Of a stretch of DNA of 64,000 nucleotides, positions 1 to 64,000 are shown in pieces. Every line of letters starts with the position of its first letter. Positions within the stretch are counted from its first letter, which is position 1. A model generated the notes under the pieces. The model worked only from the letters and a program-made list of their open reading frames with translations, was not told the origin of the DNA and did not search any database. Where the stretch lies: positions 16,189-80,188 of the forward strand of contig JAEYSE010000020.1 of the NCBI GenBank assembly GCA_023435025.1. The letters run 5' to 3'. The stretch is from Bacillota bacterium (lineage in GTDB: Bacteria > Bacillota > Clostridia > Christensenellales > CAG-138). The translations under genes were made by a program, and so were the position numbers.

Positions 1-243
1 CCCTCCACCGCGACACTTTCCACCGTGGATGGCGTGACCGCCGAAAAGCCGCTGCACTTCTTCCTGGAGCGCTATATGGCGGCCTACCAGCAGGAGATCA
101 AGTCCTTTGTGGATGCGGTCATAAACGATACGCCTACCGAGGTGGATGTCAACGATGGGCTGCAGCCCGTATTAATCGGTCTTGCGGCAAAACGCTCCAT
201 GGAGCAGGGTCGCCCAGTCAAGATTTCCGAGGTTTCACTCTAG
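1..243 (+). CDS. Gfo/Idh/MocA-family oxidoreductase (inositol 2-dehydrogenase-like), C-terminal fragment; 5' end lies outside the window
   Basis: Frame 1 is open from base 1; the track ORF 25..243 starts at an internal GTG. The tail HFFLERYMAAYQQEIKSFVDAV...GRPVKISEV resembles the C-terminal domain of IolG-like dehydrogenases. Confidence 0.6.
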   Translation, partial: PSTATLSTVDGVTAEKPLHFFLERYMAAYQQEIKSFVDAVINDTPTEVDVNDGLQPVLIGLAAKRSMEQGRPVKISEVSL

Positions 244-416
244 ACGGGCCGGGCCATGATGGCGCCATCTGAGACGTGGATACTGTCCGGCCTTGCAGGA
301 TGTGGGAAAGCCCTATGAACAAAAAAGAAAAGGGATTCCTGAATACCGGTTTGGGCGGGCGGCTAAGAGGACGCGTTGCGGCGGTCCTCTGTGTCCGGCA
401 ATCTGCTAGCCAAATC

Positions 417-1310
417 ATGCCGCATGCGGTTGCTAGCGCGAGATTGCTGCAAATTGCCGCCCTGATATCCGTATTGTTTCTGATGCTTCCGGGTTGTGCA
501 GAGCAGTCATCGCCAGCCCGGAAAGCGTCCCTGCCGCTCACGGTGGAGGATGTGGTGCGGAGGGAAGCAAAGGCTCACGGCATTGCGCTCACGGCGCAGG
601 AAGAAGCGGACGCAGTCAAAAGGCTTCAGGCCGACGTTGCAGAATATGCGCTGGACGGCTCCGCCGATTCCCTTGATCTTAAAAAAATGCGCGAGGACTA
701 TCTTTTTAGCGCCCTGTCCGATAAACTTTGCGCCGCAGTAACGGGGAACGTGACCGTGGAAGAAGCAAAGGTCCGCGAATGGTACGATGCGCGTTATGCC
801 GCCCTCAAGACTGCCTTTGACAATGACCCGGGTCTTTATAAAAATCAGCAGGAGGGTTACGAGCGGTATGGCGGAGTGCCACCGCTCTTTGTTCCTGAAG
901 GCTATATCCGTTTCCGGCACATACTCATTGCGGATGAAGCAACGGCGAACGCCGTGCTTATGCTTCTCCGGGAAGGCGCGCCGTTTGGAGAATTGCTTGT
1001 TAAGTTTGGAATGGACGCGGGCATGAAAATAGAGCCGTATCAAAGCCACGGATACCTCACAAGCGAATACGCTTCCAACCCCGATTATATTTCGGAGCTC
1101 AAAGAGGCCGCTCTGGCGTTAAAGGATACCGGGGATGTTAGTGAAATCGTCAAATCAAGCGCCGGTTTCCACATCATAGAGCTTACAGAGCGTATACCGG
1201 CTGGCGATGTTTCCTATGAGGCCGCGCGCAACGCCATTCAAAAGCTGCTGGAAACTCAGGCACGCCGGGAGGCCTATGAGGCCATGATTGCGGGCTGGAT
1301 GGTAAAGTGA
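417..1310 (+). CDS. PpiC/parvulin-type peptidyl-prolyl isomerase lipoprotein (PrsA-like foldase)
   Basis: Signal peptide with lipobox LFLMLPGC. Parvulin core FRHILI...GFHIIELTERI. Start is ambiguous (417 gives a normal-length signal peptide; 315 and 276 are also in frame). Confidence 0.75.
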   Translation: MPHAVASARLLQIAALISVLFLMLPGCAEQSSPARKASLPLTVEDVVRREAKAHGIALTAQEEADAVKRLQADVAEYALDGSADSLDLKKMREDYLFSALSDKLCAAVTGNVTVEEAKVREWYDARYAALKTAFDNDPGLYKNQQEGYERYGGVPPLFVPEGYIRFRHILIADEATANAVLMLLREGAPFGELLVKFGMDAGMKIEPYQSHGYLTSEYASNPDYISELKEAALALKDTGDVSEIVKSSAGFHIIELTERIPAGDVSYEAARNAIQKLLETQARREAYEAMIAGWMVK

Positions 1311-1326
1311 TCGCGTAAATGATTAG

Positions 1327-1366
1327 GGGCTGTCTAAAAGCACATAACATGCTCAGTAGACAGCCC
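1327..1366. terminator. Stem-loop between convergent genes (possible bidirectional terminator)
   Basis: GGGCTGTCTA (1327-1336) pairs perfectly with TAGACAGCCC (1357-1366). The downstream U-tract is weak. Confidence 0.45.
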
Positions 1367-1432
1367 TTCCGTTCTAACGGTGACACATGGGGCTTCCAAT
1401 AAAGCGCAGGCGTTGGATAGCCCCATCACTGT

Positions 1433-1876
1433 TTAGCAAGCCGAAGATTTCGTTCGCTTTAGCTGATTCTTTCTCCGAATCAGCCAATAAATACCCCAGC
1501 TCATGAGGTTGCCCAAAACAGTGGGCGGCAGCAAGTACATAAGCATCATTTGCCGGGCAATCAGCCGGTCAGCTTCGTCTACTCTATAAAACAACCCAAG
1601 TACCAAAAAATAAGCGATAAAGAACAGGAACGCAACTGGAACAACGCGTTTATCCTGAAAGGGAATCATAAAAAGGCAGCAGATTCCGCATGCTAGGAGC
1701 GCAGCCGCGCTGGGACCAAGCCAGACCTCCCAGAAAGAACCCGTAACCGGTCCCGACAGCAGGATGGCGGGGAGCATGTATGCCAGCACAAATATCACAA
1801 TAAACAATAGGCTCATTGTAAAGCTGATGATCATCAGCGGGCTTTTTACTTTGCCGTCCTTCATGAAAAGTCCCAT
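1433..1876 (-). CDS. Small polytopic membrane protein, unknown function (paralog of 10064..10546)
   Basis: Hydrophobic segments throughout. The N-terminal region MKDGKVKSPLMIISFTMSLLFIVIFVLAYML aligns with TENGRVKSTLLIYSFSLSILFVAIYLLSYLM of the other copy. Last gene of the long operon. Start is uncertain (1876/1864/1927). Confidence 0.6.
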   Translation of the reverse strand: MGLFMKDGKVKSPLMIISFTMSLLFIVIFVLAYMLPAILLSGPVTGSFWEVWLGPSAAALLACGICCLFMIPFQDKRVVPVAFLFFIAYFLVLGLFYRVDEADRLIARQMMLMYLLPPTVLGNLMSWGIYWLIRRKNQLKRTKSSAC

Positions 1877-2025
1877 TTGTTTTCCGCCCTTCCCCATCAC
1901 CTGTAAAATCCGCTGATAAAGCCACAAAAGCCTTATCAGCGGATTTCTTTGGCGTTACGGGCTTTTGCTTTTATTGCTGATCTACGCTTACGCGTCAGAT
2001 TATACCCTCACAAAGAGAAAGTTGT

Positions 2026-3267
2026 CTAGCCCTGCAGAGAGATCCAGAAGTCCATGACGTCGGGGAGATTTTCGTAGACGTACATGGGGTTGAAATCCCA
2101 CACGTGCAGGTCGCTCAGCGGCGTGCTGCCTTCAGCCAGCTGCACGTTGTCACGTACGGACCAGCCGCCCAGCGTGTTGAAGGGGCTGAACCCTGCGCCT
2201 GTGCCATCGGCCTCGCCGGTCATCCAGCGGACCAGGAGCTTGGCCGCGTTGGGATGCGGGGCCTCATTGACGATATACAGGTTGTTCTGCGCGGGAATGC
2301 CGGTGGCGGGCAGCATGTTGATGGGCGCCAATACCCAGCCGTCGCTTTCGTTCTTGCGGAGCTTCGAGGAAGCGGCATAGCCGAGTATATCGGCCTTGGT
2401 GCCTGCCGTCCCGACGGACTCACAGATTTCGTCCGATGAGGCGATGAACACAAGGTCATTGGCGACCAGCCGCTTCATCAGCTCGTGGGCCGCGGTTGGG
2501 CAGCCTTCCGAAAGCGTAAGGGCCTCGCCGAACTCGCGCTGATAATCGGCCGCAAGTTCATCGTGGTAGGCGGTAAAGGCGGTGAATATGGCCATGTAGT
2601 TGATGTTGTCGATGGGGTTGCTGATCAGGAGCTTGCCTTTCCATTCAGGCCTTGTGAGATCCCACCAACTGTCTACCGGAGGTCCGTCCGGATATGCCTC
2701 GTAATTGTAGAACCACTGATTCAGCTCGATATAGAGGGGCATGGCGTAGGTTAGATAATTGGGGTTGCTGATTGTCTTGACGATGTCGTCGGGATAATAG
2801 TTGTGGAATATCCCGGTGGCTACCTTTTCAATATAGAGCCCGCCGTCCTGGTCTTTGCAGTGGATGACGTCCGCGTTGCGTATGCCCGATTCATATTCGC
2901 GGGTGATTTTCTCAAGGAGTTCATTGGTGGAAATGTCATACGCATCGCATATCACGCCGGGATACTGCGCTTCGAAGCTCTCCTTCACCTGCACGCAGCG
3001 GCTGGATATGGAATACAGCACGACTGTTCCTTCCTGCTTGGCAAGCTCATAAAGCTCGTCAACGGTTTGTGAACCGGTGGTAATCATGTTTTCTTCTGCC
3101 CAGGTGGTGACCGCCGGCTCCGGGAGAGGCGTAGCCTCGGCTTCTACTGCAGGCGCTTCGGAGGGAGGGGCTTCCTGCTCGGTTTGCACGGGCTGCTGTG
3201 CGCAACCGACACAGGATAGTATGAGCAACAACACGGTCAACAGTGAGATGATCGATCTGGTCTTCAT
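2026..3267 (-). CDS. ABC importer substrate-binding lipoprotein, FbpA/AfuA-like class (cassette 1)
   Basis: Lipobox LLILSCVGCAQ, a Pro/Ala/Glu-rich linker, then a family-1 solute-binding fold (TVVLYSISS...). About 35-40% identical by eye to the 10624..11928 product. Confidence 0.8.
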   Translation of the reverse strand: MKTRSIISLLTVLLLILSCVGCAQQPVQTEQEAPPSEAPAVEAEATPLPEPAVTTWAEENMITTGSQTVDELYELAKQEGTVVLYSISSRCVQVKESFEAQYPGVICDAYDISTNELLEKITREYESGIRNADVIHCKDQDGGLYIEKVATGIFHNYYPDDIVKTISNPNYLTYAMPLYIELNQWFYNYEAYPDGPPVDSWWDLTRPEWKGKLLISNPIDNINYMAIFTAFTAYHDELAADYQREFGEALTLSEGCPTAAHELMKRLVANDLVFIASSDEICESVGTAGTKADILGYAASSKLRKNESDGWVLAPINMLPATGIPAQNNLYIVNEAPHPNAAKLLVRWMTGEADGTGAGFSPFNTLGGWSVRDNVQLAEGSTPLSDLHVWDFNPMYVYENLPDVMDFWISLQG

Positions 3268-3350
3268 AGTTCCTCCTTATTCTATTGTCTTGCCCGCCGA
3301 TTCGTCCATCGGCAAACATTGCTTCATATGGAATCTCCGGCGGTCCTCCC

Positions 3351-4478
3351 CTATTCTGTAGCGGCGTATTTGAGCAGCTTGCCGGTTGCCTTGCTGTAAA
3401 CGGTAATCATACGTTCGGGTATCTGGACTCCCACCTTCTGATCGCGTTCATAGCTGGTAATACCAATTGCCTTGGCCAATAGCACCGTTGCGCCAATCTG
3501 CACCTGGACCAACGTTTCCGACCCGGCGGGCTGGCAGGCGTATACGGACCCTAAAAACGCGGTGTTCTCCGTGTTCTTGGAAACCGCGATATGCTCTGGC
3601 CGTATACCCAGTACGCAATCAAATTCGCCGGACTTCGGAAATTCGTTTCCGGTCAGGTCGCCTTGCTCAAACGCGAAGCTTCCAAGATCAGAGATCACGC
3701 GGAGTTTGCCGCCATCATGCTGCGCCTTGGCCTGCACCGTATTGATGCGCGGGTTGCCTATAAAATCCGCTATCCGAAGATCTGCAGGGTTGCTGTAGAC
3801 ATTGATTGGCGTGTCTACCTGAGCAAGCTCACCCTCAAAGAATATGGCGACACGGGTGCTCATGGTCAGTGCCTCAATTTGGTCATGGGTAACGTATATG
3901 ACTGTAGTGCCCAGCTCCTGGTGCAGGCGTTTGAGCTCGGAGCGCATATCGATGCGCAGCTTGGCATCCAGGTTAGAAAGCGGCTCGTCCAGCAGCAGGG
4001 TCTTCGGCTCGCTTACGATTGCGCGGGCAATCGCCACGCGCTGCTGCTGACCCCCGGAAAGCTCGCTCGGGTACCGGTTGACGTATTCGCCGATCTGTAA
4101 GCGCTCCAGCGCGTTTCCCACGCGCCGCTTGATCTCATCCTTTGGCACTTTTTTAATGCAAAGACCAAACGCAACATTGTCGAACACCGTCATATGCGGC
4201 CACAAAGCGTAGGATTGGAACACCAGATTCAGCCCTCGTTTGGACGGCGCTTCAAAGAACAGCTCTTCGGTGTTCACGACCTCGCGGCCGTCCATATGGA
4301 TTTTGCCTCTTTGCGGGCGCTCAAGGCCCGACACCACGCGCAGCGTGGTGGTCTTCCCGCAGCCTGAGGGGCCAAGCAGCGTCATGAACTCGCCGTCCTC
4401 AATCGTAAGATCCAGGCTTTTCAATACGTGGTTGCTTCCGTAATATTTGTCAATGCCCTGTAATACGATTTTGCTCAT
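3351..4478 (-). CDS. ABC importer ATP-binding protein (MalK/FbpC-like, with C-terminal regulatory domain), cassette 1
   Basis: Walker A GPSGCGKTT, signature LSGGQQQR, Walker B LLLDEPLSNLD, H-loop VTHDQ. Closely paralogous to 11963..13081. Confidence 0.92.
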   Translation of the reverse strand: MSKIVLQGIDKYYGSNHVLKSLDLTIEDGEFMTLLGPSGCGKTTTLRVVSGLERPQRGKIHMDGREVVNTEELFFEAPSKRGLNLVFQSYALWPHMTVFDNVAFGLCIKKVPKDEIKRRVGNALERLQIGEYVNRYPSELSGGQQQRVAIARAIVSEPKTLLLDEPLSNLDAKLRIDMRSELKRLHQELGTTVIYVTHDQIEALTMSTRVAIFFEGELAQVDTPINVYSNPADLRIADFIGNPRINTVQAKAQHDGGKLRVISDLGSFAFEQGDLTGNEFPKSGEFDCVLGIRPEHIAVSKNTENTAFLGSVYACQPAGSETLVQVQIGATVLLAKAIGITSYERDQKVGVQIPERMITVYSKATGKLLKYAATE

Positions 4479-4484
4479 TGTCCG

Positions 4485-6323
4485 TTAACCTCCCATACCT
4501 TTGGCGATATCCGCGTTACCAAACCGATTGGTCAGCCAATATACAAACAACACGATGAGGAACATGCACACCGCCACGACGTTGGAGTAAGGCTCCATAT
4601 TGCTGTTGGAGTACGAGAACGCCATGTACGGCAGCGTGGCCAGCTTGGGCGTTACAATCAATATAATCAGGTCGAGTTCCTTCATGATGCTGATGAATAT
4701 CAGCATAAAGCCCGAAATAAACCCTGCCTTGGACAGCGGCAACACAATACGCCCCATGCGTTTGCCAAAGCCCGCGCCTTCTATGGAGGCCGCCTCCTCA
4801 AGCTCCATACCGATCTGCATCATGTTGGCGGTACCCGCGCGGCTTGAGAAAGGCAGGTGTTTGACCACCGAGACCAGCACCATCAGCGCGAATGTGCCGT
4901 AGAGCGAGGGTATCAAAAGTTGAGGCTTCGAGAACATGGAAAGGTAAATCGCGCCGAATGCGATCGAAGGGATCAGGTAGGGCACGAATACCAGCTGCTC
5001 CACCAGGCGGCCGGATATTTTACCTCGGCCACGGGATGTGATATAACCGATCAACTGCCCGCACAGCGTTCCGATTACGGACGTCACGACCACCAGCTTG
5101 AGCGTATTCCATACATTGGTCCAGAACCGCGGGTTCGCGAACACGCCCGGTTCTCCTTCAAATACCTCTGGTAACTGGTGTGCAGCCCCGGCCCAGTAAT
5201 GGAGTGAAAAATTACTCCACGCGTAGACGCCCGGCTTGAGCATAAACGTATCGACCATCAGTATCATGAGCGGCCCGATTACTGCGACGCAAACAAACAG
5301 GACCAAGAGTATTAACAGAACCGGCTTTGCGGCGCCCAGCGAAATCAGCGTATGGCGCCCGCCTTTGCCGCCGATCGTAGCGTAACTTTTCCGCGCGCCG
5401 ATTGCCCGCTGGTTTAAATACACGTTGAGCGCGGCGATGGTAATCAATATCATGGCAATGGCGAAGCCGGTGGTGGTATTTTGCTGTTTGACGGTGGAAT
5501 AGAGCATGGTGGAAATGGTGTAGTAATTTACCTTCATGCCGAGGAAAGCCGGTACGCCGAATGTACCCATGGATTTGGAGAATGTGAGTATGAACGCGGA
5601 AAGTATGGCAGGCAATACAAGCGGCAGCGTAATCCTTTTTAATATTTGAAACTTGCCCGCTCCCGCAATTTCGCCCATTTCCTCAAGCTCACTGTTGATG
5701 GACCCAAGCGCAGCCGATACCAGCAGGTAGGCATACGCGTAATAGTGGACGGTCAGCACGATAATGATCGGTATGGGTCCATAGGCCAGCCAGTCCGGCG
5801 TATCAATGCCTAAAGACGCCAGAAAGCCCATCGATCCGCCCACACGCGCGTTTTTGAACACCGCCATCCATGCCATGGATTTGCACCAGGAAGGCAGCAT
5901 GTATGGAACGATGATCGCGAGCGAAAAAAACTTCTTGAATGGAAGATCGGAGCGCACCATCAGCCACGCGATGCCCGCGCCCAAGCCGATGCTCAGCACG
6001 GATACCGTAATGGCAATCACCAGCGAGTTTACTAGCGGCTTGTACAAAAGCGAGTTGCTGACCTCTGTGAACAACAGGCGGTTCCAGTAAAACAGCGTGA
6101 AGTCTCCGACTTGCGCGCCGGGAATACGGCGAAGATCCTTGTTTGCTGCCTGGAATGTGGTGGAGATCATCTCCAGCAGCGGCACCACAATCAAATACGC
6201 CAGCAGTACAATGGCGACGATTACGATAATGTTGTACGGATTGGTAAACGTATTGATTAAGCCGTTCTTAAATCGTCTGCTTCGTGAAAACCCAAGTGAT
6301 CGCGGGACAGATTCGGGCCTCAT
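4485..6323 (-). CDS. Fused two-domain ABC importer permease (FbpB/AfuB-like), cassette 1
   Basis: 612 aa with two tandem transmembrane halves. Collinear paralog of 13127..14953. Start moved to the ATG at 6323, preceded by AAGGAGGAGCAA. Confidence 0.88.
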   Translation of the reverse strand: MRPESVPRSLGFSRSRRFKNGLINTFTNPYNIIVIVAIVLLAYLIVVPLLEMISTTFQAANKDLRRIPGAQVGDFTLFYWNRLLFTEVSNSLLYKPLVNSLVIAITVSVLSIGLGAGIAWLMVRSDLPFKKFFSLAIIVPYMLPSWCKSMAWMAVFKNARVGGSMGFLASLGIDTPDWLAYGPIPIIIVLTVHYYAYAYLLVSAALGSINSELEEMGEIAGAGKFQILKRITLPLVLPAILSAFILTFSKSMGTFGVPAFLGMKVNYYTISTMLYSTVKQQNTTTGFAIAMILITIAALNVYLNQRAIGARKSYATIGGKGGRHTLISLGAAKPVLLILLVLFVCVAVIGPLMILMVDTFMLKPGVYAWSNFSLHYWAGAAHQLPEVFEGEPGVFANPRFWTNVWNTLKLVVVTSVIGTLCGQLIGYITSRGRGKISGRLVEQLVFVPYLIPSIAFGAIYLSMFSKPQLLIPSLYGTFALMVLVSVVKHLPFSSRAGTANMMQIGMELEEAASIEGAGFGKRMGRIVLPLSKAGFISGFMLIFISIMKELDLIILIVTPKLATLPYMAFSYSNSNMEPYSNVVAVCMFLIVLFVYWLTNRFGNADIAKGMGG

Positions 6324-6428
6324 TTGCTCCTCCTTAACATGTACTGGTTGGCTTTGCGAAATTACAAAAGAGACATTTTGGCTGAATTGTGCGCTTAAAG
6401 GTGTGTTTGGCCGCAACGCCAAGAAATG

Positions 6429-7469
6429 CTACAGGCGACAGGTTACTACCACTGCGTCGTGGTCGGAAAGTTCCTGGCCGTCGTATATGGAAAGCTCCTT
6501 CGGCTGTCCGGATAGTTCCGTGTGCTTGAATACTGTCTCCACCCGCAGGGGGTTGGAGCAGGTAAGCCCTTTCTGGAAGAACCAGTCCAAATTCAGGCGG
6601 ACGGTGGAGCCGTCGGGCATAGGCTTTCTTCTTGTGGTTTTGTTCATCAGGTTACAATCCGTATACGAATACCCGAATTCTTCCGCGCAGCGCATCAAAG
6701 GCTCCAGCGTCGGGATAATCGCCAAGCGGCGGTCTTGCTCCTCCTCGTTGTGGTAGAACACATTCATGCTGCCCAACGTATCCCCGTTTACGGTATTGGT
6801 GTTCATATCGCCGCCTACCAGTATTGGGATATTGCCGAAATGCTCGTCGGCGCATTCCAAAAGGTAGCGAAGTTGCCGCTCGCGTTCTTCCGGCGTTGCC
6901 CGGTTCTCAAGATGCACGCAAACGAGGCCTATGCGCCTCCCTGCAGCTTCTATTTCCGCCAATATCGCAACCCGCGTCCCCAGGCGGCAGTCATTTTCGC
7001 GGTAAAACCAATCGTACATAATGGGAAGATGCACAAGCTTTGCGTTATGCAAGGGGTATTTTGATAATATGGCATTGCCGTGCCAGCCCAGCGTGTTGCC
7101 GCCCTGGCCCGCCTTGGCGGTAATAAATTCAATGCCGTAGGCATAATTCATGCCGAGCGCTTCCGCGATATCCCGCGTGACATGCTTGTTGTTTGAGCGC
7201 GCCATGCCGTAATCAAGCTCGTTGGCAAGTATGATGTCCGCGTTGCAAAGGTCTGGATGCAGCTGCAAGTAGGGCATGATTTTTTCGGGGCGCGTGCCGC
7301 ATTCCATGTTAAATACCGTTGCGATAAAGGAGGGATCTTCCTTTTTTGCATACGAATTGTTCACTTCAACGCTGAACAATTCCGGTATCCCGGAGATTGC
7401 CTTTAGATGCGGCATCTGGCTCATATTGCTGATTGCGTCCTGTATTCTTTTTAAGTAGTTCTCGGACAT
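6429..7469 (-). CDS. Endonuclease/exonuclease/phosphatase (EEP) family protein, cytoplasmic
   Basis: EEP-type motifs ANELD, GGDMNTN, LDWFF, SDHDAVVV at the C-terminus. No signal peptide. RBS GGGAGGAAAGAC before the ATG. Confidence 0.75.
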   Translation of the reverse strand: MSENYLKRIQDAISNMSQMPHLKAISGIPELFSVEVNNSYAKKEDPSFIATVFNMECGTRPEKIMPYLQLHPDLCNADIILANELDYGMARSNNKHVTRDIAEALGMNYAYGIEFITAKAGQGGNTLGWHGNAILSKYPLHNAKLVHLPIMYDWFYRENDCRLGTRVAILAEIEAAGRRIGLVCVHLENRATPEERERQLRYLLECADEHFGNIPILVGGDMNTNTVNGDTLGSMNVFYHNEEEQDRRLAIIPTLEPLMRCAEEFGYSYTDCNLMNKTTRRKPMPDGSTVRLNLDWFFQKGLTCSNPLRVETVFKHTELSGQPKELSIYDGQELSDHDAVVVTCRL

Positions 7470-7494
7470 GTCTTTCCTCCCAGTGACAAAATAA

Positions 7495-8418
7495 TTATTC
7501 GATCACAAAACGAACCCTGGAATGATACTGAGCCTCTAACCCCAATATGGAAACCGCATCTGTAAACTGAATGCAACCGGCATATTGCTGTAACAACGCG
7601 ATCGCCTCGGCGGACGGGCGGTTGTCCCCCCGGTCATTGGAAACAGAGACTACGGCGTGTTCGGGTCGAAGCTTTTTGAGAAGCTCTTCGGTCAGGGCAC
7701 CCCCGCAGGCGTGATGCGGAACTTTCAGGATATAGCAGGGGTCGTTTTGCTCATAATCCCAAAATTCACTGTAAACGTCTGCAGGCAGCACGATATCCCG
7801 TCCATGATAGGAAAGGCGCAGACGAATACCTGTGATGTTGGTGAACCGCCCCACAAAATCCAGTTCAAAGCGGTCCGGCCTTCCCAACAGGGCGTCATCC
7901 AGCACGCGCCTCTGGCGGGCATAGAGATACTGCTGCTGGCAGGAGATGTCGGTAAAAAGCCCGGGCGTCAGGCAATACCCTTTCCGGCTTTCGTGTACCT
8001 CCTTGAGCCTGCACCCGCACGCCTGAAGCGGTTGCACCGCATCGAGCAGCATGTTGAGCGTATGACATACGCTCTTCGCAGTCTTGGAGTAATCATCCCC
8101 CGGCTTCAGGCGAACGGAGCGCAAGTCGGGGGTCGGCAGGTAAGGCGTCCAAAGCTCATCGATTTCGGCCTGATTGAAAAGCTTCTCCATGCCGCCGATG
8201 TGATCGCGGTGCAGATGCGTCAATACCAGCAGATCGATATGCGAAACGCCTTCTTCGCGCAGATACGTGGCTGCATCGATCCGCCTGGAGTTTGGCTGAA
8301 CGCTGCCGGGCGTAGTATCCCCGCAGTCCACCAGCATACAGAAATGAGAGGAATCCTCTTGCTCCCGGATGAGTATGGCGTCCCCATACCCAATGTTGAT
8401 AAAATCGATCGTCAGCAT
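7495..8418 (-). CDS. MBL-fold metallo-hydrolase, ComEC C-terminal-domain-like (stand-alone)
   Basis: NIGYGDAILI, HxHxDH motif THLHRDHIGG, later KVPHHACGG. No signal peptide or TM segment. Paralog of 43639..44589. Confidence 0.8.
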   Translation of the reverse strand: MLTIDFINIGYGDAILIREQEDSSHFCMLVDCGDTTPGSVQPNSRRIDAATYLREEGVSHIDLLVLTHLHRDHIGGMEKLFNQAEIDELWTPYLPTPDLRSVRLKPGDDYSKTAKSVCHTLNMLLDAVQPLQACGCRLKEVHESRKGYCLTPGLFTDISCQQQYLYARQRRVLDDALLGRPDRFELDFVGRFTNITGIRLRLSYHGRDIVLPADVYSEFWDYEQNDPCYILKVPHHACGGALTEELLKKLRPEHAVVSVSNDRGDNRPSAEAIALLQQYAGCIQFTDAVSILGLEAQYHSRVRFVIE

Positions 8419-8448
8419 AAGTTCCTTTGTATTGCTTGAAATCCGGTA

Positions 8449-9261
8449 CTATCCGGCTTGGTCCGTATAGGTACCGCGGCAGAACATCCGGGGCGCAAGC
8501 AGCAGCGTTTCCCGCTCTGCGCCTTGGCACAGGCGTTCCATCAAAGACACTGCATGGGTCTCAAGCGCAAAGCGGCCGCATCCCACGCTGGTCAGCTTGT
8601 ATTTGGACAACGATGCGAGCGAAACATCCCCGAACCCAAGAAGCGCGATGTCCCTGCCCGGCCGCAATTCCCGCTCCACAATCGCCTGCCATGCGCCAAA
8701 GGCGGTAAAATCATCCTGGGCGGCAATCACCGTGGGCATGCCTCCATCCAGAAGGCTGCGTGTCGCGCAGTAGCTATCCTGCAGTGAGTTTCCCGCAACC
8801 GCAACCGTATGGACGGCGCTGCAGGGGATGCCGCTTTTTTGCGCCCCCAGCAAAAAGCCTTTGAGAAGTTCATCATGGCAGGATGTGGGGTGAAACAGGA
8901 ACACAAGTTTTCTGTGCCCGTTTTTCATCAGGCGTTCCGCGGCCAAAGTGCCTGCTTTTTTCTCATCCATAGAAACAAAACTTATGGATGCGTGCGAGGC
9001 GTTTTGGCCAACAAATACGACGGGAACGCGCAATCCTTCATACAATGCCTTGCTTTGCGCCTGTACCGGCATGGCGAAGATGCCTGAGACATTCGCCGCA
9101 ATCAGCCCGTTTAGGAACCGGGCCTCATTTTTAAAATCCCCCTGCGCGTTACAAATCAGCAGGCAGTCCCCCCGCCTCTCCAGTTCACGCGCAATGTTTT
9201 CAGCGGTTTCCGGATAAAACGGGTTGATGTCGTCCGGAATGATCATGCCATATTGCTTCAT
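8449..9261 (-). CDS. LacI/PBP1-type sugar-binding (effector) domain protein lacking the N-terminal HTH
   Basis: The product begins MKQYGMIIPDDINPFYPE, which is the first strand of the LacI effector domain. The start ATG overlaps the HAD stop (ATGA), and the DNA upstream is HAD coding sequence, leaving no room for an HTH. Confidence 0.7.
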   Translation of the reverse strand: MKQYGMIIPDDINPFYPETAENIARELERRGDCLLICNAQGDFKNEARFLNGLIAANVSGIFAMPVQAQSKALYEGLRVPVVFVGQNASHASISFVSMDEKKAGTLAAERLMKNGHRKLVFLFHPTSCHDELLKGFLLGAQKSGIPCSAVHTVAVAGNSLQDSYCATRSLLDGGMPTVIAAQDDFTAFGAWQAIVERELRPGRDIALLGFGDVSLASLSKYKLTSVGCGRFALETHAVSLMERLCQGAERETLLLAPRMFCRGTYTDQAG

Positions 9262-10022
9262 GCCGTCTTGTTTTCCGCCTCGCGCAGCATTTTCAATATG
9301 GGATATACGTCGTAAATCTCGTTGAGCCTGTAGTCCGGCTGAACGCCGTCCGTACGGGCGTCCCGGTCCGCGGTAAGGAACGAGTCGATTTGCAGCGTAA
9401 GGCCAAACCCGGCGTTTTTGGCGCCTATGACGTCCCGGGATATGGTATCCCCGACATAGGCGCAGTTCTCGGCTTTTGCGCGCATCTGATGAAGCGCTAT
9501 CAAGAATATATTGGAGTTGGGCTTGCGGTAGCCAACTACGCTCGAAAGCGTGACGTCCTCAAAATAAGAGCGAATTCCGTATTCCTCCAGCGTCTCGAAC
9601 ACCTGAAACATGCTGGCGGTGTTGCTGATAACGCCCATCCGCATTCCCATTTCCCGCAGGCCTTCGAGCATTTCCTTTACGCCCGGGCGCATTTTGCGCG
9701 TATAATATGTGATTTCCCACATATAGGCCAGTTCCTCGGAAATGGAAGCCAGTTTCTTCTTATCCACAGGTAAAAAGGGCAAAGCGTATTCCGGCCAGAT
9801 CTGATCGGGTTTTAACTCGACACATGTTTGTTCGCCTAGGATTTTATACCGCTTCATGCCGGCAGATACTTCCGCCCAAAGCGCCGCATCGTCCATAGAC
9901 AGGCAGATGTCATACTTTTGAAGGATACGGCGTATCCCCTTTGCGGTTTCCGCCATCGTTTTTTCGTCGCTGTAGATTTCCTCGAGCGTACCGCCCATGT
10001 CGAACAAGACAGTATCGATCAT
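9258..10022 (-). CDS. HAD-superfamily hydrolase (subfamily IA-like), motif I DxGxT
   Basis: Motif I LFDMGGTL, motif II VISNT, motif III RKPN, motif IV VGDTISRDVIGAKNAGFG. RBS AAGGAG. Confidence 0.85.
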   Translation of the reverse strand: MIDTVLFDMGGTLEEIYSDEKTMAETAKGIRRILQKYDICLSMDDAALWAEVSAGMKRYKILGEQTCVELKPDQIWPEYALPFLPVDKKKLASISEELAYMWEITYYTRKMRPGVKEMLEGLREMGMRMGVISNTASMFQVFETLEEYGIRSYFEDVTLSSVVGYRKPNSNIFLIALHQMRAKAENCAYVGDTISRDVIGAKNAGFGLTLQIDSFLTADRDARTDGVQPDYRLNEIYDVYPILKMLREAENKTA

Positions 10023-10063
10023 ACATACTCCTTTAAAAGCCGTTGTCCGGCTAACTTACATAC

Positions 10064-10546
10064 TCAATGCTTCTTTTTGTACTTTACGTACAGAAGCGTG
10101 GATACTGCGCCGCCAATCACAAGAGGCGGCAGCACAACCATGGAAAAGAGGCCTAAGAAAGTGGGCATTTCATTTTGCGTAAGGCTTACTGCAATCCCTA
10201 TGCCTCCCACAAGTGCGTAAAACAGCAAGAAGAGATAGGCGCCGGGTACGAGCCTTTTCTCCTTGACCACAAAATGTAACGAACAGCACAGCGCGGTTCC
10301 CGCGATTGCGGGAAGAACGCTTTCAAGGAACGTGGTGAATTTCGTCCCGATACGCGGCAGGAAGAACGCGTCGATCGGGTCAATGAGCATCAGGTACGAA
10401 AGCAGGTATATTGCAACGAACAGAATGCTCAGCGAGAAGGAGTAAATAAGCAGCGTGCTTTTTACCCTGCCGTTTTCGGTAAACAGAAATATGCTCCAGA
10501 ACTTATCGGCCTTTGTCTGTTTCCGGACTGCCTTTGCCTGATCCAT
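10064..10546 (-). CDS. Small polytopic membrane protein, unknown function (paralog of 1433..1876)
   Basis: About four hydrophobic segments. Occupies the same position (immediately after the binding-protein gene) as its paralog. Start at 10546 is preceded by AAAGGAAG. Confidence 0.6.
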   Translation of the reverse strand: MDQAKAVRKQTKADKFWSIFLFTENGRVKSTLLIYSFSLSILFVAIYLLSYLMLIDPIDAFFLPRIGTKFTTFLESVLPAIAGTALCCSLHFVVKEKRLVPGAYLFLLFYALVGGIGIAVSLTQNEMPTFLGLFSMVVLPPLVIGGAVSTLLYVKYKKKH

Positions 10547-10623
10547 GGATTTCAATCTTCCTTTTGAATGCGGGCGGGCAGTGCCCGCCCGCATCCGGTT
10601 TTTTTAGTTCTATGGTTGCGCTC

Positions 10624-11928
10624 TTACATATTGGGGTTCTGGTCGAGCCAATAGACCCAGAAGTCCTGAACGTCGAGGAATATGTCATACACGCCCTTCA
10701 TGTTGCCCGGTATGGCGCCGCTTTCCTTCACGGAGAACGGATTATTGGGGTTGACATAATCGTCGCGGATGGACCAGTTGCCCTGTTTGGTGAACGGCTC
10801 AAAGCCAATGCCCTGGCCGTCCGCTTCGCCCATCAGGAACCGGATGAAAAGGCGCGCGCCCGCGGGGTTGTCGCAGCCGGTTACCACATACAGGTAATTG
10901 CAGTTCTGCACGTTGGGATAGGGCAGAAGCTTCGTTACCCAATCAATGGTATAGCCGTTTTCCTCGCGGTTGGTGATCTTACCCGCAGAGCAGAAGCCCA
11001 GCCTGGGCTTACTCGGGTCGGTCGCGGCGTTGACGGCTTCCACGATTTCATCACCGTCGCCTATGAACGTCAGTTTCAGCTGCGAGAGCCTGTACAGGAA
11101 TTCATAGCCCGCGTTCTTTTCAGGGACGTTCGCGGTCTTCGTGCTGTCATAGGTATACTCTATGGGCTTGCCGTACTTGGCTTCATATGCCTGCGCCAGC
11201 TGATCGGCGTTGAGTATCATGCTGGAGTAGAATGTCAGGTAGGTGGGGTCGGCAGACAGGTTTTCGCATACGATATCATATTTCTGGTTGCCATTTGCGT
11301 CCAGTTCAATGATATCCCACCAGTTGGAGACCGGTGCGCCGTTGGGGAATGCCGTGGTGTTGTAATACCAGAAGTTCATGCTCGCATAGAACGGCATGCC
11401 GTAACCCAGCAGGCTGGGATCGATGTGCGAGACGATATCGCTGGGATAATACGTTTCAAGATAACCAAACGGGAAAAAGTCGTAGTAGATTTCGCCGTTG
11501 CCGTCCTTGCACTGCAGGACGTCCGCATTGATATTACCGGATTTCGCTTCAATCTCAATCTTGCTTACCGCTTCCCCCTGGTCCAGGTCGATGGCTTCGG
11601 CGGTCAGCCCCGGGTATGCTTCCATGAACGTATCACAGGTTTTCTGCATGCGGCTGGAAATGGTATAGACGGTTACCTTGCCGCCCTCCTTTTTTGCCTG
11701 CTCATAGAGCTCTGCCGATGTCATGTTGTTCCATTTGTCATCGGTAACCACATTGGAGTCAGTCGCCTCGGGCGCGGCGGTAGCTTCGGCGGCAGGGGCT
11801 GCTGGGGCTGCGGGCGCTGCGGGTTCCGGAGTAGGATTGCTGCTGGCGGGAGCTGTAGGCGTACATCCTACCAATGCCAATGTGCAAACCATTAATACAA
11901 CCAGGGTAAGCGTGAGCAGTTTCTTCAT
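10624..11928 (-). CDS. ABC importer substrate-binding lipoprotein, FbpA/AfuA-like class (cassette 2)
   Basis: MKKLLTLTLVVLMVCTLALVGC lipobox, PAAPAAPAAPAA linker, KVTVYTISS... fold. Start trimmed to 11928 (RBS GAAAGGAG). Confidence 0.8.
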   Translation of the reverse strand: MKKLLTLTLVVLMVCTLALVGCTPTAPASSNPTPEPAAPAAPAAPAAEATAAPEATDSNVVTDDKWNNMTSAELYEQAKKEGGKVTVYTISSRMQKTCDTFMEAYPGLTAEAIDLDQGEAVSKIEIEAKSGNINADVLQCKDGNGEIYYDFFPFGYLETYYPSDIVSHIDPSLLGYGMPFYASMNFWYYNTTAFPNGAPVSNWWDIIELDANGNQKYDIVCENLSADPTYLTFYSSMILNADQLAQAYEAKYGKPIEYTYDSTKTANVPEKNAGYEFLYRLSQLKLTFIGDGDEIVEAVNAATDPSKPRLGFCSAGKITNREENGYTIDWVTKLLPYPNVQNCNYLYVVTGCDNPAGARLFIRFLMGEADGQGIGFEPFTKQGNWSIRDDYVNPNNPFSVKESGAIPGNMKGVYDIFLDVQDFWVYWLDQNPNM

Positions 11929-11962
11929 GGCTGTTCTCCTTTCAGTTATATAAACCCTGCGG

Positions 11963-13081
11963 TTATACCGCAAGCTTGATAAGCTTCCCGCATGCCTTGT
12001 CATAAACATTGAGCTTTCCGGGATCTATAACCAAGCGCACCTTTTCGTTGATTTGGTAGTCCATGATGCCGATCTGCTTGGAAAGGAATTCGGCGTTGCC
12101 TACGGTCAACGTAACCAGCGTTTCGGAGCCTGCGGGCTGGCTGGCGTAGATGCTTGCCTCTATCCCGTCGCCGGTGCCGCCCCGCTCAATACGTACCTGC
12201 TCGGGGCGCAGGCCGAACACGCAGGGGAACTCTCCGGAAGGCAGGGGCACATCCGACATGTCCTTTTTGCAGTAGCGGAACGTGCCAATCGCGCAGGCGG
12301 CGGTCAGATGATCGCCGTCGTAGGACGCGGTCCCCTGAAGGAAATTGATGCGGGGGTTGCCGATGAAGTCTGCCGCCATCAGGGTGCCGGGGTTCATATA
12401 CAGATCCAGCGGCGTTGCGACCTGGGCCAGTACACCCTCGGAATACAGCGCGATCTTGGTGGACATCGTAAGCGCCTCCACCTGGTCGTGCGTGACATAT
12501 ATGATGGTGGTACCCATTTCGTTGTGCAGACGCTTCAATTCGGAACGCATGTCGATGCGCAGCTTGGCGTCCAGGTTAGATAGCGGTTCGTCCAATAGCA
12601 GCAGCTTCGGCTCGGAAGCGATGGCGCGGGCGATCGCCACGCGCTGCTGCTGGCCGCCGGAAAGCTCGTTGGGGTACCGCTTTTCGAATTCGCCGATCCG
12701 CATCATTTCCAGCGCTCTTTTGACCATCTTGTCAATTTGGCTGGCGGACATTTTTTTAATCTTCAGGCCGAACGCCACGTTCTCGTATACCGTCATATGC
12801 GGCCAAAGGGCATAGCTTTGGAACACAAGGTTGAGCTCGCGTTTGCTCGGCTCCTCAAAATAGGCGAGGTCGCAGTTGATAACCTCCCGCCCGTCCATGC
12901 GCATAATGCCGTTCTGCGGCTTTTCAAGCCCCGAAACCACGCGCAGCGTGGTCGTCTTTCCGCAGCCTGACGGCCCCAATAGCGTCATGAAGTCTCCGTC
13001 TTCGATCGTCAGGGACAAATCCTTTAATACATGGTTGTCGCCGAAATACTTGTCAATATGCTCCAGTTCGATTCTACTCAT
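11963..13081 (-). CDS. ABC importer ATP-binding protein, cassette 2
   Basis: Walker A GPSGCGKTT, LSGGQQQR, LLLDEPLSNLD. High identity to 3351..4478 along the full length. Confidence 0.92.
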   Translation of the reverse strand: MSRIELEHIDKYFGDNHVLKDLSLTIEDGDFMTLLGPSGCGKTTTLRVVSGLEKPQNGIMRMDGREVINCDLAYFEEPSKRELNLVFQSYALWPHMTVYENVAFGLKIKKMSASQIDKMVKRALEMMRIGEFEKRYPNELSGGQQQRVAIARAIASEPKLLLLDEPLSNLDAKLRIDMRSELKRLHNEMGTTIIYVTHDQVEALTMSTKIALYSEGVLAQVATPLDLYMNPGTLMAADFIGNPRINFLQGTASYDGDHLTAACAIGTFRYCKKDMSDVPLPSGEFPCVFGLRPEQVRIERGGTGDGIEASIYASQPAGSETLVTLTVGNAEFLSKQIGIMDYQINEKVRLVIDPGKLNVYDKACGKLIKLAV

Positions 13082-13126
13082 TGCGTATTTTCCTCTCTTT
13101 CCGCATTCACAAACGGCTTAAACTAA

Positions 13127-14953
13127 TCAACCCCAGCTCTTGCCGATATCGGCGCCGCCGAATTTATTGGCAACCCAGTAAGATACCAGCACGAATAAAA
13201 GCACACATACCGAGATCGCGTCAGCCATCTGGGGGAGCGCCTCGCGCGAATATTGGAATGCGAGATACGATAGCGTACGGTTCTCCGGTGTGATCAAAAG
13301 TATAATAAGATCCAGTTCTTTCGCGATGCTGATGAATACAAGCATAAAACCCGAAAGGAAGCCCTGTTTCGCAAGCGGTATGATGATCCGCCCCATTCTT
13401 CGCCAGAAGCTCGCGCCTGCGATATCTGCGGCTTCCTCCAGCTCCACCCCGATCTGCATCATATTCGCGGTCCCCGCACGGCTTGCGAATGGGAAGTGCT
13501 TGACCACGCTTGCCAGCACGAGCAGCGTGAATGTGCCGTACAGGGATGGAATAATGCCGTGCGGCATGCTCCACATGGCGAGGTAGATCGCCGCAAACGC
13601 GATGGCTGGCATCAGGTACGGGATAAACACGAGCTGCTCGGTGAGCTTCCCATACCATTTCCCACGGCCGCGAGAGCTGATATATCCCAGGAACTGCCCG
13701 CAAAACGCCGTGATAATCGATGAGATAAGTGTGAGTTTGATCGTGTTCCACAGGCCCCTTGAGAATTCCTGATTTTTGAATATGCCCGGATAATGGCTGG
13801 TGGTGCTGGAAAAATCAGCGTCGCCAATCCAGTTGTATAGCGTCAGGTTGTCTAGCCCGTAACCTGCGCCCGTGCTTTTCTGGAACGTTTCCATGACCAG
13901 TATGAACATGGGCATGAACATGGCGATGACCAGAAACAGGGCCAGGAATATCATGATATACGGCTTGGCCTTGCCCAGCGGGATGAGAGCGTGCTTGGTG
14001 CCCTTGCCGCCGAGCGTTTCATAGGACTTTCGTGTGCCCACCAGCCGCTGGTTCGCGAATATGGTGCCCGATGCCAGAACGATTAAAAGCAGCGCCATTG
14101 CGTAGCCAAGCCCTGCCTGCCTACCGTTGATGCAGTCGTGCATTTTGGTGGCCAGCGTGAAGTAGCCGATGCGCAAGCCCAGGTTGGCGGCCACGCCGAA
14201 GGAACCCACGGATTTTGAAAGCGTCATGATGGTTGCGGATAGCACCGCGGGGGCGACTAGAGGCAGCGTAATGCTTTTTAATATCTGCAGCTTGCTTGCA
14301 CCCTGTATTTCGCCCATTTCTTCAAGTTCGCTGTTGACGGAGCGGAGAGAGCTTGAAACCATAATGTAAGAGAAGGCGTAATAGTGCAGCACCATGACCA
14401 GTATGATCGCCACCGGACCATACGCCAGCCAGTCCGGTATGGTCAGCCCCAGGCCCTCTAAAAAGCCGGGCGAGCCGCTTCTTGCGTTGCGGAATACCGC
14501 AAGCCAGGACATCGCTTTGCACCAGGACGGTATCATGTAGGGAACAATGATGCCGATGGAAAGAAATTTCTTCCCCGGTAAATCGCTGCGCACCATTACC
14601 CAGGCAAGTATCGAGCCTAGTGGTACGGAAATGAGCGCCGTAAAAAAGCCTATAATCAGGGAGTTGATCAGCGGCTTCCAGAGCGTAGCTGAGGAAAGGT
14701 TGCTCGCGAAAAGCTGCTTCCAATAATAGAGCGTGAAGTCCCCAACCTTGCCGTCCACACGCCTTAATTCACTCGCTGCGAGCGTGAATGTGGTCCGGAG
14801 CATCTCGATAAGTGGGATAACGATCAGCACAATTAACAGCACAAGGGAAATCAGCACAATCATGTTGAACGGATTCTTAACGACCTGCAGGACCTTGTTT
14901 TTGATCTTCACTGTGGACCAGGGCTTCTTGGCCTGTTTACCGCTCACGTTCAC
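13127..14953 (-). CDS. Fused two-domain ABC importer permease, cassette 2
   Basis: 608 aa, collinear with 4485..6323. Many shared blocks, e.g. SIGIIVPYMIPSWCKAMSWLAVFRNA vs SLAIIVPYMLPSWCKSMAWMAVFKNA. GTG start (14953 or 14947). Confidence 0.88.
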   Translation of the reverse strand: MNVSGKQAKKPWSTVKIKNKVLQVVKNPFNMIVLISLVLLIVLIVIPLIEMLRTTFTLAASELRRVDGKVGDFTLYYWKQLFASNLSSATLWKPLINSLIIGFFTALISVPLGSILAWVMVRSDLPGKKFLSIGIIVPYMIPSWCKAMSWLAVFRNARSGSPGFLEGLGLTIPDWLAYGPVAIILVMVLHYYAFSYIMVSSSLRSVNSELEEMGEIQGASKLQILKSITLPLVAPAVLSATIMTLSKSVGSFGVAANLGLRIGYFTLATKMHDCINGRQAGLGYAMALLLIVLASGTIFANQRLVGTRKSYETLGGKGTKHALIPLGKAKPYIMIFLALFLVIAMFMPMFILVMETFQKSTGAGYGLDNLTLYNWIGDADFSSTTSHYPGIFKNQEFSRGLWNTIKLTLISSIITAFCGQFLGYISSRGRGKWYGKLTEQLVFIPYLMPAIAFAAIYLAMWSMPHGIIPSLYGTFTLLVLASVVKHFPFASRAGTANMMQIGVELEEAADIAGASFWRRMGRIIIPLAKQGFLSGFMLVFISIAKELDLIILLITPENRTLSYLAFQYSREALPQMADAISVCVLLFVLVSYWVANKFGGADIGKSWG

Positions 14954-15000
14954 ACCTCTTTCTTTCTGGGTAGAAATTTGCCTGTATGGCGGCCTTCGTT

Positions 15001-15783
15001 TTAGTGGCTTTCATTACGATGGCTTTCATTATAGGACCGGATAATGCCGATAACCTCCGGCAGCGCTTTTATGGTATAGTCCGGCTGGTAGCCGCACCCT
15101 TCAAGCTTGCGTTCACGTTCCAGCACATGCGGCTTTGCTTCGCTGAACAATATGCGTATCATCAGGCCCCATCCCGCGTTCTTTACGCCGATGACGTCCC
15201 GTGAAATGGTATCTCCCACATAGGCCATTTCCTCGGCCTTCAAACCCATGGAATTCCTGCAAAGATCGAATATTCGCCTGTCCGGCTTTCTCAGTCCGCA
15301 TACGCTGGATAGGAGTATATACTCAAAGTAGCCGGAAACGCCGTATTCCTGCAGGAAATGAGGCGCATACGTCCTCGAAAGCGTGTTGCTGAGTATGGCC
15401 AAGCGCATGCCCTGCTCTCGTAGACCCTGCAGGCACTCGTGCAGGCCCTCTCGCGGAGCGTCTTGCGCGTGGTTACACCAAAGAAAGCTTAAGTCCTCTG
15501 AAATGGGGAACAGCTGCTCTGTTGTCGCGCCATAATCCTTTAAAAAGAAGTTACGCCATGCCTCAAGCGGGGGGATTTCCTCTACCAGTTGTTCGGAAGC
15601 ACGCTTGCGGGCATGGTCGGCTTCCGAGAGTTTTAAGGCGAAAGTCTCGACTGGGTCGGGTATGCGAACTCCTCGGAGCTCAAGAAGATTTTTGATCTTT
15701 CTCGCACAGAGAAGGTGTCGTTTCGGGTCTTCTGTCAATGTGTGAATGACGCCGCCCATATCAAATACAACTGCCTGAATCAA
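15001..15783 (-). CDS. HAD-superfamily hydrolase, motif I DxGxV; first gene of the long operon
   Basis: VVFDMGGVIHTL, ILSNT, RKPD, VGDTISRDVIGVKNAGWG. Preferred start is the TTG at 15783 (RBS AAGGCGGG, 8-nt spacer). The track ORF extends to a TTG at 15855 that has no RBS. Confidence 0.8.
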   Translation of the reverse strand: MIQAVVFDMGGVIHTLTEDPKRHLLCARKIKNLLELRGVRIPDPVETFALKLSEADHARKRASEQLVEEIPPLEAWRNFFLKDYGATTEQLFPISEDLSFLWCNHAQDAPREGLHECLQGLREQGMRLAILSNTLSRTYAPHFLQEYGVSGYFEYILLSSVCGLRKPDRRIFDLCRNSMGLKAEEMAYVGDTISRDVIGVKNAGWGLMIRILFSEAKPHVLERERKLEGCGYQPDYTIKALPEVIGIIRSYNESHRNESH

Positions 15784-15884
15784 AGAGTTCACCCGCCTTG
15801 CGGTTTGGTTTAAAGGTAGGACTGGAATGGAATAGCGGTCTGAATTATGTGACAATTAGAATGACAGTGGATTGGAATGGTTTA

Positions 15885-15898
15885 TGCAAACGATTGCG
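15885..15898. promoter_or_regulatory. LacI-family operator-like site TGCAAACGATTGCG
   Basis: Lies 20 nt downstream of the -10 of the operon promoter. It shares the TGCAAACG half-site with the sites at 22565 and 26692, and with one half of 44675. Confidence 0.5.
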
Positions 15899-15917
15899 TT
15901 AAAAATTATTTGTACTT

Positions 15918-15946
15918 ATCATAATGGCATATCTTTATTCTGTCAA
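15918..15946 (-). promoter_or_regulatory. Sigma-A-type promoter of the 13-gene operon
   Basis: On the minus strand: TTGACA (15946-15941), 17-nt spacer, TATGAT (15923-15918). Confidence 0.6.
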
Positions 15947-16180
15947 TTGCTTTTTTATGTTCAATTTTAAATAAAACACGGTTTCTCCCTAATTATCGGC
16001 AAAATACTAGTATAAACAGCTAAAACAGGACCGTTCGCGGCGTTTGTTGGGCAGGGAGCATCTCCCAGGCGGAAGGGAAGCATTGCATCGTTTGGGGGAA
16101 GATTTTTGCGGCATTTTATGCATACGTTTACGAATGTCGGTTCTTCATGACAGGGGCCCGAGGCATATGCCCGAATGTCG

Positions 16181-17938
16181 TTACCGAATTTCAAACTGCG
16201 AAGCGTACAGGCTTGCATACATGCCTCCAGCCCGCAAAAGGTCCTCATGCTTGCCCTGTTCCACGATCCGCCCATGGTCCATCACAAGTATCAGATCCGC
16301 GCGCTCAATTGTAGAAAGCCTATGTGCGATGACAAAGCATGTCTTTCCATGCATCAGCTTTTTCATCGCTTCGTTGATTTCAATCTCAGTCGCAGTATCC
16401 ACATTGGAGGTCGCCTCGTCCAGTATCAGCATGCTGGCGTCCAGCAGCATGGCGCGGGCGATGGTCAAAAGCTGCTTCTGGCCTTTTGATATATTGAGGC
16501 TGTCATCGGAAAGCAGGGTATCATATCCGTCGGGCAGCGACATGATGAAATTGTGGATTTTCGCGGCCTTTGCGGCCTCCTGCACGCGCGCTAATGTGGC
16601 GTTCTCGCTCCCATAAGCGAGGTTCTCGTAAATGGTCCCATAAAACAGCCACGTATCCTGTAGCACCATGGCATAGGCCCGCCGCAGCTGCTTGCGGGCC
16701 ATGTCACGCACATCGCTGCCGTCCACCAATATGCGCCCGCCGCTCACGTCATAAAACCGCATCAACAGGTTTACGATTGTCGTCTTGCCCGCGCCCGTGG
16801 GGCCCACAATTGCAGTTAAGGTGCCGCTTTTTACGTCCGCCGTCAAATCGTGCAGGATGTCGATATCCTGCTCATACCCGAACTTCACATGCTGCAGATT
16901 GATATCCCCTTGGGGGGAAAACGGAGCATCTTCCGCTGTTTCACCCGTCGGCTCCGGCTCCTCGTCAATCAGCCGGAACACCCGCTGTGCTGCGGCCACC
17001 GCCGCTTGTATTTCTGTAATAATATTTGCCGCCTCGCGAATCGGCCCAGAAAACTTGCGCGAATATAGAATGAATGAGGAGATATTGCCCAAAGAGATGC
17101 TGCCGGCAATATAAAGGAGCGCCCCAAACACGCTGATAAACGACAGCGACATGTTGTTGATGAAATTGACCAAAGGTCCCAAAATCCTACTTTCATAATC
17201 CGCCCGGTAGTTCGCTTCTATCGCCGCGTCGTTGCGCTCGCGGAACCGCTCGATCTGTTCTGCCTCCCTGCCGTAGGCGCGAATGGTCCTTTGGCCGGAA
17301 ATGCTTTCTTCCACGAACCCGTTGAGTTTGCCCAGCTTTTCCGAACGGAGCAGGTACAAGGGATGCTGCCGCTTGACCTGTCGCCCCGTAAACAGCATGG
17401 TAAGGGGAACCGCCGCTAAGAACACGCAGGAAAGCAGCGGGGAAATAACGAGCAGCATGATAAAGGATCCAACGACCGTTACCACCGAGGTGCAGACCTG
17501 CATGAGATCGGTGGAAAGCGACGAGTTGATTGTGTCGATATCGAAACAGACGCGGCTGATAATATCCCCCGACGGATGCGTATCGAAGTATTTCACCGGC
17601 AGATCCACCAGTTTGTGGAACACATCCTTGCGCAGCTCATAGGAAACCTGTTGGCTTAAATTGATCAGGCCCACCGAGAGCCAATAGGAAAGCGTTGAGG
17701 AAAGCGCGAAGCAAATTACCATCAGGCCGCAGTTTAGGAAGATACGGGAAAAGTCAACATTGCCTGATGTTATGCCTATGGCGTCCACGGCGCGGCCGGA
17801 CAGAAACGGAATAGCGAGCTCAAGCGCATTGGCGGCAAGCATGGCCACAAAGAGCAGAATCAGCCTACCGCGCTTGGTTTTTAAGTACTTCCACAGCCTT
17901 TTAAGGGTTGCAAATATGCCGCTAAGCCGTTCTTTCAT
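16181..17938 (-). CDS. ABC exporter, fused TMD-NBD half-transporter (consensus ATPase site)
   Basis: Six-helix N-terminal domain. GPTGAGKTT, ISKGQKQL, LILDEATSNVD, FVIAHRLST. 4-bp start/stop overlap with the upstream partner. Confidence 0.88.
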   Translation of the reverse strand: MKERLSGIFATLKRLWKYLKTKRGRLILLFVAMLAANALELAIPFLSGRAVDAIGITSGNVDFSRIFLNCGLMVICFALSSTLSYWLSVGLINLSQQVSYELRKDVFHKLVDLPVKYFDTHPSGDIISRVCFDIDTINSSLSTDLMQVCTSVVTVVGSFIMLLVISPLLSCVFLAAVPLTMLFTGRQVKRQHPLYLLRSEKLGKLNGFVEESISGQRTIRAYGREAEQIERFRERNDAAIEANYRADYESRILGPLVNFINNMSLSFISVFGALLYIAGSISLGNISSFILYSRKFSGPIREAANIITEIQAAVAAAQRVFRLIDEEPEPTGETAEDAPFSPQGDINLQHVKFGYEQDIDILHDLTADVKSGTLTAIVGPTGAGKTTIVNLLMRFYDVSGGRILVDGSDVRDMARKQLRRAYAMVLQDTWLFYGTIYENLAYGSENATLARVQEAAKAAKIHNFIMSLPDGYDTLLSDDSLNISKGQKQLLTIARAMLLDASMLILDEATSNVDTATEIEINEAMKKLMHGKTCFVIAHRLSTIERADLILVMDHGRIVEQGKHEDLLRAGGMYASLYASQFEIR

Positions 17939-19647
17939 ATCGCCGCCCCTCCCATCTGCACCTGCGCGATCTTTCGGTAGCTTTCGCAGGTGTCCATCAG
18001 GTGCCTGTGGGTTCCGGCTCCTTCAATTTGCCCGTCCGCGAGCACCAGGATGTGGTCGGCGTTGCATACGGAGCTGATCCGCTCCGAGATAATCACCGTT
18101 GTTGTGTCGCTGTATTCCCCGCTGATGGCGGCGCGCAGCAGGGCGTCCGTACGGTAATCGAGCGCGCTTTCAGCGTCGTCCAATATCAATATTTCCGGGG
18201 TTCCGGCTAACGCCCGGGCGATTAAAAGCCGCTGCTTCTGGCCGCCGCTCAAATTCGCCCCCCGGATATCGATCATGTGATTGTAACCGCCGGAAAGCCC
18301 CAGTATAAACTCCTCCGCCTGCGCGGCGCGGGCGGCTTTTTCCACCTCCGCTTGCGGGATATTGCGCATAAAGGAGATGTTTTCGTATACGCTGTCGTTC
18401 AAAAGCACGTCGTTCTGGAACACTACGCCAAAACGGCCGGACAGCTCGCTTTGGGGAATACCGCTTATAAGATCCCCGCCTATCCGGATGCTTCCGCCCT
18501 GCGCTTCATAAAGCCGCATCAACAGGCTCACTAGCGTCGTCTTTCCGCTTCCGGTGGGGCCGATGATGCCAAGCGTCTCCCCTCGTTTGACACAGAAGGA
18601 AATGCCCGTGAGATCATTTTGCTTGCCATTATACGAAAAGCTGACGTCGTCAAAACGGATGTGGCAGTCATCGTCCACATGCGCTCGGTTTCCCGTCGCT
18701 TTGGCTTCGTCCTTTAATAGTACTTCCTCCACGCGGTTCATGGAGGCGCTGCCCCTGGACCAGATGGCGAACATTTTTGTAATGGAAAGCGCCGCGTTGA
18801 TGACGATTGTATAGTATGAAAGAAAGGCGATGATTTTGCCCACCTGCATCAGCCCCGCCTGCACGCGGTACGCGCCTACCAGGATTACCAGCGTCAGCCC
18901 GATGTTCAGAATAAGGCTCATCATCGGGTTGGTAGAGGCCACAACCCGCCCCGCCTTTTTTTCAATGTCCGCAACGCCCTCGTTTACTTTGGCGAACCTT
19001 TGCTTTTCATAACCTGTCTTTGAGAGCGCCTTAATAACACGCACCCCCACCGCGTTTTCGCGTAAGATGCGAACCAAGCCCTCAATTTTTTGCTGCGCCT
19101 CGCGATAAAGCGGGGTGCTCCTTTTATACACCCACCGGATCAGAACGATCAAAGCCGGGGTCATCAGAAGCTGTATGAGCGCCATTGCGGGCTCCATCGT
19201 AAAGGAAAGCGTAATCCCTCCCACGATCAAAAGCGGCGTGCGGACCCCCAGGCGCTGCATCCTGTCTAGCAGCGTATGGATATTGTACGTATCGTTGGTG
19301 AGTCTGGATATCAAAGAAGGTAGCGCGAACCGGTTCATATCCGGAAAGGACAGGCGGGAGATCTTTGCAAACAGGTCAAAGCGGAGTTCCCTCGTAATAT
19401 CGCGGGATACCTTGGCCGCCATGCGGTTTGCCCAGACATTGAAGGAAAATGCGATTCCCGCGCAGATAGCCATCAGCCCGCCATACAGATATACCGCTTT
19501 GACGTCCTTGACTGGTACGACCTCATCAATCACGTAAGCAAGCAGCCACGGCAATACCAGATCCATCATTGTGCCGATAAACTTAATGAGCAGGCCAAAG
19601 GACATCCTGCCGATAAAAGGTTTTAAATACTGGCGGACAATATGCAT
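17935..19647 (-). CDS. ABC exporter, fused TMD-NBD half-transporter (degenerate ATPase site)
   Basis: GPTGSGKTT, LSGGQKQR, but Walker B is ILILDDAESALD (catalytic Glu replaced by Asp) and the H-loop reads VIISERISS (no His). Confidence 0.85.
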   Translation of the reverse strand: MHIVRQYLKPFIGRMSFGLLIKFIGTMMDLVLPWLLAYVIDEVVPVKDVKAVYLYGGLMAICAGIAFSFNVWANRMAAKVSRDITRELRFDLFAKISRLSFPDMNRFALPSLISRLTNDTYNIHTLLDRMQRLGVRTPLLIVGGITLSFTMEPAMALIQLLMTPALIVLIRWVYKRSTPLYREAQQKIEGLVRILRENAVGVRVIKALSKTGYEKQRFAKVNEGVADIEKKAGRVVASTNPMMSLILNIGLTLVILVGAYRVQAGLMQVGKIIAFLSYYTIVINAALSITKMFAIWSRGSASMNRVEEVLLKDEAKATGNRAHVDDDCHIRFDDVSFSYNGKQNDLTGISFCVKRGETLGIIGPTGSGKTTLVSLLMRLYEAQGGSIRIGGDLISGIPQSELSGRFGVVFQNDVLLNDSVYENISFMRNIPQAEVEKAARAAQAEEFILGLSGGYNHMIDIRGANLSGGQKQRLLIARALAGTPEILILDDAESALDYRTDALLRAAISGEYSDTTTVIISERISSVCNADHILVLADGQIEGAGTHRHLMDTCESYRKIAQVQMGGAAI

Positions 19648-19898
19648 GTCGGCTCCTCAGGATTGCGGCTGATGCCGCTTCAATCACCCGGGAACGGGGG
19701 CGCGTTTTTGTTGAACCGCAGACCAGAAAGGTAAGTAAGAAGCGGGAAGGGCTTAATTTTCCTCCATAGATCAGGCACTCGCTTAGCCATGATTTCAAGC
19801 GCTAAAAGCTGAGGTCCTGCAGGCAAAACAATTCAAACCAAAACACTGCAATCCCTCTCCGCTTAAAATTTTGAATGCTAGAAAAAATGTCCCGACGG

Positions 19899-20789
19899 TC
19901 AGCCTTGATAAAATTCGTCGATATAAGCTTTCACCTGTTCGCGCGTACCCAGGAACGGCCCGGGCGTTTCCATCTTGAGCGATACCAAGGCCGAGGCCCA
20001 CAGCAGCGCCTCCGGAATATCCGCATACAGGCGTTCCGTGATATATCCGGAAAAGCAGGTATCCCCCCGGCCCGTGCGGCCAATCAGACTGCGCGGCTTC
20101 AACGGACAGGTATAGACTTTTTTTCCATCGTATACGAGCACTTCGGTGTTATGGGTAATCATGACCTCCTGCGCGCCCCATGCGTAGAGCTGCTTGGCGG
20201 CCTGTTCCCGGTCGGTCATGCCGGTCATTATTTCCGCCTCCGCGGCGTCCATCTTTAAAAAGCGGATCATGGGGAGGTAGGTAAGCTTCTCTTCCCAATC
20301 ATGGAACACCATGGTGCCATTTTCCTCGCACCTTAGCAGACATTGTACATCCACGGCAGCCATAGCCTTTTTTGCTGCGTAGGCGATGATTTCATTTCCT
20401 AAATCCCCCCGCATCAGACCGGCAATGTGATAGATGCTCGCGTCCACTTCTGGGATCTCGTTTACCGCGTACGGCTCTATGCGGCTGAGCATGGTGCAGG
20501 TACGCCTTTCACGGTCAGCGGTGTGGTAGACGTTTTGAATGGAGGTGCTGTGCGTGCTGTTAAGCGGGAAAACAGTGACGTTCTTTGCCCCTGAAAACAG
20601 GTTGTCTAAGTCCATATCAGCCTTGCTCGCCTTGGGTAGCGCTGCAACCGTTCGCCCCATGCCCGACGCCGCAAAGCCGGAGAATACAACCGCCCCGCCG
20701 ATCGCGCGAAGGGTTACGCCGTCATAATCCGTGTTGACGTCCAAACTGGGCTGGCCCAGAATGAATGTGTCGAATTTCTTTTTCCCCAT
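19899..20789 (-). CDS. PfkB-family carbohydrate/small-molecule kinase
   Basis: N-terminal ILGQPSLDV and the C-terminal anion-hole region GRTGRGDTCFSGY typical of the ribokinase/PfkB fold. Abuts the PHP gene with no gap. Confidence 0.75.
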   Translation of the reverse strand: MGKKKFDTFILGQPSLDVNTDYDGVTLRAIGGAVVFSGFAASGMGRTVAALPKASKADMDLDNLFSGAKNVTVFPLNSTHSTSIQNVYHTADRERRTCTMLSRIEPYAVNEIPEVDASIYHIAGLMRGDLGNEIIAYAAKKAMAAVDVQCLLRCEENGTMVFHDWEEKLTYLPMIRFLKMDAAEAEIMTGMTDREQAAKQLYAWGAQEVMITHNTEVLVYDGKKVYTCPLKPRSLIGRTGRGDTCFSGYITERLYADIPEALLWASALVSLKMETPGPFLGTREQVKAYIDEFYQG

Positions 20790-21518
20790 CTAATTCCTAC
20801 CTCCAAAATAGGCGTTGCACTTTGCAATCAAATGCTGAAATTCGTCGCTATGCACGCGGTATGCTCTTTGTTGCACCGCGCGCTTATAATCGAAGGAGTC
20901 AGAAAGCCGCGCGTCAAACACCATTGCCGCGCGCCCTTCATCACCCGGACGGTGCGTATCGGAGCTGCAGGTCCTAAGCAGATGAGGGTTTTCCATGCAA
21001 AGCGCGAGCGCCTGATCATTGCCGTTTTCATGGCGGGGGCTGCAGTTGATGTATTCAATCCCGTGTACGCAATCATAATGGATAAGGCCGTGCTGCTTCC
21101 GGAACGGGTGCGCGTGTATGATCAAAACCTCGTTTTTGAACGTTTGATAAAAGTCATGCGGGTCCATGCGATACGGGTAGGGGTTGCGTTTGAGAAACGC
21201 CTCGTCTATGCCGTACACCAGGTAATCGTTGTTGCTGTCCTGTTCAAAACGCAATTCAGCTCCCAGAAGCACGTCAAACCCCAATTCGGCCCCTCTTTGC
21301 TTCGCGGTTTTGTAACCAAGGAGGAACCGGTCCACGCACGCGTCCCAATCATCGTTGCAGTCTAGCGAGGAAATGTAAGTTTCGTGCAGGTGGTCCGTCA
21401 CAATAAATCCGGCGTAGCCCTTCTCATGGTACGTTTCCACCAGTGTTTTTGCGGCTATCCTTCCGCAGTGGCTGGTTTCCAGGGTATGGACGTGCGGGTC
21501 GTACAAGTATTCTTTCAT
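20790..21518 (-). CDS. PHP-domain phosphoesterase (histidinol-phosphatase-like fold)
   Basis: N-terminal DPHVHTLETSHC metal motif, TDH, IHAHP, SSDTHRPGDEG. Confidence 0.7.
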   Translation of the reverse strand: MKEYLYDPHVHTLETSHCGRIAAKTLVETYHEKGYAGFIVTDHLHETYISSLDCNDDWDACVDRFLLGYKTAKQRGAELGFDVLLGAELRFEQDSNNDYLVYGIDEAFLKRNPYPYRMDPHDFYQTFKNEVLIIHAHPFRKQHGLIHYDCVHGIEYINCSPRHENGNDQALALCMENPHLLRTCSSDTHRPGDEGRAAMVFDARLSDSFDYKRAVQQRAYRVHSDEFQHLIAKCNAYFGGRN

Positions 21519-21537
21519 AGGTCCTCCGGGTTAAAAA

Positions 21538-22545
21538 TTATACCAACGAAATACAGGATTTACGCTTGATCAGCGTGGGCAACAGGATCTGATGCGAGTA
21601 ACCGAGCGACGGATTGCGGAGCTTTTCCAGCATCATATCCACCGCGATCGCCGCCATTGTCATTTTGGGCTGCTCGATCGTGGTAAGGTTGATTTTGGGA
21701 AGGCCCGTAAAATGGATATTGTCGAACCCGAGCAGTGAGAGATCCTCGGGTATCCGTACGCCGCATTCGTCGGCTGCCTGAAGCACCCCCAAAGCGTTGG
21801 AGTCCGTGGACGCGAATATGGCGGTATAGTCAAAGCGGCTTGCAAACAGCTGCTTGGCCAGGGCGTAGCCGTTCTGTATGGAGCTTGCCATGTACGGGCT
21901 GTTGAAAAAGCACGGCGTAATCTTATAATCGCGGCATGCGTCGCTGTATCCGTCCGAGCGCAGCTGGTGGGTGTTGCTGCCTTTGCGGTATCCAAAGTAC
22001 AGGATGTTCCTGTGCCCCAGGGAATACAGGTATTCCGTGCCGATATACGTACCCCGGTAATTATCTACGGCCACATAGCTTTCCGGCGCGTCCCGCAGGT
22101 TTTCGCTGACAAACACGGTGGGCACCTTGTTCAGATACTTTTTCAGGCGGCCATACGTATCGATGCTGGAGGGGACGATGATAATGCCGTCTACCTGCCT
22201 GCCCATCAGCAGCTCAAACACCTGCTCCTCCTGAGCTAAGTCGTTAGAGGAGTTACACAGCATGATGTTGTAACCGCGTGCCCGCGCGTTCAGCTCAATA
22301 TGGTACGCGATCTCGGACATAAACGGATTTTCTATGCTGGTTACGATTAGCCCGATGAGCTTTGTGCGTTTCATCACCATGGAACGGGCCACGAAATTGG
22401 TGGTATAGCCCATTTCCTTGCAAATCTTCACAATGCGCTCGCGAGTTTCGGTGCTGATCTCGGGGCTGTTGGACAGCGCGCGCGAAACGGTGGCATAGGA
22501 CACATTCGCAACCTTGGCAATGTCCTTAATTGTGACGTTTTTCAT
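21538..22545 (-). CDS. LacI-family transcriptional regulator (full length, with HTH)
   Basis: MKNVTIKDIAKVANVSYATVSRALSNSP HTH followed by a PBP1 effector domain (IGLIVTSIENPF...). Confidence 0.9.
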   Translation of the reverse strand: MKNVTIKDIAKVANVSYATVSRALSNSPEISTETRERIVKICKEMGYTTNFVARSMVMKRTKLIGLIVTSIENPFMSEIAYHIELNARARGYNIMLCNSSNDLAQEEQVFELLMGRQVDGIIIVPSSIDTYGRLKKYLNKVPTVFVSENLRDAPESYVAVDNYRGTYIGTEYLYSLGHRNILYFGYRKGSNTHQLRSDGYSDACRDYKITPCFFNSPYMASSIQNGYALAKQLFASRFDYTAIFASTDSNALGVLQAADECGVRIPEDLSLLGFDNIHFTGLPKINLTTIEQPKMTMAAIAVDMMLEKLRNPSLGYSHQILLPTLIKRKSCISLV

Positions 22546-22564
22546 GATTCACGCTCCTGTAGAA

Positions 22565-22578
22565 TGCAAACGTTTTCG
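22565..22578. promoter_or_regulatory. LacI-family operator-like site TGCAAACGTTTTCG (autoregulatory position)
   Basis: Imperfect palindrome (10 of 14 positions symmetric) located 8 nt downstream of the -10 and just upstream of the lacI RBS. Confidence 0.55.
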
Positions 22579-22586
22579 TTATACAA

Positions 22587-22616
22587 ATCATACTACATCT
22601 CTATATAGGATGTCAA
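22587..22616 (-). promoter_or_regulatory. Sigma-A-type promoter of the lacI-PHP-pfkB operon
   Basis: On the minus strand: TTGACA (22616-22611), 18-nt spacer, TATGAT (22592-22587). Confidence 0.6.
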
Positions 22617-22723
22617 TTGCACCGTCTACAGGCCCCAAAGGCATGTGACTCCCAAATCTGCCGTGGTACTTTTAAGGTTGTGTTAACAGTTTTGATAAAA
22701 TTTTCGTAAATTTACGCCTTATT

Positions 22724-24289
22724 TTAGATATATTGCGTTCCTCCACCCCGTACAAGCGCCGCATATACCTTTTCGATTTTCGCGTAATTTCCGTCCCGAT
22801 CCAAGGCCAGTCCGCGTCCCACGCCGTCCACAATCTGCCCCGTACCGATTTTGGTGATTTGCGTTTCAAGCTCTTCAAGCAGTTTGGGCGCGCTGCCCGG
22901 CTCGGTGCTGCGTCCATCAAATATGATATGCACATATACCTTGGGCAGGTCCTTGGCCATTTGCAGCAGCGCAAGCGGATAGTCTATGGAGCCGTGGGAG
23001 GATTTTTTGGTCAGCAGGGCGAGTAAATGCAAAGCGGCCCCATTTTTTCTGACACGATCGATTGCGTTTAGGAACACCTCGTTTTGCAAAAAGGAGCCGT
23101 CCTTCATGGCTTGGTCCAGCCGGATATCATCCTGCTGCACGATCCTGCCTGCCCCGATGTTGGAGTGACCCGCCTCCGAATTGCCGGGCTTGCCTTCCTG
23201 CAAACCTACCGCCTCGCCTGAAGCGCGCAGCCGGGAGGGCGTATAGTCGGCGTTGAGCCGATCCCATACGGGGGTCTCCGCCAAATAGATGGGGTTGGTG
23301 TTGTCTTGCTTTCCAATACCCCACCCATCCAGAATAATGAGCAGCAGCTTACGGTCTTTGCCAAAATCATGCCCGGCAGCAAGGCTTACGCCCGTCATGC
23401 CTGCGGGCTGCGGAATGCGGAGTACTTGCAATGCTGTAGGCGCGACGTCTGAAAGGTTCCCGTTCGAAAGCGCGATGGGAGCGTCCGAATCCGGGTCGAT
23501 CAAAAAAAAGGAAACGAGGTTCGACGTATGCGCCACATGCGGCTTGCCTTCGGGTGTGCACATTTCCTCCAGGTTGCCGTGGTCGGCGGTAATGGCGGTT
23601 ACATAGCCATGCCGCTTAGCCGCTTCTAGCACACGCCCCAGGTGGTAATCCACATGCGCGGCGCACTCTATTTTCGCCTTTTCATTGGAGGTATGCCCGA
23701 TCACGTCCCCGTTCGCGAAATTGACCACGATCCATTCGCGCCCATCCTCCAACCCTTTTATAACCGTATCGGCCACCTCGGGCAGGCGCAACGCTGGGAC
23801 TTGGTAAAAAGGAATGCCCTTGGGCGAGGGGATGCAGACGTCGTCTTCGCCGGGGAACGGCACATTGTTCCCGCCGTTTAAAAAGAACGTCACATGGGCG
23901 TATTTTTCGGACTCCGCGCAGTGCAACTGCCTAAGCCCCGACTTACTTACCGTTTCCGCCAACGTATCCTTCCCGCGTGTCGGTGCGAAAGCGATGGGCA
24001 GATCCTTGTACTTTTCGTGGTACATGGTCAGTATGACAAATGAAAGGTCCGAATAGCGTTCCCGTTCAAAATGCGGAAACTCCGCGGCTGTGAACGCGTC
24101 CGTCAGCTCAATCTCCCGTTCGCCGCGGCGGCAGCAGAATATGACCGCGTCGCCGTCGCGGACGCGACCGATTGCGTTGCCTTCTTCATCCACGCGAACC
24201 AGCGGCTCCATGGAATAATCGGCCTGGCCACGGGCATAGGCGTCCCTGACTGCATTCGCTAAGGCTACTCCGCCGTATTCCCCATGCAT
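22724..24289 (-). CDS. Circularly permuted cofactor-independent phosphoglycerate-mutase-like enzyme (alkaline phosphatase superfamily)
   Basis: All iPGM motifs are present but in the order C-terminal half then N-terminal half: ESEKYAHVTFFLNGG, NGDVIGHT, TADHGN, VAHTSN, IPQPAGMTG, linker, IILDGWG, GNSEAGHSNIGAGRIV, FDGRS, LDRDGNYAKIEKVY. Start set at the ATG at 24289 (RBS AAGGAGG, 7-nt spacer). Confidence 0.85.
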   Translation of the reverse strand: MHGEYGGVALANAVRDAYARGQADYSMEPLVRVDEEGNAIGRVRDGDAVIFCCRRGEREIELTDAFTAAEFPHFERERYSDLSFVILTMYHEKYKDLPIAFAPTRGKDTLAETVSKSGLRQLHCAESEKYAHVTFFLNGGNNVPFPGEDDVCIPSPKGIPFYQVPALRLPEVADTVIKGLEDGREWIVVNFANGDVIGHTSNEKAKIECAAHVDYHLGRVLEAAKRHGYVTAITADHGNLEEMCTPEGKPHVAHTSNLVSFFLIDPDSDAPIALSNGNLSDVAPTALQVLRIPQPAGMTGVSLAAGHDFGKDRKLLLIILDGWGIGKQDNTNPIYLAETPVWDRLNADYTPSRLRASGEAVGLQEGKPGNSEAGHSNIGAGRIVQQDDIRLDQAMKDGSFLQNEVFLNAIDRVRKNGAALHLLALLTKKSSHGSIDYPLALLQMAKDLPKVYVHIIFDGRSTEPGSAPKLLEELETQITKIGTGQIVDGVGRGLALDRDGNYAKIEKVYAALVRGGGTQYI

Positions 24290-24308
24290 ACCGGCACCTC
24301 CTTTATGC

Positions 24309-25067
24309 TTATTTCTTTGCGGTGCCTGCCTCAAGGCAGACACTCGGTGCCTTCGGGAATATATCCAGCAGTTGCCGGATGTCGCTTATGATGATGTCAG
24401 GCCTGTTCTCGTCGGTGATGATTTCTCTGGAGGGGTTATCGGGGTAATCGATACCTACATTCAGCCCGAATCCAGCGGATTTTGCGCCAATGATATCGCG
24501 GGCGTAATTGTCCCCCACGCAAGCGCAAAGCGCTGGCGGTACGTTTGCCTCTTCCACCGCCTGCAAATAGATTGCGGGGTCCGGCTTGCGAATGCATGTC
24601 ACGGAGGACAGCACCACGGTCTTGAAATAATGCTCCAGCCCATCTTCCTTGAGCCAATCCTGGATTTCATGGCAGCCGATGAGGTTGCTGATAATTCCCA
24701 GCGTGTAGCCCCGTTTGTACAGCGTGTCTATGACCTCCACGCCGCCATCAATAACGTACCGCTTGCCTTTGGCCTGGCGGTACTGGTACGTAAGCTCCGG
24801 GGCGTTCGCGGCAATGCGCTCCGCCGGGTATTCGGGGGCCAGCCAGCGAGTCCAGAGCTCGGCTTCCGGCGCTTCACGATTGGTATCAATCGCCCAGTCA
24901 CGGTATTTGTCATAGCGCTGGTCGATCAACTTGTGGAACTGCTTTGGGTCCATATCTGTGCCGACCAGCTCCGCGATTTTAGACATTGCGTTATACTGAT
25001 GCTCCGGCTCCTTGCGCAGGATGCGAAGCGTGCCGCCAAGATCAAAGAATATACCCTGAATATCCAT
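24309..25067 (-). CDS. HAD-superfamily hydrolase, motif I DxGxT (tandem paralog 3 of 3)
   Basis: IFFDLGGTL, IISNL, RKPD, VGDNYARDIIGAKSAGFG. RBS GGGAGGAG. Confidence 0.85.
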   Translation of the reverse strand: MDIQGIFFDLGGTLRILRKEPEHQYNAMSKIAELVGTDMDPKQFHKLIDQRYDKYRDWAIDTNREAPEAELWTRWLAPEYPAERIAANAPELTYQYRQAKGKRYVIDGGVEVIDTLYKRGYTLGIISNLIGCHEIQDWLKEDGLEHYFKTVVLSSVTCIRKPDPAIYLQAVEEANVPPALCACVGDNYARDIIGAKSAGFGLNVGIDYPDNPSREIITDENRPDIIISDIRQLLDIFPKAPSVCLEAGTAKK

Positions 25068-25088
25068 GGTTCTCCTCCCTATATCCGT

Positions 25089-25835
25089 CTATATTGCCGC
25101 TTCTAAATTGCGCGGCGGGAACATAGTCAGCAGTTCGGCAAGATCGTATAGTACGGCGTCCGGCTCGCACCCTTCGGGCGCGGGCTTTAAAGTCTTCCCG
25201 GGTTCCACAAACAACAGGAAAGCGCCAAAGCCTGCGGCTTTTGTGCCTGCGACATCGCGCTTGACGTTATCCCCCACGTATACACAGCGTTCGGGCGATA
25301 TTCCCACCTCCCGCGCGGCCATACGGTGCATCTCCGGGTCGGGTTTGCGGATGCCGCATACCGCTGAAAGCAGAACGGACTTGAAATATGGGGTCAGTCC
25401 GTCCGCCTCCAGCCAATCCGGAATCTCCTTTGAGGTGATCAAGTTGCTGATAATGCCCAAGGTATATCCCCTCAGGTGCAGTTCGCGGATGACCTCCGCG
25501 CCATGCTCGGCAACCACCCGCCGCCCCTTGGCATTGCGGTAGTGGATTGTTAGCTCCACGGCGGCGGCAGCAACGCTGTCCTTCGGAAATTCCGGCGCAA
25601 GCCACCGCGTCCAAAGTTCAGACTCGGGCGCTTCCTTCATTTCTTCAAACGCCCATTTGCGGTAATCCAGATACCGTTCATCCAGAAGGGCGCAGAACGC
25701 CTTGGGTTCCGCATCGGTGTTTAGCAGCCGTGTGATGTTCCGTAGGGCGTCGTTTTGGAACGCCTCGTCCTCCACTAAAAGGCGAAGCGTGCCGCCGAGG
25801 TCAAAAAATATCGCATCGAAGTTTTCCGTATTCAT
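25089..25835 (-). CDS. HAD-superfamily hydrolase, motif I DxGxT (tandem paralog 2 of 3)
   Basis: IFFDLGGTL, IISNL, RKPD, VGDNVKRDVAGTKAAGFG. ATGA overlap with the upstream paralog. Confidence 0.85.
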   Translation of the reverse strand: MNTENFDAIFFDLGGTLRLLVEDEAFQNDALRNITRLLNTDAEPKAFCALLDERYLDYRKWAFEEMKEAPESELWTRWLAPEFPKDSVAAAAVELTIHYRNAKGRRVVAEHGAEVIRELHLRGYTLGIISNLITSKEIPDWLEADGLTPYFKSVLLSAVCGIRKPDPEMHRMAAREVGISPERCVYVGDNVKRDVAGTKAAGFGAFLLFVEPGKTLKPAPEGCEPDAVLYDLAELLTMFPPRNLEAAI

Positions 25836-26587
25836 GCATTATCTCCCTGCGTCGCCTTTATGCGGGAAGGAAACAGGCCAAGAAGCTCCGAAATTTCGTC
25901 TATTGTATGGTCCAGCGGAAAGTCCGCCGACTGCGGCTCGTTTTTGAGCGTAGCCGGTTCGTTGATGAGTATCATTTTCGCAAAGCCGGACGCGCGCGTA
26001 CCCTCCGTATCGCGTATGGGATTGTCTCCCACATAGGCACACTGAGCGGGTATGGAGCCGATCGTACGGGCGGCAAGCAGGTAGATCTCAGGATCTGGCT
26101 TGCGGAGCCTGACCTTTGAGGAGAGTATCACGGTGCGGAAGCAGCTTGCCACGCCGTCCGCAATCATCCAGTCCGGTATTTCGGTTTCCGTGATGGTATT
26201 TGCAATAATGCCCAGCTTGTAACCGCGCCGGACCAGTTCTTGTAGCGTCGCCTTGACGTCGTGCCTTGGAATGCGTCTGCCGTCATGGTCACGCCAAAGC
26301 CGCGTAAGCCGCCCGGCATTTGCCGTAATCAGCTCGGCAGGATAATCCGGAAGCAGCCAGAACGTCCAAAGCTCCATTTCCGAAGCTTCCAGCATACTGC
26401 GCTTGCTTTGCTTGCGGTATGCGTCCCATCTGCTTTCCAGCTTGCTGAAAAAAGCGTCGTGGGGCTCCGTTGCTCCTACGAGCCGCATCAGCTCGTGTTC
26501 CGCCGCAGCCTGAAACGGCGCGTCCTTTACAACGATTCTCAGGGTGTTGCCAACATCAAAGAATATGGTGTCGATCTCCGGCTTCAT
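25832..26587 (-). CDS. HAD-superfamily hydrolase, motif I DxGxT (tandem paralog 1 of 3)
   Basis: IFFDVGNTL, IIANT, RKPD, VGDNPIRDTEGTRASGFA. RBS CAGGAGGG. Confidence 0.85.
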   Translation of the reverse strand: MKPEIDTIFFDVGNTLRIVVKDAPFQAAAEHELMRLVGATEPHDAFFSKLESRWDAYRKQSKRSMLEASEMELWTFWLLPDYPAELITANAGRLTRLWRDHDGRRIPRHDVKATLQELVRRGYKLGIIANTITETEIPDWMIADGVASCFRTVILSSKVRLRKPDPEIYLLAARTIGSIPAQCAYVGDNPIRDTEGTRASGFAKMILINEPATLKNEPQSADFPLDHTIDEISELLGLFPSRIKATQGDNA

Positions 26588-26691
26588 AACGCCCTCCTGC
26601 AGAATGGAATTTTATAACACTTATTTCGGTTTTTGTGTCTATTTATGAGGGTTTTTGCCGTTTAAGTGGATTCGTAGCCTTCCAGACTGAC

Positions 26692-26705
26692 CGCAAACGT
26701 TTGCG
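26692..26705. promoter_or_regulatory. LacI-family operator, perfect 14-bp palindrome CGCAAACGTTTGCG
   Basis: Perfect dyad in the 5' leader of the HAD-HAD-HAD-iPGM-like operon, about 105 nt upstream of the first start codon. Confidence 0.6.
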
Positions 26706-26747
26706 CTGAATGTCAAAAAAATAAAGCTATATGGAATTGATATGCTT

Positions 26748-26776
26748 ATACTAGTCACAAAAAAACCTTTTGTCAA
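26748..26776 (-). promoter_or_regulatory. Candidate sigma-A promoter of the HAD/iPGM-like operon
   Basis: On the minus strand: TTGACA (26776-26771), 17-nt spacer, TAGTAT (26753-26748). Confidence 0.45.
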
Positions 26777-26929
26777 GCATAAAAATAGGCTCTGCCGAAA
26801 AAAAATTCCTGATTCACCCCGTTCAGCTGCAAAAAAGCTATACTGGATTGGACAGCACTGTATGATGTAAAATGAAATCGTATACGTTTACAAACGCAAA
26901 AGCAGCCCAAATGAACGGGAGAAAAGCAG

Positions 26930-27316
26930 ATGGATAAGACCGGAAAGCTGAGCCTGAAGGAACGGGCCAGAAAGCTCAAAACTGATATTCCGGCGGTATT
27001 TCTCGCCATGAGACGAAAAGAAACCCCCGCCATGGCAAAGCTTCTTGCCGCCGCAACCATTGGGTATGCGCTTTCCCCTATCGACTTAATTCCGGATTTT
27101 ATTCCCGTGTTAGGCTACCTGGACGATATTATTCTGCTTCCGGCATTGGTCGCACTCACTCTACGGCTGATCCCGCCCGACGTTATGGAGGACTGCCGAA
27201 AAGAAGCGGAGGGCCTTTGGTCAGATAGCAGGCCCAAGAAATGGTATTATGGGTTGCCTATAGTACTTATCTGGCTGATACTGGCGTTTGTCGTCATCCG
27301 GGCAATTTGGTTTTAG
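26930..27316 (+). CDS. YkvA-family (DUF1232) membrane protein
   Basis: Signature YALSPIDLIPDFIPVLGYLDDIILLP plus a C-terminal TM helix. Confidence 0.75.
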   Translation: MDKTGKLSLKERARKLKTDIPAVFLAMRRKETPAMAKLLAAATIGYALSPIDLIPDFIPVLGYLDDIILLPALVALTLRLIPPDVMEDCRKEAEGLWSDSRPKKWYYGLPIVLIWLILAFVVIRAIWF

Positions 27317-28628
27317 GCTTATCCGCCGCACGCGACACTTTGGTAACGGGTACGGGTTTTGGGCACGCCGATAGAGCGGCTTTGTTTTGAAAGTAGCCGA
27401 TGCCGGACCGGGCGTAGATGCGCACGGTTTCCATGCAGATATCCAACACCTTTTTGATGCAGCTGAGATCGATGTTCTCATACGTATCGTGGCGCGTGTG
27501 GTAATATGTCTGGGGGTCGTGGTTTACCGCGCACAGCCCGCAGGCCAGAAGGCCATTGCGGGAAAATGCCTCTGCGTCGGTCGCGCCGGGATAGAATGGG
27601 GCGCAGGATAGATCAATTCCGTTTTGCTTGGCCGCGGCAGACAGAAGGTTGCCCACCGCTTCGCTGTTGGGCTGCGTGCCGTTGATACCGCGCAGGTAGC
27701 AGCGGAGGTGCTTTTCTTCGCGTAGCGTATCTAACACCACAAATACGGTCTCGGTTTCCTGCGGGACGAGCTTTTTATAATCGGACGCAAAGGCAAACGA
27801 ACCCCGAAGCCCCACTTCTTCGCCGCCTGTGATCAGGCAGCAGACCTCCGTGTCCGCAAAGCGGATATTCTGATCAGCAAGTTCTTTTAATACGCCCATC
27901 GCAACAAAGGAACCCGAAAGGTTGTCGTTTGCACCGTCTACCACCGTTTTTCGGTTGAAGAAAAACAGCAGCGCGATAAAGAAGGGCACAAAACAGGTCT
28001 GAACAACAGCGGCCGTTCGGTAAATACCTTCCAATGGAATTGGGCCGCGCAAAATGGTTTCCACCAAAAGCGCAGCATTGATGCCGAATACCAGCAGCAT
28101 CCCCAATATGGACCCAATGAGCACGACGGCAATCGCCGGCCCGCGCCCGTGCAGGCAAAAAGTAAACTCGCAGGCGGTATCCGCATGCCCCACAAATACG
28201 ATCCGCTTTTTTGCAGGGCCTGCCGAGGAACGTCGGGCATATACGTTTATTGATTGTTTTCTGGGAAACAAAAAGTCTATATATTCCCGGTACAACAAAA
28301 ACTCAAATATAAATACAGAAATGCAAAGCAGGCTTAAAACAAAGCCAAAGGCAGGAATTGCCGTAGATGGCACGATCGTGCGGAACCAAAACAAGCCAAC
28401 GCAGAGCAGGTTTAATACAACCGCAATCGTAACCCAACCGTAAAACGCCTCAGGGTGTAGATAATATGCGTGCTGGCGCGTTTCATCCGCCCAGGCGCGC
28501 AGCTGTTTTTCAAAGAAAAGCTGGCAGCTAAGCTCGGCTTTCGAGCCCGCCGTACGGTTTTTAAATTTCCTGCAAACGGTAAAAATGCCGTCCTTGATAT
28601 ACGATATAGTCTCCTGCCTGATGTTCAT
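27294..28628 (-). CDS. Membrane-anchored M28-family metallopeptidase
   Basis: FVGHADT, DGANDNLSG, GGEEVGLRGS, YHTRHDT, interleaved with several TM segments. The 3' end overlaps the convergent ykvA-like gene by 23 nt. Confidence 0.7.
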   Translation of the reverse strand: MNIRQETISYIKDGIFTVCRKFKNRTAGSKAELSCQLFFEKQLRAWADETRQHAYYLHPEAFYGWVTIAVVLNLLCVGLFWFRTIVPSTAIPAFGFVLSLLCISVFIFEFLLYREYIDFLFPRKQSINVYARRSSAGPAKKRIVFVGHADTACEFTFCLHGRGPAIAVVLIGSILGMLLVFGINAALLVETILRGPIPLEGIYRTAAVVQTCFVPFFIALLFFFNRKTVVDGANDNLSGSFVAMGVLKELADQNIRFADTEVCCLITGGEEVGLRGSFAFASDYKKLVPQETETVFVVLDTLREEKHLRCYLRGINGTQPNSEAVGNLLSAAAKQNGIDLSCAPFYPGATDAEAFSRNGLLACGLCAVNHDPQTYYHTRHDTYENIDLSCIKKVLDICMETVRIYARSGIGYFQNKAALSACPKPVPVTKVSRAADKPKTKLPG

Positions 28629-28814
28629 GCATCCACGAATCCCGTTCTTTTGTTACCTTTAGCTTTGCAGCTTTGAAGGAAAAATATTTTGGGGAAAAAT
28701 CGGATGGCATGTCAAATGCAAGGCGGAAAAGCATAAGAAAAACGTGGAACAACTCGAATAGCTATTCTGTATGAATACGTCGGTTATTCCATGTAAATAT
28801 GGATTTTATTTTAT

Positions 28815-28839
28815 AAAAAATCCCGCGCAATGTGCGGGA
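28815..28839 (-). terminator. Rho-independent terminator after the GNAT gene
   Basis: On the minus strand: TCCCGC-loop-GCGGGA followed by TTTTTT (A-run 28815-28820 on the plus strand). Confidence 0.75.
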
Positions 28840-28855
28840 TAAGGGATATCATATG

Positions 28856-29422
28856 TTATCGGTTTTGCCAGTCTTCCTTCAGAATTGTGTACACGGCCAA
28901 ATCACAGTATGTGGTTCCGTCGTTCCTCAGTTTTTCTTGCCGGTGCGTGCCTTCATATAGCATGCCGCTTTTTTGCATCACCCTGCCCGAGGCGGGGTTT
29001 TTCGTATCGTGCCTCGCGACGATTCGGTTCATGCCCACCTCCGAAAACAGAAAATTAATCACCGCTTTGAGCGCTTCCGTCGTGATGCCCTTACCCCAGT
29101 AGGCTTTTGAAATACAGTAGCCGACTTCGCAGCAGACGTTTGCCTCATCCAGGTTCACTACGGAAATTCCTCCGATCGGCTCGCCTAACTCCTTCAGCCC
29201 GATGGCCCAATTGTAAACGCTTTTGGTTTCATATTCGTTTACCCACTGGTTCACCACGCCTTTGCTTACCTCTATGTCGCCATGAGGCCTCCAGGTCATA
29301 TACCGGGTCACTTCGGGGTCGTTCGCCCAATGTCGGAACATTGGCTCGGCATCAGAAAGCGCAAACCTGCGAAGACTCAGCCGCTGTGTGCCGATTGTTT
29401 GTGTGCCCCTGTGGGTCAACAT
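28856..29422 (-). CDS. GNAT-family N-acetyltransferase (RimJ/RimL-like)
   Basis: LSLRRFALSDAEPMFRHWANDPEVTRYM and the acetyl-CoA motif YWGKGITTEALKAVINF. Confidence 0.8.
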   Translation of the reverse strand: MLTHRGTQTIGTQRLSLRRFALSDAEPMFRHWANDPEVTRYMTWRPHGDIEVSKGVVNQWVNEYETKSVYNWAIGLKELGEPIGGISVVNLDEANVCCEVGYCISKAYWGKGITTEALKAVINFLFSEVGMNRIVARHDTKNPASGRVMQKSGMLYEGTHRQEKLRNDGTTYCDLAVYTILKEDWQNR

Positions 29423-29490
29423 ACAAATTCGCCCCCTTACGGTAAATTTAGGAAATTATATCGTGGCGGGTGCCGGTTTTCAAGCGATTT

Positions 29491-29880
29491 CTATCTGTCA
29501 CAGGGGGCGTTAACCGCCTGTTGCAGCTTCTGCCTTTCCCGCCGCGTGAGCTTGCCGGCGACGCGATTGTAGGAATGGTCTATCATATGGAACACCGCCG
29601 CGTCGTCCGCAGCCCCGTTTAAATATACCGTGTTCATATAGGGACGAAGCTGCTTTGGGCAATGGTAGCCGGGGACGACTGTGTCAGGATACTGCGTACG
29701 GTATAGTTCGGCCAGCATGGGCGCGCAAGAGACGGTGATTTTATGGTTGTCAGGAAGCGGGTAAAGCTGCAAGAACAGCTTGCCGCATACCTTGTAGCAC
29801 ACCGGGATCTCACCAAACGGGAAATCCTCGTATGCGCCGGGCTTTTGCAGGCAATACCGCGTGATTTCAGAATTTGTCAT
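29491..29880 (-). CDS. MmcQ/YjbR-family protein
   Basis: ITRYCLQKPGAYEDFPFGEIPVCYKVCGKLFLQLYP is typical of the YjbR fold. Start trimmed to 29880 (RBS GGAGG, 8-nt spacer). Confidence 0.7.
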   Translation of the reverse strand: MTNSEITRYCLQKPGAYEDFPFGEIPVCYKVCGKLFLQLYPLPDNHKITVSCAPMLAELYRTQYPDTVVPGYHCPKQLRPYMNTVYLNGAADDAAVFHMIDHSYNRVAGKLTRRERQKLQQAVNAPCDR

Positions 29881-30070
29881 ATTCGCTGCCTCCTGTTCCA
29901 TTATAGCAAACGAGCGGGTCGGCTGCACCCTCGTTCCGGGTACAGCGCAAAGGAGGCTGAGGTCTTGGGTAACAGTAAAACAATAAAGGCGGGCCGTCCG
30001 CTCTTTTGTTGCGAATGTTTCCCGCCTTCTTTTTATGCATTTCACGCTTACTCAGGTTCCGCCCTTTTAC

Positions 30071-30412
30071 CTAGAAGGTGTAACCTTCTTTTTGAAGCTT
30101 CTCTTCCCAAATCATCTGCAGCAGCGCAAGTTCTTCCGAATAGTCCGTCTTTGATTCGTCCTTGTCATAGGGCAAAGTTTCTAGTATTTCCATCATAAAT
30201 TGCTCCTTACCAAGCAGGTTATAATCCTGCTGCAGCGCCCGGTAGGGGTGGGAGTTCCCGTTTAAGCGCGCCGTTGCGCCGTTCATCACGCCCCGCAAGT
30301 CCGGTGTCGCCTGTAAATAGCAGCGCTTATGTTTCAGGCACCGGATGATGAAGATGCCCATATCCGGCTTCGTCAACTTATATTGCTGCTTTAATTCCTT
30401 TCTTCTGTCCAT
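30071..30412 (-). CDS. Small GIY-YIG-like domain protein (degenerate motifs)
   Basis: GIFIIRC ... CYLQATPDLRGVMNG ... matches the pattern of short stand-alone GIY-YIG-like proteins. Assignment is tentative. Confidence 0.45.
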   Translation of the reverse strand: MDRRKELKQQYKLTKPDMGIFIIRCLKHKRCYLQATPDLRGVMNGATARLNGNSHPYRALQQDYNLLGKEQFMMEILETLPYDKDESKTDYSEELALLQMIWEEKLQKEGYTF

Positions 30413-30696
30413 GGTTCTCCCTCTTTTCTTCGCTTTTCATTCACCCAATAGCGGCTGCCGTCCGGTATCCGTTCCAAAAGACCATAGTCAATCAGCAGGC
30501 GGCGCAAAACAAAGTAGTCCCCGAATGTATGCCATGCGTCGATCACTGCGTTGACTTCTTTTTCCGTATAGACCCGGTCCGTTTCAAATTTCGCGCAAAG
30601 GTATTCTAATACCGGAATTTTGGTCCGGTTCGGGACGGGGATTTGTTTGATCCTACCGTTGCCGTCCAGAAAAACGGCGATGCTTTTTGCTGCCAT
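30391..30696 (-). CDS. DUF2087-domain protein
   Basis: YTEKEVNAVIDAWHTFGDYFVLRRLLIDYGLLER is the DUF2087 signature. The 3' end overlaps the next gene by 22 nt. Confidence 0.65.
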   Translation of the reverse strand: MAAKSIAVFLDGNGRIKQIPVPNRTKIPVLEYLCAKFETDRVYTEKEVNAVIDAWHTFGDYFVLRRLLIDYGLLERIPDGSRYWVNEKRRKEGEPWTEERN

Positions 30697-30713
30697 AGAT
30701 TCACCTTCTGTTT

Positions 30714-30736
30714 TTAGTAAACTAGTAATTTACTAA
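30714..30736. promoter_or_regulatory. Inverted repeat TTAGTAAA-N7-TTTACTAA between a TATTAT -10-like box and the DUF2087 RBS
   Basis: Perfect 8-bp arms in an operator-like position on the minus-strand leader. Confidence 0.35.
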
Positions 30737-30845
30737 ATGATAATAGGCGAATTTTGCTTTTCTGTCAACCAGTTTTTCGCATGTTAAACGTCGTCGCGCG
30801 GCAGGCGCTAAATATTGACCCAAAAGCGTTCTTGCTCTTATCAAG

Positions 30846-30884
30846 CAAAAGCCGCCGGCATTCAGGCTGCCAGGCGGCTTTTGC
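30846..30884 (-). terminator. Rho-independent terminator after the aconitase X small-subunit gene
   Basis: AAGCCGCC (30849-30856) pairs with GGCGGCTT (30873-30880). The stem is flanked by an A-run and a T-run, so it is potentially bidirectional. Confidence 0.7.
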
Positions 30885-30904
30885 ATATCATGAAGTTGTT
30901 TTAT

Positions 30905-31345
30905 CTACGCCACGGTCACCGTGCCATCCGGCTCCACGTTTACTTGCATGCCGGTCTTGACGTAGCGCAAAAACTCATCGCCCAGCGAATCTACGGTGGG
31001 CATGGAGCAATCCGTCCATACGTCGGCGAGTATCGCGCCCGCGGCAGCAAGCGAATCGATGGGTTTTGAAAACAGCAAGCACGCAGGCTGCTGGCCTAAA
31101 GCTGCGGCGCAGTAGAGCACCATGCCGCCGGTGGTGGAGCCTATGGTCTGCGGCATGCACAGGGCGGCGCCCGCCATGGGCTTTTTGTAAAGCGCCGCGT
31201 TGTTCTGGTCCGAGCAAACGGCTTTTTTATCCCCAGACATCAGGCTCTTTTGAAAGCTTGCAAGCGTATTGAATCCCTGTGTGGATACAAGCGCCACAGC
31301 CTCGGCTTTGCCGGGCACAACGGCGCGGCCTTTGAATGTCTTCAT
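30905..31345 (-). CDS. Aconitase X swivel-domain small subunit (DUF126)
   Basis: MKTFKGRAVVPGKAEAVALVS ... QTIGSTTGGMVLY ... typical of DUF126. ATGA overlap with the DUF521 gene. Confidence 0.8.
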   Translation of the reverse strand: MKTFKGRAVVPGKAEAVALVSTQGFNTLASFQKSLMSGDKKAVCSDQNNAALYKKPMAGAALCMPQTIGSTTGGMVLYCAAALGQQPACLLFSKPIDSLAAAGAILADVWTDCSMPTVDSLGDEFLRYVKTGMQVNVEPDGTVTVA

Positions 31346-32619
31346 GCGTCTAAGCCCCCTTTTGTGAGCAATGCGAGAATTTCGGCGTCCGTGTGGTAGC
31401 GCGCGCTGGTGTATGTGCGCAGCTTGTTGGAGTTGGTTACAACCGGTACTTTTGCGCATAGCGGGTTGTTCATGTACATAAGCGGGCAGATGTCGGAAAC
31501 CACCACGCCTGCCGCTGTAAGCTGCTTGAATTCCGGCGTTTGTTCAAACGCGCCTTTTACGCCGGGCGCTGCCGTAAACACGGTGGGGATCAACGTCTTT
31601 TTGCGGTTGGCGGCTTTGAGGGCGGCAAGCAGGTGCGCCGTCCAGTCCTTTAGCTGCGCCATAGAGAGGTGCGGGCACCCCACAAAGCAGAGCTTGGGGG
31701 TAGCAGCAGGGTCCTTCCAGATGCATGGATAGCTGTCGCGCACGCGTCTTAGTTCCGCGTCGTCCACAATATAACGTCCTGCATCCGGCTGCAGAAGCGC
31801 GCGGCCTTCGCGTCTTGCTTCCGGCGTAACCCCCTCAATGTGGTAGAGGCCTACCGCGCCGTTGGAGGCGGTGGCTGCGCCCATATCCTTCAGGTACGCC
31901 TTTGCCCGGTCTGTCAGCCCATCCGGGAAGAAGCGGTCAAGCCCTACGATATACGGCACGTCCTCCATCACATGAAGGCCAATGGCACTGCCCAGCACCT
32001 GCGCTTCGGGCAGCGTATCGGTTGTAACTTCCACCAGCCACTTCGCCTTGCGGCCTTCATCGGTCAGCAGGCCAAAATAAGGGACGTACCCTACAATGCT
32101 TCCAAACAGTTCAATAATACCCGAGTTGCGGTTGCACCGCGCGCCGAGAACGCTGTTAACATATACCACCGCGCTGCTTTCCGCCCAACTTAACACGTCG
32201 CCTTCGTTGGGGATATTGCCTACTTCATCCATGTAGCAGGTACAGGTGAACGCGCTGGGGCTTAAAATACCAAGCTCCAGGAGCTGCTTCTCATAGGAGG
32301 ACTGCTTGGAATACATGACGTTGAATACCAGCTTCTGCAGCGTGTTCTGCGGTACGTTGGGGTCCAGCGGGCGCGGGTCCGCACTGAACGCCTGGCCGGA
32401 AAGCGCGCCGCCATCAATCAACTGCTGCATCAACGCGTACACCGGTTTCATAACGGAAAGGCCGAAGCTTGTCACAAGATGGCCGTACTTGCCTGTAACG
32501 GGAACCATTTTTGTTGCGCCGAAGGTTTCCCCATACATGACCAGCGTCTTCATCACTTTTTGCAGCGCTTCTCCTTTGGCGCCGGAAAGCAGCGCTTGTT
32601 GTTCCACGTTAAGTTGCAT
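31342..32619 (-). CDS. Aconitase X catalytic large subunit (DUF521)
   Basis: N-terminus MQLNVEQQALLSGAKGEALQKVMKTLVMYGETFGA and overall length (425 aa) match DUF521/AcnX large subunits. Confidence 0.8.
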   Translation of the reverse strand: MQLNVEQQALLSGAKGEALQKVMKTLVMYGETFGATKMVPVTGKYGHLVTSFGLSVMKPVYALMQQLIDGGALSGQAFSADPRPLDPNVPQNTLQKLVFNVMYSKQSSYEKQLLELGILSPSAFTCTCYMDEVGNIPNEGDVLSWAESSAVVYVNSVLGARCNRNSGIIELFGSIVGYVPYFGLLTDEGRKAKWLVEVTTDTLPEAQVLGSAIGLHVMEDVPYIVGLDRFFPDGLTDRAKAYLKDMGAATASNGAVGLYHIEGVTPEARREGRALLQPDAGRYIVDDAELRRVRDSYPCIWKDPAATPKLCFVGCPHLSMAQLKDWTAHLLAALKAANRKKTLIPTVFTAAPGVKGAFEQTPEFKQLTAAGVVVSDICPLMYMNNPLCAKVPVVTNSNKLRTYTSARYHTDAEILALLTKGGLDA

Positions 32620-32630
32620 GTCGCCACCCC

Positions 32631-34901
32631 CTAGACGCGCGCGGCAAGCGCATATGCGGCGCGGGTTGCCTCGAGTACCTTGCCCGCACTGAAGCTGTCG
32701 CCGATGTAATAGAGCTCATCCGCCGCACGCGCGCGCTGCGCTTCAAAGAACAGCGCGTCGTCGGGCTTGCCGCCCATCGCCAGTACCACTAGATCGGCCT
32801 TGAGCGTTTCATCCTGCTCTTCCGGTCCAATCTTCTTGGCAAGTGGGTTCTCAATGTTTTTGGGCAGTATCGGCTGCCAGGTGTTGTAGGGATCGGGAAC
32901 ACCGTCGGAGACGTTGCGGCGGATGGATACGGATTTTGCATCAAACCCCGTCACATTGGCGCAATTGTACGCCTTAACGCCTTCGCGCTTCATGTAATGC
33001 AGCAGATGGCCGCGGTTGGCGGTGCATACGCCTTCCATCATGTAGGGCAGCATTTCTACCACGCTGACATCCCGTCCGTGTTCGTACTTCAGCCAGTAGG
33101 CAATTTCACAGCCGACTACGCCCCCGCCCACCACGACGATCTCTTTGGCGTCCCCAATGAGGCCGGGGTTATTTAGGAGTGCCGTAGCCTGCACGGCGTT
33201 TGCCTGTTCAAGCCCGGGAAGCTTCGGTGTAACCGCGCGTGTGCCAACTGCCACCACAATGGCGTCGTAGCCTTGCGCTTTGAGCGTTTCGAGGGAAGCC
33301 TCCGTCTGGTAGTGAATGGTCAGCCTGCCAGTCTTTTCAGCCATCTGAGCCATGCGGCGCAGGTACACGAGGTAATTTTGAATATCGAATTTGATGCGCG
33401 GCACACTGCCGGGGATAGTCTTGCCGCCCAGCTGATCGCTTTTTTCAAACAATTCCACCGTGTGGCCGCGCTCTGCCGCAATGCTTGCAAACGTCACGCC
33501 CGCGGGGCCGCCGCCGATCACGGCGATGCGCTTCGCCTTTTGTACGGGCATGGTTTCGGGCAGGTTGTGCTCAAAGCCAGTTCTGGGGTTGACGGCGCAC
33601 TGCGGGTGCCCGCCGTCTACAAACTCGTTGATGCAGCCCTCCTGGCAGCCGATGCAGGGACAGATTTCTTCCACCTTGCCCGCAAATGCCTTCATGGGCC
33701 AATCGGGGTCGGCAAGCAGCGGCCTTCCCAGCATAACCATGTCGCATTCGCCCTCGCGCAGCGCGCGTTCGGCAATGTCCGGATACCCAAGCTTGCCAAC
33801 GGCCACAACGGGAACGGGGAGCCCGGCGTTGGAACGGATGTTGTTCTTTTCAAAGTGCTCTTTTACCAGCTTGGAGACCGCCAGGAAGCATCCTGCAGGC
33901 ATACCGGCCGGAGGATGCGGCAGCCACCAGTTGTCATAGCAGCCAAGATCCACGTCAAACATATCCACGCCTGCCTTGACGAGCGCTTCCATATACGCGA
34001 GCGTCTCATTGATGGAACGCCCGTTCTTGAACTTCTTGAGCGCCGGTACGTTCATGCCGCTTTCCCCATATGTTTCGTTGAGCGCAAGGGAAAGGTCGAT
34101 ACGGTACATGATGGGGTAGCTGTCTCCCGCGCGACGGCGGAGTTCCTTGATAAGATCAACGCCAAAGCGCATATAGTCCGCATATGGGCCCGCTTTGCGG
34201 TGGTTAAAGGCGGGGTTGGTGAGCTGTTCGAGCAGATATCCCTCATGCCCGTGCAGGTATACGCCGTCGATGCCTGCGGCTTTTGCGTCCGCAGCGGCCT
34301 GCCCTGCATTTTTGATGATTTTTTTGAGTTGCGCATCGCTTAATGGCATACATGGAATCTGCGGGATGTAGAAGTTTGGATTCATGGAGGCGGAGACGGG
34401 GAACTTCAGCTCATGAATCAGACACTGGGGATTTCCCACTCGCCCTAAACCGGGCGTCAACTGAATAAAGAGCTTGCTGCCATAGGCGTGTACGCCCTGG
34501 GCTAAGTCACGCCAGCCCGCGAACACGGTGCGGCTGCGGTCGATGCGCGGGAAGTAGGAAAGATGTCCAAGCTCGGTAATGGAATTGTCAATGCCGTGGC
34601 TGATGGGCACCAGGCCTGTGGTAATTAACCCCACGCCGCCTTTAGCGCGCGCAAAGAAGTATTGCAGCATTTTGTCATTGGGACGGCCGGTTTCCTCACA
34701 CATGTCGATGTTGCCCATGGGAGCCATGACTAGGCGGTTCTTAATGGTGAGCCTGTTGATCTGGATGGGAGAAAACATTGCGTCGTACGGGTAGAGCTCC
34801 TTTGTCATGCGGCCAGTGCCGCCCGCGCGGTTTTCATTTTCTCCTGTGACCCAACTGCCGTAGCTGTCCACAAGGGACTGTACCAAAGCGTCTGTCTTCA
34901 T
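32631..34901 (-). CDS. OYE-like FMN domain + 4Fe-4S + FAD/NAD(P)-binding flavoenzyme (2-enoate reductase / 2,4-dienoyl-CoA reductase family)
   Basis: TIM-barrel OYE segment (RLVMAPMG, HGHEGYLL), Cys cluster CPCIGCQEGC...C, two Rossmann motifs VIGGGPAG and VVGGGVVGCE. Start trimmed to 34901 (RBS AAGGAG). Confidence 0.85.
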   Translation of the reverse strand: MKTDALVQSLVDSYGSWVTGENENRAGGTGRMTKELYPYDAMFSPIQINRLTIKNRLVMAPMGNIDMCEETGRPNDKMLQYFFARAKGGVGLITTGLVPISHGIDNSITELGHLSYFPRIDRSRTVFAGWRDLAQGVHAYGSKLFIQLTPGLGRVGNPQCLIHELKFPVSASMNPNFYIPQIPCMPLSDAQLKKIIKNAGQAAADAKAAGIDGVYLHGHEGYLLEQLTNPAFNHRKAGPYADYMRFGVDLIKELRRRAGDSYPIMYRIDLSLALNETYGESGMNVPALKKFKNGRSINETLAYMEALVKAGVDMFDVDLGCYDNWWLPHPPAGMPAGCFLAVSKLVKEHFEKNNIRSNAGLPVPVVAVGKLGYPDIAERALREGECDMVMLGRPLLADPDWPMKAFAGKVEEICPCIGCQEGCINEFVDGGHPQCAVNPRTGFEHNLPETMPVQKAKRIAVIGGGPAGVTFASIAAERGHTVELFEKSDQLGGKTIPGSVPRIKFDIQNYLVYLRRMAQMAEKTGRLTIHYQTEASLETLKAQGYDAIVVAVGTRAVTPKLPGLEQANAVQATALLNNPGLIGDAKEIVVVGGGVVGCEIAYWLKYEHGRDVSVVEMLPYMMEGVCTANRGHLLHYMKREGVKAYNCANVTGFDAKSVSIRRNVSDGVPDPYNTWQPILPKNIENPLAKKIGPEEQDETLKADLVVLAMGGKPDDALFFEAQRARAADELYYIGDSFSAGKVLEATRAAYALAARV

Positions 34902-34990
34902 ACTGTTCCACTCCTTTGCTATATTGACTTGATGTGTGGTTGAGAGTTGAAAAAACCGAACCGGATTCTGTTTGTATACACCGTACCACA

Positions 34991-35008
34991 TTGTTAATTT
35001 ATTTACAA
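34991..35008. promoter_or_regulatory. Imperfect palindrome TTGTTAAT-TT-ATTTACAA (candidate TetR operator)
   Basis: 7 of 8 positions are symmetric. Located in the divergent intergenic region between the flavoenzyme and tetR. Confidence 0.4.
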
Positions 35009-35057
35009 TAGAATTTATAGTTTTATTCGAACTTTTCTGAAAAGAGGCAGGGAAGGG

Positions 35058-35081
35058 GATGTGCTATAGATGTGCTATAAT
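35058..35081 (+). promoter_or_regulatory. Extended -10 promoter (TGcTATAAT) embedded in a tandem 11-bp direct repeat GATGTGCTATA x2
   Basis: TATAAT at 35076-35081 with TG at 35073-35074. The repeat units are 35058-35068 and 35069-35079. About 27 nt upstream of the tetR ATG. Confidence 0.45.
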
Positions 35082-35107
35082 GGAGAACAGAAGGAGTGGT
35101 GAACGAT

Positions 35108-35692
35108 ATGGCGCTGCACACCAACGCGGAGCGCTCGCTTTTAACCCAGACACGTATTCTGCAGGCGGCTAGAAGGCTGGTAAAACGCCAGAGCTGGGAA
35201 GCGACAAAGATTAAAGAAATCTGCACCGAAGCAGGTGTTTCTATAGGCGCGTTCTACCACCATTTCGCCTCTAAACAGGAGCTGATGAACCGCGCCTTTT
35301 TGCTCTTTGACGATACGCTGGGGGAAAATTTGCCCGAACAGTCGGGCTCGCCCCTGGAGACGGTCAAAGAAGTACTGCTTGTGCAGACAGCGTTTGTGGT
35401 GAGTGAGGCCGGGTCAATCATTACGGAGTATTATAAGAATATTTTAATGGATAAATCCCGCTCCGCCGTTAACCCGGAGCGTGCGTATTACCGCAGGGTG
35501 CTTGCGTGTGTGGAAAACGCTCAGCCGTATTTTCGCAACGATCTGGAACCAACGTACATTGCGGAGCTGCTCATCAAATTTGTGCGCGGCTGTCTCATTG
35601 ACTGGTGCCTGCACGATTGCGGATATGATGTGGTGGAGCGTACGGGGAAGGAACTGGATTTTTTACTGGCGGGCCTAAAAACACAAAAATGA
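35108..35692 (+). CDS. TetR/AcrR-family transcriptional regulator
   Basis: HTH TKIKEICTEAGVSIGAFYHHFASKQEL. Start is either the ATG at 35108 or the GTG at 35096. Confidence 0.88.
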   Translation: MALHTNAERSLLTQTRILQAARRLVKRQSWEATKIKEICTEAGVSIGAFYHHFASKQELMNRAFLLFDDTLGENLPEQSGSPLETVKEVLLVQTAFVVSEAGSIITEYYKNILMDKSRSAVNPERAYYRRVLACVENAQPYFRNDLEPTYIAELLIKFVRGCLIDWCLHDCGYDVVERTGKELDFLLAGLKTQK

Positions 35693-35744
35693 TTGAGGCG
35701 GTGGAATTTGCTCATTTCAAACACACGATCTTCCCCAAATAGGC

Positions 35745-35775
35745 ACAAAAAAGCGGCCAAATGGCCGCTTTTTTA
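35745..35775. terminator. Bidirectional rho-independent terminator
   Basis: AAAAAA-GCGGCC-AAAT-GGCCGC-TTTTTT between the convergent tetR and rubrerythrin genes. Confidence 0.8.
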
Positions 35776-35793
35776 TTGCCGTTAGATCAGAGA

Positions 35794-36333
35794 TTAATAG
35801 TTCTCCGCAAGCACCTGGAAGAAGCTTAAGGGGTGTGCACATACCGGGCATACGTTGGGAGCTTCCGGGCCTTCGTGCACATGGCCGCAGTTGGCGCAGA
35901 TCCATTTGACGGGAGCATCCTTTTTGAATACCTTGCCCTCCTCAATGTTCTGGAGCAGCTTCAGGTAGCGCTCTTCGTGACGCTTTTCGATGGCGGCTAC
36001 GCCCTCCATCAGCTTGGCGATGTTGTCAAAGCCCTCTTCGCGCGCTTCCTTGGCCATGGTGGCGTACATATCCGTCCACTCATAATGCTCGCCGGCGGCG
36101 GCGTCCTTGAGGTTCTGCTCGGTCTTGGGAATGCCGTTGTGCAGGAACTTGAACCAGAGCTTTGCGTGCTCCTTCTCGTTGTCCGCCGTCTCGGTAAAGA
36201 GCGCGGCAATCTGCTCATAGCCGTCCTTCTTTGCCTGAGATGCATAGTAGGTGTACTTGGTGCGCGCCTGGGCTTCCCCGGCGAACGCAGCCATCAGGTT
36301 CGCTTCCGTCTTGGTGCCTTTCAAAGATTTCAT
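35794..36333 (-). CDS. rbr: Rubrerythrin
   Basis: Ferritin-like di-iron motifs (EAQARTKY, NEKEHAKLW, AIEKRHEERY) plus a C-terminal rubredoxin CxxC...CPVC. Start trimmed to 36333 (RBS AAGGAG). Confidence 0.9.
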   Translation of the reverse strand: MKSLKGTKTEANLMAAFAGEAQARTKYTYYASQAKKDGYEQIAALFTETADNEKEHAKLWFKFLHNGIPKTEQNLKDAAAGEHYEWTDMYATMAKEAREEGFDNIAKLMEGVAAIEKRHEERYLKLLQNIEEGKVFKKDAPVKWICANCGHVHEGPEAPNVCPVCAHPLSFFQVLAENY

Positions 36334-36504
36334 GTGTTTCTCCTTTCTATCCGGACCGGCCCTCGGGAATATCCCCAAAAGGGCATCGCCCTAATTGTAA
36401 ACAGAATGCGGGAATCAAAAACGGGTTTTAACAAAGAATGTTTTAGGCTGCTTTTGTAAAAATGGCGCACAGGCTGCCCCGTGCGCCGTTGTGCTTTAAG
36501 GAAC

Positions 36505-37500
36505 TCAGCCAGCCTGCTCGATAGCCACCGCCACCGCGACAGATGCGCCGACCATGGGGTTGTTGCCCATTCCGATGAGGCCCATCATTTCTACATGCGC
36601 GGGCACGGAGGAGGAGCCTGCGAACTGCGCGTCCGAGTGCATACGGCCCATGGTATCCGTCATTCCGTAGGAAGCGGGGCCCGCCGCCATGTTGTCCGGG
36701 TGCAGCGTGCGTCCCGTGCCGCCGCCGGAAGCCACGGAGAAATACTTCCTGCCGTTCTCGATGCACCACTTTTTATAGGTGCCTGCAACGGGATGCTGGA
36801 AGCGGGTGGGGTTGGTGGAGTTGCCGGTGATGGAAACGTCCACGTTTTCATGCCGCATGATGGCGACGCCTTCGTTCACGTCGTCCGCACCGTAGCAGCG
36901 CACCTTGGCGCGGTCGCCGGTGGAGAAGGACTTCTCATAGAGTATCTTCAGTTCGCCGGTGTAATAATCATACTCGGTTTCCACCAAAGTAAACCCGTTG
37001 ATGCGGGAGATGATGGTGGCCGCGTCCTTGCCAAGGCCGTTCAATATGACCTGCAAGGGGGTCGACCTAACCTTGTTGGCGGTCTTCGCGATGCCGATTG
37101 CGCCTTCCGCGGCGGCAAAGCTTTCATGGCCTGCAAGGAACGCAAAACACTTGGTCTCCTCGCGCAGCAGCATGGCGGCGAGGTTGCCGTGGCCAATGCC
37201 TACGACGCGCTGGTCCGCAACGGAGCCTGGGATGCAGAATGCCTGAAGGCCAATCCCCAGAGCTTCCGCGGCGTCTGCGGCGGACTTGCAGCCCTTCTTG
37301 ATGGCGATGGCAGCGCCCGCGATATACGCCCATACGGCGTTTTCAAACGCGATGGGCTGAATGGAGCGAACGATTCCCTCAACATCCACACCCTTTTGCT
37401 TGCAGATCGCCAGCGCGTCCTCCAGCCCGTTAATGCCGTATTCGGCGAGGGAGCGGTTGATCTTTTCTATTCTTCTTTCGTATCCTTCAAACTTAACCAT
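36505..37500 (-). CDS. GGGtGRT-family protein (conserved, uncharacterised)
   Basis: Contains the eponymous SGGGTGRTLHPDN motif and a Gly-rich C-terminus. RBS AAGGAGGGAG. Confidence 0.75.
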   Translation of the reverse strand: MVKFEGYERRIEKINRSLAEYGINGLEDALAICKQKGVDVEGIVRSIQPIAFENAVWAYIAGAAIAIKKGCKSAADAAEALGIGLQAFCIPGSVADQRVVGIGHGNLAAMLLREETKCFAFLAGHESFAAAEGAIGIAKTANKVRSTPLQVILNGLGKDAATIISRINGFTLVETEYDYYTGELKILYEKSFSTGDRAKVRCYGADDVNEGVAIMRHENVDVSITGNSTNPTRFQHPVAGTYKKWCIENGRKYFSVASGGGTGRTLHPDNMAAGPASYGMTDTMGRMHSDAQFAGSSSVPAHVEMMGLIGMGNNPMVGASVAVAVAIEQAG

Positions 37501-37518
37501 ACTAAACTCCCTCCTTTC

Positions 37519-38211
37519 TTATTCGTGGCGCGGGTCGATCACCTTGACGGCTTCCGCAAAGCGGCCGTAGGTGCCGATGTTCTTTTCAAAGGCTTCCTTG
37601 GGATCAACGCCCTTCTTGATGGCGTCCATCATCTTCCCTAAAGAAACGAAGCGGTAGCCGATCACCTGATCCTCCGCGTCCAGGCCAATGCCCAGCACGT
37701 AGCCTTCCGCCATTTCGAGATAGCGTACGCCCTTTGCGCCCGTGCTGTACATGGTGCCAATCTGGGACCTTAAGCCCTTGCCCAGATCTTCCAACCCTGC
37801 GCCAATGGGCAGGCCGTCCTCAGAGAACGCGCTCTGCGTGCGCCCGTAGGCGATCTGCAGGAACAGCTCGCGCATAGCGGTGTTGATGGCGTCGCACACA
37901 AGGTCGGTATTGAGCGCTTCAAGCACCGTCTTGCCGGGCAGCACTTCGGCCGCCATGGCTGCCGAATGCGTCATGCCGGAACATCCCAGGGTTTCCACCA
38001 GCGCTTCTTCGATGACGCCGTTCTTGACGTTGAGCGTCAGTTTACATGCGCCCTGCTGCGGCGCGCACCAGCCCACGCCGTGCGTAAGACCGCTGATATC
38101 CGTAACTTGCGTGGCCTTTACCCATTTGCCTTCCTCGGGAATGGGGGCAGGGCCATGCTTTGCGCCCTTGGCGACGCAAACCATTTCCTCCACCTCGCGG
38201 GAGTATTGCAT
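37519..38211 (-). CDS. NifU/IscU-N-terminal-like Fe-S scaffold-domain protein with C-terminal extension
   Basis: Three IscU-like Cys contexts: CAPQQGACKL, LGCSGMTHSAA, LVCDAINTA. Start trimmed to 38211 (RBS AAGGAGGG). Confidence 0.65.
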   Translation of the reverse strand: MQYSREVEEMVCVAKGAKHGPAPIPEEGKWVKATQVTDISGLTHGVGWCAPQQGACKLTLNVKNGVIEEALVETLGCSGMTHSAAMAAEVLPGKTVLEALNTDLVCDAINTAMRELFLQIAYGRTQSAFSEDGLPIGAGLEDLGKGLRSQIGTMYSTGAKGVRYLEMAEGYVLGIGLDAEDQVIGYRFVSLGKMMDAIKKGVDPKEAFEKNIGTYGRFAEAVKVIDPRHE

Positions 38212-38369
38212 GCTCAAATACCCTCCTTGAACTTTGATAAAAACTTGCAATATATATAGACCTATTGCTTCACGTTATAGTATAGCATGCATACAGGAAC
38301 TGCTGCACCTATTTTTTGTGACTTTTTCGTGGTATAATCCTGCTATCCGGCGTAGGGAGGGGAAGTGTA

Positions 38370-38639
38370 TTGGCGCCGCTGCTTTCTTTTTTGTGCAGCC
38401 TTGGGGCAGGCTTTTTGCTCACGGATCATTTCTTTTTGGGCGGGGAGTGGTATACGCGCCTGCCCGGATTTACGGCGTCTGCTGCGGCGCTCACAGGTCT
38501 GCTTATAGCGGGGCTTGAATACCGAATGAGAAAAACAAAAAAACAGCGCCGTCTGCCTATGACGCTTTTGATGGTTGCCTGCTTAATGGGCATACTCTCC
38601 ACCGGGCTGTGGTTGTACCAATTGATCTCCAATAAATGA
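38370..38639 (+). CDS. Small membrane protein, unknown function
   Basis: TTG start after GGGAGGGG. Three hydrophobic helices. An extended -10 (TGGTATAAT) lies about 35 nt upstream. Confidence 0.5.
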   Translation: MAPLLSFLCSLGAGFLLTDHFFLGGEWYTRLPGFTASAAALTGLLIAGLEYRMRKTKKQRRLPMTLLMVACLMGILSTGLWLYQLISNK

Positions 38640-38649
38640 GGGACATTAG

Positions 38650-39219
38650 ATGAAGCTTGCCGTCACGAAAAGAAAACCCATTCCGTTTCAAAAGCTCATA
38701 CGCGTACCCTTAGTATGTCTGGGTACGGGTATACTCAACTACATTGTCAGCCGTTTGGCGAATTTTATGGCGGGAGCGGGGCGCATCCCTGTGGACAGCG
38801 TTTTTATGATCGGCTGCGTCGCTGCGGTTGCATTGTTCCTGCTTTCCGGCCTGTTGTGTTTGCGGAAGCTGAAGCAGGATGAAATTATTCGCTCGGCGGG
38901 CTACGTGGTGCTGTATTATCTTGTGGCGTTTGTCGTGGCGCAGGAGTTGATCGCCCGCGCGCAACCGCTATCCAAATGGGAGTGGCTCTTTGTTCCGGTC
39001 TGGCCGTTTACGTACCTGCATGCGGGCTTATTGAAAGTAGGGTTCACCAACATGTATGCGCTTGCGCCCGCGCTGCTTTCCCCGCTGTTCTACGCCATGT
39101 TCGGCCAGCCGCGCGTGGTGGAGGCAGACGACCCTGTCGCCGCTCCGGTAAACCCTGAAGAAGTGAATGTACCTGATGTACAGGAAGGGGACGGGGAGGT
39201 ACAGAAGCCGAAGGAATAG
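38650..39219 (+). CDS. Polytopic membrane protein, unknown function
   Basis: Multiple TM segments and an acidic C-terminal tail. Followed by a terminator. Confidence 0.55.
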   Translation: MKLAVTKRKPIPFQKLIRVPLVCLGTGILNYIVSRLANFMAGAGRIPVDSVFMIGCVAAVALFLLSGLLCLRKLKQDEIIRSAGYVVLYYLVAFVVAQELIARAQPLSKWEWLFVPVWPFTYLHAGLLKVGFTNMYALAPALLSPLFYAMFGQPRVVEADDPVAAPVNPEEVNVPDVQEGDGEVQKPKE

Positions 39220-39259
39220 CAAACAGAGAGTAAATAGCTGCGCTTTTGTGATAGTCTCC

Positions 39260-39290
39260 ACGGGGCGGTTTTTACCGCCCCGTTTCTCTT
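39260..39290 (+). terminator. Rho-independent terminator
   Basis: CGGGGCGG-TTTTTA-CCGCCCCG followed by TTTCTCTT. Confidence 0.7.
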
Positions 39291-39419
39291 GTATAGCTAT
39301 TGAATAAAATGCGTCCAGTGAATACTTGTTACTTCGCTGCCGCCCGGGGCATTTTGCCCGGCAACCGTCGCTTTGGGGCGCAGGGGTTGCCGGGCAAGGC
39401 AATGGGGGAGGCAGAAACG

Positions 39420-40487
<1,068 letters not shown>

Positions 40488-40508
40488 GGTTGATTCTCCT
40501 ATTCGCGA

Positions 40509-41336
40509 TTACAGGCGGCCGAAGGAAGACAGATACTCCGCCTTCATAAATTTCTGGAAGCAGAATAGCAGCAGAATACCCGGAATTGTGACCATCAGGC
40601 TGGTAACGGAGGCGATCTGCATCTCATACCCCATGGACGCCGTATACATCTGCACCGGCAGCGTCTTTACAAAGGGCGAACCGATCATCAGCGTACCCGT
40701 AAACTCATCGAGAGAATACAGAAAAACCAGAAGGGCGGATACGAATATGCCCGGCCCGGCCAGCGGCAGGGCCACGTCAAAGAATGCGCGTATCCGCGAA
40801 GCGCCCATGGAAAACGCGGCGTCTTCTAGTACCTTGGGTATGGATTGGTACACCGACACCATGGTCCATATGGAATAAATGAACGCCGCGCCGATATGCA
40901 CCATCGCCACGCCGGACATTTTTCCCGCGAGATCCCACCGGTAGAAAAGTGTAGCGAGGTTCGCGAATATGGGAAGGGAGGGGAAGGCCTGGGGCAGCAG
41001 GAACAGCGCGAGTATGATGGTTTTGAACGGGATTTTATACCGCGCCAGCACATACCCCAACGGGACGGAAATCAGCATGACAACAAGCGTCGTGATAATG
41101 GCGATCTCGACGCCGTTGGTAAACGACGTCATCATGTCCCCGCGGAACGCTTTTACCCAATAAGAAACGCCGAATTGCTGCGGCATGATATTCGGCCAGT
41201 ACCACTTCTCGGCAAACGACCATATCACAAGGCCGCTTAGAGGGCCCACAATGACAAATATGGTGATAAAGTACGCGAGCAGGCGGCCCGTCAGCTTTAA
41301 TGGGCTTCTGTTGCGCAGCATATCGCTCTGTTTCAT
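40509..41336 (-). CDS. ABC importer permease (PotC-like), cassette 3
   Basis: Six-TM MetI-type permease with an EAA-like loop (LEDAAFSMGASRIRAFFDVALP). Confidence 0.85.
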   Translation of the reverse strand: MKQSDMLRNRSPLKLTGRLLAYFITIFVIVGPLSGLVIWSFAEKWYWPNIMPQQFGVSYWVKAFRGDMMTSFTNGVEIAIITTLVVMLISVPLGYVLARYKIPFKTIILALFLLPQAFPSLPIFANLATLFYRWDLAGKMSGVAMVHIGAAFIYSIWTMVSVYQSIPKVLEDAAFSMGASRIRAFFDVALPLAGPGIFVSALLVFLYSLDEFTGTLMIGSPFVKTLPVQMYTASMGYEMQIASVTSLMVTIPGILLLFCFQKFMKAEYLSSFGRL

Positions 41337-41340
41337 AGGC

Positions 41341-42249
41341 TCACTTCGCCGCCTTTCTCAGATAAATGACTGCAGCACCCAGTGCGAATACGTAGGAGAC
41401 CACACCCAGCGCGTTCGCGACGTTCATGTTGTTGAGGTAATTGATCTGCTGGAATATGTCCACCATAATGTGCCGGGCACCCGAACCGCTCCCCATCATC
41501 ATTACAACGGAGAAGTTCTGGAGAAAGGAAGTAAATATCAGTACCGCGGATACCGCGATGCTGCCAAAGGACAATGGCAGCAGCATTTCACGGATCAGCC
41601 TGAATTTTGATGAGCCCAGGTTTCTTGCCGCCTCCAAGTAGCTCTTGTCCACGGATTGGAACGCGGACATCACCAGCAGCAGCGCAAACGCGATCTGCTT
41701 CCAGCTGAGCGCGATGATCGTCCCAATCGGTCCGTACGCGTAATCCGGCGGCACTTCGATATTGACAAGGCCAATTAGGCTCAGCAAAGAATTCAGTATG
41801 CCCTTGGGCGCTAAAAATGTCCGCATTGCATGGCCGACCACCACGAACGGAATAAATAAGGGCAGCTTGAACATAAATTCGATAAACGGGTTTTCGTTGA
41901 GCGTCAGATATCCGCCGATCAATATGGATACCGTCAGTACCACGAGGAGCGACGCTACGGAAACAAACAGGGTATACAAAATGTCCTGGCCGTAAATCCG
42001 CAGGATGTAAGCATAGTTTTCTAGCGTAAATGCGCCGCCTTCTTGCGCCTGCAGGCTGCTTATGAAGGACAGCAGGAACGGGTAGACATACTCTACAAGA
42101 ATAAGCACCACCACGGGCAGCACAATGACCGCCCCCAGCAGCTTATAGGCGAGTTCTTTGGTCGCCTGCTTTTTTTGCGCGGCTTCTGCCGCAGGGTAAC
42201 TCTTCACGATGGCTTCACCCCAATCCGGCATTCGTTCAGCGGGAGACAC
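41341..42249 (-). CDS. ABC importer permease (PotB-like), cassette 3
   Basis: MetI-type permease with EAA loop YLEAARNLGSSKFRLIREMLLP. Confidence 0.85.
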   Translation of the reverse strand: MSPAERMPDWGEAIVKSYPAAEAAQKKQATKELAYKLLGAVIVLPVVVLILVEYVYPFLLSFISSLQAQEGGAFTLENYAYILRIYGQDILYTLFVSVASLLVVLTVSILIGGYLTLNENPFIEFMFKLPLFIPFVVVGHAMRTFLAPKGILNSLLSLIGLVNIEVPPDYAYGPIGTIIALSWKQIAFALLLVMSAFQSVDKSYLEAARNLGSSKFRLIREMLLPLSFGSIAVSAVLIFTSFLQNFSVVMMMGSGSGARHIMVDIFQQINYLNNMNVANALGVVSYVFALGAAVIYLRKAAK

Positions 42250-42320
42250 CCCGCTGACAAAGCGAGGAGACTTTGTCAGCGGGTCTTAAAACATCCGCAA
42301 TACGGCGGGCCGTGTTTGTG

Positions 42321-43562
42321 TTAGCGCACTTCCTCGTACGTTTTCAACAGGTCGGCCTGGTAGTTGGTCAGCATCAAGGTAAGCCCTTTGGCTGCAAGCT
42401 CCTCGGATGTGACTTCGCTGAACAGCTTGGTCTTGGCTTCGTCGCTGCACACCTCGAATACGGCGTTGGCGTCAATGCCGGGGTACCAGGTGCTGGCCTC
42501 TACCACATACTTGGCCTGAATTTCGGGGCGGGCGATAAAGTCTATGAACTTTTTCGCGGCATCCTGATTCTCGCCTTTTGTTGAAACCACCAGATACATG
42601 GGCTGGCCGGGCAGTCCGGGTTCGGGCAGTATCATTTTCATGTTGGGGTCCATGCGCCCGTCGCTCTTCCAAAGATAGAACATATCCACCCAGACGGGAC
42701 CCATGGCGATTTCGCCGCGGTTGAGCATATCCAGCGTACCGGCGTTTCCTTGCGTATAGACAACAGGAAGGCTCTTGAGTTCCTTGATCACGTCGGGCCA
42801 GGTCGCTTCGTTCGCTACGTCATATACGCCCTTGGAGAACGTATCGTACATGCCCGTCTTGTAGTACACATAACCGATTGTGAACCCTACGCCGGACATG
42901 CCGCCCGTTACGCCGTTGTAACCGAATTTGTTCGGGTTCTCCTTGATCCACGTTTCCAGCTCCGCAAATGTCTTGGGCGGGCTCGCTACCATGGCGGGGT
43001 TGTACGCGATAACCACCTGGGACTGGAACAAGGGCACCACATACCCTTCCACCGGCGTACCCAGTGCGTTTTTCGAGGATACGGTGTTAACGTACTTCCC
43101 GTTTTCGAGCTGGTCTACGAATTTCATGATCAATCCGTCGGCGATCAGATCGCGCATCACGCTTTGGTTGACACATGCCGCATCCAGGTCCCATTTTTCC
43201 TTCCCCGCGTCAAGCTGGGCGCGCAGCTTGGTATGAATCGTCTTGCTGCCGGAGTCACCCGCGCCGGTGCCCGCGATATTCACAGAAATATGCGGGTATT
43301 CCTTGTTGAATTCCGGCACGATCATGTTCTGGAAGAACTCCATCATGTTGGTATCGCCCGCGGTGGCGAAATTCAGGGTAACAGGGGTCGTGTCTGCGGT
43401 CGGCTCCGGGGGCGCCGCGGGCGGTTCAGTCTGGGCGGGCGCGGGAGCGTTCTCGGTCGCCGCCGGTTCAGAGGTTGCCGGAGGCGTAGGCGTGCAGCCC
43501 ATAAGTGCCCCGGTGATCATGAGAAGGACACACAACCAAGCGAGAAGTCTGTTTTTCTTCAT
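42321..43562 (-). CDS. ABC importer substrate-binding lipoprotein, cassette 3
   Basis: MKKNRLLAWLCVLLMITGALMGC lipobox, Pro/Ala/Thr-rich linker, family-1 SBP fold. ATG at 43562 is preferred (RBS AAGAGGTG). Confidence 0.8.
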   Translation of the reverse strand: MKKNRLLAWLCVLLMITGALMGCTPTPPATSEPAATENAPAPAQTEPPAAPPEPTADTTPVTLNFATAGDTNMMEFFQNMIVPEFNKEYPHISVNIAGTGAGDSGSKTIHTKLRAQLDAGKEKWDLDAACVNQSVMRDLIADGLIMKFVDQLENGKYVNTVSSKNALGTPVEGYVVPLFQSQVVIAYNPAMVASPPKTFAELETWIKENPNKFGYNGVTGGMSGVGFTIGYVYYKTGMYDTFSKGVYDVANEATWPDVIKELKSLPVVYTQGNAGTLDMLNRGEIAMGPVWVDMFYLWKSDGRMDPNMKMILPEPGLPGQPMYLVVSTKGENQDAAKKFIDFIARPEIQAKYVVEASTWYPGIDANAVFEVCSDEAKTKLFSEVTSEELAAKGLTLMLTNYQADLLKTYEEVR

Positions 43563-43638
43563 TGATGACACCTCTTTCTTTTTTATTAAAGCGTTGCGCT
43601 TTAAAGAAAATGCGTTTATGCAATATCGAATATTGAAT

Positions 43639-44589
43639 TCAATGGCTGCTGCCGTGGAGGTTCAGCCGCACCGCCTGCGTCCTCTGACGCCCATACGTAT
43701 AGGGCGGGTAATCCGCTTCATCGCTGAATAAAAAATCCGGCTGCGCGTCGGCGGGCAGCGCGTTCTTTATCAACCGGTAGACTTCCGTGTTGGAGCTGTT
43801 GTAGCGGCGGTCGGAGGAGGATGTCGTAAGCACCACCCGTGGGCGCACCGCCTGTATGGCGTCGACCGTGACGCTGTCGATCTGGCCGTGATGCGGAAGC
43901 TTGAATACATCCGCGCGCAGTTCGCTTTCTGTCAGCCCTTCCGGCCATGCGTGGGGGCAGCAATCGCCGGGCAGTAATATGGAACACCCGGGACCGAAAA
44001 TTTTCAATATCAGGCTTGCATCGTTGGATTGGCTGTCCAGTGCTACAAGAAACGGCAGCGCGTCCTCATCCGTCTCGCACTGATAGGCGCGATTTAGCAG
44101 CTCTACAAACGCGGCCCGTCTATGCGCATCCGGGCCCAGCGCCTTTGCTTTCAGCCCGCCGCCCAAAGCGATAGACACCCCGCGCGAAAGCTCTCGGAAT
44201 CGCACCCCCTTGGCGTCTGCCAGCCGTACCAGGCGCTGCATGACATTGAGCGCCTGCGTGAACAGCCGGACGTTTTCTGCTGTATCCGTCGGAAAGGAAA
44301 ACGCGCGTCCGGAACGGAAAAGCGCAGCCGGATAAGGCAGCCATAGCTCTTTTACAGCAAGCTGGTCGAGCACGGCTTCAAGCCCGCCGACATGGTCCTC
44401 ATGGATATGGGAAACGACAACGGCGTCAAGCGCGCCAATGCCGTATTTACGAAGCCAGGCAAGCGCCGGTGTGCGGTTCTCCCGATATTCATTCGGGTCC
44501 GCGCTTCCTCCGTCAATGAGAAGGCGATACCCTTCGGACTGCAGGAATATCGCATCCCCGTATCCGACATTGATGCAGATAATCTCCAA
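43639..44589 (-). CDS. MBL-fold metallo-hydrolase, ComEC C-terminal-domain-like (stand-alone), paralog of 7495..8418
   Basis: NVGYGDAIFL, SHIHEDHVGG, KLPHHGQ. TTG start after TAAGGAGC. Confidence 0.8.
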   Translation of the reverse strand: MEIICINVGYGDAIFLQSEGYRLLIDGGSADPNEYRENRTPALAWLRKYGIGALDAVVVSHIHEDHVGGLEAVLDQLAVKELWLPYPAALFRSGRAFSFPTDTAENVRLFTQALNVMQRLVRLADAKGVRFRELSRGVSIALGGGLKAKALGPDAHRRAAFVELLNRAYQCETDEDALPFLVALDSQSNDASLILKIFGPGCSILLPGDCCPHAWPEGLTESELRADVFKLPHHGQIDSVTVDAIQAVRPRVVLTTSSSDRRYNSSNTEVYRLIKNALPADAQPDFLFSDEADYPPYTYGRQRTQAVRLNLHGSSH

Positions 44590-44674
44590 GTTTGCTCCTT
44601 AAAATTTGCTTCGTTTTATGAAAATTGTGAAACAAATGAATGTCTGCGAACACCGCGCAAGATTTAAAAGAAAA

Positions 44675-44688
44675 TGAAAGCGTTTGCA
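44675..44688. promoter_or_regulatory. cre/LacI-type operator-like site TGAAAGCGTTTGCA
   Basis: Matches the CcpA cre consensus TGWAANCGNTNWCA at 13 of 14 positions. One half-site is identical to the TGCAAACG half-site at 15885, 22565 and 26692. Sits upstream of the MBL-ABC genes. Confidence 0.45.
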
Positions 44689-44749
44689 TAAAAGCGGATG
44701 CGAAGAAACGAAAATTCGGCATTGTAAATATGGAGGATATCGGTGCGGA

Positions 44750-45745
44750 TCAGGTGGTTTGACGCACGATCAGTTCGGTTTTGACAAGAATCTCCCCAGG
44801 GGTAACCGGTTGGTTGTTGATCATGGAAATGAGATTTTCCGCCGCAAGGCGTCCAAGCATCTGCGTATCCACGCGTATGGAGGTCAATTCGGGCTCTATC
44901 ATTTTGCAGATTTCGCTGTCGTCGTAGCCGATCACCGCGATGTCCTGCGGTATTCGCAGCCCCATGCGCAGCGCCGCTTTCACAGCTCCCACAGCAATGG
45001 TATCGTTGGTGCAGAACAGGGCCGTAGGCCTATCGGTCAAAGAAAGCAGCGAGGAAGCGCAGCGGATTGCGTCCTCAACCGTGGGTTCAACGGACTGAAT
45101 AAAGCGATAATCCAGCTCGATATCGTTCTGCCTGAGCGTATCCGTATATGCGTTATAACGCAAGGAATAGGTATGGGGTGAGAAACGGCCCGCAAGCATG
45201 CCGATTTTGCGGTGCCCCCGGTCAATCAAATGTTCCATTGCCTGCACAGCACCGCCGTAATGATCCGTCGTAATGCTGATAAGGTCATCCATATCCAGCT
45301 TGTTGTTCAATAACACAAAGGGGATGTTTTGTTTTCTGAGGCTCAATATGGTGTCGGTATCCGTCTGCCCCGCAAGTATGACGCCATCCATCTGTTTCTT
45401 CATGTACAGCTCGCCGCTGGGCAGCCGAAGATCTTTATCAGATGAAACAAACAGGCCATAGCCGCCTTTTGCTGCAGTTTGCAGTACCGCTTCAAATACA
45501 GGGGAATAGAACGGATTAAGCACAACGGGATATTGGCGTTCGTATATGATAAATGCGATATTGTCCGTGCGCTTGCGTACCATGGCGCGGGCGATGGCGT
45601 CCGGCGTATAGTTGAGTATCTTGGCCGCCTCGTAGATTCTGTCCCGCGTTTCGGCATTGACATTGGCAGGTTCGACAAACGCGCGGGATACCGTGGTTTT
45701 TGAGACGCCGCTTAGTTTTGCCACATCCTTTATCGTCGCCGCCAT
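44750..45745 (-). CDS. LacI-family transcriptional regulator (full length)
   Basis: HTH MAATIKDVAKLSGVSKTTVSRAF plus a PBP1 effector domain. Confidence 0.9.
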   Translation of the reverse strand: MAATIKDVAKLSGVSKTTVSRAFVEPANVNAETRDRIYEAAKILNYTPDAIARAMVRKRTDNIAFIIYERQYPVVLNPFYSPVFEAVLQTAAKGGYGLFVSSDKDLRLPSGELYMKKQMDGVILAGQTDTDTILSLRKQNIPFVLLNNKLDMDDLISITTDHYGGAVQAMEHLIDRGHRKIGMLAGRFSPHTYSLRYNAYTDTLRQNDIELDYRFIQSVEPTVEDAIRCASSLLSLTDRPTALFCTNDTIAVGAVKAALRMGLRIPQDIAVIGYDDSEICKMIEPELTSIRVDTQMLGRLAAENLISMINNQPVTPGEILVKTELIVRQTT

Positions 45746-45791
45746 ATTGCCTCCGAGAAGATACGAAAATCTATTATAAAGGTGAAATGTT

Positions 45792-45807
45792 ATGGGAACG
45801 TTCTCAT
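45792..45807. promoter_or_regulatory. LacI-family operator O1, ATGGGAACGTTCTCAT
   Basis: 14 of 16 positions symmetric. Begins 4 nt downstream of the -10 box on the minus strand, overlapping the likely transcription start. Confidence 0.6.
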
Positions 45808-45811
45808 AAAA

Positions 45812-45840
45812 AGTATACGCTTGGGATTAAAATATGTCAA
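45812..45840 (-). promoter_or_regulatory. Sigma-A-type promoter of the lacI (cassette 3) gene
   Basis: On the minus strand: TTGACA (45840-45835), 17-nt spacer, TATACT (45817-45812). Confidence 0.55.
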
Positions 45841-45900
45841 CCAATAAGTGCCAATTAGAGAAATAATTTTAAAAATACTGAAGATAACCCTTCAATTTAT

Positions 45901-45916
45901 ATGAGAACGTTCCCAT
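45901..45916. promoter_or_regulatory. LacI-family operator O2, ATGAGAACGTTCCCAT
   Basis: Exact reverse complement of O1, 109 bp away centre to centre. An extra half-site CGTTCCCAT lies at 45921-45929. Confidence 0.55.
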
Positions 45917-46118
45917 AATCCGTTCCCATAGTAATCTCAAAACGCTTGACTTTGCCGGAGTGCTGCATGCGTTAACAGACCAATCTTATACCTTCTATCC
46001 ATGCAGAAAAGAGGAACCCGCAATAAACCGCATCGCAGCCCTTTGCAGCCCGCAGCGCATGTTTTCGGCCTAATCCAAGGGGCATGAAGCATACAATGAG
46101 GCGAAGGGGGGATGGAAC

Positions 46119-46754
46119 ATGGAAGAATTCTGCTTGCGCATCGGTATGCCAGCGCCTGATTTTAACGCCACCAGCACCATGGGGCCAGTCAATATGTCCC
46201 GCTATAAGGGCAGATGGGTGGTATTCTTTTCGCATCCGGGGGATTTTACGCCGATCTGCACCACGGAATTTTTGGCGTTTGCGAAACATGCAGACGCGTT
46301 TCGCGCAATCAACACCTATCTTTTGGGCCTGAGCATAGACAGCAACTCCTCCCATCTTGCGTGGGTGGACAGCATCTATCAGATTGCAGGCGTACGCATT
46401 CCATTTCCCATCGTCGCGGACAGAAAAGGCGAAGTCGCGCGTCTGTACGGCATGCTGGCGCCCGATGTGAGTACGGAAGCGACGGTAAGGTCCACGTTCA
46501 TCATCGATCCTTCGCAGAAAGTCCGCGCCATTCTTACATATCCAATGACCACAGGTCGAAACATACCGGAAATTCTAAGAACAGTGCAGGCGCTGCAATT
46601 TACGGACGAAACCGGCCTTGTCACGCCTGCAGGCTGGATGCCGGGGGATCCCGGCGTAGTGCCCCCGCCGGGCAATTATCACGATATGCTTGAGCGCATG
46701 ATGGGCCCGGAAGGCATGACGTGCGAATCCTGGTACCTGTGCTTTAAGAAGTAA
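46119..46754 (+). CDS. Peroxiredoxin (Prx6 / 1-Cys-like)
   Basis: FSHPGDFTPICTTEF peroxidatic-Cys motif. RBS AAGGGGGGA. Confidence 0.88.
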   Translation: MEEFCLRIGMPAPDFNATSTMGPVNMSRYKGRWVVFFSHPGDFTPICTTEFLAFAKHADAFRAINTYLLGLSIDSNSSHLAWVDSIYQIAGVRIPFPIVADRKGEVARLYGMLAPDVSTEATVRSTFIIDPSQKVRAILTYPMTTGRNIPEILRTVQALQFTDETGLVTPAGWMPGDPGVVPPPGNYHDMLERMMGPEGMTCESWYLCFKK

Positions 46755-46770
46755 CCGCCCCCGCGATTAA

Positions 46771-46800
46771 AAAGGCCCGCAAATGTTGCGGGCTTTTTTG
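46771..46800. terminator. Bidirectional rho-independent terminator
   Basis: AAAA-GGCCCGC-AAATGTT-GCGGGC-TTTTTT between convergent genes. Confidence 0.8.
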
Positions 46801-46806
46801 CTTCTT

Positions 46807-47952
46807 TTAAAGGGATGCCTTGCGGATCACAAATTCCGCGGTGACCATCTGATAACTGGCGACGGAAAAGTCTTCTATGGTATGGAAGCTTACGCCGCCC
46901 AGGTTGTAAGCTTCCACAAGATCAAGCGGTGCCCTGAGGTTGGTATCGCTCTGGCAGACCACTTCGTGGAGCACGCCGTCGTCGCTAAAATACGTAAAAT
47001 ACGACCTCCTGGAGCGTGGGTCAATGCGAAACGTCCCGCCGGTCTCTAAAACCAGCTCATCCGCCTGAGCTGAAGTAAGTATCCGGTAAAGCTCGCTGTA
47101 CTCAGGCCCCGGCATCAAGTCATAGCAGCAGCCGGGTATTGATAAAAGCACTTTCGGGTTGGATATGAACGGGGTTGTAAAGTCGATAGCCGCCTGCAAT
47201 TCGTCGATATAAGATATTTCGCGGTATTCGAAAGTGCATACCCATTCGGTGGTGCGCAATATGAGGCGGTCCAGATTGTTGTTGAAGGGAAAGTACGAAT
47301 TCGCTTGAATTAAAGCGGCCTGCTGCTCAAGGAGGGTGTTGATCCGCGGGCTGACGACTACGATATAATTTAAAGGGTGCAACTGCAGCGTCAGAGCCTG
47401 TAAAAACCCCGCAAAAGCGATATAATCGCTGGGGTACAGTTCTAACAAACTGATATTAACACCGTAATACTGTTTCTCACCGAGGGTTGCGATTATGTTT
47501 GCTATCAACGTTTGGGAAAGCCTCGCGTCTGAAAGCAGGGTATGCGTCAGCGCGCCGGAAAAACCGGTAAGCGGGTCGATACTCGGGTCGATATTGGTAA
47601 TCACCATCAGGGGCGCTACGCCTCTCTGGCGCGCCATACCGATCAGCTTTGAATCATCGAGTGAGGAGAGCGTACCATCGGGCCTTATGTTATAGCTGAG
47701 TATGCTTAAATAGGTAAGATAGGGCAGCACGTTCTCCAAAACGTTGTCGCTCACCGTGGGGTAAGCGTCGCCGTTTACCTCAATGACAGGGCGCGCGCCC
47801 CCAGCCTGCGGAATATTTAGCGTCTGGCCGACGGCGATGCCGCCGCCATACTGAAGTTCGGGGTTTACAGAGAGCAGTTGCGCGGTGGTAATGCCAAACA
47901 GCCGCGTAATGGAATAGATGGTATCATTCGGCTGAACGATATAGTCAAACAA
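46807..47952 (-). CDS. LysM + GH18-like (YaaH/SleL-like) protein; catalytic motif apparently lost
   Basis: N-terminal LysM (YIVQPNDTIYSITRLFGITTAQLLSVNPEL). The GH18-like barrel has GVNISLLE where DxDxE is expected. TTG start at 47952 is inferred from the paralog alignment and RBS AAAGAGGGA. Confidence 0.65.
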   Translation of the reverse strand: MFDYIVQPNDTIYSITRLFGITTAQLLSVNPELQYGGGIAVGQTLNIPQAGGARPVIEVNGDAYPTVSDNVLENVLPYLTYLSILSYNIRPDGTLSSLDDSKLIGMARQRGVAPLMVITNIDPSIDPLTGFSGALTHTLLSDARLSQTLIANIIATLGEKQYYGVNISLLELYPSDYIAFAGFLQALTLQLHPLNYIVVVSPRINTLLEQQAALIQANSYFPFNNNLDRLILRTTEWVCTFEYREISYIDELQAAIDFTTPFISNPKVLLSIPGCCYDLMPGPEYSELYRILTSAQADELVLETGGTFRIDPRSRRSYFTYFSDDGVLHEVVCQSDTNLRAPLDLVEAYNLGGVSFHTIEDFSVASYQMVTAEFVIRKASL

Positions 47953-48044
47953 ATTGCATCCCTCTTTCCCAAAGGATATTATGCATGGGACAATGTTATA
48001 AGGTTGCCGTGGAATTTGCCAGCGGTCATGCGGGCACAACCGAC

Positions 48045-49181
48045 CTAGACCACCTTCCGGATCTCGTAAAGGCTCCCCAGCGTCCGGTAGCTTACCATGG
48101 AGAAACGATCGATTGTACGGAAACTGATTCCGCCCAGGTTATACGTATCTACCAGTGCCAGCGGCCCTCTCAGGTTGGTTTCATTTTCGCACCAGACCTG
48201 ATGTAAAATATTGTCCTCATCGTAGTATTGAAAATAAGACGCCTGCGTCTGTGGATCAATGCTTACTTTTGCGCGGGTTGCTATCAGCAGCTCATCCGCC
48301 TGCGCCGGAGAAAGCGTACGGAGGAGAACTGCTTCGCCGTCGGTGATTTGCCAAATGTAACAGCAGTTGGGTACCGTCAATAATATTTTATTGCTGGAAA
48401 TCATGCCAGAGGCAAAATCCAAGCCCCGCTGCAATTCATCAATTAGGGGCAGTCTGTGCTCTGCGTCATCATAAGTGCAGGTCCATACGGTGGTGCGAAT
48501 GATCAGCCGGTCCATCAGGCTGTTGAAGAGAAAGGCCTGGTTGATACGTTGGAGTATATCCTGCTGTTCAAGCAGTATATTGATCCTGGGGGCCACCACC
48601 ACGATATATCCAAGCGGGTGCAGTTGCATGGTGAGCAGCCGCAAAAACCCCGAATATGTAACGTAATCTTCCAAGTAAATCTCCGAAAAATCAACATTGA
48701 CCCCGTAATAGTTTCCATCCCGCAGGCGAATGATGATGTTGTTGATCAGCATTTGCTGCAGTGTTGCGCTAGAAAGCAGAGTATGCGCAAGTTCACCCAA
48801 ATAATTTCCAAGTGCGTCCCGGTTGGAAACCACCATCAGCGGGGCCACGTTGTATAAAAGCGCGGTGTCGATCAGCGTGGCGTCATTGGCATATTGGATG
48901 GAGCCGTCCGGGTTTGCCTCAAACCCTATGATGCTCAGATACGTCAGGTAGGGCAGGATGTTTCTTAGGGTGCCTTCGTCCACGGTCGGATAGGCATAAC
49001 CGTTCACTTCGATTGTACGGCGAAATGTACGCGTACCGGGGATGCGCAGAATCTGGCCCACTGAAAGTCTGTCGATATCGGTAATTTCCGGATTGACTGA
49101 GAGAAGGGCGGCGGTTGTGATACCAAACAAACGGGAAATGGAATATGCCGTATCCCCGGGCTGCACAGTATACTCAAACAA
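48045..49181 (-). CDS. LysM + GH18-like (YaaH/SleL-like) protein
   Basis: LysM (YTVQPGDTAYSISRLFGITTAALLSVNPEI). The GH18-like barrel has the non-canonical GVNVDFSE. Confidence 0.7.
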   Translation of the reverse strand: MFEYTVQPGDTAYSISRLFGITTAALLSVNPEITDIDRLSVGQILRIPGTRTFRRTIEVNGYAYPTVDEGTLRNILPYLTYLSIIGFEANPDGSIQYANDATLIDTALLYNVAPLMVVSNRDALGNYLGELAHTLLSSATLQQMLINNIIIRLRDGNYYGVNVDFSEIYLEDYVTYSGFLRLLTMQLHPLGYIVVVAPRINILLEQQDILQRINQAFLFNSLMDRLIIRTTVWTCTYDDAEHRLPLIDELQRGLDFASGMISSNKILLTVPNCCYIWQITDGEAVLLRTLSPAQADELLIATRAKVSIDPQTQASYFQYYDEDNILHQVWCENETNLRGPLALVDTYNLGGISFRTIDRFSMVSYRTLGSLYEIRKVV

Positions 49182-49279
49182 ATGCGTTCACCCTACTTCC
49201 CGCCAAAAGCATTCTTCCATTGTTCTATCGTATGAGATCACTAGAAAGAACATGAGCGAAAAAGGTGTTCGTCCACAAT

Positions 49280-50131
49280 TTATCGGGCCTGGGCGGCTAG
49301 GAGACCATTTAGGAATGAGTCAAAATAGGCATAGAATTCATCGGGGTTACTCAAATGCACGTTGTGGTCCGGTTGGGAGAGCTCCCTCGCGGTGCAGTTT
49401 TGAAGTAAGGCTTTCATTTTCGCATGATCCTCATCGGGTACGGCTTCATGGCTGGAGGAGCGAATAAGCAATACGGGGCATTGGATGCCAGGCAGCAGAT
49501 GGTACCAGTTTGTATCGTAGGCGATATTGGCGGCAATGGCCTGGTTGCTGTGCATCATTTTGTAGCCCGTTTCGTCTTCATACAGGCTTCCTATAAAATA
49601 CTCGTATTCAAGCTGAGATTCTGTCTGCCTTTTCAGAAAATCCTGTGCCTGCTGCAGTGTCACAAACGGCATGGGCCAGTCTTTTGTCAGTGGGTCTATG
49701 TCGGGGATTTCGCTAAGAGGCAATCCAGGGTTATCCTTAAGCCCATTTGCGGATTTGTCAAGCAAAGCCAATGCATCAACACGCTCTGGGTATAGAGCAG
49801 CTAAATGTCCGGCGACCCGCGCTCCCATGGAATGGCCAACGAGTATCACGCGCTCAATGCCTAAAAAATCAAGGAGCGCCACAGCATCCTCCGCCATTTC
49901 CTCCGCCGTATAGCGGGAAACGGGCTTGCCGCTCAGGCCGTGTCCGCGCTGGTCCGGTGCGATCACGCGGTATCGGCTTCCATACTGCTGCATAAAGGCA
50001 GAAAAGGTTTGCCCACGCCCCCATCTTCCATGGAGGCATAGGATAACCGGGCCCGACGTCCTGGTATCCAGATAGAACAGGTCAATCGAATTGAGCCTTG
50101 CTGCCGCCCGGTATATCGTGATTGGTTCCAT
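49280..50131 (-). CDS. Alpha/beta-fold hydrolase
   Basis: Oxyanion region LCLHGRWG, nucleophile elbow GHSMGA, C-terminal His (QPDHNVH). Start trimmed to 50131. Confidence 0.8.
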   Translation of the reverse strand: MEPITIYRAAARLNSIDLFYLDTRTSGPVILCLHGRWGRGQTFSAFMQQYGSRYRVIAPDQRGHGLSGKPVSRYTAEEMAEDAVALLDFLGIERVILVGHSMGARVAGHLAALYPERVDALALLDKSANGLKDNPGLPLSEIPDIDPLTKDWPMPFVTLQQAQDFLKRQTESQLEYEYFIGSLYEDETGYKMMHSNQAIAANIAYDTNWYHLLPGIQCPVLLIRSSSHEAVPDEDHAKMKALLQNCTARELSQPDHNVHLSNPDEFYAYFDSFLNGLLAAQAR

Positions 50132-50207
50132 AATATTCCTCCCAGATGTGGATGGCACAAGTATAGCACACGGTTATTGCGAATATATACTTTTCATGAC
50201 GCCTAAG

Positions 50208-50242
50208 AAAATAAAAATGCCCGGAGCCGTTTGGCTCCGGGC
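50208..50242 (-). terminator. Rho-independent terminator after the GNAT gene
   Basis: GCCCGGAGCC (50219-50228) pairs with GGCTCCGGGC (50233-50242). On the minus strand it is followed by TTTTTATTTT. Confidence 0.85.
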
Positions 50243-50257
50243 ATATAGAATGGAAAA

Positions 50258-50797
50258 TCAATTCCCTGATGCAAGCGCGTATCGGATCAGCTCCGGCGCG
50301 TCTACCGATCGTTTTGTGATGCCGCAGGAAGAAAACCCGTTGCGAGAGAGTACCTGCAAAGACGGCAGGTTTTTCGGGTCCACCAGTGCATCCACACAGG
50401 CAAAGCCGATCTCAGAAAACGCATACTGACTCACCGCGCGGATGGCTTCGCTGGCATAGCCTTTCCCGTGGAATGCTGGCAGCAACTCGTAGCCGATTTC
50501 CGTGCTGCCCTCTTCCAACCGGAAATTCCAAAGGCAGACGCTGCCGATAAACGAACCGCTTTCTTTTAAGGTGATGGCCCAAAACAGACAGTTTCCTTCT
50601 GCCATCATCTGCATGCGGGTCACCACATAGCGCTCCGCCTCTTCCAACTTCACATAGGGGGAAAACCCCATCATGGCCGTGACGGTACGGTCTTGCCGCA
50701 GTGCAAAGAAACCAGATGCATCTTCCCTGCAAATGGGGCGGATAGTAAGGCGCTCCGTCTCAATCGTCAGATTTTGCGGAAGCGGAATGGCGCTCAT
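50258..50797 (-). CDS. GNAT-family N-acetyltransferase
   Basis: ERLTIRPICREDASGFFAL... and FHGKGYASEAIRAVSQYAF. ATGA overlap with the kinase gene stop. Confidence 0.8.
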   Translation of the reverse strand: MSAIPLPQNLTIETERLTIRPICREDASGFFALRQDRTVTAMMGFSPYVKLEEAERYVVTRMQMMAEGNCLFWAITLKESGSFIGSVCLWNFRLEEGSTEIGYELLPAFHGKGYASEAIRAVSQYAFSEIGFACVDALVDPKNLPSLQVLSRNGFSSCGITKRSVDAPELIRYALASGN

Positions 50798-52275
50798 GCG
50801 GTTGCTCCTTCCATAAGCCTCATCAGCCGTGCGTAGGCTTCGTCCCACGCGTCGGTGTGGTGGGGTGTGTAGGTCTCCACCTCAATGGAATCCCGTACAA
50901 CCGCGCGGACATCTTCAATGCCGCCCAGCTCACCCAATGCCACCGCCTGCATCAGCAGGTTTCCAATGCAAGCGCCCTCTGTTGGGCCGGTGAATACCGG
51001 GCGGTCGATAGAATCGGCAGTCATTTGGTTCAAAAGCTTGTTCTGGATGCCGCCGCCGACCAGGTTGAGGGCGTTGAGCCTGCGGCCCTTGAGCGTTTCA
51101 AGTACGCCCAGCGCCCAGCGGTATTTGAGCGCTAGGCTTTCATACACGCAGCGGGCGATCTCGCCGACCGTCTCGGGCACGGGCTGACCGGTATTCTTGC
51201 AATAGGTCTGAATGCGCTTTACCATGGAGCCGGAGCCGAAAAACTCCTGGTAGTCCGGGTCTATGATGGAACGGAACGGAGCAGCTTTACGCGCCGCGTC
51301 CACAATATCGTCCCAGTTAAGTTTTTTGCCTTCTTTGATCCAATCCCGCCTGCATTCCTGTATGATCCACATGCCCATGATGTTCTTTAATGGCCTGAAG
51401 CCGCCCTGCACCGTGCCTTCGTTGGAGAAGTTGGAGCGATAGACTTCATCGGTCAGTATGGGCGCATCGGTTTCCACGCCGAAGAGCGACCATGTGCCCG
51501 AAGAGCAGAAGGCGAAATCGCCTTCGCCGGGAATGGCGGCCACAGCCGACGCCGTATCGTGCGTGCCCACCGCCGCGAATGCGGCCCGGTTGAGGGAGAG
51601 TTCGCTGGCGACGTCGGGCAGCAGCCTTCCACGTAATGTTCCCGCGCGGTCAATGTACGTAAATATCCGCTCAGGCAGGCCTAAAGCGCGGATGGTTTCA
51701 TAATCCCAATCCTTTTTGACGGGGTTATAGAGCATGGAAGTGGTGACGTTGGTGTACTCGCTGCCGCGCTCGCCGGTAAAGAAATACCCCAATAGATCCG
51801 GCATCAAAAGCATGCAGGAGGCAGCTTCAAGCGCCGCGTCCCCTTCGCGTTTTCTGCGGTAGAGCTGGTAGACGGTGTTGAAGTTCATGCTGGCAAGGCC
51901 GGTACGGGCAAACAGGGTCTCTTTGGGTACAACCGTATAGACCGCTTCCATATCAACGTCAAGCGCCTGCCGGTAGCAGCGGGGGTTGCCCAACAGCGCG
52001 CCGTTTTTATCCAGCAGGCCATAGTCTACGCCCCAGGTATCCACGCCGAATGCATGGAGGTCGCCTTCCTTCAGCCGCGCAAACGCGGAAAAGCCCGCCT
52101 TCATCTGCTGGTAAAAGTCCAGCGTATTCCAATACAGCACGCCGTTGAGGCTTACGAAGTTGTTTTCAAACCGGTGGAGTTCCTCAAGCGTAATGCGATT
52201 TCCGTCAAAACGGCCGAGTATGGCCCGTCCGTTGCTTGCGCCAAGGTCAAAGGCAAGTAGGTTTAAGTTTGGCAT
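50794..52275 (-). CDS. FGGY-family sugar kinase, rhamnulokinase-like
   Basis: N-terminus LLAFDLGASNGRAILGRF...LEELHRFEN and overall FGGY architecture. RBS GCAGGAGA. Confidence 0.8.
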   Translation of the reverse strand: MPNLNLLAFDLGASNGRAILGRFDGNRITLEELHRFENNFVSLNGVLYWNTLDFYQQMKAGFSAFARLKEGDLHAFGVDTWGVDYGLLDKNGALLGNPRCYRQALDVDMEAVYTVVPKETLFARTGLASMNFNTVYQLYRRKREGDAALEAASCMLLMPDLLGYFFTGERGSEYTNVTTSMLYNPVKKDWDYETIRALGLPERIFTYIDRAGTLRGRLLPDVASELSLNRAAFAAVGTHDTASAVAAIPGEGDFAFCSSGTWSLFGVETDAPILTDEVYRSNFSNEGTVQGGFRPLKNIMGMWIIQECRRDWIKEGKKLNWDDIVDAARKAAPFRSIIDPDYQEFFGSGSMVKRIQTYCKNTGQPVPETVGEIARCVYESLALKYRWALGVLETLKGRRLNALNLVGGGIQNKLLNQMTADSIDRPVFTGPTEGACIGNLLMQAVALGELGGIEDVRAVVRDSIEVETYTPHHTDAWDEAYARLMRLMEGATA

Positions 52276-52361
52276 AGCGGTTTTCTCCTGCTTTGTTGCG
52301 TTGCGTATGATGAATGTGAATAAGTGCGCTGAAATATCATTCCGAAGGGATGGAAGGCTGA

Positions 52362-52400
52362 TAAAAAAAGGAAGGGAACGCGGAACACGTCCGCGTTCCC
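52362..52400 (-). terminator. Rho-independent terminator after the dehydrogenase gene
   Basis: GGGAACGCGGA (52374-52384) pairs with TCCGCGTTCCC (52390-52400). On the minus strand it is followed by TTCCTTTTTTT. Confidence 0.85.
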
Positions 52401-52413
52401 ATATTTTAATGCG

Positions 52414-53679
52414 TTACGCGATGGGCTTTGCGTTTGCCAGCAGGTATTTTTCCGCCTCGGCGTTCCACAGGTTGTTGTGCTTGGCAACAAGTTCGTGGAG
52501 GGTCTTGAATACCGGGTCAGACTTGCCCTTTTCTTCAAAGTCCGTGATGGCGGTCAGCGGCATGCTGATCTGGGTGTAGATGAGCTTCTTGCCGCCGGGG
52601 ATATGCGGGAGGTTGAGCGTGGTTTCCACGACGCTGTCCAGACCGCCGATATGCGTGATCATGGAAGCGGGGTTCAGCTTTCCTGCCGCCATCATTTCGA
52701 TTGCTTCGCGTATATCGTCCGTATTGCCGCCGGAGGTCCCCACGATGTGGTGCGCGGCGTAGTGGACGTTGTAGAAGTTCAACTCGGCTTTAAATTCGGT
52801 GTTAGACGGGCCTGCAAAGAAGTTGAGGCAGCCGTCAAAGCCCAGTATGGCGTTGCCCTGCTCCACAACGGGCCTCACGGGCGCGAATACGATGACGTCG
52901 TCATAGCCTGTTCCGCCCGAAAGCTCCATCAGCTTTGCAACAGGATCGCTTTCCTTTGCGGTGTTGAGGTAGATCAACTCAATGCCCAGTTCCTTTGCGT
53001 GCTCCACAGTGTAGAGGCTCTGTGCGCGGGAAAGACGCGCGTCGTCGATATCCGTAACCACAATCAGGCTCGGCCTGCGGTCACAATGCAGCGCGTAATC
53101 GATGGCGCCAAGACCCATGGGGCCAACGGAAGCAAGGAGTGCCAGCTTGCCGCCCTCTACAATGCCCATCTGATGGACATAGCTGCCCGGCTTGGTGTGG
53201 TACATGGCATGATAGGTGCCAATGATGCAACTCACCGGCTCCGCGAGGGATCCGTAGAAGTAAACATCGGAATCGTAATGGAGGAGGCAATCCATCTCCA
53301 TGATTTCCATGGGGATGTTGACAGCCGTGGAGCTGCCGCCGCAATTGCGGTAGGAGTAACCCGGCGCGTCCAAAGAACCTTTGTAAAAGTGTGCAGGCTG
53401 TATGGCAAAACGCTCGCCCGCCTTGAACTTATCCTTCCATTTTTCGCCCACCTCCAGAATTTCGCCGCAGAATTCATGGCCAACGATGGTGGGGTTGGTG
53501 GAAACATCATCAGGAACGCGCTTGTGCGCGGCACCCTGTATGGCCGCCTTATACGAACTCATGCAGATGCTGTCCGAGATGACTTTTGCGCGCACCTCGT
53601 CCGGCTTGAGGACGTCGAGTTCAAATTCTTCCAGCCTGAGGTCATTGGCTCCATAAAGCCGTACTGCCTTTGTTTTCAT
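52414..53679 (-). CDS. Zn-dependent MDR dehydrogenase, L-sorbose-1-phosphate-reductase (SorE)-like
   Basis: The 421-aa long-form MDR resembles SorE-type enzymes as I recall them: VISDSICMSSYKAA, IVGHEFCGEI, GPMGLGAIDYA and the C-terminal GGKKLIYTQISMPLTAITDFEEKGKSDP. Confidence 0.7.
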   Translation of the reverse strand: MKTKAVRLYGANDLRLEEFELDVLKPDEVRAKVISDSICMSSYKAAIQGAAHKRVPDDVSTNPTIVGHEFCGEILEVGEKWKDKFKAGERFAIQPAHFYKGSLDAPGYSYRNCGGSSTAVNIPMEIMEMDCLLHYDSDVYFYGSLAEPVSCIIGTYHAMYHTKPGSYVHQMGIVEGGKLALLASVGPMGLGAIDYALHCDRRPSLIVVTDIDDARLSRAQSLYTVEHAKELGIELIYLNTAKESDPVAKLMELSGGTGYDDVIVFAPVRPVVEQGNAILGFDGCLNFFAGPSNTEFKAELNFYNVHYAAHHIVGTSGGNTDDIREAIEMMAAGKLNPASMITHIGGLDSVVETTLNLPHIPGGKKLIYTQISMPLTAITDFEEKGKSDPVFKTLHELVAKHNNLWNAEAEKYLLANAKPIA

Positions 53680-53714
53680 AATCGTTTCCTTTCCGGGCCT
53701 GTGCCCTGCACAAA

Positions 53715-54890
53715 TTAAAATATTATCTTTTTCCCGCGTTCATGTGCGATAAGCGCCCATGTAGCGTCGATTAAATTGGAAAACTGCGGGTCCTCCATGG
53801 CCTTGCACACGAAATCCTGACGCGGAGAATTGATGTCCTCGCCGCTGATTTCAAACATGCCGTATGTTTTGCACAGCGCGCGCAGCCGGTCCAACTGGGC
53901 CCGTGTATTGCGCGGCGGCATGTAGGTAACGGCGCGGACGTTATAGTCCCTTAAAACACCGAACAGCTCGTCAAGATAGTCATCCTCGAACTTCTGGGCC
54001 TTTTTATCGCCCGTTACGCTGTCCGCCACATCGCCAAGGTACGCGTAGCAGAAAATTGCACCCACGTCGTTTGCGAGTTTGACCGCCTCCTGTAAAGGGA
54101 GGCACTCGTCGGCCGCGGGGATAAACACAAGCGGCACGAAGGCACTTTTTAGTATACCTAACAAATCATATTCATAAAAGAGGTAGCCCGTATCAAGCAG
54201 CTGTTTCTTCTGCTTTTCCAAGAGCGCCACGCCCAGTTTTTCTAAAAGGGCTATGGTGCCTTCGCCGCGGCCTGCAACCGATACAATCTTATGCGCGAGC
54301 GCATACATCAGATGGCGTTCCGTCACGCTGCCGCCCAAGGCATACTGGGAAAGAGGCAGCACATCCGCGTCAAAATCCAACCGGATGCCGTGGGGTGCAA
54401 GCATTGAGTCTATCTTTTGCGTCATCGCCCGGTTTCTTACATTGCGCTTTTCTCGAAGCGGGGTAAAGGCCGCCTGCAGCACGTCAATGTTTTCATGCGG
54501 AACGGCGTGCATGGTCATGTAGCTTACGCCGGATTGGTCCGGATTGTTGGTGGTGCGATGCTCCAATGGCGTTCCCGCCATGTTCACGCGGCATTCCATG
54601 CCAATCGTGGTGGGTACCCCCAAAATGTCGCCCGCTTCCAAGAACTCCTTCGCACCGCCGATGCTGTCATGGTCCATAATGCCCGCGGTGCACAATCCCG
54701 CCGCGCGTGCAAAATAGACCGCCGCCGTTGGCGAATACGGGGAAAAGGAATATGTCGTGTGAATGTGGTTGTTGATATAGCGCGGATCGGTCGGCGGCAG
54801 TGCTGCCGACGCCGCAATTTTTTGTAACGCAGAAAGCCGCGCTTCTTTTCCGGGTTGGTTCAGTTCCCCAAGTATTTGCTGATTCATCAT
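53715..54890 (-). CDS. PHP-domain phosphoesterase (long form, 391 aa)
   Basis: NNHIHTTYSFSPYSP and GIMDHDSIGG metal motifs, followed by an extended C-terminal region of unclear homology. Confidence 0.65.
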   Translation of the reverse strand: MMNQQILGELNQPGKEARLSALQKIAASAALPPTDPRYINNHIHTTYSFSPYSPTAAVYFARAAGLCTAGIMDHDSIGGAKEFLEAGDILGVPTTIGMECRVNMAGTPLEHRTTNNPDQSGVSYMTMHAVPHENIDVLQAAFTPLREKRNVRNRAMTQKIDSMLAPHGIRLDFDADVLPLSQYALGGSVTERHLMYALAHKIVSVAGRGEGTIALLEKLGVALLEKQKKQLLDTGYLFYEYDLLGILKSAFVPLVFIPAADECLPLQEAVKLANDVGAIFCYAYLGDVADSVTGDKKAQKFEDDYLDELFGVLRDYNVRAVTYMPPRNTRAQLDRLRALCKTYGMFEISGEDINSPRQDFVCKAMEDPQFSNLIDATWALIAHERGKKIIF

Positions 54891-54932
54891 ATCTTTTCTT
54901 TACCCTTCCCGTGTCGTCCTCAACCGAAAGCG

Positions 54933-55808
54933 TCAGTGCAGCATGTTCTGCCCGCCGGTGACGGGAATGGCTTGGCCGGTCTCATAGGCCTGCTCCACGG
55001 CGTAGAATATGGCGCGCGCCACATCCTTGGGGAAGCAGCCGCGGCGCATGGGGACAAGGTTTTCATAATGCCGCTTGACGTCTGCGGTGGTTTTTGCCCC
55101 CGGCACCTTGCCGGCGTTTAAAAACTGCACGAACAGGCCGCGGTCCGGGTCCATCCACAAGGGGCCGTCCAGAAAGTTGCCCGGGCAGATGGCGTTGACC
55201 TTGATACGGTAGGGGCAAAGCTCCAGCGCGAAACTTTCCACAAGGCCGATACCGCCAAACTTGCTGCCTGCGTAGGCAAAATTCTTGTTGGATCCGGCAA
55301 GGCCACTTTTGGAGTTGATTTGTATGATATCCCCGGACCAATCCGGGTTTGCCTGGAACTGCGCTTTCATCACACGTGAAGCGTACTTGGTACAGAGGAA
55401 GAACGCAGTGTAGTTAATGGAGGTGACGAATTCAAAATCCTTCTTCTCCAGCTCATCTAGGCTGCCGGCCTTCAGTACGCCGACGTTGCTTATAAACAGG
55501 TCCAGCCCGTGAAAGCGCTCCACGGTTGCGCCGATCATGGCTGCAACGCTTTCTTCATTTGATACATCTACTTTTACAGCGAAAGCACGTTCGCCAAGCT
55601 CGGCGGCGACCTCAGCGGCCATAGCTTCGTTCAAATCCGCCAGCACAACGCATGCGCCCTCACGGTATAATTCCTCCGCAATGCCACGGCCAAAGCCCTG
55701 CGCGCTGCCCGTGACAATGGCGATTTTACCGCCCAGCCTGCCCGGAACGCTCACGCGATCTTTTGCGTAATTCGCGGCAAGTTGTTCCCATTTGCCCATG
55801 TCCAGCAT
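54933..55808 (-). CDS. SDR-family oxidoreductase (sorbitol-6-phosphate-dehydrogenase-like)
   Basis: TGSAQGFGRGIAEEL cofactor motif and catalytic YAGSK. Start trimmed to 55808 (RBS GGGAGGAAAC). Confidence 0.8.
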   Translation of the reverse strand: MLDMGKWEQLAANYAKDRVSVPGRLGGKIAIVTGSAQGFGRGIAEELYREGACVVLADLNEAMAAEVAAELGERAFAVKVDVSNEESVAAMIGATVERFHGLDLFISNVGVLKAGSLDELEKKDFEFVTSINYTAFFLCTKYASRVMKAQFQANPDWSGDIIQINSKSGLAGSNKNFAYAGSKFGGIGLVESFALELCPYRIKVNAICPGNFLDGPLWMDPDRGLFVQFLNAGKVPGAKTTADVKRHYENLVPMRRGCFPKDVARAIFYAVEQAYETGQAIPVTGGQNMLH

Positions 55809-55966
55809 GTTCGTTTCCTCCCGGTAACAAATAATGCACCTATGCATGTAAGAGTCTGCTATATAGCATAGCATATCATACAGATACGAGCGGTGTAAAA
55901 TAATTTCACTACAGATGTTCAAAAGTAACAACAAAGTGCTATTCCATCACAAGAAATGAACATCGC

Positions 55967-55996
55967 TTGAAGTATTTGCCCTGTACATGCTATGAT
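55967..55996 (+). promoter_or_regulatory. Candidate sigma-A promoter of the two-component/ABC module
   Basis: TTGAAG (55967-55972), 18-nt spacer, TATGAT (55991-55996), 38 nt upstream of the response-regulator ATG. Confidence 0.5.
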
Positions 55997-56033
55997 GCCG
56001 GAGAAGGGAACAATTGTAAGGCAGGAGGAAACC

Positions 56034-56738
56034 ATGCAGCAGAATACGGGCGCTCCTGTGAGCATTTTGATTGTGGAAGACGACGCCGTCATTGCAAACC
56101 TCGTCGCAAAGGAGCTTGCGCGGTGGGGGTACCTCCCCTGCATGGTGGAGGATTTTTCCGATGTGATGCAGGCATTTTATAGGTGCCGCCCGCAGCTTGT
56201 GCTGATGGATATCGCGCTTCCCTACTATAACGGTTATTACTGGTGTACCGAAATCCGTAAGGTTTCCGATGCGCCTGTCGTATTTCTTTCCTCCCGGACG
56301 GAGGATATGGATATCGTCATGGCCATGCAGATGGGCGGGGACGATTATCTGACCAAGCCCTTTTCCATGGAGGTGCTTGTCGCAAAGCTGCAGGCTGTAT
56401 TGAGAAGAACCGGGGGGCAGCCAGTACAGGAGCTGGAGTTTTGCGGCGCGCGGCTATCACTGGCGGAAGGTTGCCTGTATACCGGGGAGGGAAAACTGGA
56501 GCTGACCAAGAACGAACTGCGCATCCTGCAGCTTTTGCTTTCCCACAAAGGACGGGTCGTTTCCCGGGAGGAGATCATGCTTCGGCTCTGGGACAGCGAC
56601 AGCTATATAGACGACAACACCCTCACCGTCAACATGAACCGCCTGCGGCGCAAACTGGAGCCTGCGGGCCTCTCCGGCTGTATTGTCACCCGCAAGGGGG
56701 AGGGCTACCAGCTTACTGAGGAGCAGGGGGAAGCGTAA
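56034..56738 (+). CDS. OmpR-family response regulator (BceR-like)
   Basis: Receiver domain (ILIVEDD, MDIALP) plus a winged-helix output domain (LTKNELRILQLL...VTRKGEGY). RBS AGGAGGAAACC. Confidence 0.9.
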   Translation: MQQNTGAPVSILIVEDDAVIANLVAKELARWGYLPCMVEDFSDVMQAFYRCRPQLVLMDIALPYYNGYYWCTEIRKVSDAPVVFLSSRTEDMDIVMAMQMGGDDYLTKPFSMEVLVAKLQAVLRRTGGQPVQELEFCGARLSLAEGCLYTGEGKLELTKNELRILQLLLSHKGRVVSREEIMLRLWDSDSYIDDNTLTVNMNRLRRKLEPAGLSGCIVTRKGEGYQLTEEQGEA

Positions 56739-56747
56739 GGGGGGAAT

Positions 56748-57776
56748 ATGCGCAAGCGGAAAAAGGAAGAAAAAAAGAGGCTTTCATTCTTCCGGGGCGT
56801 TCTTTCTTATATCGGCTACCGGTGGGCGCTGTTTTTGTTCTATCTTTTGAGCAATGTCCTGGTGGTCAGCTTTTGGGCGCTCAACGGTACGCCGGGGGGA
56901 GATATCCGGTACAGCGTGCTTTTAGGCGCGCTTGCGCTGATACTCATCGTGGGCCTGGACCTCTTTGCAATGTTGCGGCGGCTTCGGGCGCTCATCGAAA
57001 TCAGGGCGCACCTGCATGAATTTGAGCAGGAGCTTCCTGAGGGCGGTAACCGCGTGGAGCGTCTCTACTGTGAGATCGCGGATGGATACTTAACCCGCGC
57101 GCGGCAGGAAAAAGAGGAGCTTTCCATGTCTCATCGGGCGACCATTTCCTATTTTACATTGTGGATGCATCAGATCAAGACACCTATCGCCGCCTTGCGC
57201 CTGTTGCTGGAAAGCCCGGAGCTTGACCGTGCACTGTTTCAGCGCCAGCTGTTCGAGGTGGAGCGATACGCAGAGCTCGCCATGCAGTATGTGCGCTCGG
57301 CGGATATCTCAGCGGATCTTGTGCTGATGCCCTGCGAGCTCGAACCCCTTGTGCGCGAAAGTATCCGCAAATACGCGCCGCTATTTATTGCAAAAGGACT
57401 GGGCGCGGAAGTGGGGGATCTTTCGCTCAAAGTGCTTACCGATGCAAAGTGGTTCGCGTTCGTGTTTGAGCAGCTTCTCTCCAATGCCGTTAAATACACG
57501 CAGCAGGGCAGCGTTCGGGTATATGTGCAGGATAACGCGCTGATATTGGAGGACACCGGCTGCGGCATACGGCCGGAGGATATGCCTAGGGTATTTGAAA
57601 AAGGATATACCGGCTATAATGGCCGGCTCGATAAGCGTGCAAGCGGTATAGGCCTGTTCCTTGCGCGCCGCGTTTCAGACGCGCTGCGCATAAAGCTGGA
57701 GCTTGTATCGGCTTGGGGGAAGGGCACCAAGGCGGTTATACGGTTCCCACAGCAGGACCGCGAGGTATTCTCCTGA
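56748..57776 (+). CDS. Intramembrane-sensing histidine kinase (BceS-like)
   Basis: Two N-terminal TM helices with almost no extracytoplasmic loop. H-box MHQIKTPI, ATPase G-boxes EDTGCGI and GIGL. Confidence 0.88.
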   Translation: MRKRKKEEKKRLSFFRGVLSYIGYRWALFLFYLLSNVLVVSFWALNGTPGGDIRYSVLLGALALILIVGLDLFAMLRRLRALIEIRAHLHEFEQELPEGGNRVERLYCEIADGYLTRARQEKEELSMSHRATISYFTLWMHQIKTPIAALRLLLESPELDRALFQRQLFEVERYAELAMQYVRSADISADLVLMPCELEPLVRESIRKYAPLFIAKGLGAEVGDLSLKVLTDAKWFAFVFEQLLSNAVKYTQQGSVRVYVQDNALILEDTGCGIRPEDMPRVFEKGYTGYNGRLDKRASGIGLFLARRVSDALRIKLELVSAWGKGTKAVIRFPQQDREVFS

Positions 57777-57902
57777 CCCAATGTGACAAAACTGTAAGCT
57801 ACGTCCAGAAAACTGTAAGCCGGTTCGATGGATGCGACGCTATAGAATTTGATACGATTCCTCCATCATATTTGCCATTTGGGCAAAGAGGAGGCCTACT
57901 TA

Positions 57903-58667
57903 ATGGAACTGTTGAAGATCGATCATGTGCGGCGTATATTCAATACTCGTCTGGGGCTTAAGCAGTGTGTGGCGCTGCGGGACGTCAGCTTTGAAGTCGG
58001 TGCGGGGGAGTTCGTGGCCATTATGGGGCCCTCCGGCTCCGGCAAGTCCACGCTTTTGAATATCATCGCCTCGCTGGATAAACCGAGCGGGGGGGACGTC
58101 TACCTCTCCGGCCGCAGCCTTAAGGCAATCCCGGAGCGGGAACTTTCAGAATTTCGGCGCGACAACCTCGGGTTCGTGTTTCAGGATTTTAACCTGCTGG
58201 ATACATTCTCTTTGAAGGATAACATCCTGCTGCCGCTTGTTTTAAAGCGCACGCCGCTCGCGGAAATGGAGCAGCGGCTGTTGCCCGTGGCGCAGGAATT
58301 GCGCATTACTGAGCTGCTGAACAAATTCCCTTATGAGGTATCCGGCGGCGAAAAGCAGCGCGCAGCGGTTGGCCGGGCCATTATAACCAATCCGCAGCTC
58401 CTGCTGGCAGATGAGCCGACGGGGGCGCTTGACTCGCAGTCTTCGGCGAACCTTCTTGCCCTGTTCGGAAACCTGAATGAAAGAGGTCGTACCATACTGA
58501 TGGTGACGCACAGCGCGCTTGCGGCAAGCCACGCAGGGCGTGTGCTGTTTATACGCGACGGCGAGATTTTCAGTCAGCTTTACCGCGGGGAGGACAACAA
58601 CCGCGCCTTTTATGAGCGCATCATCCACAACCTGACCATATTGGAGGACGGAGGTGCGCAAGCGTGA
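57903..58667 (+). CDS. ABC transporter ATP-binding protein (BceA/MacB-type)
   Basis: GPSGSGKST, VSGGEKQR, LLLADEPTGALD. RBS AGAGGAGG. Confidence 0.9.
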   Translation: MELLKIDHVRRIFNTRLGLKQCVALRDVSFEVGAGEFVAIMGPSGSGKSTLLNIIASLDKPSGGDVYLSGRSLKAIPERELSEFRRDNLGFVFQDFNLLDTFSLKDNILLPLVLKRTPLAEMEQRLLPVAQELRITELLNKFPYEVSGGEKQRAAVGRAIITNPQLLLADEPTGALDSQSSANLLALFGNLNERGRTILMVTHSALAASHAGRVLFIRDGEIFSQLYRGEDNNRAFYERIIHNLTILEDGGAQA

Positions 58668-60370
58668 ATAAGGGCTTTTATTTTCGGCTGGCGCGCTCAA
58701 ATGTCATGCGAAGCCGCCAGGTCTATGTGCCGTACTTTTTAGCCACGGCCATCATCAGCGGCGTATATTTTCTGATACTCGCCATGATATTCTCCCCGGG
58801 GCTCAAAAACGTACCGGGAGGGCAGACCGCGCAGGCGATGTTTGTTGCGGGTATTGTCGTGTTTACACTGTTTGCGTTCTTCTTTATGCTCTATATCAAC
58901 GCATTCCTGGTCAAGCGCAGGAAAAAAGAGTTTGGCCTGTATAGCGTGCTGGGCATGAACCGGCGGCAGGTGGCGCGCGTGCTCAAATGGGAAAACCTCA
59001 TTGTGGTGGGGGCCGGCGTTCTCGCGGGCATCGCACTGGGCATCGCGGTGGGAAGATTGCTCTTTTTGCTGCTGATGCATATGCTGCACGCGGCGGAAGG
59101 CAGTACATTCGTGCTTCCATGGTTTGCGTTTGCGGGAACCGCGCTGCTGTTTTTTGCGGTGTTTGTAGCAACCTCCATCTACAACGGCATCCGTATCCGC
59201 GTTGCCGATACGGCGGAGCTTCTAAAGAGCGACCGTAAAGGCGAAAAAGAGTCAAAAACCGTTTTGCCCGCAACCATATTGGGCCTGCTGCTGTTGGGAG
59301 GGGCTTATCTGGTGGCCATTTTCTCCAACAACACCGGGATGGCGATGGGGCTGTTCTTTCCGGCTTCCTTCATCGTCATTATTGCGACGTACCTTTTGTT
59401 CAACGCTGGCAGCATCGCATTTTTGCGGGGGCTCAGGCGCAACAAGAAGCTCTACTATCAGCCGGAAAACTTTATTTCAATCTCCTCCATGTTTCACCGC
59501 ATGCGCCAGAACGCGCGAGGGCTTGCAAGCATCTGCGTATTCTCCACAATGCTCATCGTAACGGTGGCGGGGACGTCTTCGCTTTATCTTGGGCAGGAGC
59601 AGATTTTAAGAGAAATGCATCCGTATGATCTGCGCATGTCCCTGCGGGACATGAAGGCGGAAACCTATTTAGAAGTTGATGAACTTCTGGGAAAGCTTGC
59701 CGCCGAGCATCATGTGGAACTATCCGCAACGCCGGAAAAGCTTGTGACCCCGGAGAATGCGCCGGAGAACAACATCGGGATGATCGTGCGCCATGAGAAC
59801 TCCGAGTTTGTACAATTGCAGAATGGATTGGTGCTCGACAAGGTATTAATGCTGGATATTAAGGGTTCGGAACAGGACGGAATGGCATTTGTATCCGCGT
59901 TTGAGGAGACAATGCTCCAAAAATTTGAGGGCGTGGGCAGCGCAAACGATATCTACTCCGCGCGTACCAACGGCTATGGCGTATATGGCGGCCTTTTGTT
60001 CCTGGGCGTATTCTTCGGGGTGCTGTTCCTTGCGGTGACGGTGCTGATGATCTATTTCAAGCAGGTCACGGAAGGGCAGGAGGACAAGGAGCGCTTTGAA
60101 ATCCTGCAAAAGGTGGGCATGCAGGACGAAGAGGTAAAGGATACTATCAACAAACAGATATTGTGGGTGTTCTTCCTGCCTCTCATTGGCGCGCTCATGC
60201 ATATTCTTGCCGCAAGCAACATGATCTCAAAGATGCTTGAAGTATTTAGCCTGTATGACAAAACGCTTACACTGGGCTGCATAATCGTTACATCCGCCGT
60301 ATTTGCGCTGGTATATCTGGTTGTTTACCGCCAGACGGCGAACGTATACTATAAAATGGTCAGAAGATAG
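58664..60370 (+). CDS. FtsX-domain ABC permease (BceB-like)
   Basis: Ten predicted TM segments with a large extracytoplasmic domain between the two TM bundles. 4-bp overlap with the ATPase gene. Confidence 0.85.
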   Translation: MNKGFYFRLARSNVMRSRQVYVPYFLATAIISGVYFLILAMIFSPGLKNVPGGQTAQAMFVAGIVVFTLFAFFFMLYINAFLVKRRKKEFGLYSVLGMNRRQVARVLKWENLIVVGAGVLAGIALGIAVGRLLFLLLMHMLHAAEGSTFVLPWFAFAGTALLFFAVFVATSIYNGIRIRVADTAELLKSDRKGEKESKTVLPATILGLLLLGGAYLVAIFSNNTGMAMGLFFPASFIVIIATYLLFNAGSIAFLRGLRRNKKLYYQPENFISISSMFHRMRQNARGLASICVFSTMLIVTVAGTSSLYLGQEQILREMHPYDLRMSLRDMKAETYLEVDELLGKLAAEHHVELSATPEKLVTPENAPENNIGMIVRHENSEFVQLQNGLVLDKVLMLDIKGSEQDGMAFVSAFEETMLQKFEGVGSANDIYSARTNGYGVYGGLLFLGVFFGVLFLAVTVLMIYFKQVTEGQEDKERFEILQKVGMQDEEVKDTINKQILWVFFLPLIGALMHILAASNMISKMLEVFSLYDKTLTLGCIIVTSAVFALVYLVVYRQTANVYYKMVRR

Positions 60371-60388
60371 GGAAGAGAAAAGAAAAGG

Positions 60389-60412
60389 GACTGCCGATAT
60401 TTTTGGGCAGTC
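60389..60412 (+). terminator. Stem-loop after the permease gene (probable terminator)
   Basis: GACTGCC (60389-60395) pairs with GGCAGTC (60406-60412), followed by T-rich TCTTATTCGTTTTTT. Confidence 0.5.
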
Positions 60413-60414
60413 TC

Positions 60415-60852
60415 TTATTCGTTTTTTAGATGCTGTTCGGCGTGAAGCTTTACTACAAGCTTCTCAATATTCTCCACCGTACGGCGGTTGAAAAAATGCT
60501 CGATCAGCTCCACCTGCTCCAAATCCTCCGGCACGCCGTTAACGATACATAAAAACTCATGCAGTACGTCATGCCGGTACAAAAGGTAATTTCCTTCCGC
60601 CTCCCCCTGCGGCGTAAGCTTCAAGTAAGCGTAGGGGTGGTATTCCACAAGTCCCCGGGATGCGAGCTGCTGCATCATCTTGGTTACGGAGGAAGGTTTC
60701 ACATTCAGACTTTCCGCCACGGCCTGTACGCGCACAACGGGGTCCAGGCGAGAAAGGCGGCAGATCATTTCCAGATAATCCTCCATCGTCCGCGTGATGG
60801 CGCGCTTTTGCACGCGGTCATAGCCATCCAGCGTACGGAATTCGCTTTTCAT
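60415..60852 (-). CDS. DtxR/MntR-family metal-dependent transcriptional repressor
   Basis: EDYLEMICRL... winged HTH VSSVTKMMQQLASRGLVEY plus the dimerisation/metal domain HDVLHEFL. Confidence 0.85.
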   Translation of the reverse strand: MKSEFRTLDGYDRVQKRAITRTMEDYLEMICRLSRLDPVVRVQAVAESLNVKPSSVTKMMQQLASRGLVEYHPYAYLKLTPQGEAEGNYLLYRHDVLHEFLCIVNGVPEDLEQVELIEHFFNRRTVENIEKLVVKLHAEQHLKNE

Positions 60853-60911
60853 ATTTCACTCCTTTCACCCTTTTTTCCCCCGCCGCATACAATTGTTTCA
60901 GGGAAACTTCC

Positions 60912-60925
60912 TTGCACCCGTGCAA
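60912..60925. promoter_or_regulatory. Perfect palindrome TTGCAC-CC-GTGCAA in the mntR-like/feoA divergent region
   Basis: 6-bp perfect arms. Candidate metalloregulator operator. Confidence 0.35.
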
Positions 60926-60993
60926 CAGCAAGGCAGGGGATGCAGCGGAAAACCCTTCTATTTAGTGAAGCATATGAAAGGAACGGAAAGAGT

Positions 60994-61224
60994 ATGATGG
61001 AAAGTCTTCTGCAGGCCCCCATGGGCGTAGCGGTACGAATTGCATCCCTCTACGCAGGCGATACGATGCGCAGGCGGCTTTTAGATATGGGCCTGACGCC
61101 CGGCGCGTGCGCAACCTGCTTATACGAGGCGCCTTCGGGCGACCCCAAGGCGTATTTTATCCGCGGCGCGGTGGTGGCGCTGCGCAATGAAGATGCTTCG
61201 ACCATAGGGCTGATGCCGGTATAG
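60994..61224 (+). CDS. feoA: FeoA-family ferrous iron transport protein A
   Basis: SH3-like FeoA pattern: RRRLLDMGLTPGA...IRGAVVALRNEDA. Confidence 0.85.
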   Translation: MMESLLQAPMGVAVRIASLYAGDTMRRRLLDMGLTPGACATCLYEAPSGDPKAYFIRGAVVALRNEDASTIGLMPV

Positions 61225-61233
61225 GAGGCGGGA

Positions 61234-63351
61234 ATGGAGGAGCAGTTCAGGCCAACGCCGATCTTGCAGATACATAGGGAACAGGACACCGATATGGTCA
61301 TAGCCTTGGCTGGCAACCCCAACGTAGGGAAATCCACCGTGTTTAACACGCTGACAGGCATGCGCCAGCATACGGGGAACTGGCCGGGGAAGACAGTGGC
61401 GAGCGCCCAGGGCCGCGCCGTATTCCGCAAGGCGGGGTATGTGCTGGTGGATCTGCCCGGTACGTATTCGCTCATGGCACATTCTACGGAGGAGGAAATC
61501 GCACGGGATTTCCTCCTTTTTGGCGGTGCTGAAGCCGCCGTAGTGGTCTGCGATGCCACCTGTCTGGAGCGAAACTTAAACCTTGTGCTGCAAACGCTGG
61601 AACTTGCGCCGCGTACCGTCGTCTGTGTGAATCTGATGGATGAGGCGGCAAAGAAGGGCGTCAGGCTGGATCTTCCAAAGTTGGAGCATATGCTCGGGGT
61701 ACCGGTGGTGGGAACTTCCGCGCGGGAAAACAAGGGTTTGGATGTACTGATGGCCCGCGTAGAAGAAATGGTGGCGCAGCGTGAAAAAGTGCCGTTTGAG
61801 GTCCGCTATGCACCCGCCGTGGAGGAAGTGGTATCCATACTGCAGCCTGTACTTTCCGAACTGCCGCTTCAAAACCTTCCAACTCGGTTTGCGGCCTTAA
61901 AGCTGTTGGAAGGGGACCAAACGCTGCTTACCCGCATAAAAGAACAGCTTGGGCTTGATCTCCCGGCGCTTTTAAGCGAGCCGCTTTCCCGCGCACGGGA
62001 GGCGCTTCGCGTCGGAGGCTGCGAGGACCTCGAAAACGCGTTGGTAGCAGGGCTGTATCGCGAGGCGGAACGCCTTGCCGCAGCCTGCGTGACGCAAACC
62101 AAAGAGGAGTATCAGGTGCGGCAGTGGAAGCTTGATAAACTGCTCACTGGCAAATGGACGGGTACACTCATCATGCTGCTTCTGCTCGCGGTGGTGTTCT
62201 ACATTACAATCGCGGGCGCAAACGTACCCTCTCGGCTGCTTTCACAAGGGCTGTTCTGGGTAGGGGACCGGTTTTCGGAAGGGTTGCTGGGGGTGGGCGC
62301 GCCGGAATGGTTGCGCAGCATGCTGGTGGACGGGATATACCGGGTGCTCGCCTGGGTGGTATCCGTCATGCTGCCACCCATGGCGATATTCTTCCCACTG
62401 TTTACGCTGCTGGAGGACTTGGGTATGCTGCCGCGCGTGGCATTCAACCTGGACCACCGCTTCCGCAAATGCAACGCCTGCGGAAAACAGTCCCTCACAC
62501 ATTGTATGGGCTTTGGCTGCAATGCCGCAGGGGTCATAGGCTGCCGGATCATAGACAGCCCGCGTGAGCGGCTGATCGCCATATTGACCAACAACTTCGC
62601 CCCCTGCAATGGGAGATTTCCAACTCTAATCGCTATACTCACCATATTCTTTGTAGGCACTGCCGCACGCCCGGGCGACGGCGCAGTTGCGGCACTGCTG
62701 CTTACCTCCATTATTGCGCTGGGGGTGATGGCTACATTTCTGTCCTCCTGGCTGCTCTCCAAGACCATATTAAAAGGGGAAGCATCCGCATTCACGCTTG
62801 AGCTTCCGCCTTTTCGGAGACCGCAGATCGGCAAGGTCATTGTTCGCTCCATATTTGACCGCACGCTGTTTGTATTAAGCCGAGCGGTCGCGATTGCGGC
62901 CCCGGCCGGGCTTGTGATCTGGATACTAGCCAATGTGCAGGTTGGCGGCCTTACACTGCTTGCACACGGTACGGCGTTCTTGGATCCGTTCGCCCGCTTC
63001 TTCGGGCTGGACGGCGTGATTTTGATGGCGTTCATACTTGGCCTGCCCGCCAACGAAATCGTCATTCCGATCATTTTGATGACGTATCTGTCCCGGGGCA
63101 GCATTCTGGAATACGACTCGTTGGCCTCGCTTTCCGCGCTGCTTACCCAAAACGGGTGGACGTGGGTGACAGCCGTGTGCGTTGTGTTGTTCTGCCTGAT
63201 GCACTGGCCCTGCTCGACCACGCTTTTGACCATAAAAAAAGAAACCGGCAGCTTAAAATGGATGGCCGTCGGGTTCCTGCTTCCCACCATATTTGGGCTA
63301 GCTGCCTGCGCGTTGGTTGCGAATTTGGCGAGGCTATTCGGGCTAGCGTAA
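61234..63351 (+). CDS. feoB: Ferrous iron transport protein B
   Basis: G-domain GNPNVGKST, DLPGTYS, NLMD, followed by the polytopic gate domain. RBS AGGAGG. Confidence 0.93.
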   Translation: MEEQFRPTPILQIHREQDTDMVIALAGNPNVGKSTVFNTLTGMRQHTGNWPGKTVASAQGRAVFRKAGYVLVDLPGTYSLMAHSTEEEIARDFLLFGGAEAAVVVCDATCLERNLNLVLQTLELAPRTVVCVNLMDEAAKKGVRLDLPKLEHMLGVPVVGTSARENKGLDVLMARVEEMVAQREKVPFEVRYAPAVEEVVSILQPVLSELPLQNLPTRFAALKLLEGDQTLLTRIKEQLGLDLPALLSEPLSRAREALRVGGCEDLENALVAGLYREAERLAAACVTQTKEEYQVRQWKLDKLLTGKWTGTLIMLLLLAVVFYITIAGANVPSRLLSQGLFWVGDRFSEGLLGVGAPEWLRSMLVDGIYRVLAWVVSVMLPPMAIFFPLFTLLEDLGMLPRVAFNLDHRFRKCNACGKQSLTHCMGFGCNAAGVIGCRIIDSPRERLIAILTNNFAPCNGRFPTLIAILTIFFVGTAARPGDGAVAALLLTSIIALGVMATFLSSWLLSKTILKGEASAFTLELPPFRRPQIGKVIVRSIFDRTLFVLSRAVAIAAPAGLVIWILANVQVGGLTLLAHGTAFLDPFARFFGLDGVILMAFILGLPANEIVIPIILMTYLSRGSILEYDSLASLSALLTQNGWTWVTAVCVVLFCLMHWPCSTTLLTIKKETGSLKWMAVGFLLPTIFGLAACALVANLARLFGLA

Positions 63352-63358
63352 TGGAATT

Positions 63359-64000
63359 TTAAACTTCACGGTCTTGGTGATTAAGATGCGAGTAGAGCGA
63401 ATACAGCGCCTGTGGCTCCAGTGCCTCCGCGCGCACGCCTTCGGGCAAATTTGCGCTCTTCATGGCTTCCCGTATGGTTTCACGCGGGTAACGTGTGGAG
63501 AGCAGGTTGTTTAGCAGCGTCTTTCTTCGCATGGCGAACGCGCTTTGTAAAAAAGATAAAAAGCCTTCCGGCAGCGGAGCGCCCTTTGAAACAAGGCGCA
63601 CCACTGCGGAATGCACGTCTGGCTGTGGATAATAGGCCGAAGGGGGGAGCTTTAACACCTCTTCCACGTCGTAGCCGCACTGTGCAGCTACGGTCAACGG
63701 ACCGTAGACGCGGTCGGCAGGTCCTGCGAAAAAGCGCTCCGCCGCCTCCTGCTGCAGCATCAGCGTCATGCATGCAATAGGTAAGGCGCATTTTAGAAGC
63801 ATCAGCACGATGGGCGTTGTGATGTAGTAAGGCAAATTCCCCGCCACGGTGAGCGGGCCGCCACCTAACTCTTTATGCAGCGCGGCAATATCAGCTTTGA
63901 GGATATCCCCCTCCACAAGAATCAGCCGAGGGGAGGAAAGCGTCTCCTGCAATACGCGTATCATGGCCGCGTCCTTTTCCACGGCGGCCACCGCTTTTGC
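63359..64000 (-). CDS. rsmA: 16S rRNA (adenine1518/1519-N6)-dimethyltransferase RsmA/KsgA, C-terminal part; 5' end lies outside the window
   Basis: GNLPYYITTPIV motif and the C-terminal helical domain. The reading frame stays open to the window edge. Confidence 0.8.
   Translation of the reverse strand, partial: AKAVAAVEKDAAMIRVLQETLSSPRLILVEGDILKADIAALHKELGGGPLTVAGNLPYYITTPIVLMLLKCALPIACMTLMLQQEAAERFFAGPADRVYGPLTVAAQCGYDVEEVLKLPPSAYYPQPDVHSAVVRLVSKGAPLPEGFLSFLQSAFAMRRKTLLNNLLSTRYPRETIREAMKSANLPEGVRAEALEPQALYSLYSHLNHQDREV

Follow-up and report, generated by a model that had tools for sequence, protein, structure and literature searches.

The window (the whole 64,000-nt stretch of DNA analysed here) carries 13 co-oriented minus-strand open reading frames running from 15783 down to 1433. 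By ORF and Pfam domain analysis, their order is HAD hydrolase, fused double permease, ATPase, lipoprotein substrate-binding protein (SBP) and small membrane protein, after which the five-gene unit recurs with genes for a LacI domain, an MBL-fold hydrolase and an EEP-fold phosphoesterase inserted into it. The gene order, the repeat and the three-gene insertion are as described in an earlier note on this DNA; the gaps, given there as 0–85 nt, are −4 to 149 nt with RBS-supported starts. The features are:

15918..15946, minus strand: sigma-70-type promoter of the 13-gene operon, TTGACA-17-TATGAT, 11/12 consensus positions
15885..15898, unstranded: LacI-type operator palindrome TGCAAACGATTGCG, directly downstream of the −10 box
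15001..15783, minus strand: HADa, cytoplasmic HAD-IA hydrolase, motif I FDMGGV (Pfam Hydrolase/HAD_2)
13127..14953, minus strand: P1, fused double permease, 608 aa (2 x BPD_transp_1)
11963..13081, minus strand: A1, ABC ATPase with TOBE tail (Pfam domain and family-model matches)
10624..11928, minus strand: S1, lipoprotein SBP (Pfam SBP_bac_1; LVGC lipobox, Pro/Ala linker; start refined)
10568..10594, minus strand: GC-rich hairpin in the S1-to-m1 spacer (−30.3 kcal/mol, z −6.9)
10064..10546, minus strand: m1, small membrane protein, 160 aa, ~4 hydrophobic segments
9258..10022, minus strand: HADb, cytoplasmic HAD-IA hydrolase, motif I FDMGGT
8449..9261, minus strand: g7, LacI-family ligand-binding core without HTH, 270 aa (Peripla_BP_1/3 matches only)
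7495..8418, minus strand: MBL-fold hydrolase, HLHRDH motif, ComEC-C-terminal-like
6429..7469, minus strand: EEP-fold phosphoesterase, cytoplasmic
4485..6323, minus strand: P2, fused double permease, 612 aa from the ATG at 6323 (Pfam domains)
3351..4478, minus strand: A2, ABC ATPase with TOBE tail (domain match)
2026..3267, minus strand: S2, lipoprotein SBP, 33% identical to S1
~1901..1947, minus strand: 19-bp hairpin, then UUUUAC, in the S2-to-m2 spacer (−34.6 kcal/mol, z −7.9)
1433..1876, minus strand: m2, small membrane protein, 147 aa
1327..1366, unstranded: hairpin (−25.1 kcal/mol) separating the end of the operon from a convergent PpiC-type rotamase gene (276–1310, plus strand)

HADa starts with a TTG at 15783 that is preceded by AAGGCGG. 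The earlier proposal of a single operon behind one strong promoter holds as regards the promoter, which tops all matches in positions 1–17000, whilst the picture of one promoter and one terminator ignores two conserved internal hairpins. These are both stronger than the 1327–1366 hairpin, which had been taken as the only convincing one and has no U-tract on the minus strand, and both are kept in a 94%-identical relative (L001) although the surrounding spacer has diverged. The ~1901–1947 hairpin shows a compensatory change there (T-A to C-G) and may be a terminator or attenuator-like element; the one at 10568–10594 has no U-tract on the coding strand. Such conserved hairpins after the SBP genes probably fix the ratio of SBP to downstream expression.

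There are two BPD_transp_1 domains per permease and a TOBE tail per ATPase, and the combination of one SBP, one fused double permease and one ATPase is the architecture of the Fe3+/AfuA/PotD/phosphonate group. The best NCBIfam model for P1 was PhnU2, with a score far under its cut-off, and no Pfam family was found for m1. Between cassettes 1 and 2, the identities are 63% (ATPase), 55% (permease), 36% (HAD), 33% (SBP) and 31% (small protein), so that divergence is indeed far greater in the SBPs than in the ATPases and permeases. Cassette 2 is closer to its Treponema primitia orthologue (~57–71% identical; P2 68%, A2 72%) than to cassette 1 (33–63%); EEP is 51% identical to its T. primitia orthologue. 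The cassettes are thus ancient paralogues and not, as the name tandem duplication had implied, the products of a recent duplication.

The functional locus reaches past 15946, upstream to ~26,700; more genes of related kinds, and further copies of the operator, are found as far as ~26,705. The earlier note had overlooked this context, together with an iolG gene at the window edge and a MINPP-type phytase in relatives. The additional features are:

16181..19647, minus strand: heterodimeric ABC exporter pair (ABC_membrane and ABC_tran, twice)
19899..20789, minus strand: TM0415-type ribokinase-family kinase, homologue of PPi-dependent myo-inositol kinase (E 1.7e-38 to PDB 1VK4/5YSP)
20790..21518, minus strand: PHP-domain phosphoesterase
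21538..22578, minus strand: full-length LacI-family repressor (54% identity with LacI from the corresponding T. primitia locus)
22565–22578: operator TGCAAACGTTTTCG, the LacI repressor gene's own
22724..24343, minus strand: circularly permuted homologue of cofactor-independent phosphoglycerate mutase (iPGM)
24309..26587, minus strand: HADc, HADd and HADe, three tandem HAD paralogues sharing motif I FDxG[GN]T
26692..26705, unstranded: operator, a perfect palindrome (CGCAAACGTTTGCG), adjoining a TTGACA box upstream of HADe
1..243, plus strand: 3' end of iolG (inositol 2-dehydrogenase), convergent with the operon, 92% identical to L001 IolG over 71 aa

Operator copies with ≤2 mismatches occur three times in the 64 kb, every one in a promoter region of this locus, and the three promoters are predicted to be under LacI-type control via one common palindrome. 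The HTH-less LacI domain reported before was borne out, as g7 aligns to residues 65–333 of the full-length T. primitia LacI and has no PF00356 match; full-length LacI genes adjoin EEP in many related loci. No Fur box was found in any promoter region and no Rfam match in positions 1–28000, which together with the three operators is consistent with uptake of inositol phosphates, the reading developed below.

Both S1 and S2 have lipoprotein-type signal peptides at the N-terminus, and S2 is the founding member of a large family whose annotation reads 'iron(III) transport system SBP'. Fold comparison places the SBPs in the Fe3+/AfuA/PotD/phosphonate group, in agreement with the fold class assigned previously, but an AfuA or FbpA type was ruled out by sequence: in profile searches, AfuA was not detected at E≤1 and FbpA-type proteins scored E≥0.01. 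The SBPs have no close solved relative (best E ~3e-9, to IbpS and MctA). Their invariant S86-R90 loop, S277/S278 and S300-K302-R304 align with the MctA ligand positions S26/D28, T199 and Y221, and the predicted site, with Ser/Arg/Lys where MctA has Asp/Tyr, argues for inositol phosphates.

Ferric-iron import by an FbpABC-type system follows the public annotations, many homologues bearing the JGI/KEGG-style name 'iron(III) transport system substrate-binding protein', and FbpA-type structures do occur among the SBP fold matches. It is barely credible here, as the SBPs have no invariant Tyr-Tyr pair, carry Ser where the Tyr ligand of MctA aligns, lie behind promoters that have LacI operators and no Fur box, and belong to a cassette consistently linked to phosphoesterase and inositol genes. 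We also think it unlikely that the locus encodes an AfuABC-like importer of common sugar phosphates (G6P, F6P, S7P or pentose phosphates) in which the HADs serve as sugar phosphatases. Such an importer has the same architecture and the same class of SBP fold, the fold matches include AfuA (4R72–4R74) and the G6P-binding VcA0625 (8X1A; E 3e-5 in the profile search), and the HADs weakly match sugar-phosphatase models; however, AfuA is undetected by sequence, sugar phosphates could enter glycolysis directly, leaving EEP, PHP and up to five HADs needless, and the kinase, iol genes and MINPP indicate inositol.

The synteny counts cover 33 related loci that have full flanks of 10 kb and a wider set of 80 loci; the loci come from Oscillospiraceae, Butyricicoccus, Agathobaculum, Dysosmobacter, Christensenellales, Lachnospiraceae, Treponema and Flexilinea. 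Of the full-flank loci, 28 have HAD with the importer and 28 LacI, whilst the small membrane protein accompanies it in 27, EEP in 23, a TM0415-like kinase in 15 and PHP in 14; at least one gene for a cytoplasmic phosphoesterase lies beside it in 29/33. The conserved linkage of importer, phosphoesterases and LacI supports the inositol-phosphate reading; against it, kinase and PHP are missing within 10 kb in about half of these loci. With phosphoesterase genes conserved beside the cassette, LacI-type control and no Fur box, the earlier preference for an organophosphate over a metal stands, but it was too narrow, since the context favours inositol phosphates over hexose phosphates, nucleotides and phosphonates. 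Genes for phosphate handling also occur near the cassette (MgtC in 9 loci, PiT with PhoU_div in 4, and Ppx with PPK1 after the cassette in one, L086), again consistent with inositol phosphates. The heterodimeric exporter pair recurs beside it in 6–10/80 loci.

The HADb type is the commonest cassette-linked HAD (52/80 loci). We assume phosphatase activity for the HADs by analogy, because all five are without the Asp+2 general acid. PHP is found in 22/80 loci, whereas the MBL-fold hydrolase is specific to the window's lineage (3/80). In the permuted iPGM homologue (460 bits against TIGR01307), residues 31–322 correspond to 1EJJ 219–509 and residues 332–538 to 1EJJ 5–213. EEP has a basic invariant set (R91, R162, R166, R190, R196 and T279-R280-R281-K282), and a natural HAD-EEP fusion protein exists (P0218). 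The EEP fold search was generic, INPP5B scoring no higher than SMase, TDP2 or nocturnin (all TM ~0.5).

The presence of the phosphodiesterases SMase and TDP2 among those top matches would suit import of an inositol phosphodiester, e.g. glycerophosphoinositol from deacylated phosphatidylinositol, which EEP (GDPD in some genomes) would cleave before the HADs dephosphorylate the product. GDPD genes flank the cassette in four Oscillibacter loci, where a glycerophosphodiester would fit equally well, and the inositol context (kinase, iol genes) suits a diester just as much. This is the least improbable of the alternatives, yet still doubtful: GDPD is rare (4/80 loci), five HADs and PHP, of phosphomonoesterase type, are more than one diester requires, and the MINPP phytase of the Treponema operons acts on inositol polyphosphate monoesters, not diesters. 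Similarly, EEP is as like nocturnin, CNOT6L and TDP2 as INPP5B, MBL resembles the ComEC nuclease domain, the HADs match the YjjG nucleotidase model (E 1e-22), and the best matches of LacI are RbsR, PurR and CytR. The substrate could accordingly be a nucleotide-derived organophosphate (nucleotides, pAp, NADP or short oligonucleotides). MBL, EEP and PHP would then be nucleases or phosphodiesterases and the HADs nucleotidases, and the kinase would act on the sugar or nucleoside set free. We consider this quite improbable, given the lineage specificity of MBL, the retention of the TM0415 inositol-contacting residues in the kinase, the lack of recurrent nucleoside phosphorylase or hydrolase genes among the neighbours, and the MINPP and iol genes it leaves unexplained.

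Read against TM0415 (PMC5931981), the kinase conserves D11, N78, Q141, R145, D234, K171, R229, R232 and M266, with F221 replaced by L; it thus keeps 4/4 inositol-contacting residues, the catalytic Asp and 4/5 PPi-signature residues. The Km of TM0415 for myo-inositol is 12 mM, and the authors of that study doubt inositol as the true acceptor (PMC5931981). Next to phosphatases, a kinase would seem to serve no purpose, unless its reaction is reversed or its substrate is a different intermediate.

At the edge corresponding to the window's iolG, L001 has iolG/O/N/M: IolG scores 485 bits on TIGR04380 (cut-off 355), IolN 292 (cut-off 245) and IolM 510 (cut-off 450), and IolO is a best match. In two Treponema loci (L021 and L022) and two metagenome loci (L084 and L085), one co-oriented string combines EEP, HAD, permease and ATPase genes with four SBP genes in tandem, a gene for an IolG-like protein and one for a secreted MINPP-type phytase (RHGSRN and HAE motifs; E 1e-34 to Bacteroides thetaiotaomicron MINPP, 4FDT); directly upstream of it, L084 and L085 have another IolG-like gene and an ABC system of the CUT2 sugar type. 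Two restrictions count against inositol phosphates: adjacent iolG/M/N/O genes occur only in the window's lineage, with IolG-like genes also in Treponema, and the MINPP linkage is confined to the Treponema lineage.

An inositol context alone needs no phosphorylated substrate, and MotA-type opine binders have the same fold, as would fit an importer of a free cyclitol or other neutral compound whose neighbouring phosphatases and kinase serve an unrelated co-regulated pathway. That is very improbable, as the Treponema loci already hold the separate CUT2 system beside IolG-like genes, Dysosmobacter ferments myo-inositol via a different, sugar-type transporter (PMC13311982), and neither the tight operonic coupling to HAD and EEP nor the fusion of these two would be accounted for. 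The Dysosmobacter transporter, and the inclusion of Butyricicoccus and Ruminococcaceae among taxa enriched on phytate (PMC7618129), are consistent with inositol phosphates instead.

The TM0415-type kinase, PHP, LacI, three more HADs, the edge iolG and MINPP in relatives favour uptake of inositol phosphates that are then dephosphorylated in the cytoplasm, a reading that we hold to be somewhat better than evenly probable. The 13-gene region would then be the importer part of a ~26.7-kb LacI-controlled locus for phosphorylated inositols. Two paralogous type-I ABC importers, each combining a fused double permease and a TOBE ATPase with an Fe3+/AfuA/PotD-class lipoprotein SBP and with a small, family-specific membrane protein of presumed function in uptake, would take up different inositol-phosphate species, most likely lower inositol phosphates freed from phytate by extracellular phytases. 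The phosphates would be stripped in the cytoplasm by the five HADs of one subfamily, EEP and PHP, and in this lineage also by MBL and the permuted iPGM, the role of each being putative. The freed myo-inositol would enter the adjacent Thermotoga-type IolG/IolM/IolN/IolO pathway, and the TM0415-type PPi-dependent kinase may interconvert inositol and inositol monophosphate, in whichever direction. One LacI-family repressor would act at the three promoters through the common palindrome. Two ABC importers annotated as iron(III) transporters, in a gene cluster that gut anaerobes conserve, thus most likely take up phytate-derived inositol phosphates instead of iron; if so, this would be a route not yet described in bacteria.

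The 13 minus-strand ORFs running from 15783 down to 1433 were assigned by Pfam and form two importer cassettes:

15001-15783, minus strand: ORF 1, HAD hydrolase (HADa; Pfam)
Minus strand: ORF 2, permease of 608 aa with 2 x BPD_transp_1 (Pfam)
Minus strand: ORF 3, ABC ATPase with a TOBE tail (Pfam)
Minus strand: ORF 4, SBP_bac_1 lipoprotein, the first substrate-binding protein (SBP), S1 (Pfam)
Minus strand: ORF 5, small membrane protein m1, without a Pfam family
9258-10022, minus strand: ORF 6, HAD hydrolase (HADb; Pfam)
8449-9261, minus strand: ORF 7, LacI-type ligand-binding core without HTH (Pfam)
Minus strand: ORF 8, metallo-beta-lactamase (MBL) fold (Pfam)
Minus strand: ORF 9, endonuclease/exonuclease/phosphatase (EEP) fold (Pfam)
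Minus strand: ORF 10, second double permease of 612 aa with 2 x BPD_transp_1 (Pfam)
Minus strand: ORF 11, second ABC ATPase (ABC_tran and TOBE; Pfam)
Minus strand: ORF 12, second SBP, S2
Minus strand: ORF 13, second small membrane protein, m2

The earlier note read this gene order as a tandemly duplicated five-gene cassette whose parts have diverged unevenly. The order, the repeat and the uneven divergence are borne out by BLASTP between the cassettes (ATPase 63%, permease 55%, HAD 36%, SBP 33% and small protein 31% identity), but the boundaries and the operon structure had to be revised, and the duplication is not recent. Cassette 2 resembles its orthologue in Treponema primitia (permease 68%, ATPase 72%, SBP 57%, small protein 37%) more than it resembles cassette 1, which rules out recent tandem copying, and a cassette-1-type importer is found in another Clostridiales genome (L048; permease 82%, ATPase 78%). 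We therefore regard the cassettes as two long-diverged subfamilies lying side by side. The LacI core of ORF 7 (8449-9261, minus strand) has lost both HTH and hinge; many related loci have a full-length LacI beside the EEP gene. Its orthologue in L001, a related locus collinear with this one, is 69% identical, against 82-94% for the neighbouring genes. ORF 7 may be a decaying copy, or an anti-repressor or ligand sink.

The operon promoter (TTGACA-17-TATGAT, 15946-15918) is the top consensus match in the first 17 kb. With start codons chosen on RBS evidence, the genes are separated by -4 to 149 nt rather than the 0-85 nt of the earlier note, which also recognized a single convincing hairpin, at the far end. 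That terminal hairpin (1327-1366, -25.1 kcal/mol) is weaker than two internal ones. The first lies at 10568-10594 (minus strand), immediately 3' of the S1 gene (-30.3 kcal/mol, z -6.9, without a U-tract), and the second at about 1901-1947 (minus strand), immediately 3' of the S2 gene (-34.6 kcal/mol, z -7.9, followed by UUUUAC). Both are kept in L001 (94% SBP identity) despite diverged spacers around them, and in one a T-A pair is replaced there by C-G, a compensatory change; this retention and the base-pair change indicate functional elements. They would serve either as partial terminators or as 3' stabilisers, tuning the ratio of SBP to downstream gene, and a plain operon with one promoter and one terminator does not describe the cluster. 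A near-consensus promoter-like sequence (TAGACA-18-TATAAT, 2028-1999, minus strand), which lies upstream of m2 and its hairpin and overlaps the stop codon of S2, is deleted in L001 and was set aside as probably not conserved. An Rfam search over 1-28000 gave no riboswitch or leader RNA match, and the 5' UTR is unstructured, its folding being no better than that of shuffled sequences.

The locus extends further upstream. Using tblastn with the proteins of the T. primitia neighbourhood, and identification by Pfam, NCBIfam and PDB searches, we located:

16181-19647, minus strand: heterodimeric ABC exporter pair, between the kinase and the 13-gene operon
19899-20789, minus strand: TM0415-type kinase
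20790-21518, minus strand: PHP phosphoesterase
21538-22545, minus strand: full-length LacI repressor
22724-24343, minus strand: cofactor-independent phosphoglycerate mutase (iPGM) homologue, circularly permuted
24309-26587, minus strand: three further HADs

Directly past the -10 box of the 13-gene operon lies the palindrome TGCAAACGATTGCG. Elsewhere in the 64 kb, copies with two mismatches or fewer occur only at 22565-22578, before the LacI gene, and at 26692-26705, ahead of the HAD triplet, where the palindrome is perfect. The placement of the three copies favours a single LacI-controlled regulon made up of three transcription units; the palindrome resembles generic LacI/cre sites, so the motif itself does not name the regulator. 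A weaker operator-like site with three mismatches, TGCATACGTTTACG, is present at 16119-16132, in the gap that separates the exporter pair from the operon promoter. Further along (39624-42030 and 44756-45736, minus strand) the window holds a second ABC importer and a third LacI-family gene; the ATPase of this importer is 44-48% identical to the T. primitia ATPases and its permease matches at only about 23-25%.

To explore the neighbourhood in related genomes, we took one genome per GTDB species, which gave 80 loci, and classified the ORFs with the window proteins. Linkage was counted in the 33 loci having full 10-kb flanks:

Genes found beside the importer
HAD: 28/33
LacI: 28/33
Small membrane protein: 27/33
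EEP: 23/33
TM0415-like kinase: 15/33
PHP: 14/33
At least one phosphoesterase: 29/33

Phosphoesterase genes are thus conserved next to such cassettes, the point on which the earlier note had made its organophosphate reading depend. In roughly half of the loci the kinase and PHP genes are not found nearby. The small protein gene stands directly 3' of the last SBP gene in 52 of the 72 loci with enough downstream sequence. The permuted iPGM recurs in 7 of the 80 loci and the exporter pair in 6-10. Carriers include Oscillibacter, Dysosmobacter, Butyricicoccus, Agathobaculum, Christensenellales, Lachnospiraceae, Coprococcus, Treponema/Breznakiella and Flexilinea. A metagenomic homologue (P0218, 593 aa) is a natural HAD-EEP fusion whose EEP domain belongs to the present family. 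MgtC-family genes adjoin the locus in nine cases and PiT plus PhoU_div pairs in four, and Ppx and PPK1 follow the cassette in one (L086). The loci with such phosphate-handling neighbours include L003 (13799-14500), L045, L034, L037, L077, L079, L080 and others.

An AlphaFold (AF2) model of S2 built from 30 homologues (pLDDT 91.4) has a predicted two-lobe, cluster-D type-II SBP fold, the class of Fe3+, polyamine, phosphonate and opine binders. Foldseek placed it in the fold class of IbpS, MctA, FbpA/HitA/FutA, AfuA, VcA0625, PotD and MotA, with a probability of 1.0 to IbpS, MctA, FbpA, AfuA, PotD and MotA, at 12-20% identity and a query-normalised TM of 0.5-0.6 for all. The match to AfuA (TM 0.57-0.59, 15-17% identity) was no better than those to iron, polyamine or opine binders. 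Single-sequence searches of the PDB returned nothing meaningful with S1 and marginal matches with S2 (best E 0.006, MctA), and the NCBIfam models gave no match to the two SBPs, the small proteins, EEP or PHP. A profile built from 30 members of the family, run against all PDB sequences, found MctA, the Thermus thermophilus metal-citrate SBP (7F6E), and IbpS of Dickeya dadantii (6FJL/6HHB) as the nearest solved relatives (profile E ~3e-9; 18-20% identity; Foldseek E 1e-16, TM 0.55-0.74). The glucose 6-phosphate binder VcA0625 followed at E 3e-5 and FbpA-type proteins at E>=0.01; AfuA was absent at E<=1, with the related P5PA at E 0.14. These E values place the family on a separate branch, neither AfuA nor FbpA. 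The FbpABC/AfuABC label of the earlier note thus holds for the fold class but is not supported as a family assignment by the profile search.

FbpA binds iron through an adjacent Tyr-Tyr pair, a His and a Glu. The 30-sequence alignment has no invariant Tyr-Tyr pair, and so the FbpA ligands, whose retention would have favoured metal uptake, are not kept. Ligand positions of MctA that have been probed by experiment, S26/D28, T199 and Y221, align with three conserved segments of the family: the loop S86-I-S-S-R90 that follows strand 1, S277/S278, and S300-S-K302-x-R304 at the start of a helix; the second stretch of this alignment is weak. The MctA ligand residues D28 and Y221 are replaced by a gap or Ser and, in a weak stretch of the alignment, by Ser300, and the segments instead carry invariant Ser, Arg and Lys. 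Such Ser/Arg/Lys-rich segments would suit an anionic, non-metal ligand. A Fur-box scan gave matches at chance level within coding DNA and none in any promoter. FbpABC, HitABC and SfuABC share transporter architecture and SBP fold class with the present system but differ in having the Tyr-Tyr/His/Glu site and Fur control, and ferric-iron import was rejected on gene context and the Fur scan.

A functional parallel would be AfuABC of Actinobacillus pleuropneumoniae and Citrobacter rodentium, which has the same arrangement of one SBP, one fused double permease and one ATPase, and the same SBP fold class. AfuABC was annotated as an iron transporter, yet imports hexose or heptose phosphate intact; AfuA coordinates the sugar with the triad H205/D206/E229 and binds phosphate with S37/T150 (PMC4546632). 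Both systems would thus bear an 'iron' label on an importer of an intact organophosphate, the present ligand being a prediction. They differ in that the present SBP has no profile-detectable sequence relationship to AfuA, is ~60-100 residues longer and is a Gram-positive/spirochaete lipoprotein; in the added conserved small membrane protein, cytoplasmic phosphoesterases and inositol genes; and in the predicted ligand, inositol phosphate (InsP) here and G6P, F6P or S7P for AfuABC.

The kinase at 19899-20789 points to inositol. Its match to Thermotoga maritima TM0415 (PDB 1VK4/5YSP) has E 1.7e-38, and the HMMER alignment shows conservation of the catalytic D234 and of the residues through which TM0415 contacts myo-inositol, D11, N78, Q141 and R145 (PMC5931981). 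Of the TM0415 donor-site signature (K171, F221, R229, R232, M266 and RxGRGD; PMC5931981), the same alignment retains K171, R229, R232 and M266, F221 is replaced by Leu, and the GRTGRGDTC motif is identical, so that PPi-dependent activity is predicted. The Km of TM0415 for inositol is 12 mM (PMC5931981).

Further inositol genes flank the operon. Window bases 1-243 are the 3' end of iolG, which is all of the iol set that lies within the window. In L001 the next genes are IolG (TIGR04380, 485 bits, cut-off 355), IolO (best match, 195 bits, under the cut-off of 300), IolN (292 bits, cut-off 245) and IolM (510 bits, cut-off 450), with another LacI. By homology, iolG/O/N/M represent the Thermotoga-type inositol pathway. 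TM0411-TM0421 of T. maritima encode the same IolG/M/N/O that adjoin the operon in this lineage and a kinase of the same family, with signature residues for PPi and inositol, and an ABC importer is linked in both. The T. maritima importer InoEFGK has two separate permeases and an SBP of another type, and to our knowledge neither the HAD/EEP/PHP set nor the small membrane protein is part of the Thermotoga inositol locus.

Within 10 kb of the other loci iolG/M/N/O were absent, save for IolG-like genes in Treponema. There and in two metagenome contigs, genes for an IolG-like protein, EEP, HAD, permease and ATPase are strung together in one orientation with four tandem SBP genes:

L021 (Treponema): 9995-16612
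L022 (Treponema): 9995-16338
L084 and L085 (metagenome contigs): 10001-16704

The last gene of the string specifies a histidine acid phosphatase that has a signal peptide and the motifs RHGSRN and HAE and matches the multiple inositol polyphosphate phosphatase (MINPP) of Bacteroides thetaiotaomicron (4FDT) at E 1e-34. These loci have a single permease and ATPase before the four SBP paralogues, and are without the small membrane protein. Immediately upstream of the string in L084 and L085 come a CUT2 sugar-type ABC system and another IolG-like gene, and the CUT2 system gives these organisms a separate candidate transporter for free inositol. No MINPP or PTP-type phytase is encoded within the 64-kb window, and the MINPP and iol linkages are lineage-restricted.

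All five HADs have motif I as FD[MLV]G[GN][TV], with Gly replacing the usual Asp+2 general acid; the Asp nucleophile, the RKP Lys and a GDxxxRD motif remain in place. A DLGNV motif does not prevent activity in E. coli YihX, and by this analogy phosphatase activity is plausible but not assured. A structure search with the EEP protein placed INPP5B second (E 1e-12, TM 0.48-0.56), with SMase, TDP2, nocturnin and CNOT6L equivalent; the fold match is generic and does not separate inositol phosphatase, sphingomyelinase and nuclease subfamilies. Residues 31-322 of the iPGM homologue correspond to 219-509 of Bacillus stearothermophilus iPGM (1EJJ), and 332-538 to 5-213, a mapping that places the new termini within the transferase domain; the protein retains the GNSEAGH motif of the catalytic Ser, and homologues in seven related loci are 58-70% identical. 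For the small membrane protein, a word-indexed search found three matches and an exhaustive profile search 181 representatives (50% identity level, 1.84 billion proteins), all stand-alone; as none is fused to transporter parts, they offer no Rosetta-stone clue to its role.

Taken together, the kinase, iol genes, MINPP and phosphoesterases support the earlier proposal of organophosphate rather than metal uptake and sharpen it, and we lean modestly towards inositol phosphates as what the importers take up. Weak points of this reading are the lineage-restricted MINPP and iol linkages, the patchy occurrence of kinase and PHP genes, the 12 mM Km of TM0415, the generic EEP match and the Gly at Asp+2 in the HADs. 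The nearest alternative is that the ligand is an inositol phosphodiester, such as glycerophosphoinositol, as suggested by GDPD genes at four Oscillibacter loci.

On the inositol phosphate reading, phytate would be broken down to lower InsPs by extracellular phytases, the organism's own MINPP in Treponema and community enzymes for the organism of the window. The lipoprotein SBPs would bind particular InsP species, with S1 and S2 (33% identity) and the four Treponema paralogues taking different isomers or phosphorylation states, and the importers would bring these into the cytoplasm. There EEP, HADs and PHP would remove phosphate, the window lineage adding MBL and perhaps the permuted iPGM; the resulting inositol would pass to IolG/M/N/O, and the LacI repressor would answer to an intermediate. 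The TM0415-like kinase might make InsP1 from inositol for another purpose, or run in reverse and save the last phosphate as PPi, which, speculatively, would be useful to PPi-dependent anaerobes. A far bolder version, which we consider improbable, is that this is the first bacterial inositol-polyphosphate ABC importer with a new four-helix membrane subunit, feeding a position-by-position cytoplasmic cascade (five HADs, EEP, PHP, MBL and permuted iPGM); that the reversed kinase (InsP1 + Pi -> inositol + PPi) recovers part of the phytate phosphoester energy; and that the SBP paralogues, two here and four in Treponema, partition InsP isomers.

Seeds store phosphorus mainly as phytate, which is also a major part of the diet, and in current models of microbial phytate breakdown dephosphorylation is entirely outside the cytoplasm. 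The systems known from the gut, B. thetaiotaomicron MINPP (4FDT), whose homologue lies in the Treponema operons, and the periplasmic phytase of Mitsuokella jalaludinii (PMC7618129), finish dephosphorylation there, after which free inositol and Pi are taken up, whereas the present system would import partly dephosphorylated InsPs and finish inside. A 2025 review states that specific phytate transporters are lacking, in a remark about host absorption (PMC12482443), and our literature search found no account of the present locus or of a bacterial inositol-phosphate ABC importer. Dysosmobacter welbionis ferments myo-inositol via a different, sugar-type inositol binding protein (PMC13311982). The parts that distinguish the present system are the small membrane protein family, the basic EEP, the Asp+2-less HAD subfamily and the link to a PPi-kinase.

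If the inositol phosphate reading is true, there would be a cross-feeding route from phytase producers to InsP scavengers, the carriers including abundant butyrate producers (Butyricicoccus, Agathobaculum, Oscillibacter, Dysosmobacter) and termite and gut Treponema. This would help explain why Butyricicoccus and Ruminococcaceae are among the taxa raised by phytate enrichment (PMC7618129). It would also correct a widespread annotation, many of the 786 SBP homologues at E<=1e-3 among the scored candidates being named "iron(III) transporter", and would place the PPi-dependent inositol kinase family in a physiological setting. The analysis defines orphan families: the small membrane protein, the Asp+2-less HADs, the basic EEP and the circularly permuted iPGM. 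The locus is widespread in important gut anaerobes, and cultured strains allow the gap in phytate ecology to be tested directly.

Follow-up and report, generated by a model that had tools for sequence, protein, structure and literature searches.

The window, by which we mean the whole 64,000-nucleotide stretch of DNA analysed, encodes a 13-gene minus-strand operon with a single predicted near-consensus promoter (TTGACA-17-TATGAT, 15946-15918) in front of its first gene, HAD_a (15001-15855). All window genes described below lie on this strand. HAD_a is followed by an importer cassette of the Fbp/Afu/PhnS/Pot-type family (cassette A, 10624-14953), which consists of a fused two-domain permease (13127-14953), an ATPase with a TOBE_2 domain (11963-13081) and a lipoprotein SBP (SBP_A, 10624-12009). 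The cassette is trailed by a small polytopic membrane protein, sm176 (10064-10594), for which no family match was found, and by its constant neighbor HAD_b (9258-10022), a HAD-IA hydrolase (TIGR02253/CTE7-like) with FDMGGT as motif I. The stop of HAD_b overlaps the start of the gene for a 270-aa LacI-family sensor domain without a helix-turn-helix (8449-9261), which lies directly upstream of MBL1 (7495-8418, 307 aa), a metallo-β-lactamase (MBL) fold protein whose gene closes importer module A. Module B opens with an EEP-fold phosphoesterase (6429-7469, 346 aa; strong RBS GGGAGG) and continues with cassette B (1433-6422), a paralog of cassette A comprising a fused permease (PermB, 4485-6422), an ATPase (3351-4478), a lipoprotein SBP (SBP_B, 2026-3267) and a small membrane protein (sm164, 1433-1927). 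The two cassettes share 55% identity in their permeases, 33 to 34% in their SBPs, and 31% in their small membrane proteins. The intergenic gaps around the MBL1 and EEP genes measure 30, 25, and 6 nt, and we found no convincing terminator around them, so that the earlier note's placement of both inside a transporter operon holds. This uptake operon of a gut Clostridium is probably under LacI control.

Three further gene groups in the window bear on its interpretation. The first is an operon (19899-22545) of a lacI gene (21538-22545), a PHP phosphoesterase (20790-21518) and a PfkB kinase (19899-20789) resembling TM0415, the PPi-dependent myo-inositol kinase. The second, which belongs with it to one conserved set of genes, contains three HAD paralogs followed by a permuted iPGM-like mutase (22724-26587); the mutase matches TIGR01307 with 460 bits in two stretches, and the HADx3-iPGM context recurs at loci L003, L005, L048, and L121. 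The third is an operon (39420-45745) in which LacI2 is followed by MBL2 (43639-44589, 316 aa), a stand-alone MBL paralogous to MBL1, and by a CUT1-type SBP, two permeases and an ATPase. Sequence searches of the PDB with SBP_A, SBP_B, and the PHP protein returned nothing useful, and neither SBP has significant similarity to solved SBPs.

The MBL1 translation contains the motifs NIGYGDAILI, HLHRDHIGG, and KVPHHA and passes Pfam Lactamase_B (PF00753) at 33.6 bits (cutoff 22.7), with only Lactamase_B families matching. Its best sequence matches in the PDB are the MBL domains of ComEC (9ic4, 3.4e-12; 9vc6 and 30bt, 8e-9), followed by CbpE/Pce, and a Foldseek search with its AF2 model (pLDDT 94.5) gave the same ranking, with 9ic4 at 8.7e-18, Pce (2bib) at 4.9e-15, and the next match at 5e-8. 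Across 41 homologs H68, H70, D72, H73, N194, D214, K232, H235, and H236 are invariant. Fold and ordered metal-ligand motifs thus predict that MBL1 belongs to the ComEC/Pce-type branch of the MBL superfamily, as the earlier note had recognized. It does not appear to be a ComEC/Rec2 competence protein: its top NCBIfam match, ComEC_Rec2 (TIGR00361), scores 51.1 bits, below the cutoff of 190, and it has no ComEC channel domain, OB fold, or membrane part. The family comprises 478 clusters at 50% identity (E<=1e-30), and its best 150 representatives are single-domain proteins of about 300 to 345 aa. Other phosphodiesterase relatives by structure or profile are Apyc1, to which the matches are weak, YhfI, and tw9814.

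The EEP translation passes Pfam Exo_endo_phos (PF03372) at 32.2 bits (cutoff 24.5), in agreement with the fold proposed for it earlier. Its AF2 model (pLDDT 96.2) has 249 PDB matches at E<=1e-3, which are generic (E ~1e-11 to 1e-14, TM ~0.5 to many EEP classes); a profile search of the PDB placed TDP2 first, with E 2e-6 at best, and the nearest phosphodiesterase relatives by structure or profile are TDP2 and sphingomyelinase C. Among 41 sequences the catalytic set N54, E84, H186, N189, D221, N223, D295, D336, and H337 is invariant, as are six arginines (R91, R162, R166, R190, R196, and R280), and the protein has N-terminal helices (residues 1 to 45) and a helical insert (about 228 to 278) of its own. 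We therefore regard it as a predicted member of the Endonuclease/exonuclease/phosphatase superfamily with all catalytic residues intact. Membership in the INPP5 family was considered and rejected. The signature motifs of that family are WxGDxN(F/Y)R and P(A/S)W(C/T)DR(I/V)L; the equivalent positions here read LVGGDMNTNTV and RLNLDWFFQKG, and INPP5B is one of many equal Foldseek matches.

Both proteins are predicted to be cytoplasmic. Neither has a hydrophobic N terminus or a transmembrane segment, and the KD19 maxima of the pair are 0.99 and 1.40, compared with 2.5 to 2.6 for the two lipoprotein SBPs; the lack of a signal peptide, which had been noted before, places MBL1 in the cytoplasm. Neither matches the GDPD domain (PF03009), and we found no orthology of either to a characterized, unrelated enzyme; such orthology would have spoken against the original proposal.

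Enzymes of these two folds could also serve in nucleic acid salvage, in which oligonucleotides or nucleotides would be imported, MBL1 would be a ComEC-like 5'-3' nuclease and EEP an ExoIII/TDP2-like nuclease or 3'-phosphatase. The PHP protein would then be a nanoRNase/pAp phosphatase, nucleotidase activity would fall to the HADs, and PfkB would be a ribokinase or nucleoside kinase. The closest characterized homolog of MBL1 is indeed a nuclease domain, that of ComEC; MBL nuclease models from defense systems match it too, the best PDB match of the EEP profile is TDP2, and HAD_b resembles the YjjG/CTE7 nucleotidase families. We nevertheless consider this unlikely. Both importers belong to the SBP-dependent Fbp/Afu type, which handles small molecules. 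DNA binding by the MBL domain of ComEC in isolation is too weak to detect and requires the OB fold, which MBL1 lacks. The MBL1 family (HHAC in MBL1) does not conserve the serine that contributes to substrate binding in ComEC (S728); in RNase J, a conserved serine binds the 5'-phosphate. The kinase is TM0415-like rather than ribokinase-like, none of the neighborhoods seen contains nucleoside phosphorylase or deaminase genes, and the MBL family is linked to iol genes, as described below. Oligonucleotides, one of the candidate substrates listed in the earlier note, are thus disfavored.

We assessed synteny across 30 loci of the family and co-distribution across 240 genomes of the same family. An MBL1-type gene directly follows importer-cassette genes in about 27 of the 30 loci, the preceding gene being sm176 or SBP_A in 19, the LacI sensor or HAD_b in 7, and the ATPase in 2; the order HAD_b/LacI-sensor/MBL is found in 7. 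MBL genes also lie behind importer genes at L004-L006, L020, and L021, and beside a different Afu-like importer subtype in Neomoorella, Eubacteriales, Clostridiales, and a spirochete. Overall, synteny with importers and phosphatases is kept across 19 genera. The MBL-importer adjacency proposed from this one window is therefore a conserved feature, and the MBL2-CUT1 arrangement extends it to another importer type.

This conserved context also bears on a role in defense or counterdefense. PADLOC models match MBL1 as well as ComEC does (LmuA, 62 bits; RT-associated MBL, 47 bits), and together with the NCBIfam MBL matches and the weak Apyc1 matches they raised the idea of a Lamassu/DRT/Avs-type nuclease or an Apyc1-like cyclic-nucleotide degrader. 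We rejected this idea, which we hold to be extremely improbable, on gene context: none of the cognate partners (LmuB/LmuC, reverse transcriptase, Avs NTPase) is present, the neighbors are importer, HAD, LacI, and kinase genes in a synteny conserved over the same genera, and no PADLOC model matches EEP.

The pairing of MBL with EEP is a different matter. The earlier note described the two together, but they are directly adjacent in just 3 of 30 genomes, and what looks like an MBL1-EEP pair is the point where two modules meet head to tail, the EEP gene usually heading the next operon. Module A runs HAD/fused permease/ATPase/SBP/small membrane protein/HAD/LacI-sensor/MBL and module B runs EEP/fused permease/ATPase/SBP/small membrane protein, with the EEP-PermB adjacency maintained at L002, L050, L052, and L055. 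The two genes nonetheless belong to one conserved gene set. All 30 EEP-carrying genomes among the 240 also carry MBL (Fisher 1e-19), a figure that, like the other co-occurrence statistics given here, is inflated by shared ancestry, a single genus (g44) contributing about 25 genomes. Both genes lie on one contig, 25 nt to 15 kb apart, in 15 genomes; genus g44 has a minimal module in which EEP is paired with HAD-perm-ATPase-SBP-sm-MBL, and the operon of one genome (G094) includes the order sm176-PfkB-EEP-MBL. Treponema, Lachnospiraceae, and Christensenellales include members with the EEP set and without MBL, and the two are therefore not obligate partners. The earlier suggestion that HAD dephosphorylation follows is supported by the constant HAD neighbors and by a natural EEP-HAD fusion (P0219). 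A second candidate fusion, of ABC_tran and EEP (P0238, 425 aa), is probably a gene-calling chimera and was left out.

MBL2, the second ComEC-like protein of the window, is 28% identical to MBL1 (E 2e-29) and does sit directly upstream of importer genes, between a LacI gene and the CUT1 SBP/permease/permease/ATPase set. This operon order is kept in three genomes (G035, G041, and G032). In a tree of the MBLs an Afu-importer clade stands apart from a CUT1-importer clade, and the MBL2 clade is always CUT1-linked. The "sugar" importer beside MBL2 and the lack of adjacent phosphatases in this window would suit a nonphosphate chemistry, in which MBL would convert an imported sugar derivative as a lactonase, sulfatase, or thioesterase and the role of EEP would be unrelated. 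The MBL superfamily is chemically diverse, and UlaG of the ula regulon, a member with nonphosphate chemistry, is among the Foldseek matches of MBL1 (2wyl/2wym, E ~3e-7). Matches of the UlaG type, however, are ten orders of magnitude weaker than those to ComEC and Pce, the close relatives of MBL1 are all phosphodiesterases, and the constant HAD, PHP, and EEP neighbors indicate phosphate chemistry; in one genome (G035) the MBL2 operon continues straight into the HADx3-iPGM operon. A nonphosphate role is accordingly very unlikely.

MBL2-like genes are also found in loci of PfkB and LacI-perm-SBP-perm-MBL genes. A locus elsewhere in the same genome as the window (C90) combines PfkB-LacI with a GDPD gene (C90:66420-67196) and an ABC importer, and by analogy the GDPD phosphodiesterase would fill the role that the MBLs fill here. 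Orthologous importers are not common to this locus and the MBL2-like loci; with an identity of 27 to 29% between importers, the likeness is one of architecture only.

Our lead to the substrate is that MBL genes tend to occur in the same genomes as a TM0415-like kinase and iol genes. The PfkB of this regulon is closest to TM0415 (E 1.7e-38) and keeps four of five PPi-signature residues together with the acceptor residues I76, N78, and L116. Across the 240 genomes such a PfkB accompanies MBL in 66 of 68 genomes (66/2/6/166 for both, MBL alone, PfkB alone, and neither; 3e-49), and iolD does so in 39 of 68 (39/29/11/161; 7e-17), often within 7 to 30 kb. Oscillibacter MBLs abut iolG/D/B/E; in genus g44 the link is one of neighborhood (about 7 kb) and not of operon, and in G168 the genes between the MBL module and iolD gave no Pfam matches on the strand translated. 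The expected iolB, iolE, and iolD genes were searched for in the window's own genome and are absent, so that here the inositol reading rests on the kinase and on relatives. TM0415 has a high Km for inositol (PMC5931981), which leaves its true acceptor itself uncertain. Literature searches combining phytate, inositol phosphate, ABC transporter, and gut returned no description of such a characterized cluster; in a recent review of gut inositol derivatives, a keyword search of the text gave no "ABC transporter," and the uses of "uptake" that it displayed concern host cells.

The same genes might instead support generic phosphorus scavenging, in which sugar phosphates, 2,3-BPG, phosphonate-like compounds, and other organophosphates would be imported chiefly for their phosphate, with no special tie to inositol. 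Many phosphatase-type genes lie at the locus, Pi transporter or PhoU-like genes adjoin some loci (L048 and L022), the best match of the cassette permease is PhnU2, and AfuA relatives bind sugar phosphates and PLP (PMC4546632). The regulators are LacI-type substrate-responsive repressors and not Pho boxes, however, and the tight co-distribution with an inositol-kinase-like PfkB and the enrichment of iolD would be unaccounted for; two to three dedicated importers and eight hydrolases also make an elaborate apparatus for this purpose. We regard such scavenging as improbable.

Taken together, operon membership, conserved adjacency, and the lack of signal peptides make it quite probable that MBL1 and EEP are importer-coupled cytoplasmic phosphoesterases, their phosphodiesterase chemistry being predicted. 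Whether their substrates are of the inositol type, for which the neighbors speak, is evenly poised, and inositol phospho(di)esters are missing from the substrates proposed in the earlier note. On balance we lean toward an explanation in which the two enzymes act on small organophosphates, probably inositol-type phospho(di)esters, after uptake by the two importers on either side of them. A lipoprotein SBP would bind an anionic phospho(di)ester, which the Fbp/Afu-type importer would bring into the cytoplasm. MBL1, with its complete HxHxDH...N...D...HH site and a putative binuclear Mn/Zn center, would cleave a phosphodiester as ComEC and Pce do, and EEP, with a complete Mg2+/Asp-His apparatus and an invariant Arg ring, would cleave a phospho(di)ester of a polyanionic substrate. 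Remaining phosphomonoesters would be taken off by the HAD paralogs. The most likely substrates would be glycerophosphoinositol-type diesters and cyclic or polyphosphorylated inositols, and the freed cyclitol could pass to the TM0415-like kinase and, in the ~57% of MBL genomes with iol genes, to inositol catabolism.

A bolder version, which strikes us as unlikely, is that inositol polyphosphates, either phytate or products of its partial degradation, or inositol phosphodiesters are taken up and dismantled inside the cell by the whole set. The MBL, the EEP clade, the PHP protein, and the HADs lacking Asp+2 would then be new position-specific classes of inositol-phosphate phosphoesterase; to our knowledge, no phytase class has the MBL, EEP, PHP, or HAD folds of this set. 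The permuted iPGM-like mutase would move phosphates around the ring, and the TM0415-like kinase would run in reverse, saving part of the phosphate-bond energy as pyrophosphate. Such dismantling would explain why this genome retains the system without iol catabolic genes and why an ABC exporter lies alongside.

ComEC-type MBLs have so far been recognized as DNA-uptake nucleases, defense nucleases, and one pneumococcal surface esterase, and a coherent stand-alone family acting as the cytoplasmic partner of nutrient importers would be new. Its almost perfect co-distribution with a pyrophosphate-dependent, inositol-kinase-like enzyme provides a testable link to inositol metabolism. If the preferred substrates are right, gut, rumen, and termite-gut Clostridia and spirochetes would make an undescribed use of inositol phosphoesters, which plants in the feed, lipids of the host, or other microbes could supply; the uptake and processing of inositol phosphates by gut bacteria are poorly known. 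Two orphan SBP families now have candidate ligands that can be tested, and an uncharacterized EEP clade has candidate functions. Even with a mundane substrate, it would annotate several hundred "hypothetical MBL/ComEC family" genes that databases mislabel as competence proteins.

Among known systems, the MBL domain of ComEC (9IC4) is the best match of MBL1 by both sequence and fold and shares its ordered motifs (HxHxDH-type, Asn-containing strand, Asp, and K-x-P-H-H). MBL1 differs in being stand-alone and cytoplasmic, without channel domain or OB fold, in its canonical HLHRDH where Moorella ComEC has HPDADH, in an insert between motifs (residues 84 to 192) roughly 45 residues larger, in the nonconserved serine discussed above, and in an importer-linked, catabolic genomic role rather than one in competence. 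The ComEC-type MBLs characterized so far are nucleases, which counts against the preferred reading. The teichoic-acid phosphorylcholine esterase Pce/CbpE (2BIB, 1WRA), the second-best structural match, is a ComEC-like MBL whose substrate is a small head group in phosphodiester linkage and not nucleic acid. Pce is secreted, carries choline-binding repeats, has 15 to 17% identity to MBL1, and acts in another substrate context. For EEP, the comparable enzymes are TDP2, bacterial sphingomyelinase C, INPP5B, nocturnin, and the uncharacterized 4RUW, which share the fold and the complete catalytic set (Asn, Glu, His, Asp, Asn, Asp, and Asp-His); none is clearly closest, and the invariant arginines and the additional helices set the window protein apart.

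The importer resembles AfuABC, a hexose/heptose-phosphate importer (PMC4546632), in its fused two-domain permease, PotA/UgpC-like ATPase, and Fbp-like SBP and presumably in its use for organophosphates, and differs by the extra small membrane protein, the dedicated hydrolases attached to it, and SBPs without solved relatives. The window PfkB conserves K171, R229, R232, M266, I76, N78, and L116 of TM0415 (PMC5931981) and differs at F221 (L) and S89 (C); TM0415 is encoded in an inositol catabolic operon without MBL or EEP. As for the logic of the locus, the earlier note knew of no precedent, which is correct for these enzyme families and not for the principle, of which the GDPD-importer locus of the same genome is one instance. 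PhnP of the phn (C-P lyase) operon is a cyclic phosphodiesterase of the MBL fold whose operon also encodes an ABC importer of organophosphorus compounds, and differs in belonging to a tRNase Z/ElaC-like branch (the PhnP-family diphosphatase 6b9v matches MBL1 at ~1e-5) and in its C-P lyase genes, which are absent here. In Escherichia coli, ugpBAEC-ugpQ combines glycerophosphodiester uptake with a cytoplasmic GDPD phosphodiesterase, and the likeness is that of an ABC importer operon carrying a cytoplasmic phosphodiesterase for the imported diester; that system uses GDPD and Pho, and this one uses MBL and EEP folds, Fbp/Afu-type (MBL1) or CUT1 (MBL2) importers, and LacI. By this analogy, the set would represent uncharacterized enzyme families working on a familiar Ugp/UgpQ-like principle.

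MBL1 (7495-8418, minus strand) is a 307-aa protein whose translation contains the ComEC-type motifs NIGYGDAILI, HLHRDHIGG, and KVPHHA quoted for it in the earlier note and that scores above the Pfam Lactamase_B cutoff, and the proposed EEP-fold enzyme beside it (6429-7469, minus strand; 346 aa) likewise passes Exo_endo_phos. Both belong to a run of 13 co-oriented minus-strand genes (15855 to 1433) that includes two paralogous Fbp/Afu-type importers, cassette A (10624-14953) and cassette B (1433-6422). Their supposed embedding in a transporter operon is borne out by the single near-consensus promoter preceding this run (TTGACA-17-TATGAT at 15946-15918) and by flanking gaps of 30, 25, and 6 nt; we found no convincing terminator within the run, and the EEP gene has the ribosome-binding site GGGAGG. 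As also claimed, neither enzyme has a signal peptide: both lack a hydrophobic N terminus or membrane segment, whereas both SBPs carry lipoprotein signals. Overall, sequence evidence predicts that MBL1 and EEP are cytoplasmic with intact active sites and share an operon with SBP-dependent importers, next to which both enzymes are conserved. Each importer cassette is trailed by one of two paralogous small polytopic membrane proteins (10064-10594 and 1433-1927; 31% identity), for which no family match was found.

The top NCBIfam model for MBL1 was ComEC_Rec2, at 51 bits far below the cutoff of 190, and its best PDB sequence matches were ComEC MBL domains (9ic4, 3.4e-12; full-length ComEC, 8e-9), with CbpE/Pce, a phosphorylcholine esterase of pneumococcus, coming next. 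A Foldseek search with an AlphaFold model built from 41 homologues (pLDDT 94.5) had 9IC4 (8.7e-18) and then Pce (4.9e-15) as its top matches, all others being at 5e-8 or weaker. The metal site looks complete, since H68, H70, D72, H73, N194, D214, K232, H235, and H236 are invariant in the 41-sequence alignment. Such relatives argue against the reading that these enzymes carry out non-phosphate chemistry, which we regard as very improbable.

The isolated ComEC domain of 9IC4 is a Mn2+-dependent 5'-3' exo/endonuclease with undetectably weak DNA affinity, its substrate capture depending on the OB fold, and its structurally nearest relative is Pce (PMC12455585). Because ComEC and defense MBLs are nucleases, salvage of nucleic acids is the main rival to a dedicated phosphoester pathway. 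MBL1 nevertheless differs from ComEC in having neither the OB fold nor the channel, and the Ser that contributes to substrate binding in ComEC is not conserved (HHAC in MBL1 and C, S, or H elsewhere in its family); in RNase J, the 5'-phosphate is bound by a conserved Ser. Together with the importer type, the kinase type, and the link to iol genes described below, these differences make nucleic-acid salvage unlikely.

Searched with a profile, 1.84 billion representatives yielded 478 members of the MBL1 family at E<=1e-30, and the best 150 of these have a single domain and a length of about 300-345 aa, the sole long member being P0335 (721 aa, four matched stretches), which may be a tandem duplication. 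MBL1 thus belongs to a distinct stand-alone family and is not a ComEC fragment; several databases label its members "competence protein ComEC." We found no full-length ComEC in the window's own assembly (92% complete). Elsewhere in this genome, a third ComEC-type MBL (contig C112, 9717-10694) combines the canonical motifs HPHADH, NDSS, GDAE, and HHGS with a signal anchor at its N terminus and is probably extracellular.

The second ComEC-like MBL that had been noted upstream of an ABC importer (MBL2, 43639-44589, minus strand) is a true paralogue of MBL1 (28% identity, E 2e-29), flanked by a LacI gene on one side and by CUT1-type importer genes (SBP, two permeases, ATPase) on the other, and three further genomes preserve LacI-MBL2-SBP-permease-permease-ATPase in this order. 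MBL2-like genes that are more distant come last in loci of the form PfkB | LacI-permease-SBP-permease-MBL. A maximum-likelihood tree of the MBLs resolved a CUT1-linked and an Afu-importer-linked clade, with one Oscillibacter subclade lying outside an importer operon. In G035, a genome of the same genus (locus L109, 7501-18000), the MBL2/CUT1 operon is followed directly by the operon of three HADs and an iPGM-like mutase; in the window, the latter operon (22724-26587, minus strand) is 13 kb away from it.

The EEP model (pLDDT 96.2) retains the catalytic residues of the fold, all invariant among 41 homologues (N54, E84, D221, N223, D295, D336, and H337). Six arginines (R91, R162, R166, R190, R196, and R280) are also invariant and R281 and K282 nearly so, which suggests a polyanionic substrate. 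Foldseek singled out no specific nearest class, with 4RUW (uncharacterized), INPP5B, sphingomyelinase C, TDP2, nocturnin, ANGEL2, and CNOT6L all matching at ~1e-11 to 1e-14 and TM scores of ~0.5, and the INPP5 signature motifs are absent from the EEP sequence. The best matches of the family profile were the phosphodiesterases TDP2 (2e-6) and sphingomyelinase C (3e-5). Clostridia and Spirochaetes both have EEP homologues (e.g., Treponema primitia TREPR_1979), and a 593-aa metagenomic protein (P0219) is a natural fusion of an N-terminal EEP with a C-terminal FDMGGT-type HAD like that in the window.

We surveyed gene neighborhoods by mapping window proteins with tblastn onto >120 loci and from precomputed Pfam contexts. 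The earlier suggestion of a recurrent MBL-importer pairing held up: in 30 loci from the same family as the window, what immediately precedes the MBL was the cassette A small membrane protein or SBP in 19, an HTH-less LacI sensor or HAD_b in 7, an ATPase in 2, and EEP in 1, and the remaining locus instead had a PermA-like permease just downstream. The cassette A small membrane protein (10064-10594) is the commonest immediate upstream neighbor of the MBL (19/30 loci, SBP included). The trio of HAD_b (9258-10022), HTH-less LacI sensor (8449-9261), and MBL recurs in 7/30 loci, and we therefore consider this sensor a conserved component rather than a decayed regulator. The complete arrangement, (LacI-PHP-PfkB)-HAD-permease-ATPase-SBP-small membrane protein-(HAD-LacI sensor)-MBL, is seen in five wider loci (L004-L006, L020, and L122). 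The MBL is last in a different Afu-like operon in Neomoorella sulfitireducens, one Eubacteriales genome, and one Clostridiales genome; a truncated spirochaete locus has the same permease-ATPase-MBL order, and both Pfam-scanned loci (L022, Neomoorella; L019, Eubacteriales) read SBP_bac_6/fused permease/ATPase/MBL. This genomic context argues against a role in defense, which is barely credible. After the MBL, the Neomoorella locus (5963-15501) continues with a gene of the phosphofructokinase family (416 aa), a Pol-beta-NT+PHP protein, and a fusion of a Na/Pi cotransporter with PhoU.

EEP is mostly first in its operon, followed by cassette B (L002, L050, L052, and L055) or by HADs and an iPGM-like mutase (L001, L003, and L005), and it is present without any MBL in Treponema, Lachnospiraceae, and Christensenellales. 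From the neighborhoods of each gene, the pair in the window is the junction of two modules, MBL ending A and EEP starting B. The treatment of the two as a unit therefore stands as a functional link but not as adjacency: they are direct neighbors only in the window's genome and G035 and, reversed, in G094, yet among 240 family genomes all 30 with EEP also have the MBL, which 68 carry (Fisher 1e-19, phylogeny ignored). The two share a contig in 15 genomes, 25 nt to 15 kb apart, and genus g44 has a compact module, EEP <-> HAD-permease-ATPase-SBP-small membrane protein-MBL. Both co-distribute with HAD, PHP, and PfkB genes. Three unrelated arrangements (L001, L005, and contig C90) have an MgtC-family gene beside the gene set. 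Isolates with genes of the set include Oscillibacter valericigenes An890 (L008, MBL beside iol), Oscillospiraceae bacterium 38-13 (L017), Neomoorella sulfitireducens SLA38 (L022), and Treponema primitia ZAS-2 (L001, EEP set).

Our substrate lead, inositol, derives from a kinase alignment, co-distribution counts, and iol neighborhoods. PfkB (19899-20789, minus strand) is closest to TM0415 (E 1.7e-38), a pyrophosphate-dependent myo-inositol kinase whose physiological acceptor is uncertain (PMC5931981), and this uncertainty counts against the inositol reading. In the alignment it retains 4/5 signature residues proposed for PPi-dependent ribokinase-family kinases (K171, R229, R232, and M266, with F221 replaced by L) as well as the TM0415 acceptor residues I76, N78, and L116, making it a candidate PPi-dependent kinase. 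In view of this signature we note an H+-pyrophosphatase downstream of the MBL in L006 (11034-17629), together with a 337-aa protein without family and a 998-aa purple-acid-phosphatase-like protein. With phylogeny ignored, 66 of the 240 genomes have both MBL and PfkB, 2 the MBL only, 6 the kinase only, and 166 neither; the two genes typically lie 7-8 kb apart. iolD is present in 39/68 MBL genomes versus 11/172 others (7e-17, phylogeny ignored), often 7-30 kb from the MBL, and iolG is the immediate neighbor of the MBL in three Oscillibacter genomes, where iolE, iolD, or iolB also lie close by in differing arrangements. The absence of iolB, iolE, and iolD from the window's own genome counts against inositol. 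Just upstream of window position 1, contig C77 (10676-16431) carries a LacI gene together with plus-strand genes for a Zn-alcohol dehydrogenase (399 aa), a creatininase-family protein (372 aa), and a GFO/IDH/MocA oxidoreductase (339 aa, with 27% identity to an IolG), possibly a further operon for a polyol or cyclitol next to the regulon.

We hypothesize that the importers would bring in anionic phospho(di)esters, as AfuABC-type importers transport phosphorylated carbohydrates (PMC4546632), that the MBL would cut a phosphodiester via a binuclear metal center and EEP with Mg2+ a phospho(di)ester on a polyanionic substrate, and that HADs would complete dephosphorylation, the cyclitol passing to the kinase and then to the iol pathway where present. 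Generic phosphorus scavenging agrees with the phosphatase load but is at odds with LacI control and the inositol links, and we consider it rather unlikely. Equally doubtful is the boldest version of the inositol reading, in which new classes of phosphatase would dismantle inositol polyphosphates inside the cell with conservation of PPi.

The earlier note knew of no precedent for the MBL-importer pairing, which stands for these enzyme families but not for the principle, as coupling an importer to a cytoplasmic phosphodiesterase is already known. What is new is the recruitment of a stand-alone ComEC-type MBL family and this EEP clade to such a role, their nearly perfect linkage to a PPi-kinase-like enzyme, and the spread of the system over Oscillospiraceae relatives, other Clostridia, and spirochaetes. 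The window's own genome offers a parallel in a third locus (C90, 63971-72386), where a LacI gene and a PfkB paralogue 75% identical to that at 19899-20789 lie divergently to an operon for a GDPD phosphodiesterase, a permease, an ATPase, an SBP, a permease, and MgtC, in this order; by analogy, a classical glycerophosphodiesterase would there occupy the niche held by MBLs elsewhere. The logic of the MBL/EEP loci is that of ugpBAEC-ugpQ, with different enzyme folds.

What the first reader, a model, noticed from the sequence alone, without database searches (positions are those of the whole stretch)
15885..26705. Shared TGCAAACG-type operator downstream of three near-consensus promoters links three operons into one putative LacI regulon
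Three minus-strand leaders each carry a TTGACA-N17/18-TA(T/G)(G/T)AT promoter followed by a related 14-bp dyad:
- 15885-15898 TGCAAACGATTGCG (13-gene ABC/HAD/MBL/EEP operon)
- 22565-22578 TGCAAACGTTTTCG (lacI-PHP-pfkB operon, autoregulatory position)
- 26692-26705 CGCAAACGTTTGCG (perfect palindrome; HAD x3 + permuted iPGM operon)

A fourth site at 44675-44688 (TGAAAGCGTTTGCA) shares one half-site and precedes the MBL-ABC genes of cassette 3. The operators upstream of the other LacI gene (45792, 45901; GGGAAC half-site) are clearly different.

This points to the LacI at 21538-22545 co-controlling importers, phosphoesterases, kinase and mutase as one functional system. No single gene annotation would reveal that link.
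Basis: seen in the sequence. Interest (0 to 1): 0.65.

Follow-up and report, generated by a model that had tools for sequence, protein, structure and literature searches.

The report
LacI repressor regulon with shared operators
A LacI-type repressor in a gut or rumen Clostridia genome most likely switches off its own operon and at least two neighbouring operons through one shared 14-bp DNA site; this is an ordinary kind of gene control, but it ties together an uncharacterised gene set that probably handles inositol phosphates.

Summary

- **Enrichment.** A weight matrix trained only on sites from other genomes finds 7 hits of at least 15 bits in the 64-kb window. Chance gives 0.54, and the next-best hit scores 11.8. 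Six of the seven hits lie in the 8.7% of the window that is non-coding.
- **New sites.** Two hits are new, conserved distal operators at 16119-16132 and 26879-26892.
- **Conservation.** In 15 loci carrying LacI-1 relatives (56-93% identity), of which 14 keep regulon genes next to the repressor gene, the motif CGnAAACGTTTnCG lies in front of the repressor gene wherever that stretch was read and in front of the same gene modules, despite rearrangement.
- **Control.** It is absent from 316 kb of loci that have related kinase-hydrolase pairs but no LacI-1.
- **Not CcpA.** LacI-1 scores 184 bits against the ccpA model (cutoff 442). Only site 4 fits the cre consensus.
- **Second repressor.** LacI-2 has its own conserved operator, ATGGGAACGTTCCCAT.
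- **Site 4.** It has no promoter of its own and sits inside the LacI-2 to MBL3 transcript. It is conserved only in close relatives, so its assignment to LacI-1 is tentative.

This is a new member of a well-known kind, a local autoregulated LacI-family regulon. The added value is functional: the kinase resembles a pyrophosphate-dependent inositol kinase, and the cluster repeatedly sits next to inositol catabolic genes.

The parts
21538..22545 (-). LacI-1, the LacI-family repressor proposed to bind the shared operators
   Evidence: It has the LacI helix-turn-helix domain (PF00356) plus Peripla_BP domains. It falls below every NCBIfam equivalog cutoff: ccpA 184/442, PurR 199/501. The recognition helix VSYATVSRA and the hinge ARSMV are conserved in all orthologues. 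It ends where the LacI core ends, so it has no tetramerisation helix.
22565..22578 (-). Autoregulatory operator (site 2), CGAAAACGTTTGCA on the gene strand, at about +3..+16
   Evidence: An equivalent dyad lies just after the -10 in front of the LacI orthologue in L001-L009. High-scoring sites lie next to the repressor gene start in L041-L046.
22587..22616 (-). Promoter of the LacI-1, PHP, PfkB operon: TTGACA-N18-TATGAT
   Evidence: 11 of 12 consensus positions.
19899..21518 (-). PHP phosphoesterase (20790-21518) and PfkB kinase (19899-20789), co-transcribed with LacI-1
   Evidence: Pfam assignments. The gene order LacI-PHP-PfkB is conserved in L001-L003, L005, L006, L008, L009, L042 and L044. 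PfkB is homologous to TM0415 (E 1.7e-38) and keeps the RXGRGD motif.
26692..26705 (-). Operator of the HAD x3 plus permuted-iPGM operon (site 3), a perfect palindrome CGCAAACGTTTGCG at about +37..+50
   Evidence: Equivalent sites lie in front of the HAD/iPGM operon in L001, L006-L009 and L042-L046.
26748..26776 (-). Promoter of the HAD/iPGM operon: TTGACA-N17-TAGTAT
   Evidence: 10 of 12 consensus positions. It is identical in L001.
26879..26892 (-). Distal operator of the HAD/iPGM operon, TGTAAACGTATACG on the gene strand, 187 bp upstream of site 3. Not in the original finding.
   Evidence: It scores 16.2 bits with the independently trained matrix and is non-coding.
22724..26587 (-). Target operon: three HAD phosphatases (25832-26587, 25089-25835, 24309-25067) and a circularly permuted iPGM-like enzyme (22724-24343)
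   Evidence: Pfam and NCBIfam assignments. Synteny with LacI-1 orthologues.
15885..15898 (-). Proximal operator of the 13-gene operon (site 1), CGCAATCGTTTGCA on the gene strand, at about +14..+27
   Evidence: It is one of only four conserved islands in the alignment of this leader with L001-L003. The same AATCGTTT variant is kept in L002, L003, L041 and L044.
16119..16132 (-). Distal operator of the 13-gene operon, CGTAAACGTATGCA on the gene strand, 234 bp upstream of site 1. Not in the original finding.
   Evidence: It scores 15.6 bits. It forms an invariant block in alignment A1. A paired distal site with the same ACGTAT or ACGTGT variant occurs in L001-L003, L041, L042 and L044.
15918..15946 (-). 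Promoter of the 13-gene operon: TTGACA-N17-TATGAT
   Evidence: The -35 and -10 elements are conserved in alignment A1.
1433..15783 (-). Target operon of 13 genes. In order: HAD, fused ABC permease, ATPase, binding protein, unknown, HAD, LacI-like sensor without a DNA-binding domain, MBL hydrolase, EEP phosphoesterase, second permease, ATPase, binding protein, unknown.
   Evidence: Pfam assignments. Gaps between genes are short. The likely true start of the first gene is the TTG at 15783, which has a ribosome-binding site. A stem-loop at 10568-10594 follows the first binding-protein gene; it has no T-run on the gene strand.
7770..7783 (.). Candidate site inside the MBL gene, TGTAAACGTCTGCA. Status uncertain.
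   Evidence: It scores 15.2 bits but lies in coding sequence. Its conservation was not examined, so it may be a chance match.
44675..44688 (-). Site 4, TGCAAACGCTTTCA on the gene strand, between the LacI-2 stop codon and the MBL3 start codon. Probably acts as a roadblock.
   Evidence: 15.2 bits. No promoter is predicted between LacI-2 and MBL3. It is a conserved island in L001 and in L047 (TACAAACGTTTTCA, 15.5 bits). It is absent from L048 and L049. It is the only site that also fits the cre consensus.
39420..44589 (-). Cassette 3: MBL3, binding protein, two permeases, ATPase. Downstream of site 4.
   Evidence: Pfam assignments. LacI-2 lies directly upstream in L001, L047, L048 and L049. In L001 the cassette directly abuts the HAD/iPGM operon.
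44750..45914 (-). A separate system, given for contrast: LacI-2 (44750-45745) with its promoter (45840-45812) and two operators of its own, GGGAACGTTCTC, at 45794-45805 and 45903-45914
   Evidence: The motif ATGGGAACGTTCCCAT occurs twice upstream of the LacI-2 orthologues in L047-L049. Its recognition helix is VSKTTVSRA, against VSYATVSRA in LacI-1.

Best explanation
**What it is.** LacI-1 (21538-22545) is a local, autoregulated repressor of the LacI/GalR family.

**How it most likely works.**
- A dimer binds 14-bp even palindromes, consensus CGnAAACGTTTnCG with a central CG. These lie at or just downstream of the start of transcription of three sigma-A-type promoters.
- Binding blocks initiation at its own promoter and blocks promoter escape or elongation at the other two.
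- The repressed units are (i) LacI-1, PHP, PfkB; (ii) three HAD phosphatases plus a permuted iPGM-like enzyme; and (iii) the 13-gene HAD, ABC-importer, MBL and EEP operon.
- Units (ii) and (iii) each carry a second, weaker operator 187 and 234 bp upstream.
- A fifth target is probable: the site inside the LacI-2 to MBL3 transcript would make cassette 3 answer to both repressors.
- An unidentified small molecule, most likely a phosphorylated sugar or cyclitol, is inferred to release the repressor.

**Shown.** The sites, their positions, their enrichment and their conservation together with the regulator.

**Inferred.** That LacI-1 is the binding protein, that it represses, and what the effector is.
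For: - **Sites and promoters** are present as described.
- **Independent matrix:** 7 hits against 0.54 expected, with a clear score gap. Six of the 7 are non-coding.
- **Autoregulatory site:** conserved just after the -10 in L001-L009; high-scoring sites sit next to the repressor gene in L041-L046.
- **The sites track the modules through rearrangement.**
  - EEP and LacI are divergent in L002 and L003.
  - HAD/iPGM and LacI are divergent in L006-L009 and L042-L046.
  - The importer operon lies on either side of the repressor gene.
- **Footprint alignment of the importer leader:** only the distal site, the -35, the -10 and the proximal site are conserved.
- **Density:** 46 sites of at least 14 bits in 229 kb of LacI-1 loci. 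There are none in 316 kb of control loci that lack LacI-1.
- **Specificity logic:** the recognition helix is invariant in orthologues. It differs from LacI-2, whose operator differs at the matching half-site positions, GAAC against AAAC.
- **Literature (PMC4052901):**
  - About 90% of LacI-family factors are local.
  - 72% are autoregulated.
  - Their motifs are even palindromes with a central CG.
Against: - No binding or expression data exist.
- Only 64 kb of this genome could be scanned, so a genome-wide distribution, which would indicate a global regulator, is not excluded.
- The motif lies within the range of cre and of other LacI-family operators. The literature notes that these overlap (PMC2329647).
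- A relative with 62% identity (L004) carries the same motif next to hexuronate-type genes. At least one genome holds two members of this clade. Cross-talk between paralogues is therefore possible.
- Site 4 fits cre and is missing from more distant cassette-3 loci.
- The spacing between paired operators (143-234 bp) is not in helical phase across lineages. LacI-1 also lacks a tetramerisation helix. Looping is therefore unsupported.
Confidence: 0.82

Rival explanations
1. The dyads are cre sites bound by the global catabolite regulator CcpA with HPr-Ser-P. The shared motif would then reflect catabolite repression of several sugar-related operons, not a dedicated regulon.
For: - Site 4 matches the cre consensus WTGNAANCGNWNNCW exactly, and the other sites differ from it mainly at their outermost bases.
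- cre and local LacI-family operators are known to overlap (PMC2329647).
- cre sites inside transcripts act as roadblocks (established knowledge of CcpA). That fits the intercistronic position of site 4.
- The CcpA of this genome could not be examined.
Against: - Sites 1-3 fail both cre consensus patterns.
- 76% of half-sites begin with C rather than T.
- There are 6 non-coding sites within the regulon regions of the window. None scores above 11.8 bits elsewhere, including in front of another kinase/dehydrogenase cluster at 50794-55934.
- The motif always accompanies the LacI-1 orthologue, often as 2-4 copies in one regulatory region.
- It is absent from 316 kb of control loci.
- LacI-1 itself is not CcpA.
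Confidence: 0.07
2. The sites are real operators, but they are bound wholly or partly by another close paralogue of the LacI-1 clade encoded elsewhere in the genome. The regulon would then be shared between paralogues, or belong to the other one.
For: - The clade is large: 1388 proteins at E of 1e-60 or better.
- The Eubacteriales OttesenSCG-928-K08 genome holds two members: the L004 protein at 62% identity and P0070 at 66%.
- The L004 protein has the same recognition helix and the same motif but different neighbours, UxaE and a xylose-isomerase-like TIM-barrel protein.
Against: - LacI-1 is the only member of the clade in the window.
- Its own promoter carries the best-placed site.
- It stays physically linked to the target operons in 14 of the 15 loci examined.
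Confidence: 0.08
3. Site 4 alone is not a LacI-1 operator. It would be a chance or decaying palindrome, or part of an RNA element in the spacer between LacI-2 and MBL3.
For: - It scores only 15.2 bits and has a C in place of the conserved T at the centre (AAACGCTT).
- It is absent from the 63-bp spacers of L048 and L049, although L048 is on the same contig as a LacI-1 orthologue.
- A conserved weak stem-loop follows it.
Against: - It is a conserved island in otherwise diverged spacers of L001 and L047.
- In L047 the centre is the canonical AAACGTTT.
- In L001 the cassette directly abuts the LacI-1 regulon.
- Related MBL genes sit next to PfkB orthologues in other taxa, which links the cassette to the regulon by function.
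Confidence: 0.35

Closest known systems
Local autoregulated LacI-family regulons reconstructed by comparative genomics (Ravcheev et al. 2014, PMC4052901)
   Same: - A LacI helix-turn-helix domain joined to a periplasmic-binding-protein-like sensor.
- An even palindromic operator with a central CG.
- A site in front of the regulator's own gene.
- A few neighbouring operons controlled.
   Different: - The regulated genes are mostly phosphoesterases: five HAD enzymes, PHP, EEP, MBL and a permuted iPGM. With them come fused-permease ABC importers and a homologue of a pyrophosphate-dependent kinase.
- This is not a typical glycoside-hydrolase and sugar-kinase set.
- No described orthologous group could be matched, because LacI-1 is below every NCBIfam equivalog cutoff.
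E. coli PurR and its PUR box (about ACGCAAACGTTTGCGT; motif recalled from my own knowledge, not tested here)
   Same: The core operator sequence is almost identical to site 3, CGCAAACGTTTGCG. PurR structures are among the closest solved relatives of LacI-1.
   Different: - LacI-1 scores 199 bits against a cutoff of 501 for the PurR equivalog.
- PurR is a global regulator that needs a corepressor and is unlinked to its targets.
- LacI-1 is linked to its targets and is predicted to be released by an inducer.
CcpA and cre catabolite control in Firmicutes
   Same: The same protein family (CcpA is the top solved-structure hit). The operator has the same general shape, and roadblock positions occur inside transcripts.
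   Different: - LacI-1 is not CcpA (184 bits against a cutoff of 442).
- Sites 1-3 fail the cre consensus.
- The sites are clustered and travel with the regulator gene.
Thermotoga maritima inositol operon TM0411-TM0416, with the pyrophosphate-dependent myo-inositol kinase TM0415 (PMC5931981)
   Same: - The regulon kinase is a TM0415 homologue that keeps the donor and acceptor residues.
- In L042 and L044 the HAD/iPGM operon runs on into UxaE, a Zn-dehydrogenase, a creatininase-fold gene, a TM0416/IolO-like epimerase and a Gfo/Idh/MocA gene.
   Different: - The window itself has none of the oxidative inositol genes.
- The many phosphatases and the fused-permease importers have no counterpart among the TM0411-TM0416 pathway enzymes and intermediates listed in PMC5931981.

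Membership tests
LacI/GalR-family repressor-operator system | An N-terminal LacI-type helix-turn-helix domain fused to a periplasmic-binding-protein-like effector domain | tested here: met
   PF00356 scores 64.8 bits, with Peripla_BP_1, _3 and _4 also present. The protein aligns over its full length to the CcpA, PurR and LacI structures.
LacI/GalR-family repressor-operator system | An even palindromic operator with a central CG | tested here: met
   The consensus is CGnAAACGTTTnCG, derived from 46 sites. The family property is described in PMC4052901.
LacI/GalR-family repressor-operator system | The operator overlaps or follows the promoter of the controlled operon (repressor geometry) | tested here: met
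   The operators lie at about +3..+16, +14..+27 and +37..+50 relative to the predicted start of transcription. The promoters are predictions, not mapped starts.
LacI/GalR-family repressor-operator system | Regulator and motif occur together across genomes (cognate assignment) | tested here: met
   A site lies in front of the LacI-1 orthologue in the loci examined. There are no hits of at least 14 bits in 316 kb without LacI-1.
LacI/GalR-family repressor-operator system | Direct binding of the protein to the sites, and release by an effector | not testable with these tools
   This needs EMSA, DAP-seq or footprinting, plus ligand screening.
CcpA/cre catabolite control | The regulator is a CcpA orthologue | tested here: not met
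   The TIGR01481 ccpA model gives 184 bits against a cutoff of 442 for LacI-1, and 157 bits for LacI-2. The CcpA of this genome, if it has one, lies outside the window.
CcpA/cre catabolite control | The sites fit the cre consensus (WTGNAANCGNWNNCW or TGWAANCGNTNWCA) | tested here: not met
   Only site 4 fits the first pattern and none fits the second. Position 1 is C in 76% of half-sites.
CcpA/cre catabolite control | Sites spread genome-wide in front of or inside many unrelated catabolic operons | tested here: inconclusive
   Within the window, and within about 230 kb of orthologous loci, the sites are confined to regulon genes. No whole genome could be scanned.
PurR regulon | The regulator is a PurR orthologue | tested here: not met
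   The NF007979 PurR model gives 199 bits against a cutoff of 501.
Pyrophosphate-dependent ribokinase-family kinases (TM0415 type); applies to the regulon kinase at 19899-20789 | The RXGRGD motif and the five key residues K171, F221, R229, R232 and M266 | tested here: met
   The alignment to 1VK4 shows GRTGRGD, LKMD (K171) and LKMETPGP (M266) conserved, with F221 replaced by Y. The acceptor residues D11, N78, Q141 and R145 are also kept. The criteria come from PMC5931981. Enzyme activity was not tested.

The most novel reading that the evidence does not exclude
The LacI-1 regulon may encode a so far undescribed cytoplasmic route for using inositol phosphates, derived from phytate or from inositol lipid head groups, in gut and rumen Clostridia.

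- **Proposed steps.** Fused-permease ABC importers take up the phosphorylated cyclitol. A battery of position-specific phosphoesterases strips the phosphates; these are the five HAD enzymes, PHP, EEP, MBL and the permuted iPGM-like enzyme. A TM0415-like pyrophosphate-dependent inositol kinase takes part, possibly running in reverse to save a phosphoryl group as pyrophosphate. In one relative, a proton-pumping pyrophosphatase gene sits next to the kinase gene.
- **Regulation.** LacI-1 would be the repressor that senses an inositol phosphate, and LacI-2 with cassette 3 a linked uptake module.
- **Basis.** The kinase homology and its signature residues. Repeated adjacency to iolG-, iolD-, iolA-, iolE- and IolO/UxaE-type genes. 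A LacI-1 site in front of UxaE in L042 and L044.
- **Not shown.** No substrate, enzyme activity or effector has been demonstrated.
Probability: 0.35. Interest if true: 0.7.

Novelty: new member of a known kind. Interest (0 to 1): 0.4.

Why it matters
The regulatory logic is textbook, so the finding adds no new mechanism. Its value is as a functional link.

- **A defined gene set.** The shared operator groups about 20 poorly annotated genes, plus a probable fifth target, into one co-regulated system. These include five HAD phosphatases, PHP, EEP and MBL hydrolases, a permuted iPGM, two unusual ABC importers and a predicted pyrophosphate-dependent kinase. The system is conserved across Oscillospiraceae, Lachnospiraceae and other uncultured Bacillota.
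- **Relevance.** The context points to inositol or inositol-phosphate metabolism. A 2025 review notes that phytate degraders in the gut other than Mitsuokella remain unidentified (PMC12482443).
- **What it enables.** The regulon gives a defined candidate gene set, and a repressor whose effector could reveal the substrate.

Tried and rejected
- **Metagenome scan with MBL3.** It returned only relatives of 23-46% identity (29-37% over most of the protein), so it did not test site 4 directly. It became a negative control instead and showed a conserved PfkB-MBL gene pair.
- **Longer palindrome.** The five positions on either side of the 14-mer carry no information.
- **DNA looping between paired operators.**
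  - The spacings of 143-234 bp are not in helical phase across lineages.
  - LacI-1 has no tetramerisation helix.
  - I do not claim looping.
- **RNA elements.** Rfam found nothing in the window, so no riboswitch explains the long leaders.
- **Solved-structure searches.**
  - Nothing was found for the first binding protein, the EEP enzyme or the PHP enzyme.
  - The second binding protein gave only marginal iron-binding-protein hits.
  - The MBL matched only ComEC-type domains.
  - None of these helps to name a substrate.
- **Literature.** Searches for this gene combination, and for a LacI-controlled inositol-phosphate cluster, found nothing relevant.
- **Stem-loop at 10568-10594.** I considered it as a terminator that would split the 13-gene operon. 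It has no T-run on the gene strand, so it is more likely a stabiliser or partial stop.
- **Dyads as RNA hairpins or repeat elements.** I rejected this. A 14-bp palindrome with no loop cannot form a stable hairpin, and the sites are conserved at promoters across families.
- **Sensor-only LacI-like protein (8449-9261) as a partner of LacI-1.** It is only about 26% identical to LacI-1 over the sensor domain, and no orthologue was seen in the other loci. I did not pursue it.

Full report

All four dyads are at the stated coordinates:
- 15885-15898 TGCAAACGATTGCG
- 22565-22578 TGCAAACGTTTTCG
- 26692-26705 CGCAAACGTTTGCG
- 44675-44688 TGAAAGCGTTTGCA

The three promoters are among the best sigma-70-type matches in the region:
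- TTGACA-N17-TATGAT at 15946-15918
- TTGACA-N18-TATGAT at 22616-22587
- TTGACA-N17-TAGTAT at 26776-26748

If transcription starts about 7 nt after the -10, the operators span +14..+27, +3..+16 and +37..+50.

The string GCAAACGNTT occurs only at the four sites in 64 kb, with 1.2 matches expected. That pattern was chosen after seeing the sites. I therefore built a weight matrix only from the sites in front of the regulator's orthologues in other genomes, and scanned the window with it.
- It gives 7 hits of at least 15 bits.
- Simulated sequences give a mean of 0.54 and a maximum of 4 in 200 runs.
- The next-best hit scores 11.8 bits.
- Six of the 7 hits lie in the 8.7% of the window that is non-coding (P about 3e-6).

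Two hits are new. One is 16119-16132, 234 bp upstream of site 1. The other is 26879-26892, 187 bp upstream of site 3. A seventh hit, at 7770-7783, lies inside the MBL gene and may be chance.

**2. What surrounds the sites?**

All genes listed here are on the minus strand.

| Unit | Coordinates | Content |
|---|---|---|
| 13-gene operon | 15783 to 1433 | HAD, fused double permease, ATPase, binding protein, unknown, HAD, LacI-like sensor without a DNA-binding domain, MBL, EEP, second permease, ATPase, binding protein, unknown |
| ABC exporter genes | 16181-19647 | two genes |
| Regulator operon | 19899-22545 | PfkB (19899-20789), PHP (20790-21518), LacI-1 (21538-22545) |
| HAD/iPGM operon | 22724-26587 | circularly permuted iPGM-like enzyme (22724-24343), three HAD genes (24309-26587) |
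| Cassette 3 | 39420-45745 | LacI-2 (44750-45745), MBL3 (43639-44589), sugar-type ABC importer (39420-43571) |

The first gene of the 13-gene operon probably starts at the TTG at 15783, not 15855, which gives a leader of about 125 nt. Rfam finds no known RNA element anywhere in the window.

**3. Comparative footprinting**

One scan of representative genomes with LacI-1 returned nine loci with 56-93% identical proteins. They come from Oscillospiraceae, Lachnospiraceae and unclassified Bacillota genome bins. Six more loci came from the protein database.

- **Autoregulatory site.** In L001-L009 a dyad with the core AAACGTTT lies directly downstream of the -10 in front of the regulator gene. In L041-L046 high-scoring sites lie next to the regulator gene start.
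- **The motif follows the gene modules whatever their arrangement.**
  - L001 has the window's gene order, and cassette 3 directly abuts the HAD/iPGM operon.
  - In L002 and L003 the EEP gene is divergent from LacI, with one site for each gene.
  - In L006-L009 and L042-L046 the HAD x4/iPGM operon is divergent from LacI, again with one site for each.
  - The HAD-permease operon carries paired sites in L001-L003, L041, L042, L044 and L046.
- **Importer leader.** Aligned across four genomes, it is conserved only at the distal site, the -35, the -10 and the proximal site. Even the departures from consensus are kept: AATCGTTT at the proximal site, ACGTAT or ACGTGT at the distal site.
- **Pooled motif.** From 46 sites in 229 kb the consensus is CGcAAACGTTTgCG, with uninformative flanks.
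- **Control.** 316 kb of metagenomic loci contain related PfkB-MBL pairs but no LacI-1. They have no hit of at least 14 bits.

**4. Which protein binds?**

LacI-1 has the LacI helix-turn-helix domain and the sensor domains. Its recognition helix VSYATVSRA and hinge ARSMV are invariant in all orthologues.

LacI-2 differs in the recognition helix (VSKTTVSRA). It has its own operator, GGGAACGTTCTC, twice upstream of its gene (45794-45805 and 45903-45914). This is conserved as ATGGGAACGTTCCCAT in L047-L049. The two motifs differ exactly where the helices differ, AAAC against GAAC, which is what is expected of two cognate pairs.

LacI-1 is not CcpA (TIGR01481, 184 bits against a cutoff of 442) and not PurR (199 against 501). 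It is about equally distant from both among solved structures. It ends where the LacI core ends, so it has no tetramerisation helix.

The cre alternative is weakened by several results:
- Sites 1-3 fail the cre consensus.
- C rather than T predominates at position 1.
- The sites cluster, and they travel with the regulator gene.
- No site precedes the other kinase/dehydrogenase cluster in the window.

The cre alternative is not excluded, because no whole genome could be scanned. The literature also notes that cre and local LacI-family operators overlap (PMC2329647). The overall pattern fits what is known of the family. About 90% of its members are local regulators and 72% are autoregulated. Their motifs are even palindromes with a central CG (PMC4052901).

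**5. Site 4**

- No promoter is predicted between the LacI-2 stop codon (44750) and the MBL3 start codon (44589). The only good promoter is upstream of LacI-2. Site 4 is therefore intercistronic and would act as a roadblock.
- LacI-2 sits directly upstream of MBL3 in every relative.
- Site 4 is a conserved island in the diverged spacers of L001 (CGCAAACGCTTTCA) and L047 (TACAAACGTTTTCA, 15.5 bits).
- The 63-bp spacers of L048 and L049 lack it. L048 has only an odd palindrome, CCGCAATGTTTGCGG.
- Site 4 is also the only site that fits the cre consensus.

I rate it as a probable LacI-1 target that was gained in this lineage, but with much less confidence than sites 1-3.

**6. What the regulon may do (inference)**

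- **The kinase.**
  - Its only significant solved relatives are the TM0415 entries and one related PfkB entry (E 1.7e-38).
  - TM0415 is the pyrophosphate-dependent myo-inositol kinase of the Thermotoga inositol operon (PMC5931981).
  - The window protein keeps the RXGRGD motif, K171 and M266, has Y in place of F221, and keeps all four acceptor-binding residues.
- **Thermotoga-type neighbours.**
  - In L042 and L044 the HAD/iPGM operon runs on into five further genes: UxaE, a Zn-dehydrogenase, a creatininase-fold gene, an AP_endonuc_2 gene and a Gfo/Idh/MocA gene.
  - The best solved match of the L042 AP_endonuc_2 protein is TM0416/IolO.
  - A LacI-1 site lies in front of UxaE in both loci.
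- **Classical iol-type neighbours.** L045 and L046 place the importer operon next to Gfo/Idh/MocA, aldehyde dehydrogenase, TPP-enzyme and AP_endonuc_2 genes. L045 also has a proton-pumping pyrophosphatase gene next to the kinase gene.
- **Cassette 3.** It too sits next to such genes, in L047 and L049.

My reading is uptake and stepwise dephosphorylation of an inositol phosphate, feeding into inositol catabolism. This rests on gene context only.

**7. Verdict**

In kind, this is an ordinary local LacI-family regulon. Its interest lies in the gene set it ties together.

Noticed in passing
window 19899-20789 (-): The PfkB kinase is a homologue of Thermotoga TM0415, a pyrophosphate-dependent myo-inositol kinase. 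It keeps the RXGRGD donor motif and all four acceptor-binding residues, so it is probably pyrophosphate-dependent rather than ATP-dependent.
   Followed up: partly
window 22724-24343 (-): A circularly permuted iPGM-like enzyme. The C-terminal metalloenzyme half of canonical iPGM comes first and the N-terminal part comes last (TIGR01307, 460 bits in two swapped stretches). The permuted form is conserved next to the HAD genes in L001, L006, L008, L009 and L042-L046.
   Followed up: partly
window 8449-9261 (-): A LacI-like sensor protein with no DNA-binding domain lies inside the 13-gene operon. Its start codon overlaps the stop codon of the upstream HAD gene, so there is no room for a helix-turn-helix domain. 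It is only about 26% identical to LacI-1, and no orthologue was seen in the other loci.
   Followed up: partly
L013-L031 (for example L018 10001-11864, L020 9112-10975): A TM0415-like PfkB gene sits directly next to an MBL-fold hydrolase gene in many lower-GC (32-48% GC) metagenomic loci, some from human gut. Different transporters accompany the pair: an ABC sugar type in L018 and TctABC in L020. These loci have no LacI-1 and no motif. The kinase-hydrolase pair looks like a portable module of unknown substrate.
   Followed up: partly
L042 1-5075, L044 1-5043, L045 18178-21017, L046 18295-21011, L047 10671-14248, L049 1-6546: Inositol catabolic-type genes repeatedly flank the LacI-1 regulon or cassette 3 in relatives: Gfo/Idh/MocA, AP_endonuc_2 (closest to TM0416/IolO), creatininase-fold, Zn-dehydrogenase, UxaE, a TPP enzyme and an aldehyde dehydrogenase. 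The window itself has none of them.
   Followed up: partly
L045 943-2931: A membrane proton-pumping pyrophosphatase gene lies directly beside the predicted pyrophosphate-dependent kinase gene. This hints at pyrophosphate cycling in the pathway.
   Followed up: no
window 45794-45805 and 45903-45914; L047-L049: LacI-2 has its own conserved pair of operators, ATGGGAACGTTCCCAT. One overlaps the start of transcription and the other lies about 110-140 bp upstream. LacI-2 always sits directly upstream of the MBL3-ABC cassette.
   Followed up: yes
window 10568-10594: A 12-bp GC-rich stem-loop follows the first binding-protein gene of the 13-gene operon. It has no T-run on the gene strand, so it may be an mRNA stabiliser or partial stop that raises binding-protein expression.
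   Followed up: no
window 16181-19647 (-): Two ABC exporter genes (ABC_membrane plus ABC_tran) lie between the LacI-1 operon and the 13-gene operon. The same arrangement occurs in L001-L003 and L041, with no operator of their own. Whether they are read through from the LacI-1 promoter is unknown. The gap after PfkB is 250 bp here and about 850-950 bp in L001-L003.
   Followed up: no
L004 8100-11092: A LacI-1 relative with 62% identity and the same recognition helix carries three copies of the same motif, but it lies next to UxaE and other sugar-acid-type genes. The same organism also encodes a second clade member (P0070). Paralogues may therefore share one motif.
   Followed up: partly
window 50794-55934 (-): A separate cluster holds an FGGY kinase, a Zn-dehydrogenase, an unknown gene and a short-chain dehydrogenase. 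It has no LacI-1-type site, and I used it as an internal negative example.
   Followed up: no
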